A stretch of DNA of 64,000 bases. Origin: Caulobacteraceae bacterium (GTDB lineage: Bacteria > Pseudomonadota > Alphaproteobacteria > Caulobacterales > Caulobacteraceae). Positions 1 to 64,000 of this stretch are shown one piece after another. The stretch lies in contig JAQGIW010000170.1 of NCBI GenBank assembly GCA_028290905.1, positions 17,091 to 81,090 of the forward strand. The letters run 5' to 3'. A program made the position numbers and the translations under genes. Positions within the stretch are counted from its first letter, which is position 1; each line of letters starts with the position of its first letter. The notes under the pieces are model-generated. The model was not told where the DNA came from. It saw nothing but the letters and a program-made list of their open reading frames with translations, and ran no database searches.

Positions 1-429
1 CACGATGAACAGCGGGAAAAGTTGATCAAAGATCCGTCGCTGATGCAGAACGCCGTGGAAGAGCTACTCCGCTATCTCAGCATTGTTCACCTTACAACCT
101 GTCGCGTGGCAATTGAAGACATTGAGATCGGCGGCGAAACGATCAAGGCCGGCGAGGGGGTCGTAGCGCTGGTTTCGTCAGCAAATCGGGACGCGTCGCA
201 GTTCGAGAACCCGGATGTGTTGGATATCGAGAGAGACGCGAGGACGCACGTCGCGTTTGGTTTCGGTGTCCATCAATGCCTGGGTCAGACACTTGCGCGG
301 CTGGAATTGCGCATCACGCTAAACTCAATTTTACGAAGAATTCCTACGCTTAAGCTGGCACAGCCTATCGATGACCTTAAGTTCAAGGCCTACATCAATG
401 GCGTGCAGTCAATGACCGTGGCGTGGTGA
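1..429 (+). CDS. cytochrome P450, C-terminal part (5' end outside window)
   Basis: The frame is open from nt 1. The tail contains the heme-ligand loop FGFGVHQCLGQ (FxxGxHxCxG). Stop at 427-429. Confidence 0.9.
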   Translation, partial: HDEQREKLIKDPSLMQNAVEELLRYLSIVHLTTCRVAIEDIEIGGETIKAGEGVVALVSSANRDASQFENPDVLDIERDARTHVAFGFGVHQCLGQTLARLELRITLNSILRRIPTLKLAQPIDDLKFKAYINGVQSMTVAW

Positions 430-446
430 GGGGGAAGGAATAGCCG

Positions 447-638
447 ATGCGGGTCGTCGTCAACACTTCTACATGCGTGGGAGGTGGCCAATGCGCCTCG
501 AGCGCGGAAACCGTCTTCACCCAGGATGACCAGGGCCTGGTCGTCCTACTCAAGGCGGACGTCCAGGGCGAGGAGGCCGAGGCCGCCCGCCTGGCCGCAT
601 TTCTCTGCCCGTCGCGCTCCATCACGGTCGAGGAATAG
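447..638 (+). CDS. small ferredoxin (P450 redox partner type)
   Basis: 63 aa with TCVGGGQC ... LCPSRSI cysteine spacing. It starts 18 nt after the P450 stop. Confidence 0.8.
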   Translation: MRVVVNTSTCVGGGQCASSAETVFTQDDQGLVVLLKADVQGEEAEAARLAAFLCPSRSITVEE

Positions 639-641
639 GTC

Positions 642-1121
642 GTGAACGCTGATCCGCAGCGCGCAGGACTAGGGTTCGATCTCGAACCCATGGGTCAAAT
701 CGTCGTGGAGGTGGAGCAGGGCGCTTCGTGGGCGTTCCAAGACGGACCGTTCGGCGGCCGCTCGTGCACCAGGTTTCGGGAGATCGTTTGGAAGGCGCCT
801 TCCTTCGAAGCGAGGTCGCTGTGGGCGAACGGCACATACAGATCCGGGGGCGAAACCGCAGACGCTGAGATTCGCGCCATGCTGCGGTCCGACGATCAGA
901 CGCTCATGTATCTGCGGTACGTTGCGAGATTCAGCCTCATTGGCAAACCGTCGTTCACGCTGACGGGTCAGGTCGAGGCGTCGGCGAAATCGCCTCGATT
1001 CAAATGGACGGATCTCGCGCAAATCGTCGGCCTGGGCGAGCTGGATACCTCAACGTGGCTCCTGACGTACGACGTCGGCGTCCTGCATCCGAGCAGACTG
1101 GCGTCGCACCAGGGTGTGTGA
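642..1121 (+). CDS. hypothetical protein, DUF3237-like
   Basis: GTG start 4 nt after the ferredoxin stop. The 159-aa pattern (GPFGGR ... DAEIRAMLRSDDQTLMYLRY) resembles the DUF3237 beta-barrel family. The call is from memory only. Confidence 0.45.
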   Translation: MNADPQRAGLGFDLEPMGQIVVEVEQGASWAFQDGPFGGRSCTRFREIVWKAPSFEARSLWANGTYRSGGETADAEIRAMLRSDDQTLMYLRYVARFSLIGKPSFTLTGQVEASAKSPRFKWTDLAQIVGLGELDTSTWLLTYDVGVLHPSRLASHQGV

Positions 1122-2238
1122 GCAACGGCCTGGCGACATTGCGATCAGCGCGGCGGTGCTGAGGTCGCCGACCGCCCCCTATGTGATTGAGAAGGTCTAT
1201 CTCGCCGCGCCCGCGGATGATGAGATCCTCGTGCGTATTCACGCGGCTGGTTTCTGCCACACCGACGTCCTTCCCCGCGACGCTCGGTTCACCGGCTTTC
1301 CGCTGATTGTTGGCCACGAGGGTGCGGGGGTCGTCGAGCGGGTCGGCGCCAAGGTTTCGCGGGTGGCCGTCGGCGATCATGTCGTGCTGACCTTCCAGTC
1401 GTGCGGCCATTGCCAACTCTGTGCGAGCGGAAGGCCCTCGTACTGCGACAGCTTCGCGAAGCTGAATGCGTCCGGCCGAAATGCCGATGGATCGACCTGT
1501 GTCCGAGATGAGCAGGGTGAAGAGATTTCGGCCCGGTGGTTCGGCCAATCCTCATTCGCGACCCACGCCCTCGTCACGGAGCGTAATGCCGTCGTCGTGG
1601 ATCGCGACCTTCCCCTGACCCTTCTGGCTCCGCTCGGCTGCGGGATTCAGTCGGGCGCGGGCGCGGTGATGGTCACCTTCGACATGAAGGCCGGAGAAAG
1701 CCTGGTCGTCTTCGGCGCCGGCTCCGTCGGGCTGTCGGCCGTGCTCGGCGCACGCGCGGTCGGCGCGGGCGCCATCGTCGCGGTGGACCTGCACCGGTCG
1801 CGCCTCGACATGGCGCTCGAGCTCGGTGCCACTCACGCCTTCGACGCCGGCGCGGAAGACCTCGTCGGGCGAATTCGCGAGGCGACCGGCGGAGGAGCGC
1901 ACTACGCGTTCGACACCACAGGGGTTCCGAACGTTATTTCGAAAGCCATTGCCGCAATCCGCAAAGGGGGCGCCTGCGGCCTCGTCGGCGCGCCCACGGG
2001 CGACCTGGTCATCTCCCAGCATGCGCTGAGTGGCAAGGCGCTCATGAGGATCGTCGAAGGCGGCGTCGAGCCGCACGCGTTCATACCGAAAATGATCGCG
2101 CTTTGGAGAGCCGGTTCGTTTCCATTCGACAAGCTGATCAAGACCTTTCCGCTGTCGCAGATCAACGAGGCTGAACAATCCTCGCTGTCTGGATTAGTTA
2201 TCAAGCCCGTGCTTGTGCCGGACAAGTACTTTGGATAG
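1114..2238 (+). CDS. zinc-dependent alcohol/aryl-alcohol dehydrogenase
   Basis: GFCHTDV and GHEGAGVVERVG zinc motifs and a GAGSVGLSA Rossmann motif. Overlaps the upstream gene by 8 nt. Confidence 0.85.
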   Translation: MCEQRPGDIAISAAVLRSPTAPYVIEKVYLAAPADDEILVRIHAAGFCHTDVLPRDARFTGFPLIVGHEGAGVVERVGAKVSRVAVGDHVVLTFQSCGHCQLCASGRPSYCDSFAKLNASGRNADGSTCVRDEQGEEISARWFGQSSFATHALVTERNAVVVDRDLPLTLLAPLGCGIQSGAGAVMVTFDMKAGESLVVFGAGSVGLSAVLGARAVGAGAIVAVDLHRSRLDMALELGATHAFDAGAEDLVGRIREATGGGAHYAFDTTGVPNVISKAIAAIRKGGACGLVGAPTGDLVISQHALSGKALMRIVEGGVEPHAFIPKMIALWRAGSFPFDKLIKTFPLSQINEAEQSSLSGLVIKPVLVPDKYFG

Positions 2239-2291
2239 CGTGTGAAATACCGGCAACCGGCCAATAAAACAATATTAAGAGGGAGGCAAAC

Positions 2292-3002
2292 ATGCAAGGA
2301 CAACGCGTGCTGGTGGTGGGCGCCAGCGAGGGGATCGGGCTGGCCGTCGCGCAGGCGGCGGCGCAGGCCGGCGCGTCGGTGACCATCGCCGGGCGCCATC
2401 AGGACAAGCTCGACGCCGCCGCGGCGGGTACGGAGCTGGCGACGCTCAGGCTGGACGCCGGCGACGAGGCCGAGGTCGCCGCCTATTTCGCCGCGTGCGA
2501 GCCTTGGGACCATCTGGTGACGCTGACCGGAGGCCGGTGGGGGCCGATGCCCGTGGCGCAGACGCCGGTCGAGACGACCCAGAAGGCCTTCGCGGAAAAG
2601 TTCTGGACCCAGTATCGCGTGGTCAAGCATGGCTCCGGCAAGGTGAATCCCGGCGGCTCGATCATCCTGACCTCGGGCCAGGCGAGCCGGCGCTACTCGG
2701 CGGGCGTGGCTTGGCTCTCGGCGATCAATGCGGCGCTGGAGGCGCTGGGCCGGGGGCTGGCGATCGAGCTCGCGCCGGCCAGGGTGAGGGTCAATGTGGT
2801 CTGCCCGGGCATTGTCGACACCGCCATCTTTGACAGGATGCCGCCGGATGCGAAGCAGGCGTTCATGGCTGGGCTGGCGGGTCGCCTGCTGGTTGGCTTC
2901 GTGGCCAAGCCGGCCGATCTGGCCGCCGCCTACCTCTACCTGATGACCAGTCCCTACTCGAGCGCCTCGGTGGTCGACGTGGATGGCGGCGGGGCGCGGT
3001 AG
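2292..3002 (+). CDS. short-chain dehydrogenase/reductase (SDR)
   Basis: N-terminal VVGASEGIG nucleotide-binding motif, 236 aa, RBS GAGGGAGG upstream. Confidence 0.85.
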   Translation: MQGQRVLVVGASEGIGLAVAQAAAQAGASVTIAGRHQDKLDAAAAGTELATLRLDAGDEAEVAAYFAACEPWDHLVTLTGGRWGPMPVAQTPVETTQKAFAEKFWTQYRVVKHGSGKVNPGGSIILTSGQASRRYSAGVAWLSAINAALEALGRGLAIELAPARVRVNVVCPGIVDTAIFDRMPPDAKQAFMAGLAGRLLVGFVAKPADLAAAYLYLMTSPYSSASVVDVDGGGAR

Positions 3003-3031
3003 GGTGGATCCAGCGGCTTGCTGAGCGGAGT

Positions 3032-4249
3032 ATGAACATGGATGGCGCGTTGACGGGTGTGCGCATCCTTGACCTTTCGGCGGTGCTGATGGGCCCGTTC
3101 GCGACCCAGATGCTCGGCGACATGGGCGCCGACGTGATCAAGATCGAGCCGCTCGGCGGCGATCGGACGCGCCATAACGGGATCAGCCGAAACCCTGGGA
3201 TGTCCGGCTGGTTCATGGGCTTCAACCGCAGCAAGCGAAGCCTCGCTGTCGACCTGAAATCGCCGCAGGGCCGCGAGGTGATGCTGCGACTCGTCGCGAC
3301 CGCCGATGTGCTGCTCTATAACGTCCGCCCCGACGCGATGGACCGGCTCGGACTGGGTTATGCAGAGGTCTCCGCGGTCAATCCGAAGATCTTGTATGTC
3401 GGGGCTCTCGGGTTTGGTCGAGGCGGCCCCTACTCCGGCCTCGCCGCGTTCGACGACCTGATCCAGGCCGCCACCGGCATGCCATGGCTGTTCTATTTCG
3501 CAGGTGCCTCCGAGCCGCGCTTCTGTCCGACCCCGATCGTGGACCGGCTGATGGGCACTCAGGTCGCGATGAATATCCTGGGCGGGCTGATGGCGCGTCA
3601 GCGCACGGGCCGCGGGCAGCAGATCGACGTGCCCATGTTCGAGACGATGGCGCAGATCATGCTGGGCGACCATCTCGGCGGGGAGGCCTTTGAACCGTCG
3701 ATAGGACCCTGGGGATATCGCAGAATGTTGGCCCCGGAGCGGCGTCCCTATCGCACCCAGGACGGCTTCGTCGCGGCCTTGCCCTACTACGCCGAGCAGT
3801 GGAGCCGCTTCTTCGCGGCGGTCGGCCGGAGCCACCTGTATGACGACGACCCCCGGTTCGCGACGCCGGCCCTGCAACTGCAGAACGTCAATGAGCTCTA
3901 CGCCATGGTCGCGGAGATCATGTTGGAGCGCACCACGGACGACTGGCTCGCCCTGTTCCGGGAACTCGACATCCCCTCGATGGTCGTCAGTTCAATTCCG
4001 GATCTCATCGAAAACCCGCATCTCGAGGCGGTCGGCTTCTTCGAGGAGGTCGACCATCCAACCGAGGGCCGAATGCGCCAGATCCGCACGCCGTCGCGCT
4101 GGTCCGACACCCAACCGCACGCCCGCCGCCCCGCCCCGCACGCGGGCCAGCAGTCCCGGGAGATTCTCGAGGAGATCGGCTACCGCGCCGACGAGATCGA
4201 AAGCCTGCTCGCAAGCGATGTGATCCGGCAATGGTCGCCGGCCTCCTGA
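3032..4249 (+). CDS. family III CoA-transferase (CaiB/BaiF type)
   Basis: N-terminus GVRILDLSAVLMGPFATQMLGDMGADVIKIEP is the hallmark of the family. 405 aa. Confidence 0.85.
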   Translation: MNMDGALTGVRILDLSAVLMGPFATQMLGDMGADVIKIEPLGGDRTRHNGISRNPGMSGWFMGFNRSKRSLAVDLKSPQGREVMLRLVATADVLLYNVRPDAMDRLGLGYAEVSAVNPKILYVGALGFGRGGPYSGLAAFDDLIQAATGMPWLFYFAGASEPRFCPTPIVDRLMGTQVAMNILGGLMARQRTGRGQQIDVPMFETMAQIMLGDHLGGEAFEPSIGPWGYRRMLAPERRPYRTQDGFVAALPYYAEQWSRFFAAVGRSHLYDDDPRFATPALQLQNVNELYAMVAEIMLERTTDDWLALFRELDIPSMVVSSIPDLIENPHLEAVGFFEEVDHPTEGRMRQIRTPSRWSDTQPHARRPAPHAGQQSREILEEIGYRADEIESLLASDVIRQWSPAS

Positions 4250-4362
4250 TATGTGTATAACGCCTTTTATTTCTGGTTTTCGTTCGCCGGCGCGCTATAG
4301 TCGCCGACAGGCGAGCCGCTGATCGAGCCCCCTAACACACATTGACGGCAAGGAGGTGCGCA

Positions 4363-4860
4363 ATGGGAATGAACCTGACGATGATCAAGGCTATCCAGGG
4401 CCACATCGATTCGTCGTTCGACGATGATCGCTGGATGCTCGCTCCGGGCGATTCAGGCATACGTCTCAATTTCTGGTTCATGGGCGACGATCCCGACGGC
4501 CCGGTGGTCACCTGCAGCGTCTATCCGCCCAATCCGGACGGCAAAGAAAACGCCCCGGCCCATTCCCATTCCTCGGATACGATCCGGATCGTCGTGGAAG
4601 GCCGCTTCAAGGTCGGCACGAAGTGGTACGAAGCTGGCGAGATGCGGATCCAGGATGCGGGCCGCATCTACGGCCCCGAGGTGGTCGGGCCCGACGGGTG
4701 CAAACAGATCATCATCTTCGAGAAGCGCAGCTCCATTTTCCCCAACTATGTGAAGGATGAGGACACGCGCGCCCACGCAGCGGGCAAAGAGGCCTTCAGC
4801 AAACTGATGGCGCCGTTCAATCAACCGCGTGCCGCAAGTCCTGCCGCGGTAAGCCGCTGA
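4363..4860 (+). CDS. cupin-like hypothetical protein
   Basis: ATG at 4363 preceded by AAGGAGG (4350-4356). It has an HSHSSDT...VVEG...G pattern typical of cupin metal sites. Confidence 0.5.
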   Translation: MGMNLTMIKAIQGHIDSSFDDDRWMLAPGDSGIRLNFWFMGDDPDGPVVTCSVYPPNPDGKENAPAHSHSSDTIRIVVEGRFKVGTKWYEAGEMRIQDAGRIYGPEVVGPDGCKQIIIFEKRSSIFPNYVKDEDTRAHAAGKEAFSKLMAPFNQPRAASPAAVSR

Positions 4861-4882
4861 GCGCCATGTCCGCGCCCTGAGG

Positions 4883-6160
4883 CTAAGAGCGCTCTATTGG
4901 GGCGGAGGCGATCGCCGGGCTCGAAGGCCTGAACAGCGTCAGGGCGACCACGGCGGCCACGACGAAATCGGCGATCATGAAGAGACGCAGGGCCGCCGAG
5001 CTGGAGCCGAGGTCAACCGCGGCCCAACGCGCGACCAGTGGCGCGGAGAACAGGGCGAGGAAGGTAAGGGTGGTGTAGACGCCGACCGCGTGGCCGCGCA
5101 GCCGCTCCGGGGTGCGCTCCAGGAGCCAGGTCGACAGCACCGGATTCATCAGACCGTGGCTGACGCCCACGAGAGCGATGCCCAGCATCAGCGGCGCCAG
5201 GGTCGTCGCTCCGACCAAAAGCAGCGTGCCCACGCCGGCCGCGGCTATGGCCAGGGCGGTCTTGGCCGGCGCCGAAAGCCGTCGCAGCCAGCCGAGGCTG
5301 AAGGCGGCGACGGCTGCCGACCCCGCCATCAGCGAGATCCCCAGGCCTGTGAGCAAGGACGATCCCAGCGCCTTCTCATGCAGCAGGGCGCCAAGCTCGA
5401 AGCCCTGCGGGAAGATGATCGCCGAGCCGACGACGCTCAGGCCGAAGATGCTGAGCAAGGTCAGCCAGGGAGCTTTTCCGTCCGCCTCTGGCGTCGCGGG
5501 CGGGCCCGCGTGCGCGTGGTGGAGCCCGAGCGTCGCGGACTGGCCCGTCTGGGCGGGTCTGATCCCGGGCGCGCGAACCACCATCAGTGCGACGAGGAGC
5601 AGCGCCCCCGCGAACAGGGGCAGGAAGGCGTAGCGCCAATTGAGCTCGCCCAGCGCGCCGCTCGTCGCCGAAGTGAGCACCCCGATGACGGCGCTGACCC
5701 CGGCTTGCGCGCCCAGCCACCGCTGTAGCTTCGTCCCGGAATAGTAGTCGCCGGTCAGGGCCACCGCCGAGGGGATCATCAGCCCGAGCGCCAGGCCCGT
5801 GACCGCCCGCGAGACCAGGATCAGCATGAACGAGCTCAGCCATATCGGCATGATCGCGCTGAGCGCGAACACCGCCGTGCTGAGGATCAGCAGCCTGCGC
5901 CTGCCGACCTTCGCGCCCAACGCTCCGGCCGCGAGGCTGGTCATGGCAAGGGCGAGGGTCGGCAGGACGGCGACCAGCGGGACCAGCTGGGCGATGTTCG
6001 GCTGATCGGGGAAGGCCCGTATGATCGCCGGCAGGATCGGGACCGCCACGACGACGGTCACCACGATCATCGGCGGCACGAAGGTCAGGAGCGCCCCCTG
6101 GACAAAGCCCGCGTCCCTGTCGCGCCCTGTCGTTCCTGCGAGATCCGCCATGGCCGTCAA
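4883..6160 (-). CDS. MFS transporter
   Basis: 425 aa, about 12 hydrophobic helices, MFS-like loop GALGAKVGRRRLL between TM2 and TM3. Confidence 0.8.
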   Translation of the reverse strand: MTAMADLAGTTGRDRDAGFVQGALLTFVPPMIVVTVVVAVPILPAIIRAFPDQPNIAQLVPLVAVLPTLALAMTSLAAGALGAKVGRRRLLILSTAVFALSAIMPIWLSSFMLILVSRAVTGLALGLMIPSAVALTGDYYSGTKLQRWLGAQAGVSAVIGVLTSATSGALGELNWRYAFLPLFAGALLLVALMVVRAPGIRPAQTGQSATLGLHHAHAGPPATPEADGKAPWLTLLSIFGLSVVGSAIIFPQGFELGALLHEKALGSSLLTGLGISLMAGSAAVAAFSLGWLRRLSAPAKTALAIAAAGVGTLLLVGATTLAPLMLGIALVGVSHGLMNPVLSTWLLERTPERLRGHAVGVYTTLTFLALFSAPLVARWAAVDLGSSSAALRLFMIADFVVAAVVALTLFRPSSPAIASAPIERS

Positions 6161-6218
6161 CCTCCTTTGTCTGTTCCAACCAGGGTGCTGCGTCGGGCTG
6201 GGGAGCCTTGGAAGGTTA

Positions 6219-6297
6219 TTGACAGCGCTATGGTACGGATTATTATGTGTATAATGCCCTATAAACGGGCGATGGCAATAGGTTGCCGTCGGAAAAG
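6219..6297 (+). promoter_or_regulatory. promoter/operator/5'-hairpin cassette, full copy, faces VOC gene
   Basis: TTGACA 6219-6224, 16-nt spacer, TATTAT 6241-6246, GTGTATAATGCCCTATAA 6247-6264, hairpin CGATGGCA/TGCCGTCG 6270-6291, then GAAAAG. Confidence 0.55.
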
Positions 6298-6379
6298 ACG
6301 ACTACGGTGGCCTCAAGGTCTTCAAGATGAAGGCGGTGGCTTCCGCCAGGTTCATGGCGCTGCGACTGGGAGAGACGAA

Positions 6380-6802
6380 ATGATACGCATTCGGAAGATC
6401 GAGCACGTCGGGCTCCGCGTCGACGACCTCGCCGCGAGCGAGGCCTTCTACACTGGTCTACTGGGCCTGCCCAAGGTGGATATACGGCAGGTTGTTGGTG
6501 ACGTACGCCCGGGTTACCGGGAGGACCTGCAGAAAGTGACGGGCCTGCGGTCGGGAAAGGGCGCACTCTGGGTCCAGATCCCGGGCTTGCAGGTGCACCT
6601 GGTGACTGGCGACAAGGACCCAGGGGCGCCCAGCCCCTTCGACACCCATCTGGCGTTGGAGGTGGAGGATTTCGAGGAGGCCAAGCGGACCCTCGACGAG
6701 CGTGGGGTGAAGTATGTCGAGGCCCCCGAGGGCCTGCCTTACCGTCAGGCCTTTCTGACCGACCCCACGGGCAACACCATCGAGCTCTGGGCGTCGCGCT
6801 GA
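6380..6802 (+). CDS. VOC/glyoxalase-family protein
   Basis: MIRIRKIEHVGLRVDDLAASEAFYTGLLGL is a typical glyoxalase/bleomycin-resistance/dioxygenase N-terminus. The longer ORF from 6167 has no coding look. Confidence 0.8.
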   Translation: MIRIRKIEHVGLRVDDLAASEAFYTGLLGLPKVDIRQVVGDVRPGYREDLQKVTGLRSGKGALWVQIPGLQVHLVTGDKDPGAPSPFDTHLALEVEDFEEAKRTLDERGVKYVEAPEGLPYRQAFLTDPTGNTIELWASR

Positions 6803-6895
6803 AGCTGGGCCGCCAGCTTCGTCATATCCCGACGGTGAAAATGATCGCGATTTCCGCTCGACATGCAGCCTCCCAGGCACGAGCGGCCACTTGCC

Positions 6896-6927
6896 GCCCG
6901 GAAGCCCTGAGCTTCCGGGCGGTTTTT
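6896..6927 (+). terminator. rho-independent terminator
   Basis: Perfect 10-bp stem GCCCGGAAGC / GCTTCCGGGC with a 5-nt loop, followed by GGTTTTT. Lies downstream of the VOC gene. Confidence 0.7.
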
Positions 6928-7091
6928 CTGCCAGAGGTCTGCAATCGCCGGCGGGGAAACGCTTTTCAGCAGGGGTTCGCCGCGACCCCAACGCTAGCCA
7001 GCGTGAGGCCTGCGAGGCAAATAGGTCTGGCAGATTTCATGACACGCCGCACACGCCCTGACGGCGATTGGGCGCTGAGAAAGGTTTCGCT

Positions 7092-7544
7092 ATGACGGCC
7101 TCTCCCCTCGAGCTGACAATTGAAATGAAGGAAATGATCGCGAACGCCATTCCCGATAACGTGATGGTCTTTGCCGCGGTGTCGGTGGACGGTAAGCCTC
7201 TCGTTACCTTTCGCGGCTCCACCTCCGCCTACAGTGACGATCAGTTGAGTGTGTGGCTTCGGCATGCGGGCGGCAGTACGGAACAGGCTATCGAGCGGAA
7301 TCCCGAGGTTGTGTTGCTCTATCGCTCCAAGGCTGTCCCCATGCTGCAATTCAATGGCCATGCGCGCGTCACGACCGACCCCACGGAGCGCAATCGCGCC
7401 TACCAAATCTCCAACCCGTTGGAGCAGAAGCAGGATCCGGAGCGCAAGGGAACGGCGATCATTGTCGATCTAGACTCGATACAGGGCGTTGTAGGCTTCG
7501 GGGCGGACGGTCCCATCCGTTGCCACATGGCGCGGGACGCCTAA
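7092..7544 (+). CDS. pyridoxamine 5'-phosphate oxidase-like FMN-binding protein
   Basis: 150 aa. The pattern VMVFAAVSVDGKPLVTFRGS ... NPEVVLLYR ... ARV matches the PNPOx-like split-barrel family. Confidence 0.7.
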   Translation: MTASPLELTIEMKEMIANAIPDNVMVFAAVSVDGKPLVTFRGSTSAYSDDQLSVWLRHAGGSTEQAIERNPEVVLLYRSKAVPMLQFNGHARVTTDPTERNRAYQISNPLEQKQDPERKGTAIIVDLDSIQGVVGFGADGPIRCHMARDA

Positions 7545-7569
7545 TTCCTCACTACCGATGTTCCAGGCG

Positions 7570-7806
7570 GGCCTGGCCGAGCTTCGCCACCGAGGCCGAC
7601 GTCAAGGGCCTCCCTCAGCGTCAACGAGTGCGACTCCCTGCGCGACGAAGGCGTGAACTTCTGCCGCCTCCTGCTCCGCGCCGGCGTGCCCGCCCGCTGC
7701 CGTCAGCCAATAGTGACGACCCACTCCGTGGAGGTCCTCTCAGTGGCCTGCCCGGCGATCAGCCGGGATGCGTCCGCGAACCTGGCGTGGTTCGCACGAG
7801 GGTAGG
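7570..7806 (+). pseudogene. 3' fragment of an esterase gene (duplicate of 12290-12536)
   Basis: Nearly identical nucleotide run to the 3' end of the esterase at 11505-12536. There are substitutions and a roughly 12-15 nt deletion after GTCAAGGGCCTCCC. It has no 5' part. Confidence 0.8.
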
Positions 7807-7811
7807 GTGCA

Positions 7812-7842
7812 TTTATACGGCAAAATACACATATTAATCCGC
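7812..7842 (-). promoter_or_regulatory. partial copy of the cassette (operator part only, no -35)
   Basis: TTTATACGGCAAAATACACATATTAATCCG aligns with the operator and -10 part of the full copies. The TGTCAA element is missing. Confidence 0.4.
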
Positions 7843-7888
7843 GGAAGCTATGGCCGAAGCGGATTGTTTATGCTAGTCAGTGGATAAA
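7841..7888 (-). repeat. second intergenic motif family (TCCACTGACTAGCA... type), copy 1
   Basis: The reverse complement aligns with 11311-11359 and 16354-16403, with 14/14 over TCCACTGACTAGCA. Lies about 75 nt upstream of the TonB receptor start. Confidence 0.45.
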
Positions 7889-7957
7889 GCCAGTCAACTC
7901 CGCCGGAACCGCTCGTGTCGCACCGGCGTCGGCGAAAAGAGAATTAGGGAAGAAACC

Positions 7958-10174
7958 ATGGTCACAGTACGCCACGGCCTGTTCGCCTGCGTCGGAATCG
8001 GCGCCCTGCTGTCGGGGGCACGCCCGTCGGCAGCGCAGACCGCGCCATCGACTCCCCCGGCGGTCGCCGAGGTCGTGGTCACGGCGGAACGCCGCGAAAC
8101 CTCGGTGCAGTCTACGCCGATCGCGATCACCGCCCTGACGTCGAAAGTGCTTGAACGCGCGAACGTGGACACGGTCGAGCGACTGGTTCAGCTGGCGCCC
8201 TCGATCCATTACAACGATACGATCGGTGAGGCCTTCCTCTCGATCCGGAGCGTCGGCGGCGAGCCGAACGTAGCGGTCGGCGGCGACCCGTCGGTCTCCT
8301 TCAATGTGGACGGCGTCTACATTGCGCGGCCGACTTCGGTTTCGTCGATCCTCTTCGACGTTGACCGGATCGAGGTGCTGCGGGGGCCGCAGGGGACTCT
8401 TTACGGTCGAAACTCGACGGGCGGGGCCATCAATGTGATCACCAAGGCGCCGAACTTTACTCAGTTCGGCGGGACCGCGGACGTGATGTTCGGCAACTAC
8501 GACAGTGTGCGCGCCCGCGCCGCGATCAATATCCCGCTCATTACCGATCGCGTCGCCCTGAGGGTTAGCGGCGTGACCGACAGCCACAATGGCTACGAGA
8601 AGAACCTATTTTATCCGGATGGGTCCGACGACCTCGGCGATCTCAAGGTTCAGGCTTTTCGGGCGGAACTGGGGGTTCGGTTCACCGATCAAGTTGATGT
8701 GACGCTGCGGGCCGACACCACGAGTCGCGGCGGCCGCGGGCCCGGGCTGCAGTTACTAGGCCCATACGGGCAGTATTCCCACGCTCTTCCCTTCTCCATC
8801 ACGGCGCCGCCGCCGTTCGGCTATGGGGCGCCCCCGAATCCCGACATCCCCCTCGTCACTTCCCAGAATCTGCGGTCCGACCTCAGTGTGAAAGAGACTG
8901 GCGAGAGTGGGGAACTCCACTGGCACGGTCTGGGCGAGGCCGGATTGACCGTCATCGCCGCGCACCGGAATCTGGACTACAACTACCTCCAAGACCTCGA
9001 CTTTACCGCGGCGAATATGGCGAGTTCCCGCGCTTTGCAGCATTCTACCCAGGACTCGGTCGAGGCTCGCCTGGCGTCGGAGTCCAGCGGCCGGCTGACT
9101 TGGCTGGTTGGCGCCTACTATTTCCACGAGACGGGCTTCTCGGACGTGCCGACCAGCATTTTCTTGCCGAGCGGTTCCGTGCTCGCGTTTCAGGATCCGC
9201 GCCTCGACATCAAGTCCCGCAGCGAGGCCCTATTCGCTCAGGCAACCTATGCGCTTAACGATCGCCTGAAGCTGACCGGCGGCCTGCGATACACCTGGGA
9301 CCAGAAGGACGCGCTGCAGTACACCCGAGTTGGGCTCTCACCCGCCATACTCGCCATAGACGTCGCCACTCCGTTGAGCCATTCATGGTCGGCGCCGACC
9401 GGCAAGGTGACGCTCGACTACACATTGAACCCGGACGCGTTTCTCTACGCGACGATCTCCCGCGGCTACAAGGCGGGCGGCTATTCTATCACCGGTCCAG
9501 TCTATAATCCGGAAACGATCTGGGCGTACGAGACGGGCTTAAAGACGCAGCTGTTCGACCACCGCCTGCAGCTTGATTTCTCCGCCTTCTACTACGACCA
9601 GAAGAATCTGCAGATCGTTCAAACCAGCATCGGCCCCTTCGGCCCAGAGTTGGTCACCACGAACGCAGGCGCGGCGACAACGGAGGGAGTTGAGGTCGAA
9701 TTTCAGGCAACGCCCGTCCGCGCCCTTCAGCTTCGCGGAAGCGTGGCCTATCTGCACGCGCGCTACGACCAATACATGGACAATGATCCGCTACACCCTG
9801 CGCTCGGTCTGCAAAACCTGGCTGGACGGACCGCAGTCTACGCCCCGGACTGGACCGTCTCACTCGATGCGTCCTATCGATTTGACCTCGGCACGCTCGG
9901 CAGCCTTGAGCCAGGCGCCAGCTTCTACTGGGCCGACAAGCAGGTTCTGCGCGTCTTCGCGCTACCGGGCGACCTGCAGCCTGCCTATGACACCGTCGAC
10001 CTGCGACTTCTCTATCGTCCACCGGCTGGACGTTGGTCGATCGAGGCCTTTGCGGACAACGCAGGGGACACGAGATTCAAGCAGTTGAGCGAGGCTAGCA
10101 GCCTGATCGGCAACATCACTGGGGGTTATGGGCCGCCGCGCACCTACGGAATAAAGGTGTCCGTCGAGTTTTAG
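7958..10174 (+). CDS. TonB-dependent receptor
   Basis: Signal peptide ending SAAQ, plug motifs (VVVTAERRE, IEVLRGPQGTLYGRNSTGGAINVITK) and a C-terminal aromatic ending VEF. ATG 7958 follows AGGGAAG. Confidence 0.9.
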   Translation: MVTVRHGLFACVGIGALLSGARPSAAQTAPSTPPAVAEVVVTAERRETSVQSTPIAITALTSKVLERANVDTVERLVQLAPSIHYNDTIGEAFLSIRSVGGEPNVAVGGDPSVSFNVDGVYIARPTSVSSILFDVDRIEVLRGPQGTLYGRNSTGGAINVITKAPNFTQFGGTADVMFGNYDSVRARAAINIPLITDRVALRVSGVTDSHNGYEKNLFYPDGSDDLGDLKVQAFRAELGVRFTDQVDVTLRADTTSRGGRGPGLQLLGPYGQYSHALPFSITAPPPFGYGAPPNPDIPLVTSQNLRSDLSVKETGESGELHWHGLGEAGLTVIAAHRNLDYNYLQDLDFTAANMASSRALQHSTQDSVEARLASESSGRLTWLVGAYYFHETGFSDVPTSIFLPSGSVLAFQDPRLDIKSRSEALFAQATYALNDRLKLTGGLRYTWDQKDALQYTRVGLSPAILAIDVATPLSHSWSAPTGKVTLDYTLNPDAFLYATISRGYKAGGYSITGPVYNPETIWAYETGLKTQLFDHRLQLDFSAFYYDQKNLQIVQTSIGPFGPELVTTNAGAATTEGVEVEFQATPVRALQLRGSVAYLHARYDQYMDNDPLHPALGLQNLAGRTAVYAPDWTVSLDASYRFDLGTLGSLEPGASFYWADKQVLRVFALPGDLQPAYDTVDLRLLYRPPAGRWSIEAFADNAGDTRFKQLSEASSLIGNITGGYGPPRTYGIKVSVEF

Positions 10175-10201
10175 TTAATTCCAGTCACTGGCATTTCATG
10201 C

Positions 10202-11203
10202 TCACCCCAACTTGACCAGCATCTTCCCGATGTTCTCACCTGTGAACAGCTTCAGGAACGCGGCCGGCGCGTTCTCGATGCCCTGCTCGATAGTTTCGCG
10301 CCACGTCACCTTACCTTCGGCGATCCACTTCGACATGTCGGCGATGAAGGCCGGGGCCATGTCGCTGTGGGCGGCTTGGACGAAGCCCTGCAGGCGCAGC
10401 TGCTTGCCCACCACCTTGATCAGGTCGCCGGTGCCGGGACCCCTGCCGGGGGCGTTGTACTGCGAGATCATGCCGCAAAGGGCGAAGCGGGCCAGCGGGC
10501 GGGCGGCCGTGAGGGCGGCTTCCAGGTGGTCGCCGCCGACGTTGTCGAAATAGACGTCGATGCCGCCGGGGGCCGCGCGCAGCACCGCTGCGGCGAGGTT
10601 GGCTTCGGTCTTGTAGTCGATTGCGTGATCGACGCCGATCTCCTTCAGATAGGCGATCTTCCCGGGGCCGCCGGCCGAGCCGATCACCGTGTGGCCTTTG
10701 AGTTTGGCGATCTGGCACACCACCTGGCCCACCGCCCCGGCCGCCGCCGAGACGAACACGACGTCGCCGTCCTTGAGCGCCGCGATCCTCAGGAGGCCGA
10801 TATAGGCGGTCATCCCGGGCATGCCGGCCACGCCCAGGAAGGCCTGGGGCGGCAGGCCGCGGGTATCCAGCTTGCGGGCCATGGCGGCCGGCGCATTGAA
10901 TGCCTCGCGCCAGCCGAAGGCGCTCTGCACCAGGTCGCCGGGCTTCAGAGCCGGATCGTTGGAGACCAGGACCTCGCCGATGGCGCCGCCCTGCAGGGCC
11001 TCGCCGATCTGGAACGGGAGGTGGTAACTGCTCACCTTGTACATCTGCGCGCGCATATAGGGGTCCACCGTCATCCACAGGTTCCTGACCTGCACCTCTC
11101 CCGGGCCGGGATCGGGCAGGATGACGGTGGCGACCTCGAAATTGTCGACGCTCGGCATGCCCGCCGGGCGGCTCTTGAGATGGATTTCGCGCGAGGTGGT
11201 CAT
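10202..11203 (-). CDS. NADP-dependent oxidoreductase (medium-chain, alkenal/one reductase type)
   Basis: MTTSREIHLKSRPAGMPSVDNFE N-terminus and an AAGAVGQVVCQIAK Rossmann motif. The start was chosen at the ATG matching family N-termini. Confidence 0.85.
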   Translation of the reverse strand: MTTSREIHLKSRPAGMPSVDNFEVATVILPDPGPGEVQVRNLWMTVDPYMRAQMYKVSSYHLPFQIGEALQGGAIGEVLVSNDPALKPGDLVQSAFGWREAFNAPAAMARKLDTRGLPPQAFLGVAGMPGMTAYIGLLRIAALKDGDVVFVSAAAGAVGQVVCQIAKLKGHTVIGSAGGPGKIAYLKEIGVDHAIDYKTEANLAAAVLRAAPGGIDVYFDNVGGDHLEAALTAARPLARFALCGMISQYNAPGRGPGTGDLIKVVGKQLRLQGFVQAAHSDMAPAFIADMSKWIAEGKVTWRETIEQGIENAPAAFLKLFTGENIGKMLVKLG

Positions 11204-11310
11204 GACTTGGGCTCCGAGTTGCGAGGAAGGGTCGTCGGCTTGCGGTGGATCCCGAGGTAGAGATCGTCGAGGGCATTCGTTAGCACGGTCGTCGTAAATC
11301 GCCATTAAAT

Positions 11311-11359
11311 GGATTAATCAATTGACTAGCATCAAATGGATCGCTTGGCCAGAGCGCCG
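11311..11359 (+). repeat. second intergenic motif family, copy 2 (contains palindrome GATTAATC)
   Basis: 41/49 identical to 16354-16403. Lies in the divergent region between the oxidoreductase (-) and the esterase (+). Confidence 0.45.
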
Positions 11360-11504
11360 CAGCGCACTGCGGGGTGAAGGCGCGCGCCGGCCTCCAATAA
11401 ACGCCATTTACTTGCATTAGCATGTTAATGGTGCTATAGGCGGCGATCCCGCATCACGGCGCCGCCGCGCATCCCGCGCCCCCCGCCTCAGGACCGCCGC
11501 CCAG

Positions 11505-12536
11505 ATGACCTCCAAGCTCATCCGCGACCCCCGCATCGACCCCCGGATCAAGGCCATGTTCGCGGGGCCCGACCCGCCGCCGGCGGGCGACATCGCGAGC
11601 CGCGAGGCCCTGCTGGCCGAAGCCAACAGCCCGCAGGCGCTCGCCGCCCGAGCCATGGCGGACAGCTTCCAGGACCCCTGCGACACCGAGGCCAACGCCC
11701 CCTCCGCTGGCCTCTCCATCCGCACGGACCGCTTCATCTCGGCGCCCGACGGCAACGAGATCCAGGTCTCGATCACCCGCCCCGACACGCCCGAGCGCGT
11801 GGCCTGCGTCGTCTACTTCCACGGCGGCGGCATGCAGATTCAGTCGTGCTTCAACGGCGTACACAAAGCCTGGGGCCGGATCATCGCCGCCCAGGGCGTG
11901 GCCGTCGTCATGGTCGACTTCCGCAATTGTCTCACGCCCTCCTCGGCGCCGGACGTCTTGCCCTTCCCGGCGGGTCTCAACGATTGCGTCAGTGGCGTGA
12001 AGTGGACCCACGCCAACGCAGATGCGCTGAACATCGACCCTGCCCGCATCGTAGTGGCCGGCGGGAGCGGGGGCGCCAACCTCACCCTGGCCACAGGCCT
12101 CAAGCTCCTGCGCGATGGCGAGATCGGCCTCATCCGGGGCCTCTACGCCTCCGCCCCTTACATCGCCGGCCGGTGGCCGCACCCTGACAGCCCCTCGTCC
12201 GTCGAGGACAACGGCATCCTCCTCGATCTGCACAACAACCGCGGCGCCGTGGCCTACGGCCTCGACGCCTACGAGCGCCGCGATCCTCTGGCCTGGCCGA
12301 GCTTCGCCACCGAGGCCGACGTCAAGGGCCTCCCGCCCACCATCATCAACGTCAACGAGTGCGACCCCCTGCGCGACGAGGGCGTGAACTTCTACCGCCT
12401 CCTGCTCCGCGCCGGCGTGCCCGCCCGCTGCCGCCAGTTGATGGGGACCACCCACTCCGTGGAGGTCCTCTCAGTGGCCTGCCCGGACATCAGCCGGGAC
12501 GCGGCCGCGGACCTGGCGCAGTTTGCACGAGGGTAG
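11505..12536 (+). CDS. alpha/beta-hydrolase, HSL-type esterase/lipase
   Basis: HGGG oxyanion motif (VVYFHGGGMQ), nucleophile elbow GGSGG, 343 aa. Confidence 0.85.
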   Translation: MTSKLIRDPRIDPRIKAMFAGPDPPPAGDIASREALLAEANSPQALAARAMADSFQDPCDTEANAPSAGLSIRTDRFISAPDGNEIQVSITRPDTPERVACVVYFHGGGMQIQSCFNGVHKAWGRIIAAQGVAVVMVDFRNCLTPSSAPDVLPFPAGLNDCVSGVKWTHANADALNIDPARIVVAGGSGGANLTLATGLKLLRDGEIGLIRGLYASAPYIAGRWPHPDSPSSVEDNGILLDLHNNRGAVAYGLDAYERRDPLAWPSFATEADVKGLPPTIINVNECDPLRDEGVNFYRLLLRAGVPARCRQLMGTTHSVEVLSVACPDISRDAAADLAQFARG

Positions 12537-12662
12537 GGGAGGCGGCATGCTAGGCCGCGCCCTTGCCGAGCAGGAGGTCGGCGTCTGCTTCGTCAGACCT
12601 GCCCACAGACCAGGGCGGTAGCTTCCTCATTCAACATTACATGGAAGCGGGATAGCTCAGTC

Positions 12663-13370
12663 ATGAATAAAGTCCGCATCGTCATCGCCGGGGGCGGCGC
12701 CGCGGGCCACAAGCTGGCTTACGCACTCCAGCAAGAGGCCGAGGTCACTCTGATCGACCCCAAGCCATTCTATGAAATGCCATTGGCGGCGCCGAGGCTG
12801 TTCGTGGCTCCGCGCGAGCTGCCCGCGATCATGCCCTACGCCGAATTCCTGCCGAAGGTCCACTTCATCGAAGGGACATTGGAGTCGGTTGCCTCTGGAC
12901 AGGTCACCGCGCGCGAGACTAACGACAAGGGCTCCCGGATCGCCTACGACCTGGCGCTATGGTGCCTGGGCACGAAGCCGGACGCTCAGTACATGAAGGC
13001 GAACTATCCTGAGACGCTCAACGATCGCGGCGAGATCCAGGTTGAGTCGACGCTGCGGGTCAAGGGCCTGGCCAATGTCTTCGCACTTGGTGACGTCGCC
13101 GATTTCAAGGAGAAGGGCGCGGCTTGGGCGGGGTTTCAGGGCCGTATTGTCGCGGCGAATTTGCGCGCCTTGATGAAGCAAGGTCCCGGCGCGGCGTTGA
13201 ACAAATACAAGCTCCCAATGGCTGACACCTCCATAGTGCTGACACTGGGCCGGTATAACGGCGTCGCGCAACTGCCCTTTGTCGTGACCACCTGGCCTTG
13301 GCTGCTCCGCAAACTCAAGTCGCAGACGATGGGTGTGCCTTCCGCCCGCAAGGCCATCGGACTTAGCTGA
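12663..13370 (+). CDS. FAD-dependent oxidoreductase, AIF/NDH-2-like but unusually short
   Basis: N-terminal IVIAGGGAAG and C-terminal FALGDVA FAD motifs. At 235 aa there is no second (NAD(P)H) Rossmann segment. Confidence 0.6.
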   Translation: MNKVRIVIAGGGAAGHKLAYALQQEAEVTLIDPKPFYEMPLAAPRLFVAPRELPAIMPYAEFLPKVHFIEGTLESVASGQVTARETNDKGSRIAYDLALWCLGTKPDAQYMKANYPETLNDRGEIQVESTLRVKGLANVFALGDVADFKEKGAAWAGFQGRIVAANLRALMKQGPGAALNKYKLPMADTSIVLTLGRYNGVAQLPFVVTTWPWLLRKLKSQTMGVPSARKAIGLS

Positions 13371-13389
13371 ACGGCGTGAATAAGACGGG

Positions 13390-14235
13390 CTAGTTTGGAT
13401 CGAAGCTGGTGTCGTCGGCTATGGCTTTGCAGGCGTCCATGTTCGCCGCCACGGCCTCCAGGCGCATCTTGATGACATCCGTGATGCCAATGCCAATCGG
13501 TAGACGCAGCGGTGCGGCGTCGTCGTAGACCTGCTGGATAATCTTTTGCGCTGCTTTTTTGGGGTCGCCCGGTTCATTCCCGACCATCTCGGCCACCCGG
13601 CTCTTCACCAGCTCAGCGAAGGCGGCGTAGGCCGGTAGCGGATCAGCCGGATAGCGTATTGACCCCATGATCGCGGTCCGGAACGGGCCCGGCTCAACAA
13701 TCAGCACGCGAACCCCATGCGCCTTAAGCTCGCCCTCCATGCCTTCGTAGATCATCTCCACGGCCGACTTGGTGGCCGAATAGTGCGCCCCTCCGGCAGA
13801 TGGAATCTGCCCAGCGACGGACGACACGACCGCGATCACGCCAGCCTTACGCTCGCGCATCTGCGCCACGACCGCCCGGGTCATGTTGAGCACTCCAAAC
13901 AGATTGGTCTCGTAGAGCGGCCGGTATTCCTCGGGCGTCACCTCCTCGATCGCCCCGGCCGCGCCGACACCGGCGTTGTTGATCAGGACGTCGATGCCGC
14001 CGAACGCATCGTTTGCCGCGGCCACCGCGGCGTCCACGTCCGCCAGGTTGGTGACGTCGAGCTTCGCCACCCGCGCCGTCTCCGGATACTGGGCGGCAAG
14101 ATCGTTCAGCACCTCCGGCGAACGGGCGGTCAACAGCACTTTGTCGCCGCGGGCGAGCACCGCCTCGCCCAGGGATCGGCCAAAGCCCGTGGAGCAGCCA
14201 GTGATTAGCCAGCGACGGCCGTTTGCTTGCGACAT
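13390..14235 (-). CDS. short-chain dehydrogenase/reductase (SDR)
   Basis: WLITGCSTGFGR motif, NNAG, and a YSATK catalytic Tyr-Lys. ATG 14235 follows GGAG. Confidence 0.85.
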   Translation of the reverse strand: MSQANGRRWLITGCSTGFGRSLGEAVLARGDKVLLTARSPEVLNDLAAQYPETARVAKLDVTNLADVDAAVAAANDAFGGIDVLINNAGVGAAGAIEEVTPEEYRPLYETNLFGVLNMTRAVVAQMRERKAGVIAVVSSVAGQIPSAGGAHYSATKSAVEMIYEGMEGELKAHGVRVLIVEPGPFRTAIMGSIRYPADPLPAYAAFAELVKSRVAEMVGNEPGDPKKAAQKIIQQVYDDAAPLRLPIGIGITDVIKMRLEAVAANMDACKAIADDTSFDPN

Positions 14236-14295
14236 AGAAATCTCCGCCATTATCGAGTGGTTGCTTAGCTCTACAGTTACCGACGGCATTGTCGG

Positions 14296-14530
14296 CCCAA
14301 GTTAGCCGCGCGTTCTCGATGCCTTCCTCGATAGTCTCGCGCCACTACCTTGCTCTCGGCGATCCACTTCGACATGTCGGCGAATTAAGGCCGGGGCCAT
14401 CTCGCTGTGAGCGGCTTGGACGAAGCCTTGCAGGCGCAGCTTCCCACAACCTTGATCAGGTCGCGGATGCGGCGACCCCTGCCGGGGGCGTTGTATGGCC
14501 ACGGCTTGAACTCCGAGTCGCCGCGGGTTC
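14296..14530 (-). pseudogene. degenerate remnant of the NADP-dependent oxidoreductase gene (copy of 10202-11203)
   Basis: Aligns with 10202-10460, with indels and a roughly 50-nt deletion. It then jumps to sequence resembling the parent's 5' end (CTTGAACTCCGAGT versus ACTTGGGCTCCGAGT). No intact frame remains. Confidence 0.75.
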
Positions 14531-14563
14531 AAACAGTTGTGTGGCGCGGGTGGTGACCAGAAC

Positions 14564-15154
14564 TCAAGCTGCCTCGGCGACCTCGTCGCCGGAACGGCCT
14601 TCCTTGAGCGTGTTGGCCCACCAGACGATCTCGTCCAGCATCCGCTTGGCGAAGTCATCGAGGTAGGGATAGTCCGCCATGGACTTGCCCTCGCGCAGCA
14701 TGCCGAGCATCTCGACCATGCCGATATGAACACTGTGCTTGAGCGAAGCCGTGGCGAGGATTTGCGCCAGCTGCCCGACGGCGCGGGCTGCGCCGGTGCC
14801 GCCATAGCCGAGGAAGGCCGCCGGCTTGCGTTGGATCTCTGAGAAGAGATAGTCGAGGGCGTTCTTCAGCACGGCCGGGATGCCGTGATTGTATTCCGCC
14901 GTAACGAAGATGTAGCCGTCGAGGCTGGCGATCTTCTTGCCCCAGCGCTGTGCCACCTCGTTCTGCGCCGGCGCAGCGTGTAGCGGCGCCTTTTCCTCGA
15001 AAAACGGCATGGGATAGTCGCGCAGATCGACAATCTCGAAATCGGCGTCATGGCGCTCATTGGCGATATTGAACAGCCAGTTGGCCGGGATATCCGCGAA
15101 CCGCCCAGGACGGGTCGTGCTCATGATGATTCCAATTTTGGGTCGCTCTAGCAT
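14564..15154 (-). CDS. NAD(P)H-dependent FMN reductase family protein
   Basis: KIGIIMSTTRPGRF N-terminus, 196 aa, RBS AGGAAA upstream. Confidence 0.8.
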   Translation of the reverse strand: MLERPKIGIIMSTTRPGRFADIPANWLFNIANERHDADFEIVDLRDYPMPFFEEKAPLHAAPAQNEVAQRWGKKIASLDGYIFVTAEYNHGIPAVLKNALDYLFSEIQRKPAAFLGYGGTGAARAVGQLAQILATASLKHSVHIGMVEMLGMLREGKSMADYPYLDDFAKRMLDEIVWWANTLKEGRSGDEVAEAA

Positions 15155-15299
15155 AGCTGTTTCCTAAACACTTGCCTGGCGCTCGGCGAGCCACCTCGGC
15201 TCGACTGGGCGGCATTCTCAATCCGTCACTCAAGTTCCGCGCCTCTTCGGGGCCTTCGCTTGGACCCGGCTCTCGTTAGGCTTGCAGAGAAGCTCACCG

Positions 15300-15418
15300 A
15301 GGTCTTTGAGGGAAATCTACGAATGGCGACACCTCGTCGAGAACTTCCTTCCATAAACTCAAGGAGTTCAAACGCATCGCCATGCGAAGCGACAAAGCCG
15401 GTCAGAGCTTCTCAGTCA
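15300..15418 (+). mobile_element. IS5-family transposase C-terminal remnant (frameshifted)
   Basis: Translates to EIYEWRHLVENFLP*, then in the +1 frame KLKEFKRIAMRSDKAGQSF. This is the conserved ...R.LVE.FF.KLK.FR.IATRYDK tail of IS5-family transposases. Confidence 0.6.
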
Positions 15419-16314
15419 TGACCAGGCGTCTGAGCCATGACCAGGCGCCCTTCCGCGATCAGCCGCGTTTTGGTTTCCGCAATGTGCGCTTTCCCCTTTT
15501 CCAAGGCTTCGGGGGAGGTGTGCACAGATTCGCCGTAGATCGACAGGGGGTAGGGATGCTTCACCGCCGAACCGACCACGAACTCCACATCGCTCACCGC
15601 CTCGAACTCGATCGCCTGGTTCGACGGCTCGAAGGCCACCAGCTCGTGCTTCTCGACCAGCTCGGGGACCCGGACGCTGCCGAACTTCGTCGCCATCCAA
15701 GCTACGGTGTGCGCCGCCGGAGGCTCGTATCGCCACCGCTGGCCGGCTTTGAGGCTGGCCGCGAGATAAGTCATGTCCGATGGTGGGGTGAGCGGGCTGC
15801 TCACGCCCTTGTAGGTCCCGAGCAGGACCGTGACCGGACCGACCCTGGGCACCTGTTCCTTGTGAAGGTGGATGCTTTTCGCCTCGCCTGTCTCCTGCTC
15901 GGGCGGCAGCGCTATCCAGAGCTGGAAGAGCTGGCACCCCTGCTCTCCGACCGCGCCCGCGTGAAAAGCACCCAGGGAGGCGTGCAGCCACTCGACGTCG
16001 CCTTCCCTCAAGACGCCGCCCGCCCCGGAACTGTCCTCGTACTTCATTTCGCCATCCGTGATGAAGGTCAGCGTCGCCATGCCGGAATGGGGATGGAGGC
16101 CGAAAGATTTGAATTCGGCGTGATCCATGTCGAAGGCGTCCAGAAGGACGAACGGCTTCAACATTTCGGCTAATTCGGAAGGGGCGAAGGGGGGTTCGAA
16201 CGTAGCGGACATCTGCATCAGGAGCGCCGATTTGACGCGGCCGATGCTGTGGCCTCGAGTGCGCAGGGCGATCTTGCGAACGGGCGCGTCGGCTGTGGCT
16301 GTGGCTGCGGACAT
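15412..16314 (-). CDS. pirin-family protein
   Basis: 300 aa. GLHPHSGMATLTFITDGEMKYEDSSG matches the pirin N-terminal cupin metal site. Confidence 0.85.
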   Translation of the reverse strand: MSAATATADAPVRKIALRTRGHSIGRVKSALLMQMSATFEPPFAPSELAEMLKPFVLLDAFDMDHAEFKSFGLHPHSGMATLTFITDGEMKYEDSSGAGGVLREGDVEWLHASLGAFHAGAVGEQGCQLFQLWIALPPEQETGEAKSIHLHKEQVPRVGPVTVLLGTYKGVSSPLTPPSDMTYLAASLKAGQRWRYEPPAAHTVAWMATKFGSVRVPELVEKHELVAFEPSNQAIEFEAVSDVEFVVGSAVKHPYPLSIYGESVHTSPEALEKGKAHIAETKTRLIAEGRLVMAQTPGHD

Positions 16315-16353
16315 AATGTCTCCCTTTATGGCTGCGGTGAATTACCACCAAAT

Positions 16354-16403
16354 TGATTAATCCACTGACTAGCACCAAATGACTCGCTTGTCCAGAGCCC
16401 CGG
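16354..16403 (+). repeat. second intergenic motif family, copy 3 (contains palindrome GATTAATC)
   Basis: TGATTAATCCACTGACTAGCACCAAATGACTCGCTTGTCCAGAGCCCCG. Lies 40 nt upstream of the pirin start on the opposite strand. Confidence 0.45.
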
Positions 16404-16404
16404 T

Positions 16405-16935
16405 GTGCCTCGGCGGGGAGATCGCCGACTGGCGCTGGACGGGGATGCTAGGTCGCGCGAACGGGCCCGCCGTGGTGTGATCTCCACGACCACGTCGCCC
16501 TTCCGGCGCTGGATGCTGGTGAGAATCTGGGATGTGCTGCTGGCAGACGGCGCCGGACAGTTCCGCCTCTTCGACCACGCCCTGTGCGGGTTGCACGCCG
16601 AGCGGCTGGTTCACAAGCTGACCCCCACCAACCCAGCGCATCGCAGGGCGGTGGAGCTGACCCCAGCGCTGATCTGGTGGTTCTACAAGGACCTCAAGCT
16701 CTCCATGCACGATCCCGACCTCAAGCGAGCCAGCGCCTTGCGCGCCCGCTTCGACCGGATCTTCACCCGCAAGACCGGCTACGTCCTGCTCGATCGTCTG
16801 CTCGCCCGGCTGGACCAACGAAAAACCGAACTGCCGCGCGTGTGTCCCAAGCCTGCCGCTCCTCGTCAGGCTTGCCGCAGCCTAAGCCGCACGGAAATCT
16901 GCCCCGGTTACGTCCGGCGCGCTCTAAATATTTGA
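16405..16935 (+). mobile_element. DDE transposase fragment, family uncertain (IS66-superfamily-like)
   Basis: VLLADGAGQF ... LCGLHAERLVHKL resembles the D..G/CxxHxxR block of IS66-type transposases. The N-terminal two thirds of such a protein are absent. Confidence 0.4.
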
Positions 16936-16992
16936 AGATAGACCCTTTCCAGATCAGGTGATTCCACCTGATCCTCCAAGCAGATTGGAAGA

Positions 16993-17373
16993 TCAGGCGC
17001 GATGAACCTCTGTCTCTGGTTGCGAATGAGACTCGCTTTTCAGGGGCGTGTAGCTGAGGTCTTGCCTTGGCCTGAAGTTCAGGAACTGAAGCCCCTCCGG
17101 ACCCGCGCTGAAGGTGTAGAACGCGCCGCCGGGAATAAACACTGACGAGCCAGGAGCAAGCACCTCTGTCCCGAAGCGCAGCTCACCCGTCACGACGTAC
17201 ATGATTTCGTGCTCGTCATGGGAGTGAACCACGGTTGTCTCGTTCGGGCGAAGCCGTATTTCCATAAGCTCGGGCAGATCGGCTGAGCCCTCTAAGTGAA
17301 CGTTAAATAAGATGCCCTTTTCCTTAGGCGCCCACTCCGCTTTTTGGACATCGTGGATTTCTATCCTTGTCAT
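16993..17373 (-). CDS. cupin-domain protein
   Basis: HSHDEHEIMYVVTGE ... G ... IPGG cupin motifs. ATG 17373 lies 9 nt after GGAG. Confidence 0.7.
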   Translation of the reverse strand: MTRIEIHDVQKAEWAPKEKGILFNVHLEGSADLPELMEIRLRPNETTVVHSHDEHEIMYVVTGELRFGTEVLAPGSSVFIPGGAFYTFSAGPEGLQFLNFRPRQDLSYTPLKSESHSQPETEVHRA

Positions 17374-17428
17374 TAGTTTATTCTCCAAGATCCGTTAAAC
17401 AGGAAACCCGAGGTGGAGGAAGCCGCCG

Positions 17429-18199
17429 CTATTTCAGCAGTCGCTCGACTTCCTTAAAGTATGGGATGAGGGACGCGAGCATCAGCCCGACGTTTGCCTC
17501 GAAGGTCGTCGTCGGGAGCGACCGTCGTCCGAGCCCGGCGGTCCAGCGAAACCATTGCGCGGGTCCCAGGACCGCCGCGGCCAGGAGATACGGGCGGGCG
17601 TCCTTCGCGGGATCGACGCCCATTCTTCCCGCCAGCGCCTCCTGCAACTCGAGGCGGAGGCGTTCCTCAAACTGGAGCATGTAAGCTGCGACCTCAGGCG
17701 CCTCGGTGGTGGCGACGATCTTCGCGCGAACCGTCTCCTGTTCTTCGTCGAGGCGCGTAACCAGAGCGCGCAGAGCCTCGACCGCTGTGATCAACAATGG
17801 CTCATCGTCTGCGCGAGCCGCGATCTCCTCCCGGAAATGGGAGATCGCTTCGTCGGAATCCCAGAACAGAACCGACTCCTTCGACTTGAAATGTCGGAAA
17901 AAGGTGGTGGGATCGAGGTCCGCCTCGCGGGCAATATCGACCACCGTCACGCGTTCATAGCCGTAGCGTGAGAATAGCTTGATGGCAGCCTTTTCGAGTA
18001 GAGCCCGGGTCTGCGCCTTCTTGCGCTCACGGCGTCCCGGGCCGCTGCCGTCATCGGCGCGCTCTCTAAGCTCGGGAGCGCGCTGTCCGCGCGCTGCCGG
18101 CGATTTCGCAGCTTTCGCATCTAAATCAGGGTGCGGTGGGGCCAAGGCCCCTTTATCTCGCGATGGACGCTTAGCGGGGTCGGCTTTGAACTTGGGCAT
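17429..18199 (-). CDS. TetR-family transcriptional regulator with basic N-terminal extension
   Basis: HTH region TRALLEKAAIKLFSRYGYERVTVVDIAREADLDPTTFFRHFKSKE, preceded by a roughly 55-aa Lys/Arg/Pro-rich tail. Confidence 0.85.
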   Translation of the reverse strand: MPKFKADPAKRPSRDKGALAPPHPDLDAKAAKSPAARGQRAPELRERADDGSGPGRRERKKAQTRALLEKAAIKLFSRYGYERVTVVDIAREADLDPTTFFRHFKSKESVLFWDSDEAISHFREEIAARADDEPLLITAVEALRALVTRLDEEQETVRAKIVATTEAPEVAAYMLQFEERLRLELQEALAGRMGVDPAKDARPYLLAAAVLGPAQWFRWTAGLGRRSLPTTTFEANVGLMLASLIPYFKEVERLLK

Positions 18200-18352
18200 C
18201 CGCTTGATTCTCTGGACTCGGCAAGAGACAGGGCGATTTCAATCAATCGCTTCTGCAAGTCAATAGAATCTACCATCGTAGATGCACCGATGACAGCCGA
18301 TCCGCGCAGCTCTCAAAGGCGCTCCCGAACTTGACCACCCCCAAACCGCTTT

Positions 18353-19864
18353 TCAGCAGGGGTTGGCCGGGACCCCGACCCTGGCCAGATAGGGGTCGAG
18401 GGCTGAGACTTCTGCCCCCGAGACCACGGCGCCCACGTAGCCGTCCGGCCGGACCAGCACCCAGTCGCCCGGCGAGAGGCCGTAGGCGTCGCGCATATGG
18501 CCGCCATCGTCGATGATGTCCCCATGGGGGCCGACGACGTGGATCCGAAGGCCGGGGCGCGGTGCGATCGCCGACTTGCGGTCCGTTTCATATCCGAGCA
18601 GCGTCCAGTGCGGGCCCTGGAAGAGGTTGAAGAGCCGCGTCGGCTGGCCTGCGGCGCCGCGGACCGGAGCGTCCGGCGCGCGAGCGCCGGCGCGGAGGCC
18701 GTCGCGGCGTTCGGGCTTCTCCAACGCCAACGAGGACTCGAAATAGCCGAGATCGAGCTGGTGGACCTCACGGCCCCGGCGCATCGTCGCCTCCCGGAGT
18801 ATTTTGGTCGAGAGGCCGAGCACGCTGGCGGCGATCGGCCGACGTTCCTCCTCGTAGGTCGCCAGCAGCGCTTCCGGCGCGCCGCCCAGCACCGCGGCCA
18901 GCTTCCAGCCGAGATTGTAGGCGTCCTGCACGCTGGTGTTCATGCCCTGTGCGCCGGTGGCCGAATGGGTATGAGCCGCATCCCCCGCGAGGAAGACGCG
19001 ACCGACCTGGAAGTGATCGGCGAGGCGGGCGCTCGCGGCGTAGGCCGAGGCCCACCGGACCGACCGGATCAGAATGTCGTTCCGACCGGTGCGCGTGGCG
19101 ACCATCTCCCTCAGCGCTTCGACGGAGAGATCGACGTCGCCCTCGAGCGGGACGTTTCCCTGCAACTGGAAAATACCCGTGCCCTTGAGTGGCGCTATCA
19201 CCAGCCACTGGTCCGCTCCAAAGGCGTTGAATTGGTGCCAGACGTCGCTGTCGAGTCCCTCCAGGAAGGTGTCCGCGACGAAGAAGCGAACGCCCAGGCT
19301 CTCGCCGGGGAATCCGACGTCGAGCGCGCCCCGCACGAAGCTGCGGCCGCCGTCCGTGCCTACGAGGTAACGGGCCCTGACGGTCTCCTCGCCGCCCGCG
19401 CCGGCGATGCGGGCGGTCACGCCCTCGCCGTCCTGCTCGAACCCCTTGAGCTCGCGGCCGAACTCGGCGCGGCGTCCCAGCTCGGCCAGACGGTCCCGCA
19501 TCACCGCCTCGGTCAGGAACTGCGGCGACACTATCGCCCCCGCACGGTAGGGCTCGGCTGGCGTAGGAGGTTCCCGCGCCACCCTCCCAGGGAGTTCGTC
19601 CGTGAAGCTCCCGTCGGCGCGATACTGTCGCACCTGCGGGGGGGAGAGCCCGACGACCGAGACGATACGGTCAAGGATGCCCAGGTCCTCGAACACCTCC
19701 TGGCTGCGTGGCTGCGTGCCCTTGCCCCGCGAGCCGGGGAACGGCCCCGCCAGCATGTCGACGAGCCGGAAGTCGACCCCGCGTCGCGCCAGCTCGATGG
19801 CCAGCGTGAGCCCCGCCGGCCCGGCGCCGCAGATCAATACGTCGGTGTTGGAGTCTTGGGGCAT
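18353..19864 (-). CDS. FAD-dependent aromatic-ring monooxygenase (PheA/TfdB type)
   Basis: DVLICGAGPAGL, GRVFLAGDAAH, and a C-terminal thioredoxin-like LVRPDGYVG. The start was placed at ATG 19864 after GAGGA. ATG 19915 and ATG 19882 are alternatives. Confidence 0.85.
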   Translation of the reverse strand: MPQDSNTDVLICGAGPAGLTLAIELARRGVDFRLVDMLAGPFPGSRGKGTQPRSQEVFEDLGILDRIVSVVGLSPPQVRQYRADGSFTDELPGRVAREPPTPAEPYRAGAIVSPQFLTEAVMRDRLAELGRRAEFGRELKGFEQDGEGVTARIAGAGGEETVRARYLVGTDGGRSFVRGALDVGFPGESLGVRFFVADTFLEGLDSDVWHQFNAFGADQWLVIAPLKGTGIFQLQGNVPLEGDVDLSVEALREMVATRTGRNDILIRSVRWASAYAASARLADHFQVGRVFLAGDAAHTHSATGAQGMNTSVQDAYNLGWKLAAVLGGAPEALLATYEEERRPIAASVLGLSTKILREATMRRGREVHQLDLGYFESSLALEKPERRDGLRAGARAPDAPVRGAAGQPTRLFNLFQGPHWTLLGYETDRKSAIAPRPGLRIHVVGPHGDIIDDGGHMRDAYGLSPGDWVLVRPDGYVGAVVSGAEVSALDPYLARVGVPANPC

Positions 19865-19917
19865 GCCCGTCCTCTGATGCATCGTCCGGCCAAAGGGTGA
19901 GGCCGGCTCATTCACTA

Positions 19918-19964
19918 TTATAAGGCGTTATACACATAAAATGCCAACCGCCTAGGCTGTCAAC
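19918..19964 (-). promoter_or_regulatory. promoter/operator cassette, full copy without hairpin, faces monooxygenase
   Basis: On the minus strand: TTGACA (19963-19958), 16 nt, TTTTAT, GTGTATAACGCCTTATAA. Confidence 0.5.
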
Positions 19965-20075
19965 ATCATTCGGTCTCCGGCGCGCGAGCGTTCGGGGGGA
20001 CAAGTCCGGCCATCACGGTTGAAAGGGGAATGTTATGGCTGGACCCCGGCAAGGCCAGTCCACATAATCGTCCAA

Positions 20076-20660
20076 ATGAACCTTGACCTTCGTCAACTCC
20101 AGCACGCCCTGGGCGACCTCGTCGGGATGTTGAACCGGCCACAACCGGGTCTGGCCCTGATGCGCGCAGCGGGCATCTCACTGGATCGGGCCCTTTTCCC
20201 GCTCCTGGGCCGGATCGAACACCGCGGGCCGATCGGCATCGTCGAGCTCGCGGACCTCTCCGGCCGCGACTACACGACCGTCAGCCGGCAAGTCGCAAAA
20301 CTGGAAAGCCTGGGTCTTGCTTCGCGACGCACTGGCGCCGTGGACCGTCGCGTTCGCGAGGTCGTGGTCACGCCGGCGGGACTCGCCATGACGGGCGCGG
20401 TCGATGTGGCGCGCGACAAAATGTTGACGGCCGTTCTCGCGACGTGGAGCCCCCAGGAAATTCGTGAATTGGCGCGGCTCTCTCGAAAATTGATCGACGC
20501 GATCGCCGCGGCAGAGCCCTACGATCAGCTTATGACGCAAGAACCTCACCCTTCATCTGGCGAGGCTGCCATACCTGCTGACTCTGGCACGCGGGCCGTC
20601 ACGAAGGCGAAGTCGTTGAATCCTACGTCACCAAGACACGCGGCAAGGTCGCGGCGCTGA
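20076..20660 (+). CDS. MarR-family transcriptional regulator (3' end runs into an IS remnant)
   Basis: Winged-helix core IVELADLSGRDYTTVSRQVAKLESLGLASRR...DRRVREVVVTPAG. The last ~26 codons overlap the IS6-like fragment in another frame. Confidence 0.8.
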   Translation: MNLDLRQLQHALGDLVGMLNRPQPGLALMRAAGISLDRALFPLLGRIEHRGPIGIVELADLSGRDYTTVSRQVAKLESLGLASRRTGAVDRRVREVVVTPAGLAMTGAVDVARDKMLTAVLATWSPQEIRELARLSRKLIDAIAAAEPYDQLMTQEPHPSSGEAAIPADSGTRAVTKAKSLNPTSPRHAARSRR

Positions 20661-20706
20661 AGTTTATCGAGGCGGCGATGAAGCAGCTTGGCTGGCCGAG
20701 CGGGCT
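20582..20706 (+). mobile_element. IS6-family transposase fragment (about 41 codons)
   Basis: Translates to LWHAGRHEGEVVESYVTKTRGKVAALKFIEAAMKQLGWPSG. This matches the conserved YLWRAVDHEGEVLESYVTKTRDK.AALKF block of IS6-family transposases. Confidence 0.55.
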
Positions 20707-22228
20707 ACAGCCCCAGCTTCTGCGCCAGGCCGATGCGCTGCAGCTTGCCGGTGGGGCCTTTTGGGATCTCGTCGAGGAAGATGACCTTGCGCGGAACCTT
20801 GAAGTGGGCCAGGCGTCCGGCGACGTAGTCGCGCAGGTCGCGCTCGGCCACGCTGTGGCCGTCGCGCAGAACGACGGCCGCGCCCACCTCCTCGCCCAGC
20901 TTATCGTGGGGAATGGCGAAGGTGACCACCTGCAGCACGGCGGGGTGGTCCATCAGCACCTCGTCGACTTCCCGGGGCGAGATCTTCTCGCCGCCGCGGT
21001 CGATGATCTCCTTCAGCCGCCCGGTGATGGTTAAAAAGCCGTCCGCGTCCATCGCTCCCTGGTCGCCGGTGCGAAACCAGCCGTGGGCGAAGGCTTCGGC
21101 GTTGGCCTTCGGGTTGTTCTCATAGCCCAAGGTCACGTTGTCGCCCCGGATGACGATCTCGCCGATCCGGCCCTGGGGCAGAATCTGGCCAGCGTCGTCC
21201 ATGATCGCCACATCGGGCCCCGAGGCCACGCCGACGGTTCCAGGCTTGCGCTCGCCAGGCGCAAGCAGGTTGCTGGTCATCTGGTGGGCTGCCTCGGTCA
21301 TGCCGTAGCTCTCGATCACCCGCGTCCCGAAGGTCGCCTCCAGCTCGGCCAGCACCCGCGCCGGCAGCGACGACGAGGACGAGCGGATGAAGCGCAGCGG
21401 GCTGGCTGCGATGACCTCCGGGTTATGGCCGGCGCGGGCCAGGATGGCCTGATGCATGGTGGGCACCGCCGTGTACCACGTGGGCCTCGCCTCGCTGACC
21501 CAGCCGAAGAACCTCAGCGCGTTGAAGCCAGGGGCGCAGAACACCGAGCCGCCGGCCAGGAGCGGCGCCAGCACGCCGGCGATCAGGCCGTGGATATGGA
21601 AGAGCGGCATGACCACCAACCCCCGGTCGGCCGCGGTCAAGGCGAGCGTGCGGCTGACGTTGCTGGCGCTGGCGCAGACGTTGGCGTGGGTCAGGGGCAC
21701 GATCTTGGGCCGGGAGGTGGTGCCCGAGGTATGCAGCACCAGGGCGACGTCGGACGGAGCGGCCGGCCCGCCGGAAGCCGGCGCGCCGCCTGGCGCGGCG
21801 CCCGCGTCCAGCCGGAAGCGCCCGGCGCCCTTCTCGGGCGTCGCCTCGAGCGCGATCACCGGGATCCCGAGCCTTGCCGCCACCTCCGACGCGGCCGCCG
21901 GCGCGCCGGCCTCGACCACCAGCGCCTTGGCGGCGAGATCGGTCAGATAGAACTCGAGTTCCTCGGCCCGGTACTGCGGATTGAGCGGCGCCGAGGTCGC
22001 GCCCGCGGCGACGCCGAGGAACGCCGCGGCCGTCTCCGGCCCGTTCGGCAAGACGATGGCGACCCGGTCGCCGCGGCCTATGCCGGCCGCGTTCAGGGCG
22101 TTGACAGTCTCGTCCACCTGCTCGCGCAGGCCCTGGTAGGTCAGGGGACCGGCGGACGAGGCCGCGATCGCGACAGCGTCATCCTCGCCCCTGGCGAGAA
22201 GGTCCCAAATGGTCGAGGCGGCGGTCAT
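20705..22228 (-). CDS. AMP-dependent acyl-CoA synthetase/ligase
   Basis: LHTSGTTSRPK AMP-binding motif, GYGMTE-like YGMTEA, 507 aa. The 867-aa ORF in the track is an out-of-gene read-through. Confidence 0.9.
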   Translation of the reverse strand: MTAASTIWDLLARGEDDAVAIAASSAGPLTYQGLREQVDETVNALNAAGIGRGDRVAIVLPNGPETAAAFLGVAAGATSAPLNPQYRAEELEFYLTDLAAKALVVEAGAPAAASEVAARLGIPVIALEATPEKGAGRFRLDAGAAPGGAPASGGPAAPSDVALVLHTSGTTSRPKIVPLTHANVCASASNVSRTLALTAADRGLVVMPLFHIHGLIAGVLAPLLAGGSVFCAPGFNALRFFGWVSEARPTWYTAVPTMHQAILARAGHNPEVIAASPLRFIRSSSSSLPARVLAELEATFGTRVIESYGMTEAAHQMTSNLLAPGERKPGTVGVASGPDVAIMDDAGQILPQGRIGEIVIRGDNVTLGYENNPKANAEAFAHGWFRTGDQGAMDADGFLTITGRLKEIIDRGGEKISPREVDEVLMDHPAVLQVVTFAIPHDKLGEEVGAAVVLRDGHSVAERDLRDYVAGRLAHFKVPRKVIFLDEIPKGPTGKLQRIGLAQKLGL

Positions 22229-22254
22229 CGGCGTTTCACGAGGGGAGGGTTCCT

Positions 22255-23259
22255 TCAGCTGCGGCGCTGGATCGCCAGGCGGCCATCGTCGCCGAGCGTC
22301 CTGGCGAGCAGGCTGGCGCAAGCGTAGACGGCGTCGATCGCGGGGGTCGGCGTTTCGGTCAGCCGGGCGAGCTCGACCACCGATCCGACCAGGGTCTCGA
22401 GTTCCAGCGGCCGCCCGCTCTCCACGTCCTGCAGCATGCTGGTCTTGTGGGCGCCGACCGCTTCGGCGCCGGCGATGCGCTTCTCGATCGAGAGGCGTAC
22501 GCGCACGCCGAGCTTCTCGGCCACCGCCTGGGCCTCGGCCATCATCGCGGCCGCCAGCGCCCGCGTGGGGGGGAAGCGGCAGATGTCGACCAGCGTCGCG
22601 TGGGTCAACGCGCTCACCGGATTGAACACCACATTGCCCCAGAGCTTCAGCCAGATCTCGGCGCGGATGTCGCTGGAGACCGGCGCCTTCAGCCCGCTCC
22701 GGGTCAGCGCCTCGGAGACCGCCCGGACCCGCTCGGACCTGGTTCCGTCCGGTTCGCCGAGCGAGAAGCGGTCGCCTTCGACCACCCTGACCACGCCGGG
22801 GCCGACCAGCTCGGCGGCCGGGTAGACCACGGCGCCGATGACCCGTTCGGCCGGGATCTTGGCGGCGATGAGCCCGTCGGGATCGGCGATATGCACCGGC
22901 CGGTCCTCGTAAGGCCCGGCCAGCTTGTGGAAGAACCACCAGGGGACCCCGTTCTGCAGCGTCACCACCGCGGTCGTGGGTCCGATGAGGCGCGAGACGC
23001 CCGCGGCCAGCCCCGCGACCTGCTGGGCTTTGACGGCCAGGAAGACGACGTCGTAGTCGCCGGGCTCGCCGATCGGCGCGGCCTTGGCGCTGGCCGCGGT
23101 CCGCTCGGCGCCGTCGGCCTCGATCAGTCTGAAGCCGCCCTGGCGGATCGCCGTGAGGTTGGCGCCGCGGGCGATGAAGGTGACGTCCTGGCCGGCCAGC
23201 GCCAGCCGCGCGCCCAGAAAGCCCCCGATCGCCCCCGCGCCGACCACCGCGATTTTCAT
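22255..23259 (-). CDS. 2-dehydropantoate 2-reductase family (ApbA/PanE-like) oxidoreductase
   Basis: MKIAVVGAGAIGGFLGARLA N-terminus, 334 aa, RBS GGAAGGAAA. Confidence 0.85.
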   Translation of the reverse strand: MKIAVVGAGAIGGFLGARLALAGQDVTFIARGANLTAIRQGGFRLIEADGAERTAASAKAAPIGEPGDYDVVFLAVKAQQVAGLAAGVSRLIGPTTAVVTLQNGVPWWFFHKLAGPYEDRPVHIADPDGLIAAKIPAERVIGAVVYPAAELVGPGVVRVVEGDRFSLGEPDGTRSERVRAVSEALTRSGLKAPVSSDIRAEIWLKLWGNVVFNPVSALTHATLVDICRFPPTRALAAAMMAEAQAVAEKLGVRVRLSIEKRIAGAEAVGAHKTSMLQDVESGRPLELETLVGSVVELARLTETPTPAIDAVYACASLLARTLGDDGRLAIQRRS

Positions 23260-24038
23260 CTTCGGTTTCCTTCCGCGCCATAGACGTTGCGGAGGACGCC
23301 AACGCCATCGATGACCACCTCGATAGTGGCGCCTGGCCGCATCGGCCCGACCCCCAGCGAGGTGCCGCAAGCGACGACGTCGCCGGGTTCCAGCGTCATG
23401 TCCTGAGAGATGCGGCTGACGATCTCGGCGGGGCTGAAGATCATGTCGGAGACGGGGTAGTTCTGACGCTCCCGCCCATTGAGCAGAGTGCGGATGATCA
23501 GTCCCGTTGGATCGACGCCGGTTGCTATCACGGGTCCGAACGCCGCGAAGCCGTCGAAACTCTTGGCCCGGGTCCATTGCTCGAAGCTGGGATCGTCGTG
23601 GATGAGCTCGAAGGCGGTCACATCGTTAACGCAGGTGTAGCCGAAGATCGCAGTCGCCGCTTCGGCTGGTGTCGCCGATTTGATCCTGGCCCCCACCACG
23701 ACACCAAGCTCGCCCTCATACACCACGCGACCGGCGTGATCAGGCGGCCGTGGGATCGCGCGCTCGTGGGCACTGTATGCGTTCGGGGTCTTTATGAAGT
23801 AGAGCGGCGCCCGCGGCTGGGCCCAGCCGTTCTTCGCGGCGGCGGCGCTCAGGTTGTTCCACAGCGCGATGAACTTCGTGGGCTGGCACGGAGTCAGCCA
23901 CCGGGCGCCGTCGAGCGCTGCGCTCTCCCCGGTCGGTGCGGCCGTCCCGAACATGTCACCCTCATGGACCATCAGCCGATCGCCCTCGACCGTCCCGAAG
24001 ACCGTCCGTCCGCCCAAATCGACGCGCGCCCAGTTCAT
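23256..24038 (-). CDS. fumarylacetoacetate hydrolase (FAH) family protein
   Basis: 260 aa with the FAH-fold pattern (YEGELGVVVG ... GTSLGVGP). Its stop overlaps the next start (ATGA). Confidence 0.85.
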   Translation of the reverse strand: MNWARVDLGGRTVFGTVEGDRLMVHEGDMFGTAAPTGESAALDGARWLTPCQPTKFIALWNNLSAAAAKNGWAQPRAPLYFIKTPNAYSAHERAIPRPPDHAGRVVYEGELGVVVGARIKSATPAEAATAIFGYTCVNDVTAFELIHDDPSFEQWTRAKSFDGFAAFGPVIATGVDPTGLIIRTLLNGRERQNYPVSDMIFSPAEIVSRISQDMTLEPGDVVACGTSLGVGPMRPGATIEVVIDGVGVLRNVYGAEGNRR

Positions 24039-24081
24039 GCCTATAAAACTCGGTGTCGTGTTGGTCTGGTACCGGCTGTTT

Positions 24082-25125
24082 CTAGCGGTTCGGCGTGAAC
24101 AGGGCCAACCGTGGTGGGATGGCGAGGCTGGCGTAGCCGACGATCAGCCGGTGCGTCGCCGGATCGATCCCCAGCGTGTGGGCGTTGAAGTGCAGATTGA
24201 TGGAGTCTGCGACGTGATAAGCATTGGCCGCATCCTGGCTTACAACCGATAGCCGACCTGCAAGCCCGGTTACGTAGATCCGGTGTAATTCCGCATCGTA
24301 TGCGACGGAGTCCGGCCCGAAACCAACCGGAACCGTGGCTATGATGCGGTGTAGATTCAGGTCGAATATCGCGAGTTTGGAGCTCAGGCCGCAGGCTATG
24401 AACAGTTTGCGGTTCGCATCGTCAATCGCAACACCCGTCGGAGCGTCACAGCCCTCGAGGGGCCAGCGCTGCACGACCATACGCCTGGCCACGTCCACGG
24501 CGACCAAGGTATTGGTATCCGCGATATTCTGATACATCAACTTAGTTTCTGGATCGAACGCAGCGAATTCTGGACTCCCACCCAGAGAGATTGCGCCAAT
24601 CGACTTCTGGCTGGCCGGATCTATGAGAGTCGCCGCCTTTGCGTCGCCGCTCGCGACGTACAGGAGCTTGTCGGCCGGATCGTAGAACATTGCGTCGGGG
24701 CCCTTGGCCACGGGAATTTGCTTGATCAGCCGCATGCTCTTTGGATCGAATACATCGACTGCGTCCGCCCCTCCTAGCGTGACGAACGCAAGGTGGCTTG
24801 TCGGATCGACGACGACAGCACGCGGCCCGCCGTCCGATGCAAAGACGGACACGTCGGCGGAAGTGGGCATCGCATGCCTGTGCAAGTTCACCCTGTAGAC
24901 GGCGCCGGTGATCGCGTTGGTGACAAACAGGTCGTCACCAACAACGGTCATGTAGTCGAACACATTGAGAAAGCCCGCCTTCATCGGAAGTTCGACGAAT
25001 CCGTCGAATCGAAGGCTACGGGTGTCAGCAGGTCGTCCGGGTATGATCAACACTACGGCGAGGACAACAACTGCCAACAGCAATGCAGCGGCGAACCACC
25101 GGAGCACACGGAACACTATAGCCAT
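24082..25125 (-). CDS. YVTN/YncE-like beta-propeller repeat protein, N-terminal membrane anchor
   Basis: Hydrophobic N-terminus FAAALLLAVVVLAVVLII followed by repeated ~40-aa units of the ...D...LYV/FV... type. Confidence 0.7.
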   Translation of the reverse strand: MAIVFRVLRWFAAALLLAVVVLAVVLIIPGRPADTRSLRFDGFVELPMKAGFLNVFDYMTVVGDDLFVTNAITGAVYRVNLHRHAMPTSADVSVFASDGGPRAVVVDPTSHLAFVTLGGADAVDVFDPKSMRLIKQIPVAKGPDAMFYDPADKLLYVASGDAKAATLIDPASQKSIGAISLGGSPEFAAFDPETKLMYQNIADTNTLVAVDVARRMVVQRWPLEGCDAPTGVAIDDANRKLFIACGLSSKLAIFDLNLHRIIATVPVGFGPDSVAYDAELHRIYVTGLAGRLSVVSQDAANAYHVADSINLHFNAHTLGIDPATHRLIVGYASLAIPPRLALFTPNR

Positions 25126-25159
25126 TTCAGGGGCGCCTTCGTCGCGAGCGTCGACGGTG

Positions 25160-26035
25160 TCAGCGCGCGTAACTCGGAATCGTGACTTCCCTGGGTTCCC
25201 CCGTAAGGGGCCAGCCCGTGGGCACTACGGCCCAAAACGCTGCGCGCTCGGCGGCATAGGTTTCGGGATCCACCATGGTCCGGTCGAGGAACGCCGCCAC
25301 GATGTCCATGCAGGGGTCGATGAGACTCTTGATTCTCCAAACCGCGTGCGAATAGGTCGAGATCACGTGCAGGTCCGAGACGGCGCCGACCGCGCACAGG
25401 GCCTTGTGCATCATGACGCTGGCGACGAAGGGGATCTGGACGTCCTCCGCGCCGTGGAAGATGCATGACGGCGGGAAGTCGTGGCGCACATAGGTCATCG
25501 GGCTGGCAGTGCGGACGTTCCACAGCGGCACCCGCTCCGTTCCAAACATTAACCATGCGGGCGAGTAGCCGAGCTCGAACTGGCCGCCTTGCATTCCGAT
25601 CACAGGTTCAAGCGGGATCACCGCGTTGAGCGGCACCCGACCTAGGTTGTCGGCAGCGGCGGCGCCGTCCGGATCGCCCGCGGCCAAGGCCGCCAGATGC
25701 GCGCCGGCGGAATAGCCCAACGCCGCGATACGATCGGGCTCGATCCCCAGCGCGTCCGCGTTGTCCCGGGTCCACTTGATTGCGGCGCGGGTGTCGCGGA
25801 TCTGGGCCGGCCACGGGTTGGCCGGCATCAGCCGGTAGTCGGCGACCACCGCGGTGAAACCACGCCTGGCCAGCGCCTCGGCGTGCGGCGCGAGATCCGC
25901 GCGTGAACCTACCCGCCATCCACCGCCGTGAAGCATGAGCACAGCGGCCCGCTTGCCGCCGTCATCGGGGTGATAGACGTCCAAAAGCTCTGGCGTCTCG
26001 TCGGGGGCGAAGGCGATACCGGTCTGCGTCTTCAA
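25160..26035 (-). CDS. alpha/beta-hydrolase (esterase/lipase)
   Basis: LMLHGGGW oxyanion motif and GYSAG nucleophile elbow. TTG start 6 nt after AGGAGGAAG. Confidence 0.8.
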   Translation of the reverse strand: MKTQTGIAFAPDETPELLDVYHPDDGGKRAAVLMLHGGGWRVGSRADLAPHAEALARRGFTAVVADYRLMPANPWPAQIRDTRAAIKWTRDNADALGIEPDRIAALGYSAGAHLAALAAGDPDGAAAADNLGRVPLNAVIPLEPVIGMQGGQFELGYSPAWLMFGTERVPLWNVRTASPMTYVRHDFPPSCIFHGAEDVQIPFVASVMMHKALCAVGAVSDLHVISTYSHAVWRIKSLIDPCMDIVAAFLDRTMVDPETYAAERAAFWAVVPTGWPLTGEPREVTIPSYAR

Positions 26036-26055
26036 AGGGGCTTCCTCCTAGCTAA

Positions 26056-26102
26056 TTATAATGCATTATACACATAATATCCTGGCGATTTCGGCTGTCA
26101 AT
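26056..26102 (-). promoter_or_regulatory. promoter/operator cassette, full copy, faces hydrolase operon
   Basis: On the minus strand: TTGACA (26101-26096), 16 nt, TATTAT, GTGTATAATGCATTATAA. Contains the perfect palindrome TATAATGCATTATA (26057-26070). Confidence 0.55.
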
Positions 26103-26115
26103 GGCTCCAGCGGCA

Positions 26116-26187
26116 TTGACAGCACCGCCATTAATATGTGTATAATGTCATATAATGAACGACGGCAGTGGTTTGCCGTCGAAAAGG
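26116..26187 (+). promoter_or_regulatory. promoter/operator/5'-hairpin cassette, full copy, faces beta-propeller gene
   Basis: TTGACA 26116-26121, TAATAT 26132-26137 (spacer only 10 nt here), GTGTATAATGTCATATAA, perfect hairpin CGACGGCA/TGCCGTCG 26160-26181, then GAAAAG. Confidence 0.55.
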
Positions 26188-26200
26188 GGGACCCAAGGGG

Positions 26201-27265
26201 ATGAGCGCGCGCGGTTCGATCCGACGTCGTGTAGCGGTCAGGGGCGCAGCGGTCGCGCTGTTGGGCTGCCTCGTCTCCGCCACCGCCGCTTCAGCGTCCT
26301 CGGGAGACCAATCCCGCACGCCCGGAACCTATCGGATCGTCGATAGCATCCCCGCTCCGAACGCCCTTTGGGACCTCGCCTCGGTCAACCCGCAACGTCA
26401 CCGCCTCTATGTCGGCCGGGTCGGCGGCGTACTGGCCGTGGACCTGCGGACGCGCGCCATCTCGCCGGCTTTCGTGCCCAGTGGGATGGTGCACGGCGCC
26501 CTGCCTCTCGGCGACAGCGGCAGGGCCGTCGCAACCAACGGGCTAGCCGCCACGGCCGTGATCTTCGACGAGACCACCGGCCGCGTGCTCTCGACCATTC
26601 CCACGGGCGAGGACCCGGACGCCATCGTCGTTGAACCCCGGTCGGGCCTCGTCGTCATCACCGACGAAAAGGGCGAGGATCTCACGCTCATCGATCCGGC
26701 GGCTGGGGTCGCCGTGGGCTCGATTCCCCTCGGAGGCGCGCCCGACTTTCCAGCCGTCGACGGCCGGGGCCTCGTCTACGTCAACATCAACAGCAAGAAT
26801 GAGATCGCGGTGGTGGACGTCGCGGCACGCGCCATATTGAGGCGTATGGCGTTGCCGGGATGTGAAGGCCCCACCGGTCTCGCCTACGATGCGGCCGATC
26901 GCCTGCTCCTGTCCGTGTGCGAAAACGGCGCCGTTCTGTTCCTGGACGCTGAGACGGGGCGGGTTCTGCAATCGTTTCATGTCGGCGCCGCCCCCGACGC
27001 AGCGCTGTTCGACGCGGCTCGCCGTCGTGCGTTCGTGCCGAGCGGGGCCGATGGCGTGCTGACGATCTTCTCCGTGCGTGGCCGAGAGCGCATCACGATC
27101 CGCCAACGGCTGGTCACCCAGGTCGGAGTCCGGCTCGGCGCGCTGGATCCGCTCACGGGACGCCTCTATCTGCCGGCGGCGCAGATCATCCCGCCCAAGG
27201 CGCCAGGCCAAATGAAGTCGCTCGTCCCGAACACGTTCAGAATTCTGGTTGTGGCGCCTGACTGA
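26201..27265 (+). CDS. YVTN/YncE-like beta-propeller repeat protein, secreted
   Basis: Signal peptide AVALLGCLVSATAASASS. Repeats resemble the paralog at 24082-25125. ATG 26201 follows AAGGGG. Confidence 0.7.
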   Translation: MSARGSIRRRVAVRGAAVALLGCLVSATAASASSGDQSRTPGTYRIVDSIPAPNALWDLASVNPQRHRLYVGRVGGVLAVDLRTRAISPAFVPSGMVHGALPLGDSGRAVATNGLAATAVIFDETTGRVLSTIPTGEDPDAIVVEPRSGLVVITDEKGEDLTLIDPAAGVAVGSIPLGGAPDFPAVDGRGLVYVNINSKNEIAVVDVAARAILRRMALPGCEGPTGLAYDAADRLLLSVCENGAVLFLDAETGRVLQSFHVGAAPDAALFDAARRRAFVPSGADGVLTIFSVRGRERITIRQRLVTQVGVRLGALDPLTGRLYLPAAQIIPPKAPGQMKSLVPNTFRILVVAPD

Positions 27266-27288
27266 CCCAGATCTGCTCAGACAGCACC

Positions 27289-27365
27289 GGCGTTCACGTG
27301 CCGTGCGATAAGGCCTTGGCCATCTCGTACGCCCGATCGGTCTCGGGACCCGGGGTCGCGACCCC
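27289..27365 (-). pseudogene. 76-nt fragment duplicating the 3' end of the esterase gene at 29652-30533
   Basis: GGCGTTCACGTGCCGTGCGATAAGGCCTTGGCCATCTCGTACGCCCGATCGGTCTCGGGACCCGGGGTCGCGACCC aligns with 29655-29731 with a few mismatches. Confidence 0.65.
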
Positions 27366-27591
27366 GGGCGCTTCGCGACGTCTGACCGGCGGCTTCTGAG
27401 CCGTTCACCGCGTTCCTCGCAAATCTTTGGATGGTCCGCGGTCAGGGAGAAATATCCGCATGGCTCGTTAACTCCAGCACCATCCGCACCGCCCGCTCCA
27501 GGCCGCCCGCGAGCGCGACGCCGAGGTCTTGGCCGCCTGACGCGCGACGCGCAGGCGGGGACTTCCCAAGCCCATCCGGGAGACTCCACAG

Positions 27592-28674
27592 ATGAATGAA
27601 GCCACTAGACCGCGCGAGGCAATCCTCGAACCCGAGCTGACGATCGTCGATCCGCACCATCACCTGTGGGACCGCCCGGCGGCCTTGATGGCCGCGCTGC
27701 CGCCGCCGAAGCACGGCTTTGAGCGCGTCATCCGCCGCGTGCCCCGCTACCTGTTGGACGAGCTGCTGGCCGACATGAAGAGCGGCCACAACGTCAAGGC
27801 CACGGTCTATGTCGAGTGCCACTCGATGTACCGGTCGACCGGGCCGGCCGAGTTCAAACCGGTCGGGGAAACCGAGTTCGCCAATGGCGTCGCCGCCATG
27901 TCCGCCAGCGGGACTTACGGTGACGTAAGGGCTTGCGCGGGCATCGTCGGCACGGCCGACCTGAGGCTGGGGGCTTGGGCGGCGGAAGTCCTGCAGGCGC
28001 ACATGGCCGCCAGCTCGCGCTTCCGCGGCATCCGGCAGAGCGCGCCCCATGATCCGGATCCGGACGTTCTGGGCCCGCTCGCCCTCTTCGAGAGCGGGCT
28101 CTATCGCCGGGATGATTTCCGCGAAGGTTTCGCTCGCCTCGCCCCGCTGGGCCTGTCCTTCGACGCCTTGCTCGCGGAGCCCCAACTGCCGGACCTCATC
28201 GATCTCGCCCGCGCCTTTCCGGACACCGCCATTGTTCTGAACCACGTGGGCATGCCGCTGGGCCTCGCCAGCTACGCCGGAAAGCGGGAGGAACGCTTTC
28301 CGATCTGGCGCGACAACATCCGCGCGCTCGCCAAGGCGCCGAAGGTGTTCGTCAAGCTCGGCGGCCTAGCCAACGTGTTCTCCGGCTTCCCGTCCTTCAT
28401 GGCCGATCCGCCGGCGCCATCGAGCCAGCTCGCTGCCGAGTGGAAACCCTATTTCGAGACCTGCATCGACGCTTTCGGGCCCCAGCGCTGCATGTTCGAG
28501 AGCAACTTTCCGGTGGATATCGGCAGCTGCGACTACGACGTCCTGTGGAACGCCTTCAAGCGGATCGCCGCCCGCTATTCCGCCGACGAGAAGACCTCTC
28601 TGTTCAGCGATGCTGCATGCAACTTCTATCGTCTGAACCCGGAGGATATTACATGTGTAATGCCTTATAATTAA
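27592..28674 (+). CDS. amidohydrolase-2 (PF04909-type) metal-dependent hydrolase
   Basis: IVDPHHHLWD motif, 360 aa. The last eight codons are encoded by an operator-like motif. Confidence 0.85.
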   Translation: MNEATRPREAILEPELTIVDPHHHLWDRPAALMAALPPPKHGFERVIRRVPRYLLDELLADMKSGHNVKATVYVECHSMYRSTGPAEFKPVGETEFANGVAAMSASGTYGDVRACAGIVGTADLRLGAWAAEVLQAHMAASSRFRGIRQSAPHDPDPDVLGPLALFESGLYRRDDFREGFARLAPLGLSFDALLAEPQLPDLIDLARAFPDTAIVLNHVGMPLGLASYAGKREERFPIWRDNIRALAKAPKVFVKLGGLANVFSGFPSFMADPPAPSSQLAAEWKPYFETCIDAFGPQRCMFESNFPVDIGSCDYDVLWNAFKRIAARYSADEKTSLFSDAACNFYRLNPEDITCVMPYN

Positions 28675-28777
28675 GAGGCGCGCAAAAATGCGAATCCGGA
28701 ATCCACCAGTGGAATCGGCCGAGGACGTTCGGCGTTACGGCGTCGTTCCATCTGCGCTAGCTGACGGAGGCCTCTTA

Positions 28778-29620
28778 GTGTTGATCATCGACTCGCAAAT
28801 CCATCTTTGGAAAAGCGGCGAACCGCCGGCGCGTCACCGTCAGGCGCCCTATCTCGCGGAGGACGCCATTGCGGACATGGATGCGGCAGGGGTGGACGCC
28901 GCGATCAACGCCGCGGGGGTCCTATTGGATGTGGACTGCAGCTATGCGATCGAGTCAGCCGCCCGCTTTCCCGACCGTTTCGCGACTATCGGCTGGCTCA
29001 ACCTGAACCTCCCGGAGGCGCCCGACCTGGTGCGGCGCTGGCGCTCGCAGCCGGGCATGATCGGTTTCAGGTTCCATTGCGTCGCCGAGGACGAGCGAAG
29101 CTGGCCGACGGATGGGACAATGGACTGGTTCCTGCCGCTGGCCGCGGAGTTGGGTCTACCGGTCGGGTTGGGCGGCCCCGTACTGGCTCACGTCGAACGC
29201 TGGGCCGCTCAGTATCCGAACCTCAAGATTGTCTTGGACCACTTCGGTATTGTCGGTCAGAACCTCACAACCCGCGAATTGATACAGCACGAGGATGTGC
29301 TCTCGTGGAGCCGCTTCTCCAATGTGTCCGTCAAACTGTCGGCCGGAATATACTATGCCGGTGAGGATGAATACCCGTTCAGGAGCCTGCACGACAGGAT
29401 CCACCGGCTCTACGACGCTTATGGTCCCGAGCGGCTGTTCTGGGGAACCGATATCACCCGCGTGGACAATTGCACCTGGCGCCAGGCCGTCACCATGTTT
29501 ACCGAGGAGCTGTCGTGGCTGTCGCAGAACGACAAGACCCTGATCATGGGCGAGGCGCTCTGCCGCTGGTTCAACTGGTGGCCGTCGACCGCGGAGCCCG
29601 CGTCAGCTCCGCCCCAATAG
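28778..29620 (+). CDS. amidohydrolase-2 family protein (paralog B)
   Basis: VLIIDSQIHLW start equivalent to the MLIIDSQIHLW start of 30543-31424. GTG lies 8 nt after GGAGG. Confidence 0.8.
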   Translation: MLIIDSQIHLWKSGEPPARHRQAPYLAEDAIADMDAAGVDAAINAAGVLLDVDCSYAIESAARFPDRFATIGWLNLNLPEAPDLVRRWRSQPGMIGFRFHCVAEDERSWPTDGTMDWFLPLAAELGLPVGLGGPVLAHVERWAAQYPNLKIVLDHFGIVGQNLTTRELIQHEDVLSWSRFSNVSVKLSAGIYYAGEDEYPFRSLHDRIHRLYDAYGPERLFWGTDITRVDNCTWRQAVTMFTEELSWLSQNDKTLIMGEALCRWFNWWPSTAEPASAPPQ

Positions 29621-29651
29621 AGCGTTCTCAGCCTCAGGACGCCTTCGCGCG

Positions 29652-30533
29652 TCAGGCGTTCACGTGCCGTGCGATGAAGGCCTTGGCCATCTCGTGCGCC
29701 CGATCGGTCTGCGGACCGGGGGTCGCGACCCACTCGTGCAGGCAGTCCTCGAAGATGGTGTAGTCGCACGAACCTCCCGCGGCCCTGTAGCTCTCGACGA
29801 AGCGGGTCTGCAAGGCTGGACGGACGTTCTCGTCGAGGGCCCCCTGCATGATCAGGAGGGGCGTCAGAGTGATGGCTTCACGCCGATCCAGGATCTCCTG
29901 CGGGTTGGCCTCGTGGATCGTTTCCCAAGGAACGAAGTAGGTCTCGTGGAACTTGGCCAACGCGGCCTGCTGCATCGCCTGGGCGTTCTGGTAGCGTTCG
30001 AACGTATTGCTGATCGGCGAGCGGGCGATGACGTAGTCGACCGTCGCATCGACAGCCGGATTCTCCTGCAATGGCAGGGCGTTGTAGCGAGGGTCGCGAG
30101 GCCGCATCGCCAGAAGCTCAGCCAGGTGACCGCCGGTGGAGCTGCCGAAGACCCCGATCCGGGATGCATCACCGTTCCACGCCCCCGCCTTCGCCTTCAG
30201 CCACCGCACGGCGTAGTTGGCGTCCTGTACGCTCGCCGGATAAGGGGCCTCGCGCGCAAGTGTCAGGTCCACAGCCACGACGAGGGCGCCGGCCGAGGCG
30301 AGGGCCCGGTCGAAGGGCTCTTCGGCGTGACGGTCCTTGAAGTTCCATGCCCCGCCATGCAGGTCGAGCACCACACGGAAAGGCCCCGTCCCCAAGGGCT
30401 GGTAGATGCGCGCCATCAGCGGTCGCCCTTGCGCCGTGCGGCGGTATTCGACCTCGCTCACTTCGATCTCGAACTTGGCGCCTGGGTCGTAGGTCGCCTC
30501 CGATGCTGTGTTCCGTGCCGCGTCCGAACCCAT
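29652..30533 (-). CDS. alpha/beta-hydrolase (esterase)
   Basis: LDLHGGAW oxyanion motif and GSSTGG nucleophile elbow, 293 aa. Confidence 0.85.
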   Translation of the reverse strand: MGSDAARNTASEATYDPGAKFEIEVSEVEYRRTAQGRPLMARIYQPLGTGPFRVVLDLHGGAWNFKDRHAEEPFDRALASAGALVVAVDLTLAREAPYPASVQDANYAVRWLKAKAGAWNGDASRIGVFGSSTGGHLAELLAMRPRDPRYNALPLQENPAVDATVDYVIARSPISNTFERYQNAQAMQQAALAKFHETYFVPWETIHEANPQEILDRREAITLTPLLIMQGALDENVRPALQTRFVESYRAAGGSCDYTIFEDCLHEWVATPGPQTDRAHEMAKAFIARHVNA

Positions 30534-30542
30534 GCGATCCTC

Positions 30543-31424
30543 CTAGCGACTACAGTGTGGCGAGTCAGAAATTCGCCATTGCCTGTGGCGGGCGGCTGAC
30601 ACGGTCTCTGCGGTCGACGGCCACCAGTTGAACCAGCGGCAGAGCGCCTCGCCCATGATCAGGGTCTTGTCGGTCTCCGACAGCCACGGCATCTCCTCGG
30701 TAAACATGGTGACGGCCTGGCGCCAGGTGCAATTGTCCAGGCGGGTGATGTCGGTTCCCCAGAACAGCCGCTCGGGACCATAAGCATCGTAGAGGCGGTG
30801 GATCCTGTCGTGCATGCCCTTGAAAGGGTATCCATCCTCACGCGCATAGTCTGGCGCCCCGCACAGCTTGACGGAGACATTGGGGAAGCGGCTCCATGAG
30901 AGCACATCCTCGTGCTGTATCAATCCGCGGGTTGGCGTCAGACCCATGATGCCGAAGTGGTCCACGGCAATCTTGAGGTTCGGATATTGAGCCGCCCAGC
31001 GCTCGAGGTGAGGCAGCACGAACGGGCCGCCGAGCACGACCGGTATATCCAACTCCGCGGCCAGCCGCAGGAACCAGTCCATGGCGCCGTCTGTCGGCCA
31101 ACTCCGCTCGTCCTCGAGGCCGCAGGGGGTCCTGAAACCGATCATGCCCGGCTGCGAGCGCCAGCGCTGCACCAGGTCCGGCGCCTCCGGGCGGTCCAGC
31201 TTGATCCAGCCCGTCGTTGCGAAACGCTCGGGAAAGCGGGCGGCGGACTCGATCGCATAGCGATTGGAGTCCATATCCCACTGCGGCGGGGCGTTGATCG
31301 CGGCGTCCACGCCCGCCGCGTCCATGTCCGCGAGCGCTTGCTCCGCCAAATAGGGTTTCCGCCCGTGGTGCGGCGGCGCCTGGTCGCCCTCCCAAAGATG
31401 GATCTGCGAGTCGATGATCAACAT
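30543..31424 (-). CDS. amidohydrolase-2 family protein (paralog B')
   Basis: About three quarters identical to 28778-29620 by eye. Even the out-of-frame ORFs of the two copies are similar, so conservation is at the nucleotide level. Confidence 0.85.
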   Translation of the reverse strand: MLIIDSQIHLWEGDQAPPHHGRKPYLAEQALADMDAAGVDAAINAPPQWDMDSNRYAIESAARFPERFATTGWIKLDRPEAPDLVQRWRSQPGMIGFRTPCGLEDERSWPTDGAMDWFLRLAAELDIPVVLGGPFVLPHLERWAAQYPNLKIAVDHFGIMGLTPTRGLIQHEDVLSWSRFPNVSVKLCGAPDYAREDGYPFKGMHDRIHRLYDAYGPERLFWGTDITRLDNCTWRQAVTMFTEEMPWLSETDKTLIMGEALCRWFNWWPSTAETVSAARHRQWRISDSPHCSR

Positions 31425-31437
31425 GAGAGGTCTCCGT

Positions 31438-33759
31438 CTAACGCAGGTGGTACGTCACCGTAGCGCCGAACGTCCTCGGCGGATTCCACTGCATCAGGGT
31501 GTAGTACGAGCCGGTGTAGCCGAATAATCCACCCGCGAGAGCGCCATAACCCTCTGTCGGGGTCCCGAAGCGCGTGTCAGTCAAGTTTCGCCCCCAAAGC
31601 CGCAAACCCCAACGTCCGTTAGCCGTCTGGAAATTAACTGACGCATTCACCAGGCCGTTTATGCCCGTCCGGTCATGAACCGCCGGCACGTCGTAAAAGA
31701 AGGGGCCGCTGAAACTCGCATTCCCGTTAGCGCTACTGCTCCAGACCTTGCTCCGGAATGTTATGTCGCCGCCGGCCGAGAGCGTCCCCCAATCGTAGCG
31801 CCATTGTCCTTCCGCCGACAAATTGAGCGCGTTCTTCGGCGTGAATGGTAGATAGTTTCCCGCAAAACCGGCGGCGTCCGTAGTAAGATACTTGTCGTCG
31901 GAATAGGAGTAGGTGGCCCCCAGGTGCAGCCACGGCGCCGGCACGGCATGAATTTCCAAATCCAGCCCTTGTGACCGGGTGCGGCCGGCATTGGTGGCGA
32001 ACGTCGTCGCTATCGAAGTCCCCGGTAGTAGGCCGTTAATCACAACCTGCAAGTTTGTGATGTCTTCACGATAGAGGTCTATGTTTGCTGTGAGCCGGTT
32101 GTCGAACCAACTGGTCTTCGCTCCGATCTCATAGTTGGTGGCGCGCTCCGTCTTAAAGGGAACCTGAAGGCCCGCTATGTCCGCGGCGAACGTCGCTGCA
32201 CCGGGACCCGTGCCCTCAAAACCGCCGCCGACATAACCTTGCGAGTAGGTTGCATAGAACAGGGTGTCTCTTGTCGGCGTAAATTCGAGCGTTGCTTTTG
32301 GCGTGAAGGCGCTCCAACTCCCATTCTGCGGCGCCACTAACACCGCGCCATCTACGCCGCCCTGTAAGCCGCCTTCTTCGACTACGCTTCCTGACTTGTG
32401 GTCGTAAGTGTATCGACCACCGAGGACGAGCTTTAGCCAATCCGTAAACTTGTAACCGATCTCGGCAAACCCCGACGCACTCTTAGCGTCAATCGTCGCT
32501 ATGTCATATTGTGGGCCTGAACCCAAGAAAGACAGCCCAAGGGACGGCGGGCTGTCAGGAAGGATTGTCGTTCTTTCCTCGTGAGACGTCGAAAGGTAGA
32601 CGCCTGCGAGCCACGTGAACTTTTGGTCATCGGGTGAGACCAGGCGCAACTCTTCCGTCACCTCCCAGTCATTCGCTATAAACAAGGAATCGAAGAAATT
32701 TACGGGATCGCCCAGCTCGCTTTTCTCCGAGGTGGACTTGTTGAGCCTGTATCCCGTGATCGAGGCGAGCGTCGCGAAATCCAGGTCCAAAGCCGCATGC
32801 ACAAAAGCATTGAAGTCTTTGTGGGAACTCCTGAAATTGACGTTTTGCAAAGTCCTGTCGGGATCGTTGGGGACGCCAAACGTCGGGTAGTTGAGCGCCG
32901 GGTAGAAAGGCGATGTGCTCGCCACGAAAGAGCCGTCGCCCAGGTACGTCATCGGCGGCGAATCGGAGTCGTCCTGGAGATAGTCGGCGCCGGCCAGCAC
33001 CTTGAATTTGTCGGTCACGTTCGCCAGCACCTGTCCGCGGACGCCGAAGGTCCTTTGGGCGCCGATAGTCCCGCCCAAGGTAGGATCGTACACGTAGCCG
33101 TCCTGACGGTGGTAGTAGCCGGTGAGTTTCGCCGCAACTCGATCACTGAGCGGACCGGTCACGAGGCCCTGGAACTCACCAAGACCGTAGCTTCCGCCGG
33201 TTGCCTCGAGTTCAAGGTCACGCGTGAAGCTCGGCGCCTTAGTGTGAATTGAAATGACGCCGCCAATGGTGTTCTTGCCGAATGCGGTGCCCTGAGGCCC
33301 TCTGAGGACTTCCACGCGATCGATATCAAACAGTTTCTCGTCACGATCCACGTGGCCGAACGTGGCCAGCTCATCGATGTAGACGCTCGACGGCTCGTCT
33401 ACACCTGGAGAATCGTCGATTCCCGTATAGGTGCCGCGCATGTTGATGCCGCTGAAGTCGGCCGGGCCAGGTATTGCGACGAGACCAGCTACGGCGTTTT
33501 GGAGATCGGTGTAAGTCTGCAGTCTTTGTTCCTTGATTGTCGCACCGCTGACGGCCGAAATGGAGGCCGCGACTTTCTGGATAGACTGGGCGCGCTTGTT
33601 CGCGGTGACCGTGATCATCTCAACGGTGGTCGGGGCCCGAGACTCCGTCACTGAATTGGCCGCTAGATCCGCTGCCCGAGCGCTGCTGGCGGCTAATACG
33701 ACAATAGGCGCCACGCTGATCAGCCCGAGAGCGCAACCGAGTGTTCTGTGTGCGGCCAT
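31438..33759 (-). CDS. TonB-dependent receptor
   Basis: Signal peptide MAAHRTLGCALGLISVAPIVVLAASSARA, plug motifs (VEVLRGPQGTAFGKNTIGGVISIHTK) and a C-terminal ...TYHLR. ATG 33759 follows GGGGAAACAGGGA. Confidence 0.9.
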   Translation of the reverse strand: MAAHRTLGCALGLISVAPIVVLAASSARAADLAANSVTESRAPTTVEMITVTANKRAQSIQKVAASISAVSGATIKEQRLQTYTDLQNAVAGLVAIPGPADFSGINMRGTYTGIDDSPGVDEPSSVYIDELATFGHVDRDEKLFDIDRVEVLRGPQGTAFGKNTIGGVISIHTKAPSFTRDLELEATGGSYGLGEFQGLVTGPLSDRVAAKLTGYYHRQDGYVYDPTLGGTIGAQRTFGVRGQVLANVTDKFKVLAGADYLQDDSDSPPMTYLGDGSFVASTSPFYPALNYPTFGVPNDPDRTLQNVNFRSSHKDFNAFVHAALDLDFATLASITGYRLNKSTSEKSELGDPVNFFDSLFIANDWEVTEELRLVSPDDQKFTWLAGVYLSTSHEERTTILPDSPPSLGLSFLGSGPQYDIATIDAKSASGFAEIGYKFTDWLKLVLGGRYTYDHKSGSVVEEGGLQGGVDGAVLVAPQNGSWSAFTPKATLEFTPTRDTLFYATYSQGYVGGGFEGTGPGAATFAADIAGLQVPFKTERATNYEIGAKTSWFDNRLTANIDLYREDITNLQVVINGLLPGTSIATTFATNAGRTRSQGLDLEIHAVPAPWLHLGATYSYSDDKYLTTDAAGFAGNYLPFTPKNALNLSAEGQWRYDWGTLSAGGDITFRSKVWSSSANGNASFSGPFFYDVPAVHDRTGINGLVNASVNFQTANGRWGLRLWGRNLTDTRFGTPTEGYGALAGGLFGYTGSYYTLMQWNPPRTFGATVTYHLR

Positions 33760-33962
33760 TCCCTGTTTCCCCAAATCTTCTTTCTTGTTTCTCATGTGTT
33801 TCCGCCAAGGACGTGCAGTTCAGTCCATCGCGTCCCCAAGGGATGGCCGCGCGAATGGCGGCAGGCGCGTGCTGGGGCGCGGTCTGCGCGCTCGGCGTTC
33901 AGTGATCGACGCGCACCGGCCACCCGTCGCATGACGCGGAATCCTCTTCGTTCGCTCCCTGG

Positions 33963-34032
33963 TTTTCGACGGCCAATACCGTCGTTTATATTGCGTTATA
34001 CACATATTAATCCGTGTAATTGTCCTGTCAAT
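33963..34032 (-). promoter_or_regulatory. promoter/operator/5'-hairpin cassette, full copy, faces TonB receptor
   Basis: On the minus strand: TTGACA (34031-34026), 16 nt, TAATAT, GTGTATAACGCAATATAA, hairpin CGACGGT/GCCGTCG (33985-33968), then GAAAAC. Confidence 0.55.
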
Positions 34033-34073
34033 ATGATTGTTCCGCCGCCGTGGTACCCTTGAGCTTCCTGCCT

Positions 34074-34637
34074 TCAGCCGCCTTCCCGGCTCGAGCGCAG
34101 GGCGGGGATCATGCGGGCGAGGACGCGGTCCTTGACCACGAAGTGGTGGTAGACGCCGGACAGGGCGTGACCAGTCGCGAGGATAATGATGACCCATCCG
34201 ACCAGGCTGTGGATCACGCCGATGGAGTCGTTGGTTGCGCGCGAGACGTGCGGGACCCCCACCGGCGGAATGGGCAGGCCGAAGAAGATCATCGCCTCGC
34301 CCCCCGACCAGCGCAGCACGAAGCCGAGCACGAACTCGAAGAGGATGAAGGCGTAGAGCAGGTAGTGCACGGCCTTGGAGGCGCCCGAATGGGCCGGCGG
34401 CAGCCGGTGGCCGGGGATGAGGCGCCAGACGATGCGTGCGATCACGGCTAGGCCCAGCAGGATGCCGAACCCCATGTGCAGCATGATCATTTCGCGGCGC
34501 ATCGGCGCGGCGAAGAGGCCCCAGGTCTTGGAGAAGCCGAACTGGATCAGCACCAGGGCGACGGTGATCCAGTGCAGGGTCACGGAGACGCCGTCGTAGG
34601 TGGCGGGGCCGACGGCGGATTTGTGGGCGGCGCTCAT
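34074..34637 (-). CDS. cytochrome b561 family protein
   Basis: 187 aa, four hydrophobic helices with conserved His residues (TLHWI..., MLHMGFG, ...HSLVGW). Confidence 0.8.
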   Translation of the reverse strand: MSAAHKSAVGPATYDGVSVTLHWITVALVLIQFGFSKTWGLFAAPMRREMIMLHMGFGILLGLAVIARIVWRLIPGHRLPPAHSGASKAVHYLLYAFILFEFVLGFVLRWSGGEAMIFFGLPIPPVGVPHVSRATNDSIGVIHSLVGWVIIILATGHALSGVYHHFVVKDRVLARMIPALRSSREGG

Positions 34638-34644
34638 GGCGGCT

Positions 34645-34758
34645 CTATCGGTTGCGATTGCGTCTGACCGCGATCTGGCGCCGGCTGGCCAAGGAGGCCG
34701 CCGGCGCCACGCTGATCAGCAGCGCGAACGCGCGACCGAGTGTTCTGTGTGCGGCCAT
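34645..34758 (-). pseudogene. 37-codon stub: TonB-receptor signal-peptide start fused to unrelated sequence
   Basis: MAAHRTLGRAFALLISVAP... copies the first ~19 codons of 31438-33759. It then diverges and stops 8 nt before the cytochrome b561 start. Confidence 0.6.
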
Positions 34759-34887
34759 TCGGTGTTTCCCCTAACCCTCCGGTTTTATGTATTTCTGCCC
34801 GAGGACCGCTCCGAAAGCGCCTTGAGCCCGGCCCTTGGGCTATCGACGCGCACTGGCCACGCTGCGTGATGCGGAACCCCATTTGTT

Positions 34888-34959
34888 TTCAACGGCAGAC
34901 CAATGCCGTCGCTCATTTATACGGCATAATACACGTAATAGTGTATTTGTCCTGTCAAT
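34888..34959 (-). promoter_or_regulatory. promoter/operator/5'-hairpin cassette, degenerate copy (12-nt spacer)
   Basis: On the minus strand: TTGACA (34958-34953), 12 nt, TATTAC, GTGTATTATGCCGTATAA, hairpin CGACGGCA/TGCCGTTG (34911-34890), then GAAAAC. Confidence 0.5.
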
Positions 34960-35234
34960 ATCTTTGTGGCGCCGCCGCGGGCTTGGGGCTGGGAGCCCTT
35001 GAAAGCCCCGCAGCATCAGCGAAGGACGGTGGGCTGTGACTTCCTGTGGGTGTGGGACACTTTGGGCTCAATGCGGCCTACCGGAGGTCGTGTCCCGGGC
35101 GGTGGTGTAGCTCGGGGCGAGTAGCGGAGCCGCTCGCGAGGCGTGACCGCTGTGACGTCGGTAGTGCCAGTCGACCTGTGGGGTTTCGGCGGTGCATCCG
35201 AGGAACGGATACCATTCGCCGGGCTTCGCCGCTT

Positions 35235-36083
35235 TCAGTAGCTCGGTTTCTGCACCGAGGGCGTCAGCTGGAGCTCGTGGGTCCAGCAGGAGGGGTGTTG
35301 GCTGTGGAGGTAGTGGAAGGCGTCGGCGATCCGGGCCGGATCGATCAGCGATTCCGGCTTGATCCGGGGGAGCGCCCGGGTGCCGGGGGAGTCGATCGTG
35401 CCGTCGATGACGACGTTGGCGACGTGGACGCCGTGCTCTGAATATTCTTCGGTGAGCGCCTGGGCGAGGGCGCGCATCATCACCCGCGGATAGTAGAGGG
35501 ACCCGCCGGTGTAGCGCTTGCGGCCCCGGAGGGACTGAGCGTTGTTGGAGAACAGGAGCGAGCCGCGCCTGGCGCGGCGCATGGCCGGCAGCACCTCCTT
35601 GGCGACCAGGAAGGGGCCGCGGCAGGCGACGTTCAGCGCGGTCTCGAACATCTCGGTTGGAAAGAACTCCAGCAACTCATGCTCGGGCGGCAGCGCCCGG
35701 CCCTCCAGGTAGCCGGCGTTGTAGACGACGACCGCCGGGTCGCCGGCCTCGCGCCGGATCTCGTCGAAGGCTGCGGTGATCGAGGCCTGGGAGGCGAGGT
35801 CCAGCTCGACGATCATGGCCTCGCCGCCCTGGTCGGCGATGGCCTGGGCCAGGCCCTCTGCGTGGGCGGCGCCGCGCGTGGTCAGGACGACGAAGAAGCC
35901 CTCGCGCGCGAACTTCTGGGCGATCGCGCCGCCGACGCCCCAGCGGGCGCTCAGGGGCGTGGACGTCTCGTCGAGCGGGGCGCCGTGGGCCAGCAGGGTG
36001 TTTGGCCCGTCGGGCTGCCATTTCGAGGTTGCCCCGATGACGACGGCGACGTCCTTGCCGCGGCTGTTGCGCATCTGGTCCAT
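35235..36083 (-). CDS. short-chain dehydrogenase/reductase (SDR)
   Basis: VAVVIGATSKW ... NAGY. ATG 36083 follows AGAGGAG. The ORF part upstream of this ATG has no coding look. Confidence 0.8.
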   Translation of the reverse strand: MDQMRNSRGKDVAVVIGATSKWQPDGPNTLLAHGAPLDETSTPLSARWGVGGAIAQKFAREGFFVVLTTRGAAHAEGLAQAIADQGGEAMIVELDLASQASITAAFDEIRREAGDPAVVVYNAGYLEGRALPPEHELLEFFPTEMFETALNVACRGPFLVAKEVLPAMRRARRGSLLFSNNAQSLRGRKRYTGGSLYYPRVMMRALAQALTEEYSEHGVHVANVVIDGTIDSPGTRALPRIKPESLIDPARIADAFHYLHSQHPSCWTHELQLTPSVQKPSY

Positions 36084-36096
36084 CGTGACGGCTCCT

Positions 36097-36261
36097 CTAT
36101 CGCCCGGGGCCAGCGGGGCGGCCGCCCAGGGCGACGGCGCCGACCAGGGGCTCGGGCAGGCCGAAGCTGGCCGTCTCGGAGGCCCGGATGATGTCGCAGG
36201 CGAGCGCGATCTCGAAGCCGCCGCCGAGCGCCAGGCCATTGACCGCGGCGTGTGCGGCCAT
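36097..36261 (-). pseudogene. chimeric stub: TonB-receptor start codons (MAAH) fused to an internal enoyl-CoA hydratase fragment
   Basis: Translates to [41 protein letters not shown]..., the crotonase oxyanion-hole region. 54 codons, with the stop 13 nt before the SDR start. Confidence 0.65.
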
Positions 36262-36361
36262 TCTGTGTTTCCCCTAACCTTCCGTTCTTATGTGTTTCTG
36301 ACCAAGCTCCGTTCCAAAGGCTCCTTGAGCCCGCCCCTTGGACGATCGACGCGCAGTGGAC

Positions 36362-36410
36362 GTTTATGATACATAATACACATATTAATCTGTGTATTTG
36401 TCCTGTCAAT
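36362..36410 (-). promoter_or_regulatory. promoter/operator cassette, full copy without hairpin
   Basis: On the minus strand: TTGACA (36409-36404), 16 nt, TAATAT, GTGTATTATGTATCATAA. Confidence 0.5.
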
Positions 36411-36463
36411 ATCGTTGTTGCGCCGCCGCCTTAGGGCGGGGAGCCTTTGAAGAGCCTCGGGCA

Positions 36464-36853
36464 GTGACTCAGACGGAAGAGAAGCTGTACATACATTTGC
36501 CAGTCGCTCTCTCGACGAGAGCGACTGAGGCTGTCACGGCGCTGCTTGACCCTCGACAACGTGTATTGCAATATGCAACTATATGGGACCATCCCTCCGC
36601 GCGCCGCAACCGCATCCGCGACAACGTCTGGGACGTGATCAACCACGAGATCGAGGACCTCGGCCTCACCCCCGACTGGAGCCGCTGGACCGAGGACGGC
36701 TTCCCGCCCGATACGCGAAACCCGCGCCATGACTGGGCCTCCATGTGGCGCCCCGACCCCGAGCGCGCCGAGGCGCGCCGCCTGGCGAGGGCAGAGGCTC
36801 TCGCCGATCAACCGCCCGGCTCTCGCCCGCCCGATCCACACCGCCGGGAATAG
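36464..36853 (+). CDS. hypothetical protein (start uncertain)
   Basis: The 3' two thirds show strong GC3 codon bias (RNRIRDNVWDVINHEIEDLGLTPDW...). The 5' part is lower in GC and contains a perfect hairpin, so the real start may lie further downstream. Confidence 0.35.
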   Translation: MTQTEEKLYIHLPVALSTRATEAVTALLDPRQRVLQYATIWDHPSARRNRIRDNVWDVINHEIEDLGLTPDWSRWTEDGFPPDTRNPRHDWASMWRPDPERAEARRLARAEALADQPPGSRPPDPHRRE

Positions 36854-36935
36854 ACGGTGGGCCGGCGCCTCGCACCCTTAACAGTCGCGCGCGAGTCAGA
36901 CACAAGGGGTGGCGAGATCCTCAACCGGAGCCCGC

Positions 36936-37898
36936 ATGCCCCTGCCTCTCGCCGGCCGTCCCCTTTCTGGTCGGCACGTCGCCGTCCTTATGGGGGGGCT
37001 GTCGGCCGAGCGTGAGGTGAGTCTGGTGTCGGGCGCCGCCTGCGCCGACGCTCTGGAACGCCTCGGCGCCAAGGTCAGCCGCGTTGACGCCGGGCGCGAC
37101 CTGGCGGCTGTCCTGACGGCCCTGCGGCCCGATGTCTGCTTCAACGCCCTGCACGGCGCGTGGGGTGAGGACGGCTGCGTCCAGGGGGTGCTGGAGACCC
37201 TGGCGCTGGCCTACACCCACTCCGGCGTCCTGGCCTCGGCCTTGGCCATGGACAAGGCCAAGGCCAAGGCCGTGCTGGCGGCCGCCGGGGTCCAGGTGCC
37301 GGGCGGTGGCCTCTTCAGCCGCTTCGACGCCGGGCGGCGGCACGTCCTCCCCCCGCCCTATGTCGTCAAGCCCAACGCCGAGGGCTCTTCGGTCGGTGTG
37401 TTTCGGGTGTTCGAGGGCGCGAACGCCCCGCCCGAGGCGCTTCTCTCGGCCGAATGGGTGTTCGGCGACGAGGTCATGGTCGAACCCTATGTCCCCGGCC
37501 TCGAGCTGTCCGTGGCGGTGATGGGCGGCCGGGCCCTGATGGTCACCGAGATCGAGGCGGCCACGGGCTTCTACGACTACGACGCGAAGTACGGCGAGGG
37601 CGGGTCGCGGCACATCATGCCGGCGCGCATTTCCGCCGCGGCGACCGAACGGGCCAAGGGCCAGGCGGCCGCGGCTCACGCGGCTCTGGGATGTCGCGGA
37701 CTGACGCGCAGCGACCTGCGTTATGATGACGTTAACGACATCCTGGTCTTGTTGGAGGTCAATACCCAACCCGGGATGACGCCGACCTCGCTCGCACCGG
37801 AGCAGGCGGCTCACGTCGGTTTCGATTTTGACAAACTGGTCTTATGGATCACGGAGGACGGCTATGGTCGCCGCGACGCTGAGAGATCGGCGGGGTGA
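36936..37898 (+). CDS. ddl: D-alanine--D-alanine ligase
   Basis: [20 protein letters not shown]-terminus, an ATP-grasp core, and position directly upstream of ftsQ. Confidence 0.9.
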
Positions 37899-38877
37899 CG
37901 CGAAGTCGCGGGCGAAGGGCCCCGCCGACCGCGCGCGCCCGCGCGTCTCGCGCCCGGCCGCGCCGGCGCCCTCGAAGCTGAAGGCCGCCCAAGGCGTCCG
38001 CCTCGGCGCGCACGCGGCCATGGCTGTTGCGGCGATGCTGGCGGCGCTGATCCTCGCTGCGACGCTGGCGACCGATGGTCGCGGCGCTCAGGTCGTCGAC
38101 GGGGCGCAGCGCCTGGCGGCGGAATCCGCCCGCCTCGCGGGAATGGGCCAGGGCCTCGTCGCCGAACGCTTCGCGGGTCTGGGCCTGCGCCTGGCCGAGG
38201 TGCACCTGCAGGGCGCCTCGCCGGCCTCCCAGAAGCAGATCCTGCGGGTGGCGGCGGTCACGCCGGGCGTTCCCATTCTCGGCCTCGACTTGAACGCCAT
38301 CCGGACAAGGGTCGAGCAGGTCGCGTGGGTCGATCACGCCCGGGTCATCCGGCTGTTGCCCGACACCCTCGTGATCGCGGTCCAGGAGCGGCCGCTGCTG
38401 GCTATCTGGCAGCACCAGGGCCGCCTGGATGTCGTCGCCGCCGACGGGCGGGTGGATCCCACCGTCGATCCCAGGCGCTTTCCGAGCCTGCCCCGCATCA
38501 TCGGGCCCGGCGCGAACACCGAGGCGGCGACACTCCTCCCTGCGCTGTCGAAGCGCCCACGCCTGATGGCGCGCCTGCAGGCGGTGAGGCGAGTGGACCA
38601 GCGGCGCTGGGACCTGCTGCTGAAGGGTGGCGGGACTATTCTCCTGCCGGCCGCCGACGAGCCCGCCGCCCTCGACCGCCTGGACCGCCTCGATCGCGCC
38701 TCGCGCATCCTCGACCTGGGGCTGGCGCGAATCGATCTGCGCAACCCGAGGTTCGTGGTGGCCCGGCCGGTGGCCGTGGCGGCGAGCGCGCCGACCCGGA
38801 CAGCGATCGGGGCTTCCGCGGCGGCGGTTGGTTCGGCGGTGGCCGGTTCGCCGGGGGCAGGCGGGTCGCGTGACTGA
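37864..38877 (+). CDS. ftsQ: cell division protein FtsQ
   Basis: Basic N-terminus, one TM helix ([18 protein letters not shown]), POTRA-like [20 protein letters not shown]... and position between ddl and ftsA. ATG follows GGAGGA and overlaps the end of ddl. Confidence 0.85.
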
Positions 38878-38907
38878 AATGTTTGAATCAGAACAAGTTG
38901 TGATGGG

Positions 38908-40260
38908 GTGCAACGAATGCAGGCTGTGATGGAACGGGGCGCGACCCTGGGTGCGGGGCGACGCGAGGGGCGGGACGGGCTGAAGCTGACGCTCGGTCGT
39001 TCGCCGGTGTTCGCCGCGGTGGATCTGGGCGCCTCGAAGGTGGCCTGCTTCATCCTGAAATCGGACGGGATCCGCCGTGCGGATCGCACGCTGACCACCG
39101 CGGGCGTGGGCTATGTGCAATCGCGTGGGGTGCGGGGCGGCGCCATCGTCGACGTGGGCGAGGCCTCCCTCGCCATCGGCCAGGCGGTGGAACGCGCCGA
39201 AGCCATGGCCGGCCTCGACATCAACGGGGTGACCATCGTCACCGCCTGCGGCCAACTCGCCAGCCATCGGGTGACCGCCAAGGTGGCGGTGGGAGGGCGG
39301 CCGATTACCGACGCCGACCAGGCCCGGGCGGTCGCCCAGGCGATGGCCACCCTGCGGCTGAACCGCCGCAAGGCGATCCACATGCGCCCGATCACCTGGT
39401 CCGTTGACGGCCTGGGCCATGTCCAGGACCCCAGGGGGATGTCCGGCAGGGCCCTCGGGCTGGAGATGTTGGTTGTGTCGATGAAGGAGGGCGTGCACCA
39501 GACCATCGCCCATTGCGTCGAGCGAGCCCACCTGCAGCTCGAAGGCGTGGTGGCGTCCCCCTACGCCTCGGCCCTGGCCGCGCTGGAGCAGGACGAGATG
39601 GAGCTGGGATCCATCTGTATCGACATGGGAGGCGGATCGACGTCGGTGGCGGTGTTCGCCGGCGGCGCGCTGATCCATGTGGACAGCCTTCCGGTGGGCG
39701 GCGCCCACGTCACCAAGGACGTCGCCCAGGGCCTCTCCACGTCTCTGGGCGGCGCCGAACGGATCAAGACCCTCCACGGCTCGGCCATCGCCTCGGCCAA
39801 CGAGGATCGCGAGATGATCGAAGCCCCGCCCCGGGGCGACGACCCGGGCGCGGGTCCGGTCACCGCTCCGCGGTCGATGCTCAAGGGCATCATCGCGCCG
39901 CGCGTCGAGGAGACGTTCGAGATCCTGAAGGAGCGCCTGAAAACGGCCGAGGCTTTGGAGCTCGGCGCCGGGATCGTCCTGATCGGCGGCGCCAGTCAGC
40001 TGGCCGGCGTCCGCGAGGTCGCCACCCGCGTCTTCGATCGCAACGTTCGCCTGGGCCGCCCCGCGCGCATCCCCCACCTGGCCGACGCCGCCGCCGGACC
40101 GGGGTTCTGCGCCGCCGCGGGCGTGCTGCAACGGGCCGCTTTCGGTCCCCGCGACCTGGGGAAGCCTCTCACGGGGGCCGCCTCGCGCTCGAGCCGACCA
40201 GTGGATCCCAACGCCAACATGGTGGTCAAGGCGGCGTCGTGGTTGCGGGATAATCTTTAA
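38908..40260 (+). CDS. ftsA: cell division protein FtsA
   Basis: Actin-like ATPase motifs (AAVDLGASKV, IDMGGGSTS, GIVLIGGASQL). Alternative starts are at 38917, 38926 and 38929. Confidence 0.9.
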   Translation: MQRMQAVMERGATLGAGRREGRDGLKLTLGRSPVFAAVDLGASKVACFILKSDGIRRADRTLTTAGVGYVQSRGVRGGAIVDVGEASLAIGQAVERAEAMAGLDINGVTIVTACGQLASHRVTAKVAVGGRPITDADQARAVAQAMATLRLNRRKAIHMRPITWSVDGLGHVQDPRGMSGRALGLEMLVVSMKEGVHQTIAHCVERAHLQLEGVVASPYASALAALEQDEMELGSICIDMGGGSTSVAVFAGGALIHVDSLPVGGAHVTKDVAQGLSTSLGGAERIKTLHGSAIASANEDREMIEAPPRGDDPGAGPVTAPRSMLKGIIAPRVEETFEILKERLKTAEALELGAGIVLIGGASQLAGVREVATRVFDRNVRLGRPARIPHLADAAAGPGFCAAAGVLQRAAFGPRDLGKPLTGAASRSSRPVDPNANMVVKAASWLRDNL

Positions 40261-40345
40261 GGGGTTCCAACCTATGCAGCAGAAAAATTTTCCGCCTCAG
40301 GACGATCGAGCCCACCTCGACACCTCGCCGACTCAGCTTATGCAG

Positions 40346-40360
40346 TTAACGCAAGATTAA
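40346..40360 (+). promoter_or_regulatory. CtrA-type box TTAA-N7-TTAA upstream of ftsZ
   Basis: TTAACGCAAGATTAA lies 94 nt upstream of the ftsZ ATG. GANTC sites occur at 40330-40334 and 40421-40425. Confidence 0.5.
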
Positions 40361-40453
40361 GGGTCGTGGATGCTCAATCAGCGCTCATCAAGCGATGCGA
40401 CCTGAGGGCGGGCAGGGTCTGAGTCACCACGTAACGGAGGCCGCGGCGGTACA

Positions 40454-41941
40454 ATGACATTCAAGGTTTTTGCTCCCCAGACCAAGGAACTGAAGCCCCG
40501 CATCGTGGTGTTCGGTGTCGGCGGGGCCGGCGGCAACGCTGTAAACAACATGATCGAGGCCGGTCTCGAGGGCGTCGAGTTCGTGGTCGCCAACACCGAT
40601 TCACAGCAACTCGCGTTCTCAAAGACTGAAAGGCGGATTCAGCTCGGGGTCAACGTCACCCAGGGCCTGGGCGCGGGCGCCCACCCGGAGGTCGGCATGT
40701 CGGCGGCGGAGGAATCGGCCGCCGAGATCGGGGAATACCTCGACGGCGCCCACATGGTCTTCATCACCGCCGGCATGGGCGGCGGGACGGGCACCGGGGC
40801 GGGCCCGATCATCGCCAAGTGCGCGCGCGAACGGGGGATCCTGACCGTAGGAGTCGTCACCAAGCCTTTCCACTTCGAAGGCCGCCACCGCATGCGGCTG
40901 GCCGATTCGGGCATCGCCGAGCTGCAGCGCTACGTCGACACCCTGATCGTCATCCCCAACCAGAACCTCTTCCGCGTCGCCAACGAACGGACGACCTTCT
41001 CACAGGCCTTCGCCATGGCCGATCAGGTGCTGCACTCGGGCGTCCGCTCGATCACCGACCTGATGGTCCTGCCGGGCCTGATCAACCTCGACTTCGCCGA
41101 CGTCCGCACGGTCATGACCGAGATGGGCAAGGCGATGATGGGAACCGGCGAGGCCAGCGGCGAGGGCCGCGCCCTGATGGCCGCCGAGAACGCCATCCAG
41201 AATCCATTGCTCGACGAGGTGACCCTGAAGGGCGCCAAGGCGGTGCTGGTGAACATCACCGGCGGCCTCGACATGACCCTCCTGGAGGTCGACGAAGCCG
41301 CCAACGCCATTTCCGGTCAGGTGGACCCGGAAGCCAACATCATCTTCGGGGCGGCCTTCGACGCCTCCCTCGACGGCCTCGTTCGGGTGTCGGTGGTGGC
41401 GACCGGCATGGATGGGGCGTCGATCGCCGCCATCGAACCCTACGAAGAACCTCGCGCCCGGCCCGCGAAAGCGGCAGCCTCGGCGATGGACGAGACCGAG
41501 CCTGTCGCATCGCTCGCGCCCGCTCCGGTCAGGGAACTCGAGCCTGCGCTCACCGCGGTGGCGAGCCTGGCCGCGACGTCGGAGCCCGCCGCCGCAGATG
41601 CGGAGCCTGTCTCGGCCGGCGAGGTGGGGCTGTTGTTCGACGCGCCGACCGCGTCCAGGCCCGTCCAACCCGGCGGCGCCTCGACGGGCAGGCGGATCGT
41701 CGATCCGGCGGCGGCCGAGGGGGAGGACGAACCGCTGTTCGGGCCGGCCATGTTCCCTGATGACCGCCGGCAGAAGCCGGGCTTTCTCAGCCTGTTCGGG
41801 CGCGGTCGGCAACCTTCTCGGGCGTCAGCGCCCCGCGCCGGATCGGGGGCCCAGCCGGCGCTCGAACCCCTGGACGATCACGATATCGAGGGGGCCGAGG
41901 AACTGGAGATCCCATCGTTCCTTCGCCGCCTGGCCAACTGA
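40454..41941 (+). CDS. ftsZ: cell division protein FtsZ
   Basis: [13 protein letters not shown] and GGGTGTGA tubulin signature, a long Pro/Ala-rich linker, and the C-terminal peptide [11 protein letters not shown]. Confidence 0.95.
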
Positions 41942-42193
41942 ACGCCAGATCGTCTGTAGACTGACGGAATTACGGCCGTTTCGCGGGTGCCGGAACGGCC
42001 GGCTGCCATGACCCTCGCGCCCCAACGCCCTCGACCCTGATTGGTTCCGGAGTCGCCGGCAAACTCTTGAATTTTCAGGCCGTCCGGTTCGATACAGTGG
42101 GAAACAGGAGTTGTGTTGCGACGCTGCGGCCGAGCGCCGTATCTGGCGATGGTCATGATTTGACCCCGTGTCCACCATGACAGGAACCCGACA

Positions 42194-43084
42194 TTGGCGT
42201 CGCCTTTCCAGCACACCATCAACGCCCCGGTTCCGTTCGCGGGGCTCGGAGTCCACAGTGGACAGAGGGTCAATGTGACGGTTGCGCCGGCGGCGGTCGA
42301 CGCCGGCATCGCCTTTCTGCGCACCGACGTCACCGAAAAGGACCCGCGGATTCCCGCCCGGGCGGACCGCGTGGTCGAGACCCGGCTGGGGACCGTGATC
42401 GCCAACGACGACGGGGTAAGGGTCGCCACGATCGAACACCTGATGGCCGCGTTCTGCGGTCTCGGCATCGACAATGCGCTGGTCTCGCTGGACGGTCCGG
42501 AGGCGCCGATCATGGATGGCTCATGCGCGCCCTTCGTGCGGGCTCTCGATGGCGCCGGCCGCCGCGGCCAGCAGGCGCACCGTCGCTTCATCGAAATCCT
42601 CGAACCGATCGAGGTCGCCGACGGCGAGAAGCGGGCCACGCTTCGCCCCGCGGAAGGCTTCGAAGTCGCCTTTGAGATCTCGTTCGAAACGGCCGCCATC
42701 GGCCGACAGAGCATCGACACGGCGCTGGATGAGGAGGTCTTCCGGCGGGAGTTCGCGGACTGCCGGACCTTCGGATTTCTGCACGAGGTGGAAGCCCTGC
42801 GCGCCGCCGGCCTGGCGCAGGGAGGCTCCCTCGACAACGTCGTGGTGATCGACGGCGGGGCCGTCCTCAACCCCGCCGGCCTGCGCCGCCCAGATGAATT
42901 CGTGCGCCACAAGGCTATCGACGCCATCGGTGATCTCTATCTCCTGGGCGGCCCCCTGATCGGCCGCTACGAGGGACTCTATTCGGGACATGCCCTCAAC
43001 AACGCCCTGGCCCGCGCCGTCCTGGCGCGCCCCTCGGCATGGCGTGTGGCTTCCGGCCCCGTCAAACTGGCGCGCGCGGTCTGA
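42194..43084 (+). CDS. lpxC: UDP-3-O-acyl-N-acetylglucosamine deacetylase
   Basis: FQHTINAPVPFAGLGVHSG N-terminus, HLMAAFCGLGIDN, and HKAIDAIGDL. TTG start. Confidence 0.9.
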   Translation: MASPFQHTINAPVPFAGLGVHSGQRVNVTVAPAAVDAGIAFLRTDVTEKDPRIPARADRVVETRLGTVIANDDGVRVATIEHLMAAFCGLGIDNALVSLDGPEAPIMDGSCAPFVRALDGAGRRGQQAHRRFIEILEPIEVADGEKRATLRPAEGFEVAFEISFETAAIGRQSIDTALDEEVFRREFADCRTFGFLHEVEALRAAGLAQGGSLDNVVVIDGGAVLNPAGLRRPDEFVRHKAIDAIGDLYLLGGPLIGRYEGLYSGHALNNALARAVLARPSAWRVASGPVKLARAV

Positions 43085-43168
43085 TACTCTGGAGCGCCCT
43101 CTGACCGTTGGCGCATATCGGCGGCTGGTGTTAGAAGCCCCTGGGTTGGCGCGGGGCGCCCCTATGCT

Positions 43169-44209
43169 TTGAGGTATCCTTTCGTGCTGTTCAAACCCTC
43201 GGCCAGGAGCGCCGTCGCGCTGGCGCTCATCGCCGCCGTCGCCCTCAGCGGCTGCTCGGTGTTCAAGAAGAAGAAACCGACGCTGGCCTACGAGGAGCGT
43301 CCGGTGGAACTGCTGTTCTCGGTTGGCGCCACGGATCTCGACAAACACCAGTGGAACGACGCGGTGAATTATTTCCGCGAGGTGGAACGGCAGCACCCGT
43401 ATTCGGAGTGGTCGCGGCGGTCGATCCTGATGACCGCCTATGCGCACTACGAGGCCAACAACTACGCCGAGGCGATCGCCGACGCCGACCGCTTCATCAC
43501 CCTCTATCCCGGCAACGTCGCCACCCCGTACGCCTACTATCTCAAGGCCATCTGCTATTTCGAGCAGATCGTCGACGTCGGGCGTGACCAGGCGTCCACA
43601 GAGCAGGCTCAGCTGGCCCTGAACGAGGTGATCAAGCGCTACCCCAAGACGGAATACGCGGTCGACGCCCGGCTCAAGCTCGACATGGTCATGGACCAGC
43701 TGGCCGGCAAGGAAATGACCATCGGCCGGTTCTATCTGCGCAACGGCAATGCGATCGCCGCCATCGGCCGGTTCCGCAATGTCGTCTCGCGCTACCAGAC
43801 GACGTCGCACACCCCCGAGGCCCTTTACCGCCTCGTCGAGGCCTACCTGACCGTCGGGCTGGTGGATGAGGCGCGCAAGAACGGCGCCGTGCTCGGCTAC
43901 AACTACCCGGGCGACATCTGGTATCGGGACGCCTTCGACCTGCTGACTTCCCGGGGCCTGCGGCCGTCGGTGACACCGGTGGGCAGTGGGGCGACGCTGC
44001 CCCACCTGTTCTTCCTGCCCCACCGCAAGTCGCCGGCCATCGCGCCGCCGCCGGTGGACGCGGCCCCCGCGCCGGTCGTGGCCCAGGCCGACACCACCAA
44101 GCCGGACACAACCCAGGCCCAGACAGGCACGACCGCCAGGGCCTCGACGTCGGACAAGGCCAAGCCGGCGAAGAAGAACGACTTCATCCACGGCGTCCTG
44201 GGTCTTTGA
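43169..44209 (+). CDS. bamD: outer membrane protein assembly factor BamD (ComL/YfiO) with Pro/Ala/Thr-rich C-terminal extension
   Basis: Lipobox ALSGC, TPR-like repeats (YPYSEWSRRSILMTAYAHYEANNY...) and position before recN. An alternative GTG start is at 43184. Confidence 0.85.
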   Translation: MRYPFVLFKPSARSAVALALIAAVALSGCSVFKKKKPTLAYEERPVELLFSVGATDLDKHQWNDAVNYFREVERQHPYSEWSRRSILMTAYAHYEANNYAEAIADADRFITLYPGNVATPYAYYLKAICYFEQIVDVGRDQASTEQAQLALNEVIKRYPKTEYAVDARLKLDMVMDQLAGKEMTIGRFYLRNGNAIAAIGRFRNVVSRYQTTSHTPEALYRLVEAYLTVGLVDEARKNGAVLGYNYPGDIWYRDAFDLLTSRGLRPSVTPVGSGATLPHLFFLPHRKSPAIAPPPVDAAPAPVVAQADTTKPDTTQAQTGTTARASTSDKAKPAKKNDFIHGVLGL

Positions 44210-44240
44210 ACCCGGCGGATTCTCGGTCATCCTCGCGGCC

Positions 44241-48021
<3,781 letters not shown>

Positions 48022-48061
48022 GCTAGAGTACGGGGCGAAGGAAACGCCGGGGGGCTGATCC

Positions 48062-49876
48062 ATGAAGTTCGCGAACGTCGTCGCCATGGTTGTGGCCTGC
48101 GCCGCGCTTCCGGGCGTCGCCGGAGCGGCGGCCTGCGGCGTCGGGCTCATCGCCGACCTCAAGGTGACGATGCAGGACACGACGCCGCTGGTGCGGGCGA
48201 AAATCAACGGCGAGGAGGTGTCGCTGGTCGCCGACAGCGGGGCGTTCTTCAGCACACTGTCCGAGGGCACGGTGGCGCAGTTCAAGCTGCCGATCGTGGC
48301 GACCAATCCCTTCGCCTACTCCGAAGGTATCGGCGGCAGGCAGTCGATCTCGATCACCAAGGTCAAGGCGCTCACCATCGCGGGCCAGACCTTGCCGAAC
48401 GTCCCGTTCACCATGAGCGACAATGAGTTGGCGCCGGGGGTGGCCGGCCTAATGGGCCAGAACGTCCTCGGCTATGCCGACGCCTACTACGACCTGTCCA
48501 ACGGCTCCATCAAGCTCACGCGCCCCAGGGGCTGCGGCGACCATCCGTTTGTGCTGTGGGAGGCCTCCCGCCCCTACTCGATGATCGCGCTCGACGCTCC
48601 CGATAGTCCGTTCAAACGGACCGCGGGCGAGGCTTTCGTCAACGGCAAACGGGTCCGGGTGCTCTTCGACACCGGCGCCTCGACCTCCCTCTTGTCCCTC
48701 GACGCGGCGCGGCGCGCGGGCGTCGAGACGGCCGGCGCCGACGTCACCTCGGCGGGCGTCGAGCGGGGGATCGGAAGGCGGATGATCCAGAGTTGGGTCG
48801 TGCCGGTGGCGAGCTTCAAGATCGGCGACGAGGAGGTGCGCAACACGCGGCTGCGGATCGCGGCGATGTCGCTCGCGGACATCGACATGCTGCTCGGGGC
48901 CGATTTCTTCCTCTCGCATCGTGTCTATGTCGCCAACAGCCAGCGCCGCATCTACTTCACATACAACGGCGGCCCGGTGTTCAACCTGGCGACGCCGCTC
49001 GTGGCGGACACCGGCCCCGCGACGGCCACCGGGTCGACGCCGGACAAGGCCGGAGACAAGCCTGGGGACAAGCCTCCCTCGGCGCCGCGGGACGCGCGGG
49101 CCGAGCCGACCGACGCCGACGGTTTCAGCCGCCGCGGGACGGCGTTCGCCGGCCGCCGGCAATTCGCCCCCGCGATCGCCGACCTGACGCGCGCCACGGC
49201 CGTGGCCCCGATGGAGGCGAAGTACTTCACGCAGCGCGCTGTGGTCTACCTGGAGGACGGTCAGCCCGTGCTGGCCATGGCGGATCTGGATCAGGCCCTG
49301 AAGCTGCAGCCCGACGACGTTCAGGCCCTGGTGACCCGCGCAGAGCTACGCATCTCAGAACGCGCGATGGCCGGCGCCGAGGCGGACCTCGCCGAGGCGG
49401 ACCGGATTCTTCCCAAGGAGGCGGACATCCGCCTGAGCATTGCCCATCTCTACGACAGCGCCAACGCCGACGCCGAGGCGATCGGCCAGTTCAGCCTGTG
49501 GATCAAGGCTCATCCCGACGACAATCGCCTGCCCCAGGCCCTAAACGGGCGCTGCTGGCTGCGCGCCCTATGGAACATCGACGCCGACAAGGCCGTCGCC
49601 GACTGCGACGGCGCCATCCGCCGGGCCGGAAAGGTCGCCGCCTTCTACGACAGCCGGGGCCTGGCGCACCTGCGGCTGGGCGAAAACGACCGCGCCATCG
49701 CCGACTACGACACCGCACTGGCCCTGCAGCCCAAGATCCCATGGTCGCTCTATGGCCGCGGCGTCGCCAGGCTGCGCAAGGGCCTGACCGCCGAGGGCAA
49801 GGCCGATATCACGGCAGCGGTTTCCCTCGCCCCGGAGTTGGCCGCCCAGGTCAAGACTCACGGCCTGGATCGGTAG
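48062..49876 (+). CDS. secreted protein with two retropepsin-like aspartyl-protease domains and C-terminal TPR repeats
   Basis: Signal peptide. A first domain with LVADSGAFFS, a second with LFDTGASTSLLS, then about six TPR-like repeats. Confidence 0.7.
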   Translation: MKFANVVAMVVACAALPGVAGAAACGVGLIADLKVTMQDTTPLVRAKINGEEVSLVADSGAFFSTLSEGTVAQFKLPIVATNPFAYSEGIGGRQSISITKVKALTIAGQTLPNVPFTMSDNELAPGVAGLMGQNVLGYADAYYDLSNGSIKLTRPRGCGDHPFVLWEASRPYSMIALDAPDSPFKRTAGEAFVNGKRVRVLFDTGASTSLLSLDAARRAGVETAGADVTSAGVERGIGRRMIQSWVVPVASFKIGDEEVRNTRLRIAAMSLADIDMLLGADFFLSHRVYVANSQRRIYFTYNGGPVFNLATPLVADTGPATATGSTPDKAGDKPGDKPPSAPRDARAEPTDADGFSRRGTAFAGRRQFAPAIADLTRATAVAPMEAKYFTQRAVVYLEDGQPVLAMADLDQALKLQPDDVQALVTRAELRISERAMAGAEADLAEADRILPKEADIRLSIAHLYDSANADAEAIGQFSLWIKAHPDDNRLPQALNGRCWLRALWNIDADKAVADCDGAIRRAGKVAAFYDSRGLAHLRLGENDRAIADYDTALALQPKIPWSLYGRGVARLRKGLTAEGKADITAAVSLAPELAAQVKTHGLDR

Positions 49877-49886
49877 GCCCGGCGGA

Positions 49887-51707
49887 CTATTCGGCGAGCG
49901 GCGCGCAGGCCTCCGCCAGCCAAGCCCTCACGTCCTCCGGAACCTGCGGCCCGACGACTTCGAGCACGCGGGCGTGATAGGCGTCGACCTGGGCGCGTTC
50001 TTCGGCCGTCAGCATGCCGACGACGATCAGCCGGCGGTCGATGGGGGCCATGGTCAGGGTTTCGAAGCCGAGCATTGGCCGCTCGCCGCCCGGGATAGGT
50101 TCGGCGGGCGTCACCACCTGCAGGTTCTCGATGCGGATGCCGTAGGCGCCTTCCTTATAGTAGCCGGGCTCGTTGGAGACGATCATGCCCGGGCGAAGGG
50201 CCACGGTGTTGTTGACCTTGGCGATCCGGTGCGGACCTTCGTGGACTCCGAGGTACGAACCCACCCCATGGCCAGTGCCGTGGTCGTAGTCGAGGCCCGC
50301 GGACCAGAGCGGCGCGCGGGCCAGGGCGTCAAGGGCGGGGCCGGTGGTCCCGGCCGGGAACCGCACCCGGGCCAGCGCCAGATTGCCCTTCAGCACCAGG
50401 GTGAAACGCTCGGCCATCTCGGGCGACGGATCGCCCATGGCCACCGTGCGGGTCACGTCGGTGGTGCCGTCGAGGTACTGGCCGCCGGAATCGATCAGCA
50501 GCAGGGATCCGGGCTCGGTGCGCCGGTTGAGCCGGCGGCTCGGATGATAGTGGCAGATGGCGCCGTTGGCGGTGGCCCCGGCGATGGTGTCGAAGGAAAG
50601 GTCCTTGAGAGCGCCCGTGGCTTCACGGAACGCCTCCAGCCTGGTCACCGCCTCCAGTTCGTCCGGCAGGGTGCGCTGGCCCTCCGTCCCCAGCCAGTGC
50701 AGGAACCGCGTCAGGGCCGCGCCGTCGCGGGCGTGGGCGCGGCGGCTGCCCTCGATCTCCACGGCGTTCTTGCAGGCCCGGGGGAGGGCGGTGGGATCGG
50801 CGCCGCGCACCACCTCCGCCCCGGCCCCTGTCAGCGCCTCGAAATACCAGGCGGACGATTGCGCCGGGTCGACCAGCACCTTGCTGCCCTTCAGGTTTTC
50901 CAGCGCCAGCCCGAGATCCTCCGGCGTTTCCAGCCGGACCTCGTTGCCGAGCCACGCCGGCAGCTCGGGGGTGACCTTCGCCGGGTCGAGGAAGAGGCGC
51001 GCGCTCCCGTCGGCGTTGAGGATGGCCTGGCCGAGGGGCAGGGGCGTGCGGATGACGTCGCCGCCGCGAATGTTGAACAGCCAGGCGATCGAGGCGGGCG
51101 ACGTCAGCACCGCCGCCTCGGCGCCCGCGTTTGCCAGGTCCGCGCCGATGCGCGCGCGCTTGGCCGAGGACTCCTCGCCGGAATACTGCAGCGGATGGGG
51201 GACGATCGGCGCCTTGGGCTGCGGCGGGCGCTGCTCTCCCCAGGCGGCGTCCAGGGGATTGGTCCGGACGGGCTGCAGGCGCGCCCCGGTTCGCGCGGCC
51301 GCGTCGCTGAGGTGGGCCAGGGCGTCGGGGCTGTGCAGGCGCGGATCGTAGCCGATCTTCCAGCCGGGCCTCGCCGCCTCGCGCAGATAAGCCGGCACGC
51401 CGCCGTCCACGAGGTCGCGGATCTCGAACACCTCGTGGTCGACCTGGTCGCGGACCTGGATGGCGTAGCGCCCGTCGACGAAGACCGCCGCCTTGTCCTT
51501 CAGGATCACCGCGGCCCCGGCCGAGCCGGTGAAACCCGTGGCCCAGGCCAGGCGGTTGTTGGCCGCGGGCAGGTACTCGTTCTGGTGCTCGTCCTCGTGC
51601 GGCACGAGGAAGCCGTCCAGATCCTGCTCGGCCATCTTCTGGCGGATCAGCGGCGTATGGAGCGGCCCGAAGGACGGGTCGGCGGATTCATCGAAGGACT
51701 GGCGCAT
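49887..51707 (-). CDS. aminopeptidase P family (Xaa-Pro aminopeptidase, M24B)
   Basis: 606 aa. DSGGQY, HGTGHGVG, and SNEPGYY ... GIRIEN metal-ligand motifs. Confidence 0.85.
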   Translation of the reverse strand: MRQSFDESADPSFGPLHTPLIRQKMAEQDLDGFLVPHEDEHQNEYLPAANNRLAWATGFTGSAGAAVILKDKAAVFVDGRYAIQVRDQVDHEVFEIRDLVDGGVPAYLREAARPGWKIGYDPRLHSPDALAHLSDAAARTGARLQPVRTNPLDAAWGEQRPPQPKAPIVPHPLQYSGEESSAKRARIGADLANAGAEAAVLTSPASIAWLFNIRGGDVIRTPLPLGQAILNADGSARLFLDPAKVTPELPAWLGNEVRLETPEDLGLALENLKGSKVLVDPAQSSAWYFEALTGAGAEVVRGADPTALPRACKNAVEIEGSRRAHARDGAALTRFLHWLGTEGQRTLPDELEAVTRLEAFREATGALKDLSFDTIAGATANGAICHYHPSRRLNRRTEPGSLLLIDSGGQYLDGTTDVTRTVAMGDPSPEMAERFTLVLKGNLALARVRFPAGTTGPALDALARAPLWSAGLDYDHGTGHGVGSYLGVHEGPHRIAKVNNTVALRPGMIVSNEPGYYKEGAYGIRIENLQVVTPAEPIPGGERPMLGFETLTMAPIDRRLIVVGMLTAEERAQVDAYHARVLEVVGPQVPEDVRAWLAEACAPLAE

Positions 51708-51758
51708 GACGGGTATTTAGGGCCGCCGCTCACCAGACGCAAAGTCAGGAGCCAACCG

Positions 51759-52493
51759 TCAAAGGGCCATGCCGCCGTCGACCGTGAGGTCGGCGCCGGT
51801 GACGAAGCTGGCGGCGGGCGAGGCGAGGTAGAGGGCGGCCTCGGCGATCTCGCGCGGCTCGCCCATGCGGCGCATCGGCGTGGTCTTGACCAGGACCTCC
51901 ATCATCCGTTCCGAATTGCCGTCGTTCATCGGCGTGTCGATGACGCCGGGACAGATGGTGTTGACCCGGATCTTATAGCGGGCCAGCTCGAAAGCGGCGG
52001 CCTTGCTCATGCCGCGCACCGCCCATTTGGTCGAGGCGTAGGCGAACAGGCTGCCGGCGCCCTTCAGCCCGGCCACCGAGGCGATGTTGATGATCGAGCC
52101 GCCGCCGGCCTGTTTCATCGGCTCGATCACCGCGCGCATGCCGAGGTACACGCCCAGCTGGTTGACCCGGTACAACCGCTCGTAGAGCTCCGGTTCGGTG
52201 TCCTCCAGCCGCAATGCCCGAACGATCGCGGCGTTGTTGACCAGGATGTCGGTGCGGCCGAATGCTTCGAGGGTGGCGCGGACGACTTCGGCCCAACCCT
52301 CGGGCGAGGCGACGTCGTGGGCCACGAACCGCGCCGCCGCGCCGATGTCGGCCGCGACCCGCGCGCCCTGATCGGCCAGGATGTCGGTCAGGACGACCCT
52401 GGCGCCCTCCTCGGCGAACAATCGCGCCTCGGCCTCGCCCTGGCCTCGCGCGGCGCCGGTGACAATCGCCACCAGACCATCCAGACGTCCCAT
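51759..52493 (-). CDS. short-chain dehydrogenase/reductase (SDR)
   Basis: VAIVTGAARGQG, NNAA, and YASTKWAVRG catalytic motif. 244 aa. Confidence 0.85.
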   Translation of the reverse strand: MGRLDGLVAIVTGAARGQGEAEARLFAEEGARVVLTDILADQGARVAADIGAAARFVAHDVASPEGWAEVVRATLEAFGRTDILVNNAAIVRALRLEDTEPELYERLYRVNQLGVYLGMRAVIEPMKQAGGGSIINIASVAGLKGAGSLFAYASTKWAVRGMSKAAAFELARYKIRVNTICPGVIDTPMNDGNSERMMEVLVKTTPMRRMGEPREIAEAALYLASPAASFVTGADLTVDGGMAL

Positions 52494-52551
52494 GCTGTCT
52501 CCCTCGCGATTTTGTTATTTGTTTTGGCGTGCGTTTTTTCGGAACGCCGGC

Positions 52552-53409
52552 TCAGATTTCGGCGAGGTGGGCGGTCGGGAACGGGTCCCCGTCCGACAGG
52601 TCCGCGTAGACACCGGCGAGCGCCTCGTCGTTGCCGGCCTTCTCGCCGCGCACATCCCGCACGCCGCCGTCGAAGTGGACGTCGGGACCCAGGAACCGCA
52701 TCGAGATCGTCCGCCGCCGCATGCCCTCCACCGTCCCGGCGCCGCCGTGCAGCGTCCCAAGGTGGAACACGATGATGTCGCCCGGGGTCACGTCCCAGGC
52801 CACGATATCGAAGTCGCGCCGACGAGCCTGGATGTCCGGCAGGCGCGGCAACGGGGAATGTTTGTAGAGCGGGGCGGTTTCGTCGTCGTCCGCGAACGCC
52901 GAGCCGTTGAAGAGCACGCCGCGGTGCGAGCCGCGCACGAACTCCAGGCAGTGCTCCCGGGGCAGGGGATCGAGACTGATCCAGCAGGCCACCAGCTGGG
53001 CGCCCTTCATGCGCAGATAGGAGGTGTCCTGATGCCAGGGCGTCCGCCGGCTCTGGCCGCCTTCCTTCAGGAACAGCTGCTCGCCCAGGTACCAGAAGCG
53101 GTCTTCGCCCCAGAGGGCGGCCAGCATGGTGTCCATTCCGGTCCGCCGCGCCAGATCGGCGTGGCGCTGTCCGCGATCCTCGAAGAAGGTCGCGGACGAG
53201 CCCGGGTAGAACCGGCGCGCGCCGGGCGTGGGATGGGCGAGGCTGTCGTTCACGGCGGCCTCGACCTTGGCCAGGGCGTCCGGCGTCAGGGCGCCGGCCA
53301 GGCGGATGACGCCATCCCGATCCAGGTCGCGCGCCGCGGCCCGCCAGTCGCGCGGCGGAAGCAGGCTCAGGGGGACGCGCCGCGATGTCTGCGTCGACTG
53401 ATCGTTCAT
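52552..53409 (-). CDS. phytanoyl-CoA dioxygenase (PhyH) family Fe(II)/2-oxoglutarate oxygenase
   Basis: WHQDTSY (HxD facial-triad region) and a distal LHGG. 285 aa. Confidence 0.75.
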   Translation of the reverse strand: MNDQSTQTSRRVPLSLLPPRDWRAAARDLDRDGVIRLAGALTPDALAKVEAAVNDSLAHPTPGARRFYPGSSATFFEDRGQRHADLARRTGMDTMLAALWGEDRFWYLGEQLFLKEGGQSRRTPWHQDTSYLRMKGAQLVACWISLDPLPREHCLEFVRGSHRGVLFNGSAFADDDETAPLYKHSPLPRLPDIQARRRDFDIVAWDVTPGDIIVFHLGTLHGGAGTVEGMRRRTISMRFLGPDVHFDGGVRDVRGEKAGNDEALAGVYADLSDGDPFPTAHLAEI

Positions 53410-53413
53410 AGTT

Positions 53414-54208
53414 TCACTCCGGGACCCGTGGCCAGGGCGCCTCGTTCAGGAAATCCTCGACGAGGTCGATGAAGGCACCCTCCGCCTCGACCATCGGCAG
53501 GTGCCCCGCGTCGGCGATCACCGCGGTGCGCGCGTGCGGCAGAGCCGCGGCCCAGGCCGCCTCGTAGGCGGGCGGGGTCAGGCCGTCGGCGTCGCCGTGG
53601 ATCACCAGGGTCGGGGCGGTCAGGTAGGGCAGGCGGCGGGCCAGGCCCCGGTCGGGGATCGGCCACATGAACTTGCTGGCGGCGGTCAGGTTGATCGTCC
53701 GGAACTCGGCGGCGGTGTCACCCAGCGCAGGGTCGAAGGCCGAGGTCTCCCGGGCGGCGCAGGCGGGATCGCGCCATTTGACGGCGGCGAGGGCGGCGGG
53801 GACCAGCAAGAACGGATCGGGCAGGGGGGCGTCGTCGAGCCACAAGCCGTAGGGGTCCACGAGGACCAGCCGGCGCACCAGCTGCGGCGCGAGCACGGCC
53901 AGTTCGGCGGCGAACATGCCGCCCAGGCAGTGGCCGACCAGGTCCACCGGGCCGCGCCCCCAACCCTCGACCAGGGCCCGATAGTAGAGGATCAGGTCCT
54001 GCAGGTCGGTCAGGCGATCGAAACCGGTCGAGGCGCCGAAGCCGGGATGCTCCGGCGCCAGGATCTGGTGGTCGCCCGAGAGCCTTTGCAGATAGGGCGC
54101 GGCCCCGGGATGATGCTCGAAGCCGTGCAGGTAGACGAGCGGCGGCCCGGCCCCGCCGCTCCAGATGCGGACGTCGAAATCGCCCAGGCGCATGCGGCTC
54201 TGGATCAC
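53414..54208 (-). CDS. alpha/beta-hydrolase with Cys at the nucleophile-elbow position
   Basis: LVYLHGFEHH and then the elbow VGHCLGG where GxSxG is expected. Late Asp and His candidates are present (HGDADG, DAGHLP). Confidence 0.8.
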   Translation of the reverse strand: MIQSRMRLGDFDVRIWSGGAGPPLVYLHGFEHHPGAAPYLQRLSGDHQILAPEHPGFGASTGFDRLTDLQDLILYYRALVEGWGRGPVDLVGHCLGGMFAAELAVLAPQLVRRLVLVDPYGLWLDDAPLPDPFLLVPAALAAVKWRDPACAARETSAFDPALGDTAAEFRTINLTAASKFMWPIPDRGLARRLPYLTAPTLVIHGDADGLTPPAYEAAWAAALPHARTAVIADAGHLPMVEAEGAFIDLVEDFLNEAPWPRVPE

Positions 54209-55473
54209 TCAGCGGCCTCGAAAACGTTCTTCGGGGCCGCTGACGACCGGGCAGCGATGCGCTGCTGGCTGATCGGCGGCGTCCAGTGGTCGGGCTGGTC
54301 GGCCCAGAGGTCGCGCAGGTGGGGAATGACCTGGGTTCCGAACAGGTGGGTGTTCTCGGCGGCGGTCTCCTCGCAGAGATCGCCCATGTGCAGGCAGCCG
54401 ATCAGCTGGCCGATGCGCAGGTCCTTGGCCAGCTCGCGCACGCGCTGGCGAACCCGCTGCGGCGTGCCGGCGATGATGTAGCCCTTCTCGTCATATTCCC
54501 AGAAGCTCATCTCGCCCTTCTGGGCGCGGGCGCGATCCTCCGGGCGCAGGTTGGGGGCGTTTCTTAGGTGCGCCGCCATCGCCTGCTGCGAGCGGATCGT
54601 GGTGTAGCCGGGCGCCATGGTAAACTTGGGGTCGAGGGTGTTCATCCGGTAGAAGTAACGCACCGCATCGTAGTATTTCGCCTCCGCCTCGGCATCGGTG
54701 GCGGCGCAGCAGATCAGCTGGGTGAAGGCCATGCGGTGCGGGTTCGTGTCGCCGCCGCGCGCCGCCACATAGTCCCAGTAGGCGTCGACCATCGGCTTGG
54801 CCGAGTGCAGGCCCGAGAACGACAGGTGGCCGTAGCAATAGTTCTCGTCGATCACCAGGTCCCAGGTCTCCAGGCTGCCCGAGCCCGGCACCCAGATCGG
54901 CGGCCGCTGCTGGATGGGCTTGGGCCACACATTGACGTAGCGCAGCTGGGTGTATTTGCCGTTGAAGGCGAACGGTTCCTTGGCCTCCCAGGCGCGCAGG
55001 ATCAGCCCGCGGGCCTCGTGGAAGCGGTCGCGCAGTTCGGGCGGCGGGTTGCCGTAGGCGAACACCGAGTCCATCGGCGTGCCGAACACGAAGCCGGCGA
55101 TCACCCGCCCGCCGGAGACGCAGTCCAGATAGGCCATCTCCTCGGCGACGCGGGTAGGCGGATTGTAGAGAGCCAGGCTGTCGCCGATGATCAGGATGGC
55201 GGCGTTTTCGGTGGTCGAGGCCAGGCTCGCCGCCAGCAGATTGGGCGACGGCGTCATGGCGAACGGCGTCTGATGGTGTTCGTTGACCGCCAGTCCGTCG
55301 AAGCCGTCGCGGTCGGCCTGCTGCATCAGGCGGATGAACATGCGGTAGGTCTCGCCGACCTTGACCGGATCCATGAGCTCGGTGGGCGTGTTGACCCAGC
55401 TCGACAGGCCCCGCGCGGGAAAGTCGTCGGGGAGGTGCGGATAGGTCGCCTCGGCGAACCAGTGAAACTTCAT
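54205..55473 (-). CDS. LLM-class (luciferase-like) flavin-dependent oxidoreductase
   Basis: MKFHWFAEATYPHLPDDFP N-terminus and VNEHHQTPF. 422 aa. Its stop overlaps the next start (ATGA). Confidence 0.85.
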   Translation of the reverse strand: MKFHWFAEATYPHLPDDFPARGLSSWVNTPTELMDPVKVGETYRMFIRLMQQADRDGFDGLAVNEHHQTPFAMTPSPNLLAASLASTTENAAILIIGDSLALYNPPTRVAEEMAYLDCVSGGRVIAGFVFGTPMDSVFAYGNPPPELRDRFHEARGLILRAWEAKEPFAFNGKYTQLRYVNVWPKPIQQRPPIWVPGSGSLETWDLVIDENYCYGHLSFSGLHSAKPMVDAYWDYVAARGGDTNPHRMAFTQLICCAATDAEAEAKYYDAVRYFYRMNTLDPKFTMAPGYTTIRSQQAMAAHLRNAPNLRPEDRARAQKGEMSFWEYDEKGYIIAGTPQRVRQRVRELAKDLRIGQLIGCLHMGDLCEETAAENTHLFGTQVIPHLRDLWADQPDHWTPPISQQRIAARSSAAPKNVFEAAE

Positions 55474-55594
55474 GTTCCGTCGCCTCCCGGCCCAGGACGC
55501 AAACCTCTAACGTGTTCTAACTTCATTGCAACGGCCCCTATCTCCTCCCCCACAGGGGGAGAGGGACCCGGCGGGGGGAGAGACGCGTGTGCGG

Positions 55595-55865
55595 CTACCG
55601 ATCAGCTTGCGGTCTCCAGTCGGGGCGGCCGGCCCGCCAGAAGACGAAGGCGATCTGGTCGGCGTTGAGCAGGTCGCCCTGGCTGCGCGTCGAGCCGATC
55701 CCGTGGCCGGCCTGTTCGTCGATGCGCAGGGGCACGGGGTTGGGATCACCCGAAGCCTCGAGGGCGGCGGCGAACTTGGCCGGTTCCCAAGGGGATACCC
55801 GGGGGTCGTTTAGCCCGGTGGAGATCGTCACCGGCGGATAGGCGACGCCCGGAAACGGTGGCGAG
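55595..55865 (-). pseudogene. C-terminal fragment of an S9 prolyl-oligopeptidase-family serine peptidase
   Basis: YPPVTISTGLNDPRV ... AGHGIG carries the catalytic Asp and His region only. About 600 residues including the Ser nucleophile are missing. An in-frame stop lies just upstream. Confidence 0.7.
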
Positions 55866-55961
55866 GACGAGGGCGAGGCGTCGCATTCTGTTTATCCCAA
55901 AGGCTCAGGGCTTCCTGAACGGTGGCCGAGGGCTTGGCAAGCGGCAGTCACTGTGCGCCCG

Positions 55962-56096
55962 GGCAGGTTTTGGCCGGTTCCCGGCAGGGTCCTGGCAGGC
56001 CCTGGGCAGGCGAAATGTCGATCGCGGCTGGCGGCGGGCCGGCTCCTGGCAGTTCCCCGGCTCCGTCGGGCAGGCGCCGGGCAGGTTTCGGGCAGG
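55962..56096 (+). repeat. two arrays of helically phased GGCAG(G/T) sites
   Basis: Site starts at 55962, 55983, 55994, 56005 and at 56048, 56069, 56080, 56091. The spacing pattern +21, +11, +11 occurs twice, 86 nt apart. Confidence 0.5.
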
Positions 56097-56118
56097 CGCT
56101 CGGCCCCCGCTCCGCGCC

Positions 56119-56523
56119 TCATTCCACCGCCCTCCCCGCCGCCGCCTTCGCCAGGTTGCCGAATTCATCAGCAATATCAGCCTGATCGAGGCGACGAGCG
56201 TCGGCCATGGCGCCGTGCAGACGGGAGGCGTCGAGAAGGGCGAGGCGCGCCTCCTTGAGCAGGGACGCGTTCTCCGAGGCCTCGCCGGCCTTGGCCATCC
56301 GCAGCAGCGTGGCGATCACCTTGTGAGGGCTGACGTCTTCCGCCTCGTTGCGCTGGACACGCAGCTCGGCGATCCGCTGGGCGACCTCCGGCCGCCGGGC
56401 CAGGCGGCTGGGATGACCCTTGTTGAGCACGAACCCGGCGTCCTCGTAGGCGTCGTCCAGGCGCGCGCCCTTGGCCCGGGCCTGGGCGAAGGATTCGTAG
56501 CGGGTGTTGGTGAGGGTGGGCAT
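56119..56523 (-). CDS. phage terminase small-subunit-like protein (orphan)
   Basis: N-terminus MPTLTNTRYESFAQARAKGARLDDAYEDAGF resembles the HTH start of Terminase_2-type small subunits. No large subunit or other phage genes are nearby. Confidence 0.45.
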   Translation of the reverse strand: MPTLTNTRYESFAQARAKGARLDDAYEDAGFVLNKGHPSRLARRPEVAQRIAELRVQRNEAEDVSPHKVIATLLRMAKAGEASENASLLKEARLALLDASRLHGAMADARRLDQADIADEFGNLAKAAAGRAVE

Positions 56524-56551
56524 CAGGGGTGGTCGCCTTTCGGACCGAGGG

Positions 56552-56589
56552 TTGATTGCAAAGCACATGGTATTGCAAATTGCAATCAA
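56552..56589. promoter_or_regulatory. nested palindromic TTGCAA operator-like site
   Basis: TTGATTGCAA (56552-56561) and TTGCAATCAA (56580-56589) form an inverted repeat. ATTGCAAATTGCAAT (56572-56586) is a perfect 7-1-7 palindrome. Lies about 30 nt upstream of the terS-like start. Confidence 0.45.
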
Positions 56590-57230
56590 TGTCAAGCCCC
56601 GCACCGACGCCTGCCGTCGCCCCTGACGCCGTCCGGCACGCGCCGCATGGCGGTTCTTGGGCTCTTAGGCGAAACTCGGAGAGTCCGCTTCCGGGCTGCT
56701 CCCTCTTGGGCACGCAAGAACGACCGGCGGCGATGTCCTTGTCGTCGAGCTCGACCCGCATCTCGACGCGTTGTCGACCGGATTCGGTCTCGTCGAACCG
56801 TTTCGTCGAAGGGAAGTACGCCGTCGGTCACCCCTACGGTGTCATGTGCGGCTTCAGCCCGAACGATTTGACGACTGAAGCCTCGGCGCTGGCAATCTAT
56901 ATCTCAACCGAGGAATACGCTCGCCGCCTCTGCTGCGTCAGCGACGCGGAAGGAAAGGTAGTCACCATGCCGTCGCAGGCGAATTCGGCTTTGGTGAAAT
57001 TCGACACGAACCATAAGCGGCCGGGCGTCGGCACAGGCGCGCCAATCGTCTTACTCCATACGTTGCTTCCCTGCACGCGACTCGACCCACCGAAGTCGAG
57101 GTCCCTGAGGCCGCCGAACGCCAAGGCGAAATCGCCGAGGCTGCGGCGGGGCAGGACACAACTAGATGGCTGACTTAGCATGGAGGCCCACAGCGAAGAC
57201 CAACAAGGGCGGAGCACCCTCCTGCGAGCT

Positions 57231-57258
57231 ACGGGTTCAGTTCCCGGACCGTGCGCCA
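57231..57258 (+). other. tRNA 3'-end-like fragment (T-arm, acceptor strand, CCA); possible att scar
   Basis: ACGGGTTCAGTTCCCGGACCGTGCGCCA has a GGTTCAGTTCC T-loop-like core and ends in GCCA. No matching 5' acceptor strand or anticodon arm lies upstream. Confidence 0.3.
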
Positions 57259-57335
57259 GAACGGCGAGTTTCTGCAGCCATCCCCATGTCCGCAGGTGGC
57301 GCCTAACAGCCCTCGCCGCGTTGGCGCGCCGGTAG

Positions 57336-58127
57336 CTAGGCCGCCCCGCCACCGGCCAGCTTCTGCGCCGCGTGCAACAGCTCCACCGGCATCATCGCAA
57401 CGATTGCGCTGTTGTGCTCCACCCCGATCTCGGCCAGCGTTTGCAGCCGGCGCAATTCCAGCGCTCCCGGCGCGGCGCTGATCGTGGTGGCGGCCTCGGC
57501 CAGTTTACGGGCGGCCTCGCTCTCGCCTTCGGCCTTGATGATGCGGGCGCGTTTCTCGCGGACGGCCTCCGCCTCGCGGGCGATTGCCCTCTGCATCTGC
57601 TCGGGGATGTCGAGGTCCTTGATCTCGACCGCCTCGATCTCGACGCCCCACTTGCCCGCCGCGCTGGCGAGAAGCTCGAGTAGGCGCTTGTTGATGGCGG
57701 CGCGGTCTTTCAGCATCTGATCGAGGTCGCTCTGCCCGATGGCGTCGCGCATGCCGGTCTCGGCGGCCTGGACGATGGCGGACTGCCACTCGCGGACGGC
57801 GGTGACGACACGGGTAGGATCGATGGCGCGGTACCAGAGTACTGCGTTCACCCGCACCGCGACGCCATCGCGCGTGATCGTTTCCTGCGTCTCAAGCTGA
57901 ACGGTCACCGTGCGCGTGTCGACCTTTACGGCGCGGTCGATCAACGGAAGCAGCAGGTAGAGGCCTGGCCCCTTGAGGGCGCCTACGCGACCGAGGCGGA
58001 AGAAGACCGCCCGCTCGTATTCCTGATTCACCCGAAGCGAGGCGGAGAGCAGGGCGACCGCGGCCACGACGAGGACCAGGAGGAGAGCGAAGGGCATGAG
58101 GTGCTCCGAATCGGCCAGCGCCGACAC
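57336..58127 (-). CDS. SPFH/band-7 (stomatin-like) protein
   Basis: N-terminal TM helix, then VNQEYERAVFFRLGR ... and a coiled-coil AREAEAVREKRARIIKAEGE. 263 aa. Confidence 0.85.
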   Translation of the reverse strand: MSALADSEHLMPFALLLVLVVAAVALLSASLRVNQEYERAVFFRLGRVGALKGPGLYLLLPLIDRAVKVDTRTVTVQLETQETITRDGVAVRVNAVLWYRAIDPTRVVTAVREWQSAIVQAAETGMRDAIGQSDLDQMLKDRAAINKRLLELLASAAGKWGVEIEAVEIKDLDIPEQMQRAIAREAEAVREKRARIIKAEGESEAARKLAEAATTISAAPGALELRRLQTLAEIGVEHNSAIVAMMPVELLHAAQKLAGGGAA

Positions 58128-58285
58128 TTCCAGAGCTTAGCAGGCCTTGCCAACCGGGAGGGCGGGATCGGGCATGAGGGAAATTCATATGCTGTCGCCG
58201 CAATCCAACTCACCCTTTTTGATCGAGCACGTTTCAATTAACGGTAAAGGGCAAGGCAGGGCGGGACAAATACCGGCTACGTCCA

Positions 58286-58609
58286 TCAACGCGTGGCAAA
58301 AATTCTCCGGAAGAGTGCGAGCATAAGGGCGCCGTAGTAGAAGACGAAAGTCAATAGAACGATGAACATGGAGGGGAGTAGAGCGAACCCCAATCCGGGC
58401 GGTCCGTCCCTAGTGTCACCGGTAGCGAAGAACAGGAAATCAATGCCGAGCCATTCAACAGCGAGCAGCACTGGTAGAAGGTGGATTAGCCAACTTGGCC
58501 GGACGCTCGCTGCTAGCCTCCGAGCTCCGAAGGCGAGCGCGATCGGTCCGAGCGTCACGCCGACCCAAGCGCACCAACCGAGAACAGTCAAGAGAACCGA
58601 CCATATCAT
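58286..58609 (-). CDS. small hydrophobic membrane protein (hypothetical)
   Basis: 107 aa, three or four predicted helices. The ORF part upstream of ATG 58609 overlaps the neighbouring gene. Confidence 0.45.
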   Translation of the reverse strand: MIWSVLLTVLGWCAWVGVTLGPIALAFGARRLAASVRPSWLIHLLPVLLAVEWLGIDFLFFATGDTRDGPPGLGFALLPSMFIVLLTFVFYYGALMLALFRRIFATR

Positions 58610-58821
58610 CAGGGTGTCGTCGCACCTGGGCTGAGGGTCCGCGACGCCTCGATCAGCGTCGCGAGCCGACCGCCGCGGACGTCCGGAAGCCGGAGCCATG
58701 CCAACGGCAGCTGATGGCGCCTCGTCTCCGTATCGGATCACATGGCTTCGGCCGCCCAGGCTGCCATTCAGAATAGCTGAGGAGGGTGGAAAGCGGCCCG
58801 ATGATCTACGACCCGCGGGCA

Positions 58822-59454
58822 CTATCCCGTGTCGAAGCTGCAACTGTAATAGACCGCCGTGATGGGCAGACACGGTCCCACAATCTCCTCCCCGACAGGA
58901 GGACCTGATGCGCCCAAACCCGTTGGATCGTACAAAATTCCTGATGACAGTGAGTTCCAGCCGGTGAGTTCGAAAATAATCCTGTGGGTCTCACCGCGCT
59001 CGGCATAGACCGACGTGCCATCGCTCAGTCGCTCATCCAGCAAGGGGCCGTCATTCCCCCTTGAGGCTTGCGCCACCTGCCGGACGATACGCTCGTATCT
59101 GCTATGGTTCAGGAACAAGACGCCGCAGGTCATCACATAATGCGTCCCCCAAGTTATCGGGAAAAACAGCGCAAAGCCTAATATGAGGACGCCTGGAGGG
59201 CTCAGTGCGGTCACCACAGCTTGCAGCGGCGTCCGACGTTGTCGCCATGAGGCGACGAAGCCGTAGATCAACAACAGGACGGCGGCTATTAGCAGCGGAG
59301 CAGCGAACATCATCAGCAGGAACGACCAGGCCACGCCCATGAACCAGGAGCCAGGTGCGTCGAGCACGGCCAGCCCGCAGAGCGCAGCCAACCACAATGC
59401 CAACCCGGCATGCAGCCGGGTCCATTTGCGGAAGCGTGTCGAGGCGTTTGCCAT
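58822..59454 (-). CDS. hypothetical membrane protein
   Basis: 210 aa. Four hydrophobic helices followed by a roughly 90-aa soluble tail. No family recognised. Confidence 0.5.
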   Translation of the reverse strand: MANASTRFRKWTRLHAGLALWLAALCGLAVLDAPGSWFMGVAWSFLLMMFAAPLLIAAVLLLIYGFVASWRQRRTPLQAVVTALSPPGVLILGFALFFPITWGTHYVMTCGVLFLNHSRYERIVRQVAQASRGNDGPLLDERLSDGTSVYAERGETHRIIFELTGWNSLSSGILYDPTGLGASGPPVGEEIVGPCLPITAVYYSCSFDTG

Positions 59455-59708
59455 TTTCAGAGGATAAGCGGGCCACCGCCTCCATCGGTCAACGCAATTG
59501 TCGGCCGGGTCCGCTCAAGGTCGTCGTTCTCCGTTGAGCCGCCGGCGGTCGGTTGATGGCGCATTCTCCCCGTCTCGGGTCCCGGGGTTTCGGCCGCCAA
59601 GGCTGCCGTTCCGAACCGCTGCTCAGGGTGGATTGCGGTCATCGGCGTTCGCGGCGATGGTTTCCCCGTTGGGGCCGATGCCGGTGAGTTGGGCGAAGGG
59701 GCACGTGA

Positions 59709-60299
59709 GTGATAACAGCGCTACTTCTCGCAGCCGCAGTGGCGCAAGCACCCGCAACACCCCCCGGCATACCGGCGCCTCCCGTCGTACCCGCACCGGC
59801 GCCGCCTCCCACCATACCGATGCGTCCAGAGCAGATTTTGTGCCTAGCTTCCTCGCTAGTGCTCGGGTCAGTTGTGGATGCGTCAGTTGTAGGCGCTCAG
59901 GGTTCTTCACGCGACGCCACCGCAAGCTTGAAAATCAAAGCAAGCAAGATAATTGGCGAAGGCAACGGCTCCCTACGCGCACATGATATTATATTTGCCA
60001 CGGCTACAGTCGAGAGTGCCGGATTTACCATCAATGGTCGAGCGGTCAATTATAGCTGTGGGCTGTGTGGGCGCATTCTTACACGTGCGACGGATAAAGC
60101 AATAACAACTGAAGACGTTCAAAGTGCGGTCTTGGGTAAGAAACTCTTCTTTGGCGTCCGTAAGTCCAGCGCCACGCTCGCCGATCGGACAACTCGGCCG
60201 ACCGGTTATTCGGCAACGGTATGGCCCGTGGCCGAGCGCGATTGGGTAGAAGACACTTGGTTGTACGGATATTGCAAGAGGGTGAGGGCGTTAAAATAG
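59709..60299 (+). CDS. hypothetical secreted protein
   Basis: Short signal-like N-terminus ITALLLAAAVAQA followed by a Pro/Ala-rich stretch. GTG start. No family recognised. Confidence 0.45.
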   Translation: MITALLLAAAVAQAPATPPGIPAPPVVPAPAPPPTIPMRPEQILCLASSLVLGSVVDASVVGAQGSSRDATASLKIKASKIIGEGNGSLRAHDIIFATATVESAGFTINGRAVNYSCGLCGRILTRATDKAITTEDVQSAVLGKKLFFGVRKSSATLADRTTRPTGYSATVWPVAERDWVEDTWLYGYCKRVRALK

Positions 60300-60562
60300 G
60301 TTTCTCGCGCCCGATCGTGTACGTTGCTGGGTCGCGTGCTACCAAGAGCGCCGAACCCGGAAAGCGGACCCTGCAAGCGTCGTCTCGGCCCGCTGCTGGA
60401 AGCGGCCGCGGGCAACTTCGGTTCAGGGTCGATTCTCACCGTTGGGTCGGCGCCGGGAACTTGCCGTTGGCCAGCTCAGAGGCTTCGGCGCCGGATTCCG
60501 ACATTCCCAACGGCGGTACAGGGTGGAAAGTCGTGAGACTGGGCGCGCGCGCCGGCCGCTAT

Positions 60563-60985
60563 TCATTGCCCCGGCGCGCGACTACACAGCGCCTCATCTT
60601 CGCACTTCACATGTCTGCAACTGTAGTTCGTAAACCGGTGAGATAGGCCAAGGACTCGGTATGCTCTAAGGTGGCTCCCAAGCTCGCATGAATGCCCGTC
60701 GGTTTCGTCAGCGCAGTTCCGCTCGACGTCCGCAAGTCGCTGGACATGCCGACGAGCCGCACTGGCCAACGTGGCGTCAAAACCATCATATAGGTAGGGA
60801 TAGGCTGCGCCGTATAGCCAGTTCACGTGATGTGTCGGACACGTAGTTTGGAGGTCGCGATCCCAGTAATCCCATGCCACCCGACTTGCGCGCACGTCGT
60901 CTGCGACTACCGGCCCAGTCGCTGTCGTCGCTAAGCAGAGGGTAAAGCAAAGAAGCCACGATATCCCAGTGATTGGTCGGTCCAT
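60563..60985 (-). CDS. hypothetical secreted cysteine-containing protein
   Basis: Signal-like N-terminus WLLCFTLCLATTATG and six more Cys residues in 110 aa. No family recognised. Confidence 0.45.
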   Translation of the reverse strand: MDRPITGISWLLCFTLCLATTATGPVVADDVRASRVAWDYWDRDLQTTCPTHHVNWLYGAAYPYLYDGFDATLASAARRHVQRLADVERNCADETDGHSCELGSHLRAYRVLGLSHRFTNYSCRHVKCEDEALCSRAPGQ

Positions 60986-61116
60986 TCAGTGAGAATAGAC
61001 CCCATCGCTCACGTGGCCAAGTTCTCCTTTGGGTCGCGGGCCGCCGGCAGTTCCACGCCAGAATGCAGACGTTCAGCCGGGCGCCCGTCAATCGAACTCC
61101 ACTCCCGCAGGGGTGG

Positions 61117-62151
61117 TCAGGGGTTGGCGGTTGGGGCGGCCGCCTCGGTCTTCGATGGAGTCTCCGTCGCCGCCAAGTTGAAGCGAATAGGTAGGCTGAT
61201 CTTCACCCCGTCGACCGGCCCGCCCTCCTGCGTCCAGACGCTGATCCGCAGTCTCTCTGCGATCTGCGTCGTCACATCGGAGAAGCCGAACCCGTCCGGG
61301 ACTCCCGGCCTCGCCTCGCATTGGGTCAGCATCCCCTGCGGCGTGACGGTGCAGACTGCGACGCCGAGTCCCGTCTTCAGCCCGCGGGCGACCGCTTTGG
61401 CGGGAAAGAGTTTCTGCGCTACGGTTGGGTCGAGTTGGTTCGCCCAGATCGGCTCGCCCATCCGCCGGTTGGCGAACTCGGATCCGAGCGGGTCGATCAG
61501 GCGAATTGGGACGTCCACCTGCATCGCGTCGTGGGTGGCCTGCATCGCCGGCATCACCACCATCCTGAAACGCGGGAGGAGCTTGCGAGCGGCGTCGGCA
61601 AATCCCTTCCCTGCCGGTTCTTCGCGGATGAGATCGCAGTTTTTCAGCTCACCTGTCTTCTTCAGTTCGCAGCGAAAGGAGACGTAGCCGGAAGCTCCGC
61701 CCGCCCGCCCAGGATAGACGGCGCCCACGTCGGCGAACGTCGGCGCCGCGATCCACACGGGCCGGCCGAACATAGCTACGGAGCCGAGGTTGAGTCCTGG
61801 AACGGGACCCTGCGTGATGAAATTCACCGGGAACCTCACCTGGGACGGAGTCGGCTCGCCATGGACGATCGCCGGTTTGAAGACGAACTGAGGCGTCAGC
61901 ATCAGAGCTGCGGCGCCAAAACCCGCGCCCGGCGGCGTTTCGGAGATGACTTGGCAATCCTCCGTCAGCCCGTGGACGTTCACCCGGCAGCTGATCTCGG
62001 CCTTTCCGCTGACGCCCTCTCGGAGCGCTCGTATGGGCCACACCGATCGGATCTGCTCGGGCGTTGGCCGCTTCAGCCAGTCGGCCGTGCGATCCGGCTG
62101 CGCGGCGGCGGCCGTGGCGGCTGTCGCCGCCGCCAGGAGCCCGAGCATCAT
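61117..62151 (-). CDS. secreted protein with three tandem TonB-C-terminal-like domains
   Basis: Signal peptide. Then three ~90-aa units, each with P..A...G.sG...v.C.v...G.L..C.v..E.P.g.GFg.aa ... P(I/V)(R/N)F. Confidence 0.6.
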   Translation of the reverse strand: MMLGLLAAATAATAAAAQPDRTADWLKRPTPEQIRSVWPIRALREGVSGKAEISCRVNVHGLTEDCQVISETPPGAGFGAAALMLTPQFVFKPAIVHGEPTPSQVRFPVNFITQGPVPGLNLGSVAMFGRPVWIAAPTFADVGAVYPGRAGGASGYVSFRCELKKTGELKNCDLIREEPAGKGFADAARKLLPRFRMVVMPAMQATHDAMQVDVPIRLIDPLGSEFANRRMGEPIWANQLDPTVAQKLFPAKAVARGLKTGLGVAVCTVTPQGMLTQCEARPGVPDGFGFSDVTTQIAERLRISVWTQEGGPVDGVKISLPIRFNLAATETPSKTEAAAPTANP

Positions 62152-62327
62152 TACCTTGTCCCCCTCACCAATCTGAAGCTAACACCCGACCCGGCCGCGC
62201 TCCAGCCCGGATGCGAGCATCGCTACGGGACCTTGAGCCAACATCGTGCGTGCAAGCGAGTGTTAGGCTACCGCGCCAAGTACCGGCCGTTCCCAAGGGC
62301 TCAGGGGGGTGGGGTGCCGCCATTCAG

Positions 62328-62720
62328 TCAGCCACCAGCCGCCTTTGCGAGTTCGCCGCAAAGGGCGTCCGCGTCCGGAACGCTCTTCACAGGAAGAAAA
62401 TCTCGCGGCGGTTTGCCTATGTTACCGGCGGTCCTGAAGGCGTTCGGCGCGTTCCCGCTTGCGACTATGAACGTTCTTGTCTGATCGGCGGTCGGATAGA
62501 TCACACGACAAACATCTGGAGTTAAACCGCCATATAGGGCGAACATCGCGCCGTCACCACAGCCGAATATGTCAAAGCTGCTGCCGCTAGAACTGGTTAT
62601 ACCTGATCCACTTCTACTGACTACCACACCGTTAATCGTAAATACGGTTTCAGTGATGGCGCGAGCCTCCGCTGTGGGAGGCGCGAGGTTGGAGCCCACT
62701 AAATAGACGTCGAAACTCAT
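62328..62720 (-). CDS. hypothetical protein
   Basis: ORF with Ser/Gly-rich centre. Start tentatively at MSFDVY. No family recognised. Confidence 0.35.
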   Translation of the reverse strand: MSFDVYLVGSNLAPPTAEARAITETVFTINGVVVSRSGSGITSSSGSSFDIFGCGDGAMFALYGGLTPDVCRVIYPTADQTRTFIVASGNAPNAFRTAGNIGKPPRDFLPVKSVPDADALCGELAKAAGG

Positions 62721-63169
62721 ATCGTGCAATCGGCCACAAGAATGCGGACCGTGGTGCAACTTCTAAGGGTCCGCAAGGGGTCGAGGCGGTATAAAAACGC
62801 ATGGTTTCGAATTTGGCGCGCAATGTTAATCCCCCGGGAAGGCCATCGGAGGAATCGTGGTGCGCAAGATTGGCGATGCACTATCGAGAGAGGCAAGAAG
62901 TTGCGCGTCATTTCGGCCGGTTTGCGTTTTTACACAGCCTCGGTCGCGAACTGCGGCGACAGCCGCTCCCGGAACTCGCCGTTCGTGCGGCTCGCGTCTT
63001 GGCGGGGCTGAACGGCGAGTTGTGGCCCCAAGCCAATGACCGCACCTGGCGCATCGCGGTCGCGTCGCGTCGCGTGCCGTCACGGGGTCCTTGGACGTCG
63101 AGCCGCGATCGGTGCAATCTCCGGCGGCGTGATCGCAATCTCTTCGGCCGCGCCTGGCGTCGAGCAGGG

Positions 63170-63673
63170 ATGGAAGCCATGACTGAACAGCCGGTGGACG
63201 AGGCTGCGAAGCTTTCCTGGGGGCTCAAGCAGAGCTTCCGCGCTTACGTCGAGGGCGCGGGGGGCGCGATCGAGACAGGCGAGGGCGCGCAACGATCCGC
63301 CGACGGGTCCTTCACCTTCCCGGCCGCCCCGGGCGAGGGCCTGAAGCTGGGCGTCGATGGCAAGCCGGAAGGCGTCGGCAGGTTCGTGGGCGAGGTGCGA
63401 TGCGAGGCGCACGGCGGGATGCTCAAGGTCTTCCTCGCCGACCCGAGCGTGGAGGTCGGACCGGCGGGCGCGATCGTCGCCGTCGCCGATACGCGCGCCC
63501 GCGACCGCCGTGTCGAACTGGCCCAGCTCGACCTCGCTGCGGCGACGATCGCCGATGACGGCGAGTGGGTCATCCCGGCGAAACTCTCCCGGGATGGCTG
63601 GCAGGTGCTTGGCGACCACTACCCGCCGTCGACGCCACTCGACCCCGTGCGCCTGAAGCTGGCGCCACGCTAG
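63170..63673 (+). CDS. HtaA-domain protein (no signal peptide seen)
   Basis: LSWGLKQSFRAYVEGAGGAIETGEGA ... FTFP ... CEAHGGMLKVFLADPSVEV follows the HtaA-domain pattern. The ORF part upstream of 63170 has no coding look. Confidence 0.55.
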   Translation: MEAMTEQPVDEAAKLSWGLKQSFRAYVEGAGGAIETGEGAQRSADGSFTFPAAPGEGLKLGVDGKPEGVGRFVGEVRCEAHGGMLKVFLADPSVEVGPAGAIVAVADTRARDRRVELAQLDLAAATIADDGEWVIPAKLSRDGWQVLGDHYPPSTPLDPVRLKLAPR

Positions 63674-63740
63674 CGGCGCGGCCACTCGGACCTCGTGACG
63701 GCCTGAGCAGAAACGTCGGCTTTCCACACGGATGCCGGCT

Positions 63741-64000
63741 CTAACTCATCCACCAGCCCCGCGTGGCGTGACAGGCCTCCAACGCCCGCTGATAGCCGCC
63801 GCGCTCGCGCAGCCGCGCCATGTACGTCTGCTCGGCGTCACCGAGCACGACCCCGACATTCTTCCGCGCCATCTCCAGCGCATAGCCCACGGAAATGTCC
63901 GCCGCGGTGAAGGCTTCCCCGGCCATGTACGGCGCGAGCTCCAGGCGACGCGTCACGAGCTTCATTCGGCTCGTGAATACGTCCATCGCCTGGCGCGCGC
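63741..64000 (-). CDS. glutathione S-transferase, C-terminal part (5' end outside window)
   Basis: LAPYMAGEAFTAADISVGYALEMA is a typical GST C-terminal-domain helix. The frame is open to the window edge. Confidence 0.75.
   Translation of the reverse strand, partial: ARQAMDVFTSRMKLVTRRLELAPYMAGEAFTAADISVGYALEMARKNVGVVLGDAEQTYMARLRERGGYQRALEACHATRGWWMS

Follow-up and report, generated by a model that had tools for sequence, protein, structure and literature searches.

A repeated promoter-operator module in a Caulobacteraceae catabolic island, predicted to form a MarR regulon

A catabolic region within the 64-kb stretch of DNA that we analysed (the window) carries the same promoter-like module in front of many of its genes. 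An earlier note on this DNA had placed the module before at least seven transcription units and had read it either as the mark of a one-regulator regulon or as a propagating promoter cassette. What is the module, which protein may act on it, and how did it come to stand before so many genes?

The box and its promoter

The window was searched with GTGTATAAYGCNNTATAA, allowing up to 3 mismatches. The 11 matches obtained represent 10 sites of a 20-nt box, GTGTATAAYGCNNTATAAWN, one palindromic site being matched twice, and they extend from 4253 to 36381. Sequence shuffles gave a chance expectation of 0.06, and none of them reached 11. Outside 4253-36381, including the housekeeping half, no site was found in the scan of the whole window.

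In 38 non-redundant sites, the consensus of the box with its -10 reads TAWTAT followed by GTGTATAATGCCTTATAAW. The module proposed earlier is real, and its consensus is better written in this form. The box sets in 1 nt past the -10. Because it begins right after the -10, the operator would cover the expected transcription start. Positions G1 T2 G3, G10 and C11 are invariant, as is the left half GTGTAT. The box has the symmetry TATAA-N4-TTATA, centred on positions 10/11; within the consensus, TATAAYGCNTTATA pairs at 6 of 7 positions, and the copy at 26073 is a perfect palindrome.

Seven copies of the box are preceded by a -35/-10 pair, TTGACA-N16-TAWTAT or a variant with a shorter spacer, and each of the seven points at a gene, as the earlier note had stated (Table 1). 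The exact arrangement TTGACAG-N21-GTGTAT, which equals TTGACA-N16-TAWTAT, is present in five (-35 at 6219+, 19963-, 26101-, 34031- and 36409-), so that the 16-nt spacing assigned to five copies holds if counted from the TTGACA hexamer. Five of the copies previously called full are thus canonical, while the remaining two are not: at 26116+ the spacer is 10 nt if counted to TAATAT and 19 nt if counted to the TATAAT that lies within the box, and at 34958- it is 12 nt. The coordinates given before were right to within a few bases. In an independent scan with the sigma-70 consensus, four of the modules ranked above all other promoter-like sites in 37 kb, matching at 10-11 of 12 positions.

Each full copy reads towards the adjacent gene, as previously described, with the gene start 20-280 nt downstream. 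A generic repeat lacking orientation bias is not supported, every full copy being directed into a gene. Among the 38 non-redundant sites, 36 have a long or contig-truncated ORF starting within 350 nt on the same strand. Note that this count of ORF presence alone was used; an automatic orientation test based on GC3 is too crude, given the low GC3 of the receptor and P450 genes and the frequent occurrence of divergent genes.

Table 1. Box-linked sites and regulator genes in the window
Feature	Position	Strand	Elements and context
Box without consensus -35	4253..4272	+	Right after CoA-transferase stop codon, 70 nt before ORF 4342-4860; same place kept in L036
VOC-type cassette	6203..6389	+	Upstream block 6203-6218; -35 TTGACA 6219-6224; -10 TATTAT 6241-6246; box 6247-6266; hairpin 6270-6291; conserved leader; VOC ATG 6380
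Box with TAATAT -10, without -35 or downstream gene	7811..7830	-	At rearrangement junction; antisense to TonB receptor 1 and ~130 nt upstream of it
TetR-family gene	17429..18199	-	Considered as regulator; without box linkage
FAD monooxygenase (-TetR-cupin?) unit, promoter/operator	19916..19963	-	-35 19963-19958; -10 TTTTAT; box 19935-19916; ATG 19864; divergent from MarR gene
MarR-family gene, proposed cognate repressor	20076..20660	+	194 aa; basic C-terminal tail
Esterase operon	26035 down to 20705	-	BD-FAE, beta-propeller, FAA hydrolase, ApbA, acyl-CoA ligase
Esterase operon, type-B promoter/operator	26054..26101	-	Box 26073-26054 with perfect palindrome TATAATGCATTATA; BD-FAE start TTG 26035
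Beta-propeller gene (26201-27265), promoter/operator	26116..26181	+	-35 26116-26121; box 26138-26157; hairpin 26160-26181; ATG 26201; -10-to-hairpin segment like VOC-type cassette
Degenerate box (2-nt deletion)	28653..28672	+	Overlaps stop codon of amidohydrolase 27592-28674; ATG of duplicated amidohydrolase 28688-29620 16 nt on
TonB receptor 2 operon, type-T promoter/operator	33967..34031	-	-35 34031-34026; box 34003-33984; hairpin 33984-33967; ATG 33759
TonB receptor 2 operon, members		-	TonB receptor 2, amidohydrolase, BD-FAE
Cytochrome b561, type-T copy	34890..34958	-	12-nt spacer; box 34934-34915; hairpin 34911-34890; ATG 34637
SDR, type-T copy	36362..36409	-	-35 36409-36404; box 36381-36362; SDR start at or before 36239

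Related loci and the candidate regulator

The -35, the -10 and the box are kept before orthologous genes in ~20 related metagenomic loci. The spacers are conserved within a promoter type only and differ between types (38 non-redundant sites). Conservation of the module with spacers that vary from one promoter type to another is characteristic of a regulon. The pattern used in the metagenome scan combined the -35 with the left box half and left out the right one. This right half, YATAA, was recovered in 17 of 17 high-GC metagenome matches, versus 1 of 17 low-GC chance matches (L025). Together, the orthologous placement, the type-specific spacers and the recovered right half support the one-regulator regulon suggested before. 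A strict box pattern run against 185,579 species-representative genomes gave 13 matches, about the chance number and in taxa unrelated to the window; therefore, the regulon in its present form is absent from all of these genomes. Most of the named taxa among the 13 are typically low-GC. The box sequence was not found in the literature searched.

A MarR-family gene lies within the island. Matches to the Pfam families MarR, MarR_2 and HVO_A0114 were obtained on 20019-20660, and the ATG start was set at 20076. The protein carries no NCBIfam name, its nearest solved structure has an E value of 8e-6, and an exact-sequence look-up of the MarR and TetR proteins of the window returned no record. In orthologue loci L014, L016/L051 and L018, MarR is the sole regulator gene. 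A box is found within ~200 bp of MarR in L014, L015, L016/L017, L018 and L051, in four gene arrangements; the close-orthologue loci were fetched via MarR, so this co-occurrence is partly biased, L051 being the only unbiased, DNA-derived locus that reaches MarR.

More distant MarR homologues, of 56-64% identity, have a near-invariant recognition helix, GRDYTT(V/I)SRQ, and the clade has an extra basic C-terminal tail of ~45 residues. The palindrome GTGTAW-N-ATRCAC-ATAAT occurs at exactly one site per 10-12 kb in L053 (Paracoccus onubensis), L054, L056 and L062, and in 4 of 4 loci it is located 30-56 nt upstream of the homologue's own MarR start codon (expected 0.005). Its left half, GTGTAT, is common to the invariant part of the window box. 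The centre of the distant palindrome is at position 7 and that of the window box at 10/11; since the symmetry axes differ, the exact half-sites are only tentative. The neighbours of the distant homologues are single oxidoreductases (FAD monooxygenase, FMN reductase or Zn-ADH). On these comparisons, the MarR protein (20076-20660) is the best candidate regulator of the box.

Could the box be a real operator of another regulator, either the local TetR or a factor encoded elsewhere, with the MarR linkage a by-product of the island? The TetR gene immediately follows the FAD monooxygenase gene, which is under box control, and could be co-transcribed with it. Moreover, the MarR gene of the window has no full box of its own: its promoter-like site is TGGACC-N17-CATAAT (20040-20068), only CACATAAT is found before its ATG, 8 nt away, and the closest full copy of the box, 140 nt off, faces the opposite way. 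The view of the genome is also limited to 64 kb. However, none of the box-bearing related loci holds a TetR orthologue, a lack of co-occurrence for which TetR was rejected as the box regulator, and the TetR-syntenic locus L052 (12.4 kb, 92% identical) has a promoter-less box alone. The TetR sub-cluster (7880-17400) has its own repeated motif, TGCTAGTCARTKGATWAA, which is unrelated to the box and occurs at 3 sites (0.02 expected), upstream of three units. Furthermore, the related palindrome stands at the own promoters of distant MarR homologues in unrelated contexts. This placement would fit autoregulation in the homologues, whereas for the MarR gene of the window autoregulation is no more than tentative. 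Control by a regulator other than MarR is thus quite unlikely. Of the two candidates named earlier, MarR is favored by orthologue co-occurrence and by the distant palindromes, whereas TetR has no link to the box. PheR of Sphingobium is an unrelated, IclR-type regulator.

Hairpin, leader and cassette lineages

Four copies carry a hairpin, CGAYGGCA..TGCCGTCG, 19-23 nt past the box start. It is present at box-linked positions only and at a fixed offset. The loop varies in length (18 nt overall versus 22 nt), a variation more easily reconciled with an RNA stem than with a protein site of fixed spacing. In addition, the VOC leader (~130 nt) is 89% conserved across lineages, and the box consensus holds TATAAT twice, 10 nt apart, past the -10. 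These features would fit an action of box and hairpin at transcription elongation or at the RNA level. Phased -10-like hexamers (TAWTAT, TATAAT, TATAAT, in 9-10-nt steps) might cause sigma-dependent promoter-proximal pausing, or the conserved 5' leader and stem-loop might form an inducer-sensing cis-regulatory RNA. Several results make this very unlikely. Rfam returned nothing relevant at gathering score or E ≤ 1, covariation in the hairpin was not significant and no better than in shuffles, alifold analysis of the leader gave 0 compensatory pairs, and folding z-scores were not significant. Moreover, the invariant G1 T2 G3, G10 and C11 lie outside the -10-like hexamers, and short-leader promoters keep the box while the hairpin is missing. 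A known cis-regulatory RNA is not supported, as there is neither a curated-family match nor a covariation-backed structure.

The copies of the module fall into three cassette lineages, V, B and T. Type-T copies precede the non-homologous TonB receptor 2, cytochrome b561 and SDR genes with 80-85% identity over 60-110 nt. The shared stretch takes in the leader and ATGGCCGCACAC, a remnant of a TonB-receptor start that is found between the b561 copy and cytochrome b561 (at 34758) and again in the leader of the SDR copy (at 36261). The three copies (34003, 34934 and 36381) are part of a longer duplication of roughly 250-300 nt, including leader and first codons. The SDR copy and the single cytochrome b561 promoter found in the relative L029 are orthologous; MarR remnants beside the duplicated cytochrome b561-type promoters were looked for and none was found. 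L049, L027 and L031 share no other DNA with the window than the VOC-type cassette (82-188 nt, 89-90% identical), which there stands before a beta-propeller gene. The L049 fusion keeps the reading frame, with MIR joined to the signal peptide of the beta-propeller protein; fusion points can fall just past the start codon. The type-B cassette, including ~20 nt upstream of the -35, stands before non-homologous P450, SDR and esterase genes. That the same promoter, leader and first codons recur before genes without homology to each other, both within the window and at other loci, agrees with the propagating cassette of the earlier note.

The T duplication, the V cassette as sole common DNA and the B cassette before non-homologous genes could also be taken to mean that the box is a copying artefact, in which a promoter-bearing repeat (a putative mobile promoter) has spread and the block past the -10 is hitch-hiking sequence. 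This is very unlikely to be the whole account. Across cassette types only the -35, the -10 and the box are common; the spacers are unrelated, as expected under functional selection. The box is kept without a promoter at 4253, 28653 and 7830, the last with 20 of 20 nt the same in L052, where the flanks are different. A related motif is found at cassette-free promoters of the distant MarR homologues. The repeat search detected no terminal inverted repeats or target duplications, which speaks against a MITE or REP-like generic repeat, and no transposase gene or insertion-sequence link was seen among the scanned ORFs. The copying reading is compatible with the MarR regulon, and cassette re-use appears to be the way in which the regulon grew.

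It is possible, though unlikely, that the promoter-operator-leader cassette itself moves. Pieces of 80-190 nt would be inserted by recombination at new sites, in the same genome or in another, sometimes with in-frame fusion at codon 3-4, and would plug arbitrary genes into the regulon, the 45-60-nt module or the hairpin serving as crossover site. The moving pieces would hold the -35, the -10 and the MarR box, often with the hairpin and start codon. If the cassette were the moving unit, regulon growth would follow a dedicated, recurrent route and not an occasional accident.

The predicted regulon and known systems

The best explanation, to which we give a probability of roughly 0.7, is a MarR-operator regulon over seven units that has grown by cassette re-use. 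A strong sigma-70-type promoter, TTGACA-N16-TAWTAT, would be fused to a 20-25-bp operator, GTGTATAATGCCTTATAAW. Binding of the MarR dimer to this operator would block initiation or promoter escape at every unit, namely VOC, FAD monooxygenase, the esterase-to-CoA-ligase operon, beta-propeller, the TonB receptor 2 operon, cytochrome b561 and SDR. The same control probably extends to the P450 operon, whose beginning lies just to the left of the window. A pathway substrate or intermediate would release the repressor, switching on the whole island together; the predicted inducer is probably a phenolic, quinone-like or aromatic acid compound. In the presumed ancestral state, MarR would have controlled one gene, a single divergent oxidoreductase beside it, and growth would have occurred largely through re-used V, B and T cassette lineages, by duplication and recombination.

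The controlled genes are probably parts of one pathway of aromatic or phenolic-ester catabolism, with NCBIfam names at subfamily level only. The description of these genes as functionally unrelated is thus doubtful. In this uncultured Caulobacteraceae-like lineage, the predicted regulon would control both the uptake of an aromatic, probably plant-derived compound, through a TonB-dependent receptor, and its breakdown by esterases, monooxygenase, P450 and amidohydrolases. It would provide an uncharacterised MarR clade with a predicted repressor-operator pair, defined by sequence alone, and the locus would be an unusually clear case of a one-gene MarR circuit growing to a multi-operon regulon via promoter cassettes. 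The near-consensus promoter with its single operator could be used as a compact part for inducible gene expression in high-GC alphaproteobacteria.

MarR-family repressors control regulons of aromatic and quinone metabolism, including those of MhqR (Bacillus subtilis), HucR, PcaV, CouR and HpaR. In these, a small winged-helix protein encoded in or beside the controlled genes exerts ligand-released repression, the operator being an AT-rich (pseudo)palindrome of ~18-20 bp over the -10/start of several promoters. Targets include VOC/glyoxalase-type enzymes, esterases, flavin reductases and nitroreductases. The island resembles these regulons in having its MarR gene within the locus and an AT-rich pseudopalindrome at the -10/predicted start, and also in the kinds of target gene; ligand-released repression would be the expected logic here too. 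In contrast, its operator sequence matches none found, its MarR clade has the extra basic C-terminal tail, and it is unusually large and uniform, with 7 or more nearly identical consensus promoters within 32 kb.

As in a local TetR/AcrR-type repressor-operator system, the island has a TetR gene whose sub-cluster carries a motif upstream of three units. However, this motif is unrelated to the box, and TetR is absent beside the box in related loci.

Putative mobile promoters are highly similar upstream regions before non-homologous genes, within and between genomes, and such promoter re-use rewires genes into an existing control circuit (Nijveen, Matus-Garcia, van Passel, Mob Genet Elements 2012, PMC3575422). 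The island likewise has near-identical upstream regions before non-homologous genes, in the same genome and in others. It differs in that no insertion-sequence link was seen, that fusion points can lie beyond the start codon, and that the re-used unit has a defined predicted operator and belongs to one regulon. In conclusion, the comparison places the island, as a prediction, with an ordinary kind of regulon whose operator is undescribed and which is partly spread by re-use of whole cassettes.

Predicted promoter-operator modules of the catabolic island

The 20-nt predicted operator (box; GTGTATAAYGCNNTATAA) occurs at 10 sites in the 64-kb window at up to 3 mismatches, compared to 0.06 expected from dinucleotide-preserving shuffles (G+C of the window 66%). 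The half of the window that carries housekeeping genes (ddl, ftsA, ftsZ, lpxC, bamD and further genes) has no site at ≤3 mismatches. TTGACAG lies upstream of 7 of the 10 boxes, and five of these seven copies match TTGACAG-N21-GTGTAT exactly, corresponding to TTGACA-N16-TAWTAT followed immediately by the box. Four modules are the top promoter-like sites in 37 kb (10-11 of 12 matches) in a plain sigma-70 consensus scan, and a gene starts 20-280 nt downstream of each full copy in the same reading direction. These results bear out the earlier note, which had described a reiterated promoter/operator module with every full copy pointing at its adjacent gene. The 16-nt spacing between -35 and -10 it reported holds in five copies, counted from TTGACA, but not in copy 34958(-), with a spacer of 12 nt, or in copy 26116(+), with 10 nt to TAATAT or 19 nt to a perfect TATAAT within the box.

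Genes were annotated with Pfam and NCBIfam. The gene set looks like a single pathway that takes up and breaks down a compound of aromatic or phenolic ester type. The window starts inside a P450 gene, with a ferredoxin region and DUF3237 next (within 1-1113). In the related loci L014, L020, L034 and L045 the P450 operon is preceded by a box-bearing type-B promoter of its own, suggesting that an eighth regulon unit probably begins just left of the window. The VOC gene is directly followed by a strong intrinsic terminator (13-bp stem, then TTTTT) and is thus monocistronic in the window. A sub-threshold match to gyrA RNA in Rfam (23.6 bits, gathering score 45, E = 0.14) is most likely due to chance.

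Features of the window and of related loci (box coordinates give the first G, read on the strand of the box)
Feature	Position	Strand	Context
P450 gene, 3' end	22-429		then DUF3237, Zn-ADH, SDR, CoA-transferase
Box only	4253	+	then small cupin-like ORF
Type V cassette	6203-6389		
Box in module	6247	+	MFS (-) before; then VOC
Terminator	6893-6923	+	directly 3' of VOC
Box only	7830	-	
Sub-cluster without full modules	7880-17400		TonB receptor 1, ADH_N_2, Abhydrolase_3, SDR, FMN reductase, pirin, cupin, TetR
TGCTAGTCARTKGATWAA	7871-7888	+	upstream of TonB receptor 1
TGCTAGTCARTKGATWAA	11314-11331	-	upstream of ADH_N_2
TGCTAGTCARTKGATWAA	16357-16374	-	upstream of pirin
gyrA RNA match	10566-10657	+	within ADH_N_2 coding region
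Box in module	19935	-	promoter of FAD monooxygenase (-), divergent from MarR (+)
Box in module	26073	-	upstream of BD-FAE esterase; unit acyl-CoA ligase, ApbA, FAA hydrolase, beta-propeller, BD-FAE esterase (-)
Box in module	26138	+	then beta-propeller, amidohydrolase
Box only	28653	+	between two amidohydrolases
Box in module	34003	-	upstream of TonB receptor 2; unit BD-FAE, amidohydrolase, TonB receptor 2 (-)
Receptor-start remnant	34758	-	leader of cytochrome b561 unit
Box in module	34934	-	cytochrome b561 (-)
Receptor-start remnant	36261	-	leader of SDR unit
Box in module	36381	-	SDR (-); then ddl
Segment with promoter-like site	36431-36715		between SDR promoter and ddl
GCAAGCCGCCCACCAATGA block	26102-26125	-	type-B promoter
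GCAAGCCGCCCACCAATGA block, L016	5020-5042	-	type-B promoter
GCAAGCCGCCCACCAATGA block, L020	1503-1526	-	type-B promoter
Duplicated pair	28707-29616, 30586-31491		
Duplicated pair	7570-7807, 12290-12538		
Duplicated pair	10344-10459, 14384-14495		
Duplicated pair	27310-27364, 29677-29731		
Tandem boxes, L014	5639-5685		TonB-receptor promoter

A search of 185,579 species-representative genomes with the strict box pattern yielded only 13 matches, about the chance number and from unrelated taxa (typically low-GC for most of the named ones), indicating that the lineage of the window is not represented among these genomes. Four exact strict-box matches in Lacihabitans lacunae (Bacteroidota; L012 5087-5723), at steps of 246, 126 and 245 nt, look like an unrelated tandem repeat. 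A metagenome scan with the -35 and only the left half of the box yielded 33 loci. The right half, YATAA, was present in 17/17 sites of 16 high-GC loci and in 1/17 low-GC chance matches (L025). In these loci and five obtained through MarR orthologues, orthologues of the window genes (75-98% protein identity) have the module at the same place. The consensus of 38 non-redundant sites is TAWTAT GTGTATAATGCCTTATAAW, with C12 strongly conserved even though every search pattern left this position as N.

Cassette types and their re-use

The modules sort into three types, each with common sequence beyond the functional elements. VOC and beta-propeller genes have type V. Type B, with a CCACCAATGA block in common upstream of the -35, stands before esterases and the FAD monooxygenase; relatives have it before P450 and SDR genes too. 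Modules of type T, at TonB receptor 2, cytochrome b561 and the SDR, have in common the spacer GGACAAWTACAC, a leader, the ribosome site GGGGAAACAC and ATGGCCGCACAC. Only the -35, -10 and box are common between types, as would be expected if selection maintains a regulon.

Two type-T leaders retain a remnant of the TonB-receptor start (ATGGCCGCACAC...); the one at 34758 opens a short upstream ORF ending just before the cytochrome b561 ATG, and the one at 36261 is not in frame with the SDR ORF. The block GCAAGCCGCCCACCAATGA, just 5' of the -35, is common to type-B promoters of non-homologous P450, SDR and esterase genes and is either a trace of shared cassette ancestry or an additional UP-like or activator element. 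In L014, two boxes (GTGTATTATGCATCTCTTAT, GTGTATAGTGCCTTATAA) stand in tandem, 27 nt apart.

The type V cassette of the window is 89-90% identical to three metagenomic loci (L049, L027, L031) and is the sole DNA shared with them. The gene downstream of it in these loci is a beta-propeller gene whose product has only about 40% identity; the cassette joins it at three different points, in one case fused in frame after ATG ATA CGC. The type B cassette is followed by its ribosome site and TTG AAG ACG CA where it stands before esterase genes (some loci) or an SDR (L016, L021); upstream of P450 genes it lacks that tail. VOC gene, terminator and beta-propeller gene (26168 in the window) adjoin one another in L030; in the window about 19 kb (6936-26115) lie between VOC and beta-propeller, with box copies at the bounds. 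The boxed BD-FAE promoter directly follows VOC and terminator in L036, and L039 has the same terminator-to-promoter junction. The close relative L029 (94% protein identity) has a single promoter between ddl and cytochrome b561; the corresponding order in the window is promoter-SDR-promoter-(receptor-start remnant)-cytochrome b561, in which a duplicated promoter lies on both sides of an inserted gene.

Segmental duplications of 85-93% identity are numerous across the island and include an inverted amidohydrolase gene pair and 3' or 5' fragments of Abhydrolase_3, ADH_N_2 and BD-FAE genes. Those in the stretch covered by L052, a 92% identical metagenomic relative, recur there and are therefore real rather than assembly artefacts. 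A repeat search and the annotated ORFs revealed no transposase or element ends in the window; homologous or illegitimate recombination would be the simplest cause of cassette re-use. Both readings offered in the earlier note thus find support: a single-regulator regulon, in that the module is kept before orthologous genes with only the -35, -10 and box common between types, and a propagating promoter cassette, in that the same cassettes stand before non-homologous genes in the window and other loci.

Candidate regulator of the box

Close MarR orthologues (74-96% identity) were found only in metagenomes and one Caulobacteraceae MAG. MarR is the sole regulator gene in L014, L016/L051 and L018, and a box lies within about 200 bp of it in every arrangement seen: divergent from the FAD monooxygenase in the window (FAD monooxygenase<-box MarR->), divergent from cytochrome b561 in L016 and L018 (cytochrome b561<-box MarR->), and upstream of an esterase in L014 (MarR->box->esterase).

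Distant MarR homologues (56-64% identity) have a near-invariant recognition helix, GRDYTT(V/I)SRQ, and reside in unrelated contexts (Paracoccus onubensis L053, and L054, L056, L062), each beside a single gene (FAD monooxygenase, FMN reductase, Zn-ADH or an unannotated ORF). Each of these four loci contains exactly one GTGTAW-N-ATRCAC site, 30-56 nt 5' of the MarR start, compared to 0.005 expected by chance across the four. The palindromes (GTGTAATATGCACATAATA in L053 and L054, GTGTATTATACACATAATA in L056, GTGTATGATGCACATATCA in L062) and the window box (GTGTATAATGCCTTATAAT) have in common the left half, the ATGC core and a trailing ATAAT; the window's clade has one additional base. For the predicted link between MarR and box, the distant homologues are stronger evidence than the close orthologues.

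The MarR of the box-bearing clade (20076-20660 in the window) has a K/R-rich basic C-terminal tail of about 30-45 residues (residues ~150-194, e.g. ...TKAKSLNPTSPRHAARSRR), which is absent from the distant homologues with the shorter palindrome and might make contact with the additional AT-rich sequence on the right of the box. The ~285-nt segment between the SDR promoter and ddl, missing from L029, contains a promoter-like TTGACC-N17-CAATAT with GTGTATTGCAATATGCAAC, which has GTGTAT and AATATGCA in common with the operators of the distant homologues; it may be a relic of an ancestral MarR promoter.

TetR (17429-18199) was rejected as regulator of the box. No box-bearing relative has a TetR orthologue, the TetR-syntenic L052 has only a promoter-less box, and the TetR sub-cluster carries a different motif, TGCTAGTCARTKGATWAA (3 exact sites, 0.02 expected), unrelated to the box and a candidate TetR operator or promoter element. 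Thus, the observation of the earlier note is confirmed and its interpretation supported, except that of the two local regulators it had named, co-occurrence and the distant palindromes point to MarR, with no comparable link for TetR.

Proposed mechanism and relation to known systems

The best reading is classical repression by MarR, in which we infer binding, transcription starts and ligand. A MarR dimer would occupy the operator at about -3 to +17 of the near-consensus promoter, blocking initiation; an aromatic or quinone-like ligand would release MarR, and the transport and catabolic units would then be induced together. The box-only sites may be internal or roadblock operators, or relics; box 7830 is identical at 20/20 positions in L052, with different flanks.

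Four copies (6247, 26138, 34003, 34934) carry a hairpin, CGAYGGCA-loop-TGCCGTCG-GAAAA, 19-23 nt downstream of the box start, with no good match elsewhere in the window. For hairpin and leaders, Rfam returned nothing relevant, covariation was no better than in shuffles and folding energies were unremarkable. The loop length varies (18 vs 22 nt overall), which argues against a double-strand protein site of fixed spacing. The hairpin could be a 5'-UTR stem or a pause signal; on the opposite strand it could act as a terminator-like insulator with the AT-rich box as tail.

The operator and the MarR clade appear undescribed: no match to the box was found in the literature, and the clade has no NCBIfam name and no close solved structure. 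In kind, the system is an ordinary repressor regulon. Promoter re-use is a published idea (PMC3575422), which the cassette re-use in the island matches, providing a well-documented example of a known phenomenon.

Follow-up and report, generated by a model that had tools for sequence, protein, structure and literature searches.

The window, by which we mean the whole 64-kb stretch of DNA analysed, carries in an aromatic-compound breakdown cluster three minus-strand copies of one upstream module, at ~33703-34073 (copy 1), ~34703-35022 (copy 2) and ~36250-36460 (copy 3). They stand before the genes for a TonB-dependent receptor, a cytochrome b561 and a dehydrogenase, and have in common a promoter cassette, a leader, a ribosome binding site (RBS) and ATGGCCGCACAC. 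The original prediction that an upstream region is triplicated here is borne out by two motifs, each present at exactly three sites with a chance expectation of 0: ATATTGACAGGACAA[A/T]TACAC on the minus strand at 34014-34034, 34941-34961 and 36392-36412, with no fourth site in the 64 kb at up to 3 mismatches, and GGGGAAACAnnGAATGGCCGCACAC at 33748-33772, 34747-34771 and 36250-36274. When the window is aligned with itself the similarity reaches past the ~50-bp cassette into the leader, RBS and first codons, with 85% identity over 110 nt between copies 2 and 3 (34747-34856 vs 36250-36359) and 85% over 60 nt, including the RBS and first codons, between copies 1 and 2 (33721-33780 vs 34720-34779); the resemblance is thus not confined to the 50-bp cassette. 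Overall the copies have diverged by 15-30%, with the RBS plus ATGGCCGCACAC identical in all three, and their standing as true paralogs is supported. A search of the minus strand from 33000 to 37500 found no terminator-like sites.

The three units and the genes behind them

Copy 1 begins ~10 nt past the b561 stop codon. Its 5' flank and cassette (33985-34073, minus strand) have orthologous cassettes of the receptor type (T-type) in the relatives L019, L020, L022, L026-L029, L031 and L032; the promoter consists of TTGACA, a 16-nt spacer and TAATAT, with a dyad, TTACAC-N10-GTGTAT, at 33998-34019. The leader (33760-33984, minus) comprises a hairpin (33967-33984), a conserved block, GGGAGCGAACGAAGAGGATTCCGCGTCA (33932-33959), a variable middle and the RBS GGGGAAACA. 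Only this copy runs on, as had been proposed, into the receptor (31438-33759, minus; 773 aa, with Plug and barrel domains), the native gene of the unit, and copy 1 is probably the receptor's native upstream region. After the receptor come an Amidohydrolase_2 gene (30543-31424) and then an esterase gene (29652-30533).

Copy 2 (34759-35022, minus) has its flank, cassette (34916-34962), hairpin (34890-34911), leader blocks and RBS, and is orthologous to positions 313-581 of L032. A private 4-bp deletion in its cassette leaves 12 nt instead of 16 between the -35 and -10 elements and 6 nt instead of 10 between the arms of the dyad, a loss that may have disabled the promoter; equal control of all three genes is in consequence doubtful. 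The unit leads into a 37-codon open reading frame, stub 2 (34645-34758, minus; translation MAAHRTLGRAFALLISVAPAASLASRRQIAVRRNRNR, then stop), whose first ~19-25 codons are homologous to the receptor's signal-peptide region and whose remainder traverses the ancestral b561 leader (34635-34669). The frame is as originally described, except that its TAG lies 7 nt, not 8, before the ATG of the b561 gene (34074-34637, minus; 187 aa). That TAG is already there in the leader of L019, and the stop of stub 2 is, by this comparison, inherited from the ancestral b561 leader. Upstream of copy 2, positions 35023-35066 (minus) are what remains of the marR-proximal half of the old spacer between marR and b561, and together with copy 2 they are homologous to L027 125-321. 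Window positions 34866-35066 match the L027 marR-b561 spacer, and it is in the ancestral form of that spacer that copy 2 lies.

Copy 3 (36262-36460, minus) has its flank, an intact cassette (36363-36413; TTGACA, 16-nt spacer, TAATAT, best dyad ATACACAGATTAATATGTGTAT at 36376-36397), a shortened leader and the RBS. The hairpin is lost, as had been noticed, and comparison of the copies finds the next block absent with it. A 54-codon frame, stub 3 (36097-36261, minus), opens with MAAH and closes with a 10-residue tail; between them is a piece of an enoyl-CoA hydratase (ECH) that matches residues ~120-159 of a full-length homolog and hits Pfam ECH_1 (E=2e-12) at profile positions 93-132 of 251. 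The proposed fusion thus stands, as does the stop 13 nt before the start of the short-chain dehydrogenase (SDR; 35235-36083, minus; 282 aa, intact, 94% identical to its homologs in L025 and L026). Stub 3 terminates at the native ECH stop and retains the native AGGAG and 13-nt gap to the SDR ATG; L026 has the same ECH stop, AGGAG and 13-nt spacing, so that this stop too is inherited, here from the ECH gene. The AGGAG is the SDR's own Shine-Dalgarno sequence. The ECH gene of the window is dead: its 5' end is truncated, it has lost an internal segment and its tail is in another frame.

Cassette types and the arrangement in relatives

Diagnostic bases place the cassettes of copies 2 and 3 in the b561 type (b-type) and not the T-type. 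The b-type diagnostics AAATACAC and GTGTATTATG are shared by these two copies and the b561 cassettes of L020, L022, L028, L029, L031 and L032, while T-type cassettes bear AATTACAC and GTGTATAAYG; no site pattern unites copy 3 with copy 2, or with the units of L028 and L031, which is compatible either with insertion of the SDR segment in the lineage of the window or with its deletion in L028/L031. Every relative has its own b-type cassette before b561, and the gene order marR, b561, receptor is kept, with that cassette, in L019, L020/L021, L022, L027 and L029. This conserved order and the b-type cassette rule out b561 as an unrelated captured gene. The idea that it was newly placed under receptor control falls, since it is an ancestral partner with a cassette of its own, and copy 2 is not a recent capture, for copy 2 and its stub are an old arrangement, orthologous in L032. 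Of the promoter capture originally envisaged for both genes, the SDR half survives: SDR homologs in L025, L030 and the P0125 contig are without a cassette and the SDR of the window stands behind what is left of its ECH gene, with a b-type unit joined on at codon 4, so that capture is the best reading and a plausible one.

The relatives form something of a deletion series. L032, collinear with window 35022-29639 at 92.9% identity, bears the copy 2 unit with a diverged RBS and, upstream, an unrelated ORF, the flank there varying between genomes; a 1-nt indel has shifted the frame of its stub, now 42 codons, whose TGA nevertheless overlaps the b561 ATG (ATGA). In L028 and L031 MAAH is fused in frame to b561, with translation directly from the RBS and ATG of the unit. 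L027 retains the hairpin and half of the following block, L029 the hairpin alone and L019 the b561 leader alone, and L020 and L022 are nearly leaderless before b561. Stub 2 shares 97% of its first 75 nt with L032, as against 80% for the adjacent leader and 89% for b561 third codon positions, which hints at something beyond a neutral scar. L028, L031 and L032 also keep the first 11 nt (ATGGCCGCACA), the twelfth base being T in L031.

A wider set of cassettes and a candidate repressor

The cassette by itself, unlike the larger unit, is not confined to three copies: a profile search of the window yields at least four further, weaker ones, and there are more in relatives. That at 6219-6265(+), with a hairpin, precedes a gene (start ~6381) whose product is glyoxalase/VOC-like at its N-terminus (MIRIRKIEHVGL...). 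Two others are back to back (26055-26156), one at 26055-26101(-) pointing at an esterase gene (25160-26035) and the hairpin-bearing one at 26116-26156(+) at a beta-propeller gene. The fourth, at 19917-19963(-), is partial (TTGACAG...ATGTGTATAACGCCTTATAAT) and occupies the spacer between a marR gene and a divergent gene for an FAD aromatic-ring hydroxylase (18353-19915). In L019, L029 and L023 cassettes precede glyoxalase, esterase, YncE-like and amidohydrolase genes. The ~50-bp cassette is then probably a regulon-wide promoter with a probable operator.

The MarR-family regulator (20076-20660, plus strand) is ~76% identical to the b561-adjoining marR of relatives, and its best PDB sequence match (E=8e-6) is an uncharacterised MarR. 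In six related contigs marR adjoins the cassette, and in L019, L020/L021, L022, L027 and L029 it is divergent from the b-type cassette; the window ortholog, though 14 kb from the three copies, is likewise divergent from a cassette promoter. Sequence and gene neighbourhood together make it a candidate repressor of the cassette promoters. As the left arm of the dyad is absent at other regulon promoters, the role of operator may fall to the GTGTATAAYGC box or to the hairpin.

Proposed history, competing explanations and known systems

We favour, with a probability of about 0.7, the view that one expression module, belonging to a repressor-controlled cluster for aromatic uptake and breakdown, gave rise to all three copies as paralogs. 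The module would comprise a sigma-70-like promoter (TTGACA, 16-nt spacer, TAATAT), a 22-bp dyad across it followed by an invariant GTGTATAAYGC...TATAAW box, the two being the probable operator of a MarR-family regulator, then a 5' hairpin, a long leader and a strong RBS with the start ATG GCC GCA CAC. In an ancestor of the clade the b-type cassette of b561 would have become joined to a copy of the receptor leader with ~20-25 receptor codons, the likely route being a tandem duplication from the b561 leader through the start of the receptor gene and then loss of the extra b561 by recombination between cassettes, with stub 2 the presumed scar of the cassette/receptor-leader junction. Copy 3 would be a further copy of the b-type unit that lost the hairpin region and was fused at codon 4 to the middle of the ECH gene formerly preceding the SDR, at the cost of the hydratase and leaving the SDR behind a regulon promoter. 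With no terminator between one unit and the next, transcripts started at copy 3 may extend across b561 and the receptor, and could compensate for the damaged promoter of copy 2. That the stubs are chimeric junction ORFs is supported, and both are scars left by duplications and deletions of long ago. Such scarring is ordinary genome evolution; what is unusual is how well relatives document the steps.

Should one instead envisage recent recombination that copied the receptor promoter and leader before unrelated b561 and SDR genes, giving shared control with the stubs as functional couplers? Paralogous units that extend past the start codon, stub stops 7 nt and 13 nt ahead of the following ATG, the persistence of a stub end at the b561 start in L032 despite the indel, and the use of the unit's RBS and ATG by b561 in L028 and L031 would all suit that. 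However, b561 is the receptor's ancestral partner, preceded in all relatives by a cassette of its own, copies 2 and 3 have b561-type cassettes, the stops are inherited, the SDR has its own AGGAG and the promoter spacing of copy 2 is broken. Nor was the event recent, given the divergence of the copies and the orthology of copy 2 in L032. Moreover, whichever of the three frames enters the b561 leader, it either meets TAG or TGA no more than 7 nt from the ATG or continues in frame into b561, so that where the stub stops lie tells nothing about selection; we consider this explanation unlikely. Somewhat less likely again is that selection maintains the stub and start region, whether as a small signal-peptide-like membrane peptide or as a portable expression head that b561 translation needs. 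The 97% identity of the 75 nt is its attraction, along with the exactness of the RBS and ATGGCCGCACAC among the window copies, the retention of ATGGCCGCACA in three relatives and the tie of b561 to a MAAH start, by fusion or adjacent stop, in four lineages. Yet both window-L032 stub differences are non-synonymous and none is synonymous, two differences in 75 nt are not significant against the lowest local neutral estimate, 93% at receptor third positions (calculated ~P=0.1), and L019, L020, L022, L027 and L029 manage without a stub.

A structured cis-regulatory RNA, riboswitch-like or bound by an sRNA or protein and duplicated to give b561 and the SDR the receptor's response to a signal, could account for the conservation of leader blocks (hairpin, GGGAGCGAACGAAGAGGATTCCGCATCA, GTCGATCGCCCAAGGGCGGGCTCAAGGAGCC, CCTTGGCGGAAACAC) before receptor orthologs and paralogs of 57-59% protein identity, and for hairpins that tolerate G-U pairs and vary in sequence at some promoters. 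It is improbable, more so than selection on the stub: an Rfam search with E up to 1 found no match, folding 10 leaders to a consensus gives just 13 pairs at -4 kcal/mol with compensatory changes in only 2, the leader varies greatly in the length of its middle part (L022 is without ~100 nt of it), the hairpin and most conserved block are gone from copy 3 and the L028/L031 units, and L020 and L022 would express b561 nearly leaderless. Multiple copies in one region, and a flank of copy 2 that differs among genomes with an unrelated ORF in L032, might bring to mind a small MITE-like or REP-like element with an outward promoter, inserted at three places. We regard that as very improbable, the copy edges having neither terminal inverted repeats nor target duplications, each copy facing a downstream gene of the same cluster and the positions being conserved across relatives. 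A scan for the cassette in 185,579 species genomes gave only single chance matches in unrelated taxa.

In translational coupling, termination is followed by reinitiation at adjacent or overlapping stop and start codons, as at the ATGA overlaps of bacterial operons. The window stubs, which end 7 nt and 13 nt short of an ATG, resemble this, and the L032 stub forms a true ATGA overlap with b561. Ribosomes terminating on the stubs may help b561 translation, and coupling is possible, but the SDR differs in having its own Shine-Dalgarno sequence, and both stops were inherited, from the b561 leader and the ECH gene, and so are not evidence of evolved coupling.

Copy 3 and the SDR have a parallel in the rnk-citT module known from the long-term evolution experiment with E. 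coli, a promoter capture by duplication (Blount et al. 2012, cited in PMC4718724): in both a duplicated promoter segment is joined inside another gene, a chimeric 5' stub is left and the downstream gene gains a new promoter, a predicted one in the case of the SDR. In contrast to rnk-citT, the present case is natural and old, its copies having diverged by 15-25%, its donor is a regulon promoter with leader and RBS, and the disrupted gene, that of the ECH, has decayed further.

A MarR-type repressor over a TonB-dependent receptor gene together with catabolic genes has a precedent in DdvR, which controls ddvT and ligXa in Sphingobium sp. SYK-6 (PMC6874591); other MarR-type regulators concerned with lignin-derived aromatics are PhcR and DesR (PMC12447483) and PcaV (PMC3616709). 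Although the regulator gene of the window is 14 kb from the b561-receptor pair, the likeness of its predicted regulon to those systems extends to a marR gene beside a TonB-dependent receptor, amidohydrolase-family enzymes, esterases, dioxygenase-like proteins and ring hydroxylases, to the divergence of the regulator gene from a target promoter, and to the sharing by several promoters of the cluster of one motif that overlaps the -35/-10 region.

The three units and their cassette

The upstream unit is indeed present three times on the minus strand, both of its motifs occurring at three sites only. On reading 33400-36900, ATATTGACAGGACAA[A/T]TACAC was found at 34014-34034, 34941-34961 and 36392-36412, and GGGGAAACAnnGAATGGCCGCACAC at 33748-33772, 34747-34771 and 36250-36274; with up to 3 mismatches neither has a further site in the window, and shuffled sequences gave zero matches. 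The gene content described in the original prediction also stands: on that strand copies 1, 2 and 3 of the unit precede, respectively, a TonB-dependent receptor (31438-33759), cytochrome b561 (b561; 34074-34637) and a short-chain dehydrogenase (SDR; 35235-36083), with a minus-strand stub ORF of 37 codons before b561 (stub 2; 34645-34758) and one of 54 codons before the SDR (stub 3; 36097-36261). One distance needs amendment, since stub 2 does adjoin b561 but its stop is 7 nt, not 8 nt, from the b561 ATG. The similarity reaches past the ~50-bp cassette of promoter and candidate operator, by gapless repeat finding and by MAFFT: identity is 85% between copies 1 and 2 across the RBS and first codons, and again 85% between copies 2 and 3 across 110 nt of leader. 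In the MAFFT alignment copy 3 lacks the hairpin, as had been noticed, and with it the block that follows, while the cassette of copy 2 has a 4-bp deletion. The three units are real and were well described; what they mean is more ordinary than was proposed.

The units share a sigma-70-like promoter, with TTGACA and TAATAT separated by 16 nt, which scores 10/12 against the consensus in copies 1 and 3; copy 2, its spacer down to 12 nt, has only a 9/12 match via a shifted -35 and is predicted to be weak. Over the -10 element of copies 1 and 3 lies a 22-bp dyad, ATACACAnATTAATnTGTGTAT, as it does in most cassettes of both the receptor form (T-type) and the b561 form (b-type); in copy 3 the -10 element is central in the 22-bp near-palindrome ATACACAGATTAATATGTGTAT, and in copy 2 the dyad spacing is changed. 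The TATAAT/TATAAA box further downstream was considered as part of a second promoter and set aside, there being no acceptable -35 at 16-18 nt from it, and TTGACA, a 16-nt spacer and TAWTAT are preferred.

A profile made from 16 cassettes was used to search the window and its relatives. In the window it found cassettes before genes for a glyoxalase/VOC-like protein (6219-6265, plus strand), an esterase (26055-26101, minus), a beta-propeller protein (26116-26156, plus) and an FAD ring-hydroxylase (19917-19963, minus), and in the relatives before glyoxalase, esterase, YncE-like and amidohydrolase genes. Common to the extra sites are TTGACAG, constant spacing and TAWTAT-GTGTATAAYGC-N3-TATAAW, often with the hairpin CGACGGCA..TGCCGTCG-GAAAA; the left dyad arm is missing at these promoters, GTGTATAAYGC..TATAAW alone being common to them. 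Since these sites share core and spacing before other cluster genes, the cassette is not the private property of a triplication and probably acts as a regulon-wide promoter and operator. Between 4 and 36 kb of the window its core would mark four or more additional promoters belonging to a single aromatic-catabolism regulon. Weaker cassette cores lie at 7812-7845 (minus) and 4251-4263 (plus).

Other identities for the repeated unit fared poorly. A MITE- or REP-like mobile repeat is rejected in that no inverted repeats bound the unit, its copies lie only upstream of cluster genes, and a cassette scan of 185,579 species genomes, the source species not among them, gave 18 single matches in unrelated taxa, attributable to chance. 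Nor does the leader pass for a known riboswitch or structured leader RNA: Rfam over 29000-40000, with E up to 1, gave no match, and with RNAalifold 10 receptor leaders folded into 13 pairs at -4.0 kcal/mol, of which only 2 had compensatory changes, so that beyond the hairpin there are a few weak pairs and no convincing consensus structure or covariation-supported fold. The middle of the leader varies in length by >100 nt. Within the leader the block GGGAGCGAACGAAGAGGATTCCGCATCA (33932-33959, with equivalents in the comparison contigs L019-L032) is conserved before receptor orthologs and before paralogs 57-59% identical in protein, and has neither supported RNA structure nor a conserved small ORF. 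An upstream ORF in the leader was likewise discarded, the ATG of ..CATCATGCGGCG.. being CACG in copy 2, L026 and L028, and CACC in the receptor paralog contig L023.

Histories of the b561 and SDR junctions

Promoter capture had been proposed for b561 and the SDR alike; it is plausible for the SDR, where the junction is chimeric and inside an enoyl-CoA hydratase (ECH) gene, and fails for b561, which has the cassette before it in every relative. b561 is no unrelated gene brought under new control: window 34866-35066 (copy 2 and its upstream flank) matches by 79% the spacer between marR, a MarR-family regulator gene, and b561 in L027, and copy 2 is therefore in its ancestral place. The two cassette forms are told apart by fixed bases, AATTACAC ... 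GTGTATAAYG before the receptor and AAATACAC ... GTGTATTATG before b561, and by these diagnostic bases copies 2 and 3 are both b-type.

The stubs are chimeric ORFs, as had been suggested. Stub 3 is MAAH, the first four codons of the unit, followed by an ECH fragment (Pfam ECH_1, E=2e-12), and stub 2 is receptor codons 1 to ~20-25 followed by b561 leader, its final 35 nt including TAG being the ancestral b561 leader as in L019. The stub before b561 is old, L032 having the same arrangement. This contig aligns collinearly with window 35022-29639 (92.9% identity) and has flank, b-type cassette (with intact 16-nt spacer), hairpin, leader, RBS, a 42-codon stub MAAHRTLGRAFGLLISAAPAASLAS... and b561, and a 1-nt indel near the end of the stub shifts the frame to a TGA overlapping the b561 ATG. 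In other relatives the b561 unit is trimmed: L027 retains the hairpin with one half of the block after it and from there passes into b561, L029 has the hairpin alone and L019 the b561 leader alone, and in L020 and L022 there are ~15 nt from cassette to b561 ATG. L028 and L031, which share 94.5% identity with the window and also adjoin ddl, have a single b-type unit without the hairpin region, whose ATGGCCGCACA(C/T) continues in frame into b561 (MAAH-VVATRIAAG...). A simple origin for stub 2 would be a tandem duplication that began in the b561 leader and ended near receptor codon 20-25, with the extra b561 then lost through recombination between cassettes. Could copies 2 and 3 instead be what remains of a paralogous receptor like that of L023? 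In length and in some bases their leaders do resemble the L023 leader, but the stub codons are 91% identical to L020 versus 86% to L023 (hand count on the alignment), and we have not adopted this origin.

The N-terminus of the window b561 (34590-34637, MSAAHKSAVGPATYDG) is without ~10 codons (..TRIAAGDEG..) found in L019, L020, L028, L031 and L032; an exact-protein look-up of this b561 returned no record.

SDR homologs are widespread and their neighbours varied, with a P450 gene upstream in L025 and unrelated contexts in L030 and the P0125 contig; no cassette was seen near the SDR in L025 or L030. In L026 a receptor unit stands back to back with the last ~25 ECH codons (..GEDVKEGPRTFAEKRAARWPGR and stop), followed by AGGAG and the SDR. 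The window retains a different piece of ECH, residues ~120-159 of a full-length homolog (ECH_1 profile positions 93-132), with an internal deletion and a change of frame in the tail, the native stop and 13-nt spacing being kept. From the two remnants it follows that an ECH-SDR pair once adjoined the cluster and that ECH decayed independently in two lineages; no native ECH-SDR operon was found in more distant SDR homologs, the ECH 3' remnant being kept in L026 only. At the window junction the ECH remnant follows codon 4 of a b-type unit that includes ~80-95 nt of flank from the marR side; the promoter and dyad of this unit, copy 3, are better than those of the other two. Capture of a promoter by the SDR is thus plausible from the arrangement of the sequence, and is the best-supported part of the original prediction. 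There is no terminator-like site on the minus strand from copy 3 to the receptor, and therefore read-through is possible. The L025 gene upstream of the SDR (4103-5400) reads as a cytochrome P450 from its heme motif FGAGPHFCIGSALAR; there a short ORF call is followed by a 620-nt gap, probably a frameshift in the long-read assembly.

Copy 3 and the units of L028 and L031 adjoin the same ORF beside ddl and have lost the hairpin region with an identical 5' boundary. Because position and boundary are shared, orthology is favoured, in which case L028 and L031 would later have suffered a deletion from codon 4 to b561 codon 9; an insertion in the window lineage in place of that deletion is possible. 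Shared substitutions among copy 2, copy 3 and the b561 units of L028, L031 and L032 were also tried for the order of events, and are star-like and uninformative: no site groups copy 3 with copy 2 or with the L028 and L031 units, and private changes number 11 in copy 2, the most, and 5 in copy 3.

Possible coupling and selection on the stub

From stub stop to next start there are 7 nt at b561 and 13 nt at the SDR, and in L032 the two overlap as ATGA. For the SDR, which has a suitably spaced AGGAG, coupling would be unnecessary; upstream of b561 there is only GATAGAG, which is weak. Each of the three frames entering the b561 leader stops within 7 nt of the ATG or runs into b561, and so the position of the stop is no signal of selection. 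Between the window and L032 the first 75 nt of stub 2 are 97% identical (hand count; 96.4% over a 56-nt segment), compared with 80% for the copy 2 leader, 88% for the copy 1 leader, and 89% and 93% for third codon positions of b561 and the receptor. The calculated P for this excess is ~0.006-0.1, depending on the neutral rate assumed, and the high identity is suggestive of the stub being more than a scar; both window-L032 differences in it are non-synonymous, and several relatives have no stub. Functional coupling through the stubs may occur, though we consider it rather improbable. A more ambitious proposal, and to our minds an unlikely one, is that promoter, operator, RBS and MAAH make up a selected portable expression head repeatedly grafted onto genes in this clade, with b561 translation dependent on the head and the stub under purifying selection. 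In L028 and L031 the head would then act by in-frame fusion, in the window and L032 by termination at the end of a conserved stub and reinitiation, and in L020 and L022 in near-leaderless form; if true, here is a natural series of one gene switching between fused, coupled and leaderless translation. Irrespective of that, the related contigs are predicted to express b561 from a fused start codon of the unit, behind a stub ORF or from a near-leaderless transcript, and a role for coupling is directly testable with them.

Scars, cluster edges and the candidate regulator

Other parts of the cluster have been broken too. At 28640-28800 (plus strand) a cassette is represented by its right half (..ATGCCTTATAATTAAGA..), which a short leader connects directly to the last ~55 nt, including TAG, of a TonB-dependent receptor gene, and another amidohydrolase gene, the second (28688-29620 ORF), starts after that; this seems to be a receptor paralog almost wholly deleted, a scar of the same kind as the stubs, and L023 has an equal arrangement at 4050-4183. 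Between ddl and copy 3 the plus-strand ORF at 36430-36860 has no Pfam match and looks like a 5'-truncated form of a 255-aa ORF of L031 (4997-5764), the L028 version being shortened further, and at its start region (~36565-36595) is an AT-rich near-palindrome, TTGCATATTGCAA. The match between L032 and the window stops at window 35022; beyond that point, in L032 1-312, marR gives way to a short opposite-strand ORF, coiled-coil-like and lacking any meaningful Pfam match, and this would make three independent breaks at that edge of the b-type unit. L029 alone has an extra ~200-aa gene (7490-8080) between b561 and the receptor unit, which from its sequence we take to be nitroreductase-like.

At 36909-41941 (plus strand) the catabolic cluster abuts cell-division genes, ddl, confirmed by Pfam, and then ftsQ, ftsA and ftsZ, the last three presumed from 87% identity to L031, where the Pfam domains are present. 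L028 and L031 have this junction in common with the window; L019, L020, L022, L027 and L029 have marR at that edge instead, so the b561-receptor block appears to have been relocated in the sublineage of the window, L028 and L031.

The unit, then, reads as the promoter module of a MarR-type regulon; recombination in this fast-rearranging catabolic cluster also works on it, and has left two junction scars and, plausibly, one promoter capture (the SDR). It provides a natural example of the rewiring of a catabolic regulon, in which a shared promoter-operator module is portable homology for duplications, deletions and fusions, leaving short ORFs that could be mistaken for genes or regulatory peptides. 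The analysis also yields a candidate motif for a MarR regulon in uncultured aromatic-degrading Caulobacteraceae.

From gene neighbourhood only, the cassette regulon is assigned to a MarR-type candidate repressor. Contigs L019-L022, of uncultured Caulobacteraceae, were reached through receptor homologs, and in L019, L020/L021 and L022 (receptor identity to the window 91%, 82% and 68%) the order is marR (divergent), b561, receptor, amidohydrolase and esterase; it is the same in L027 and L029, which came from a cassette scan of metagenomes. The window has matches to Pfam MarR, MarR_2 and HVO_A0114 at 20019-20660, and its marR (20076-20660) is 76% identical to that divergent from the b561 cassette in L019-L022. 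There is none beside b561 in the window, where marR is divergent from the cassette promoter of the FAD-hydroxylase (19917-19963). A MarR-type repressor, DdvR, is known to control a TonB-dependent receptor together with catabolic genes (PMC6874591). In MarR regulons of aromatic catabolism the regulator is encoded in or beside the cluster and is typically divergent from a target promoter, an arrangement which the window and its relatives match.
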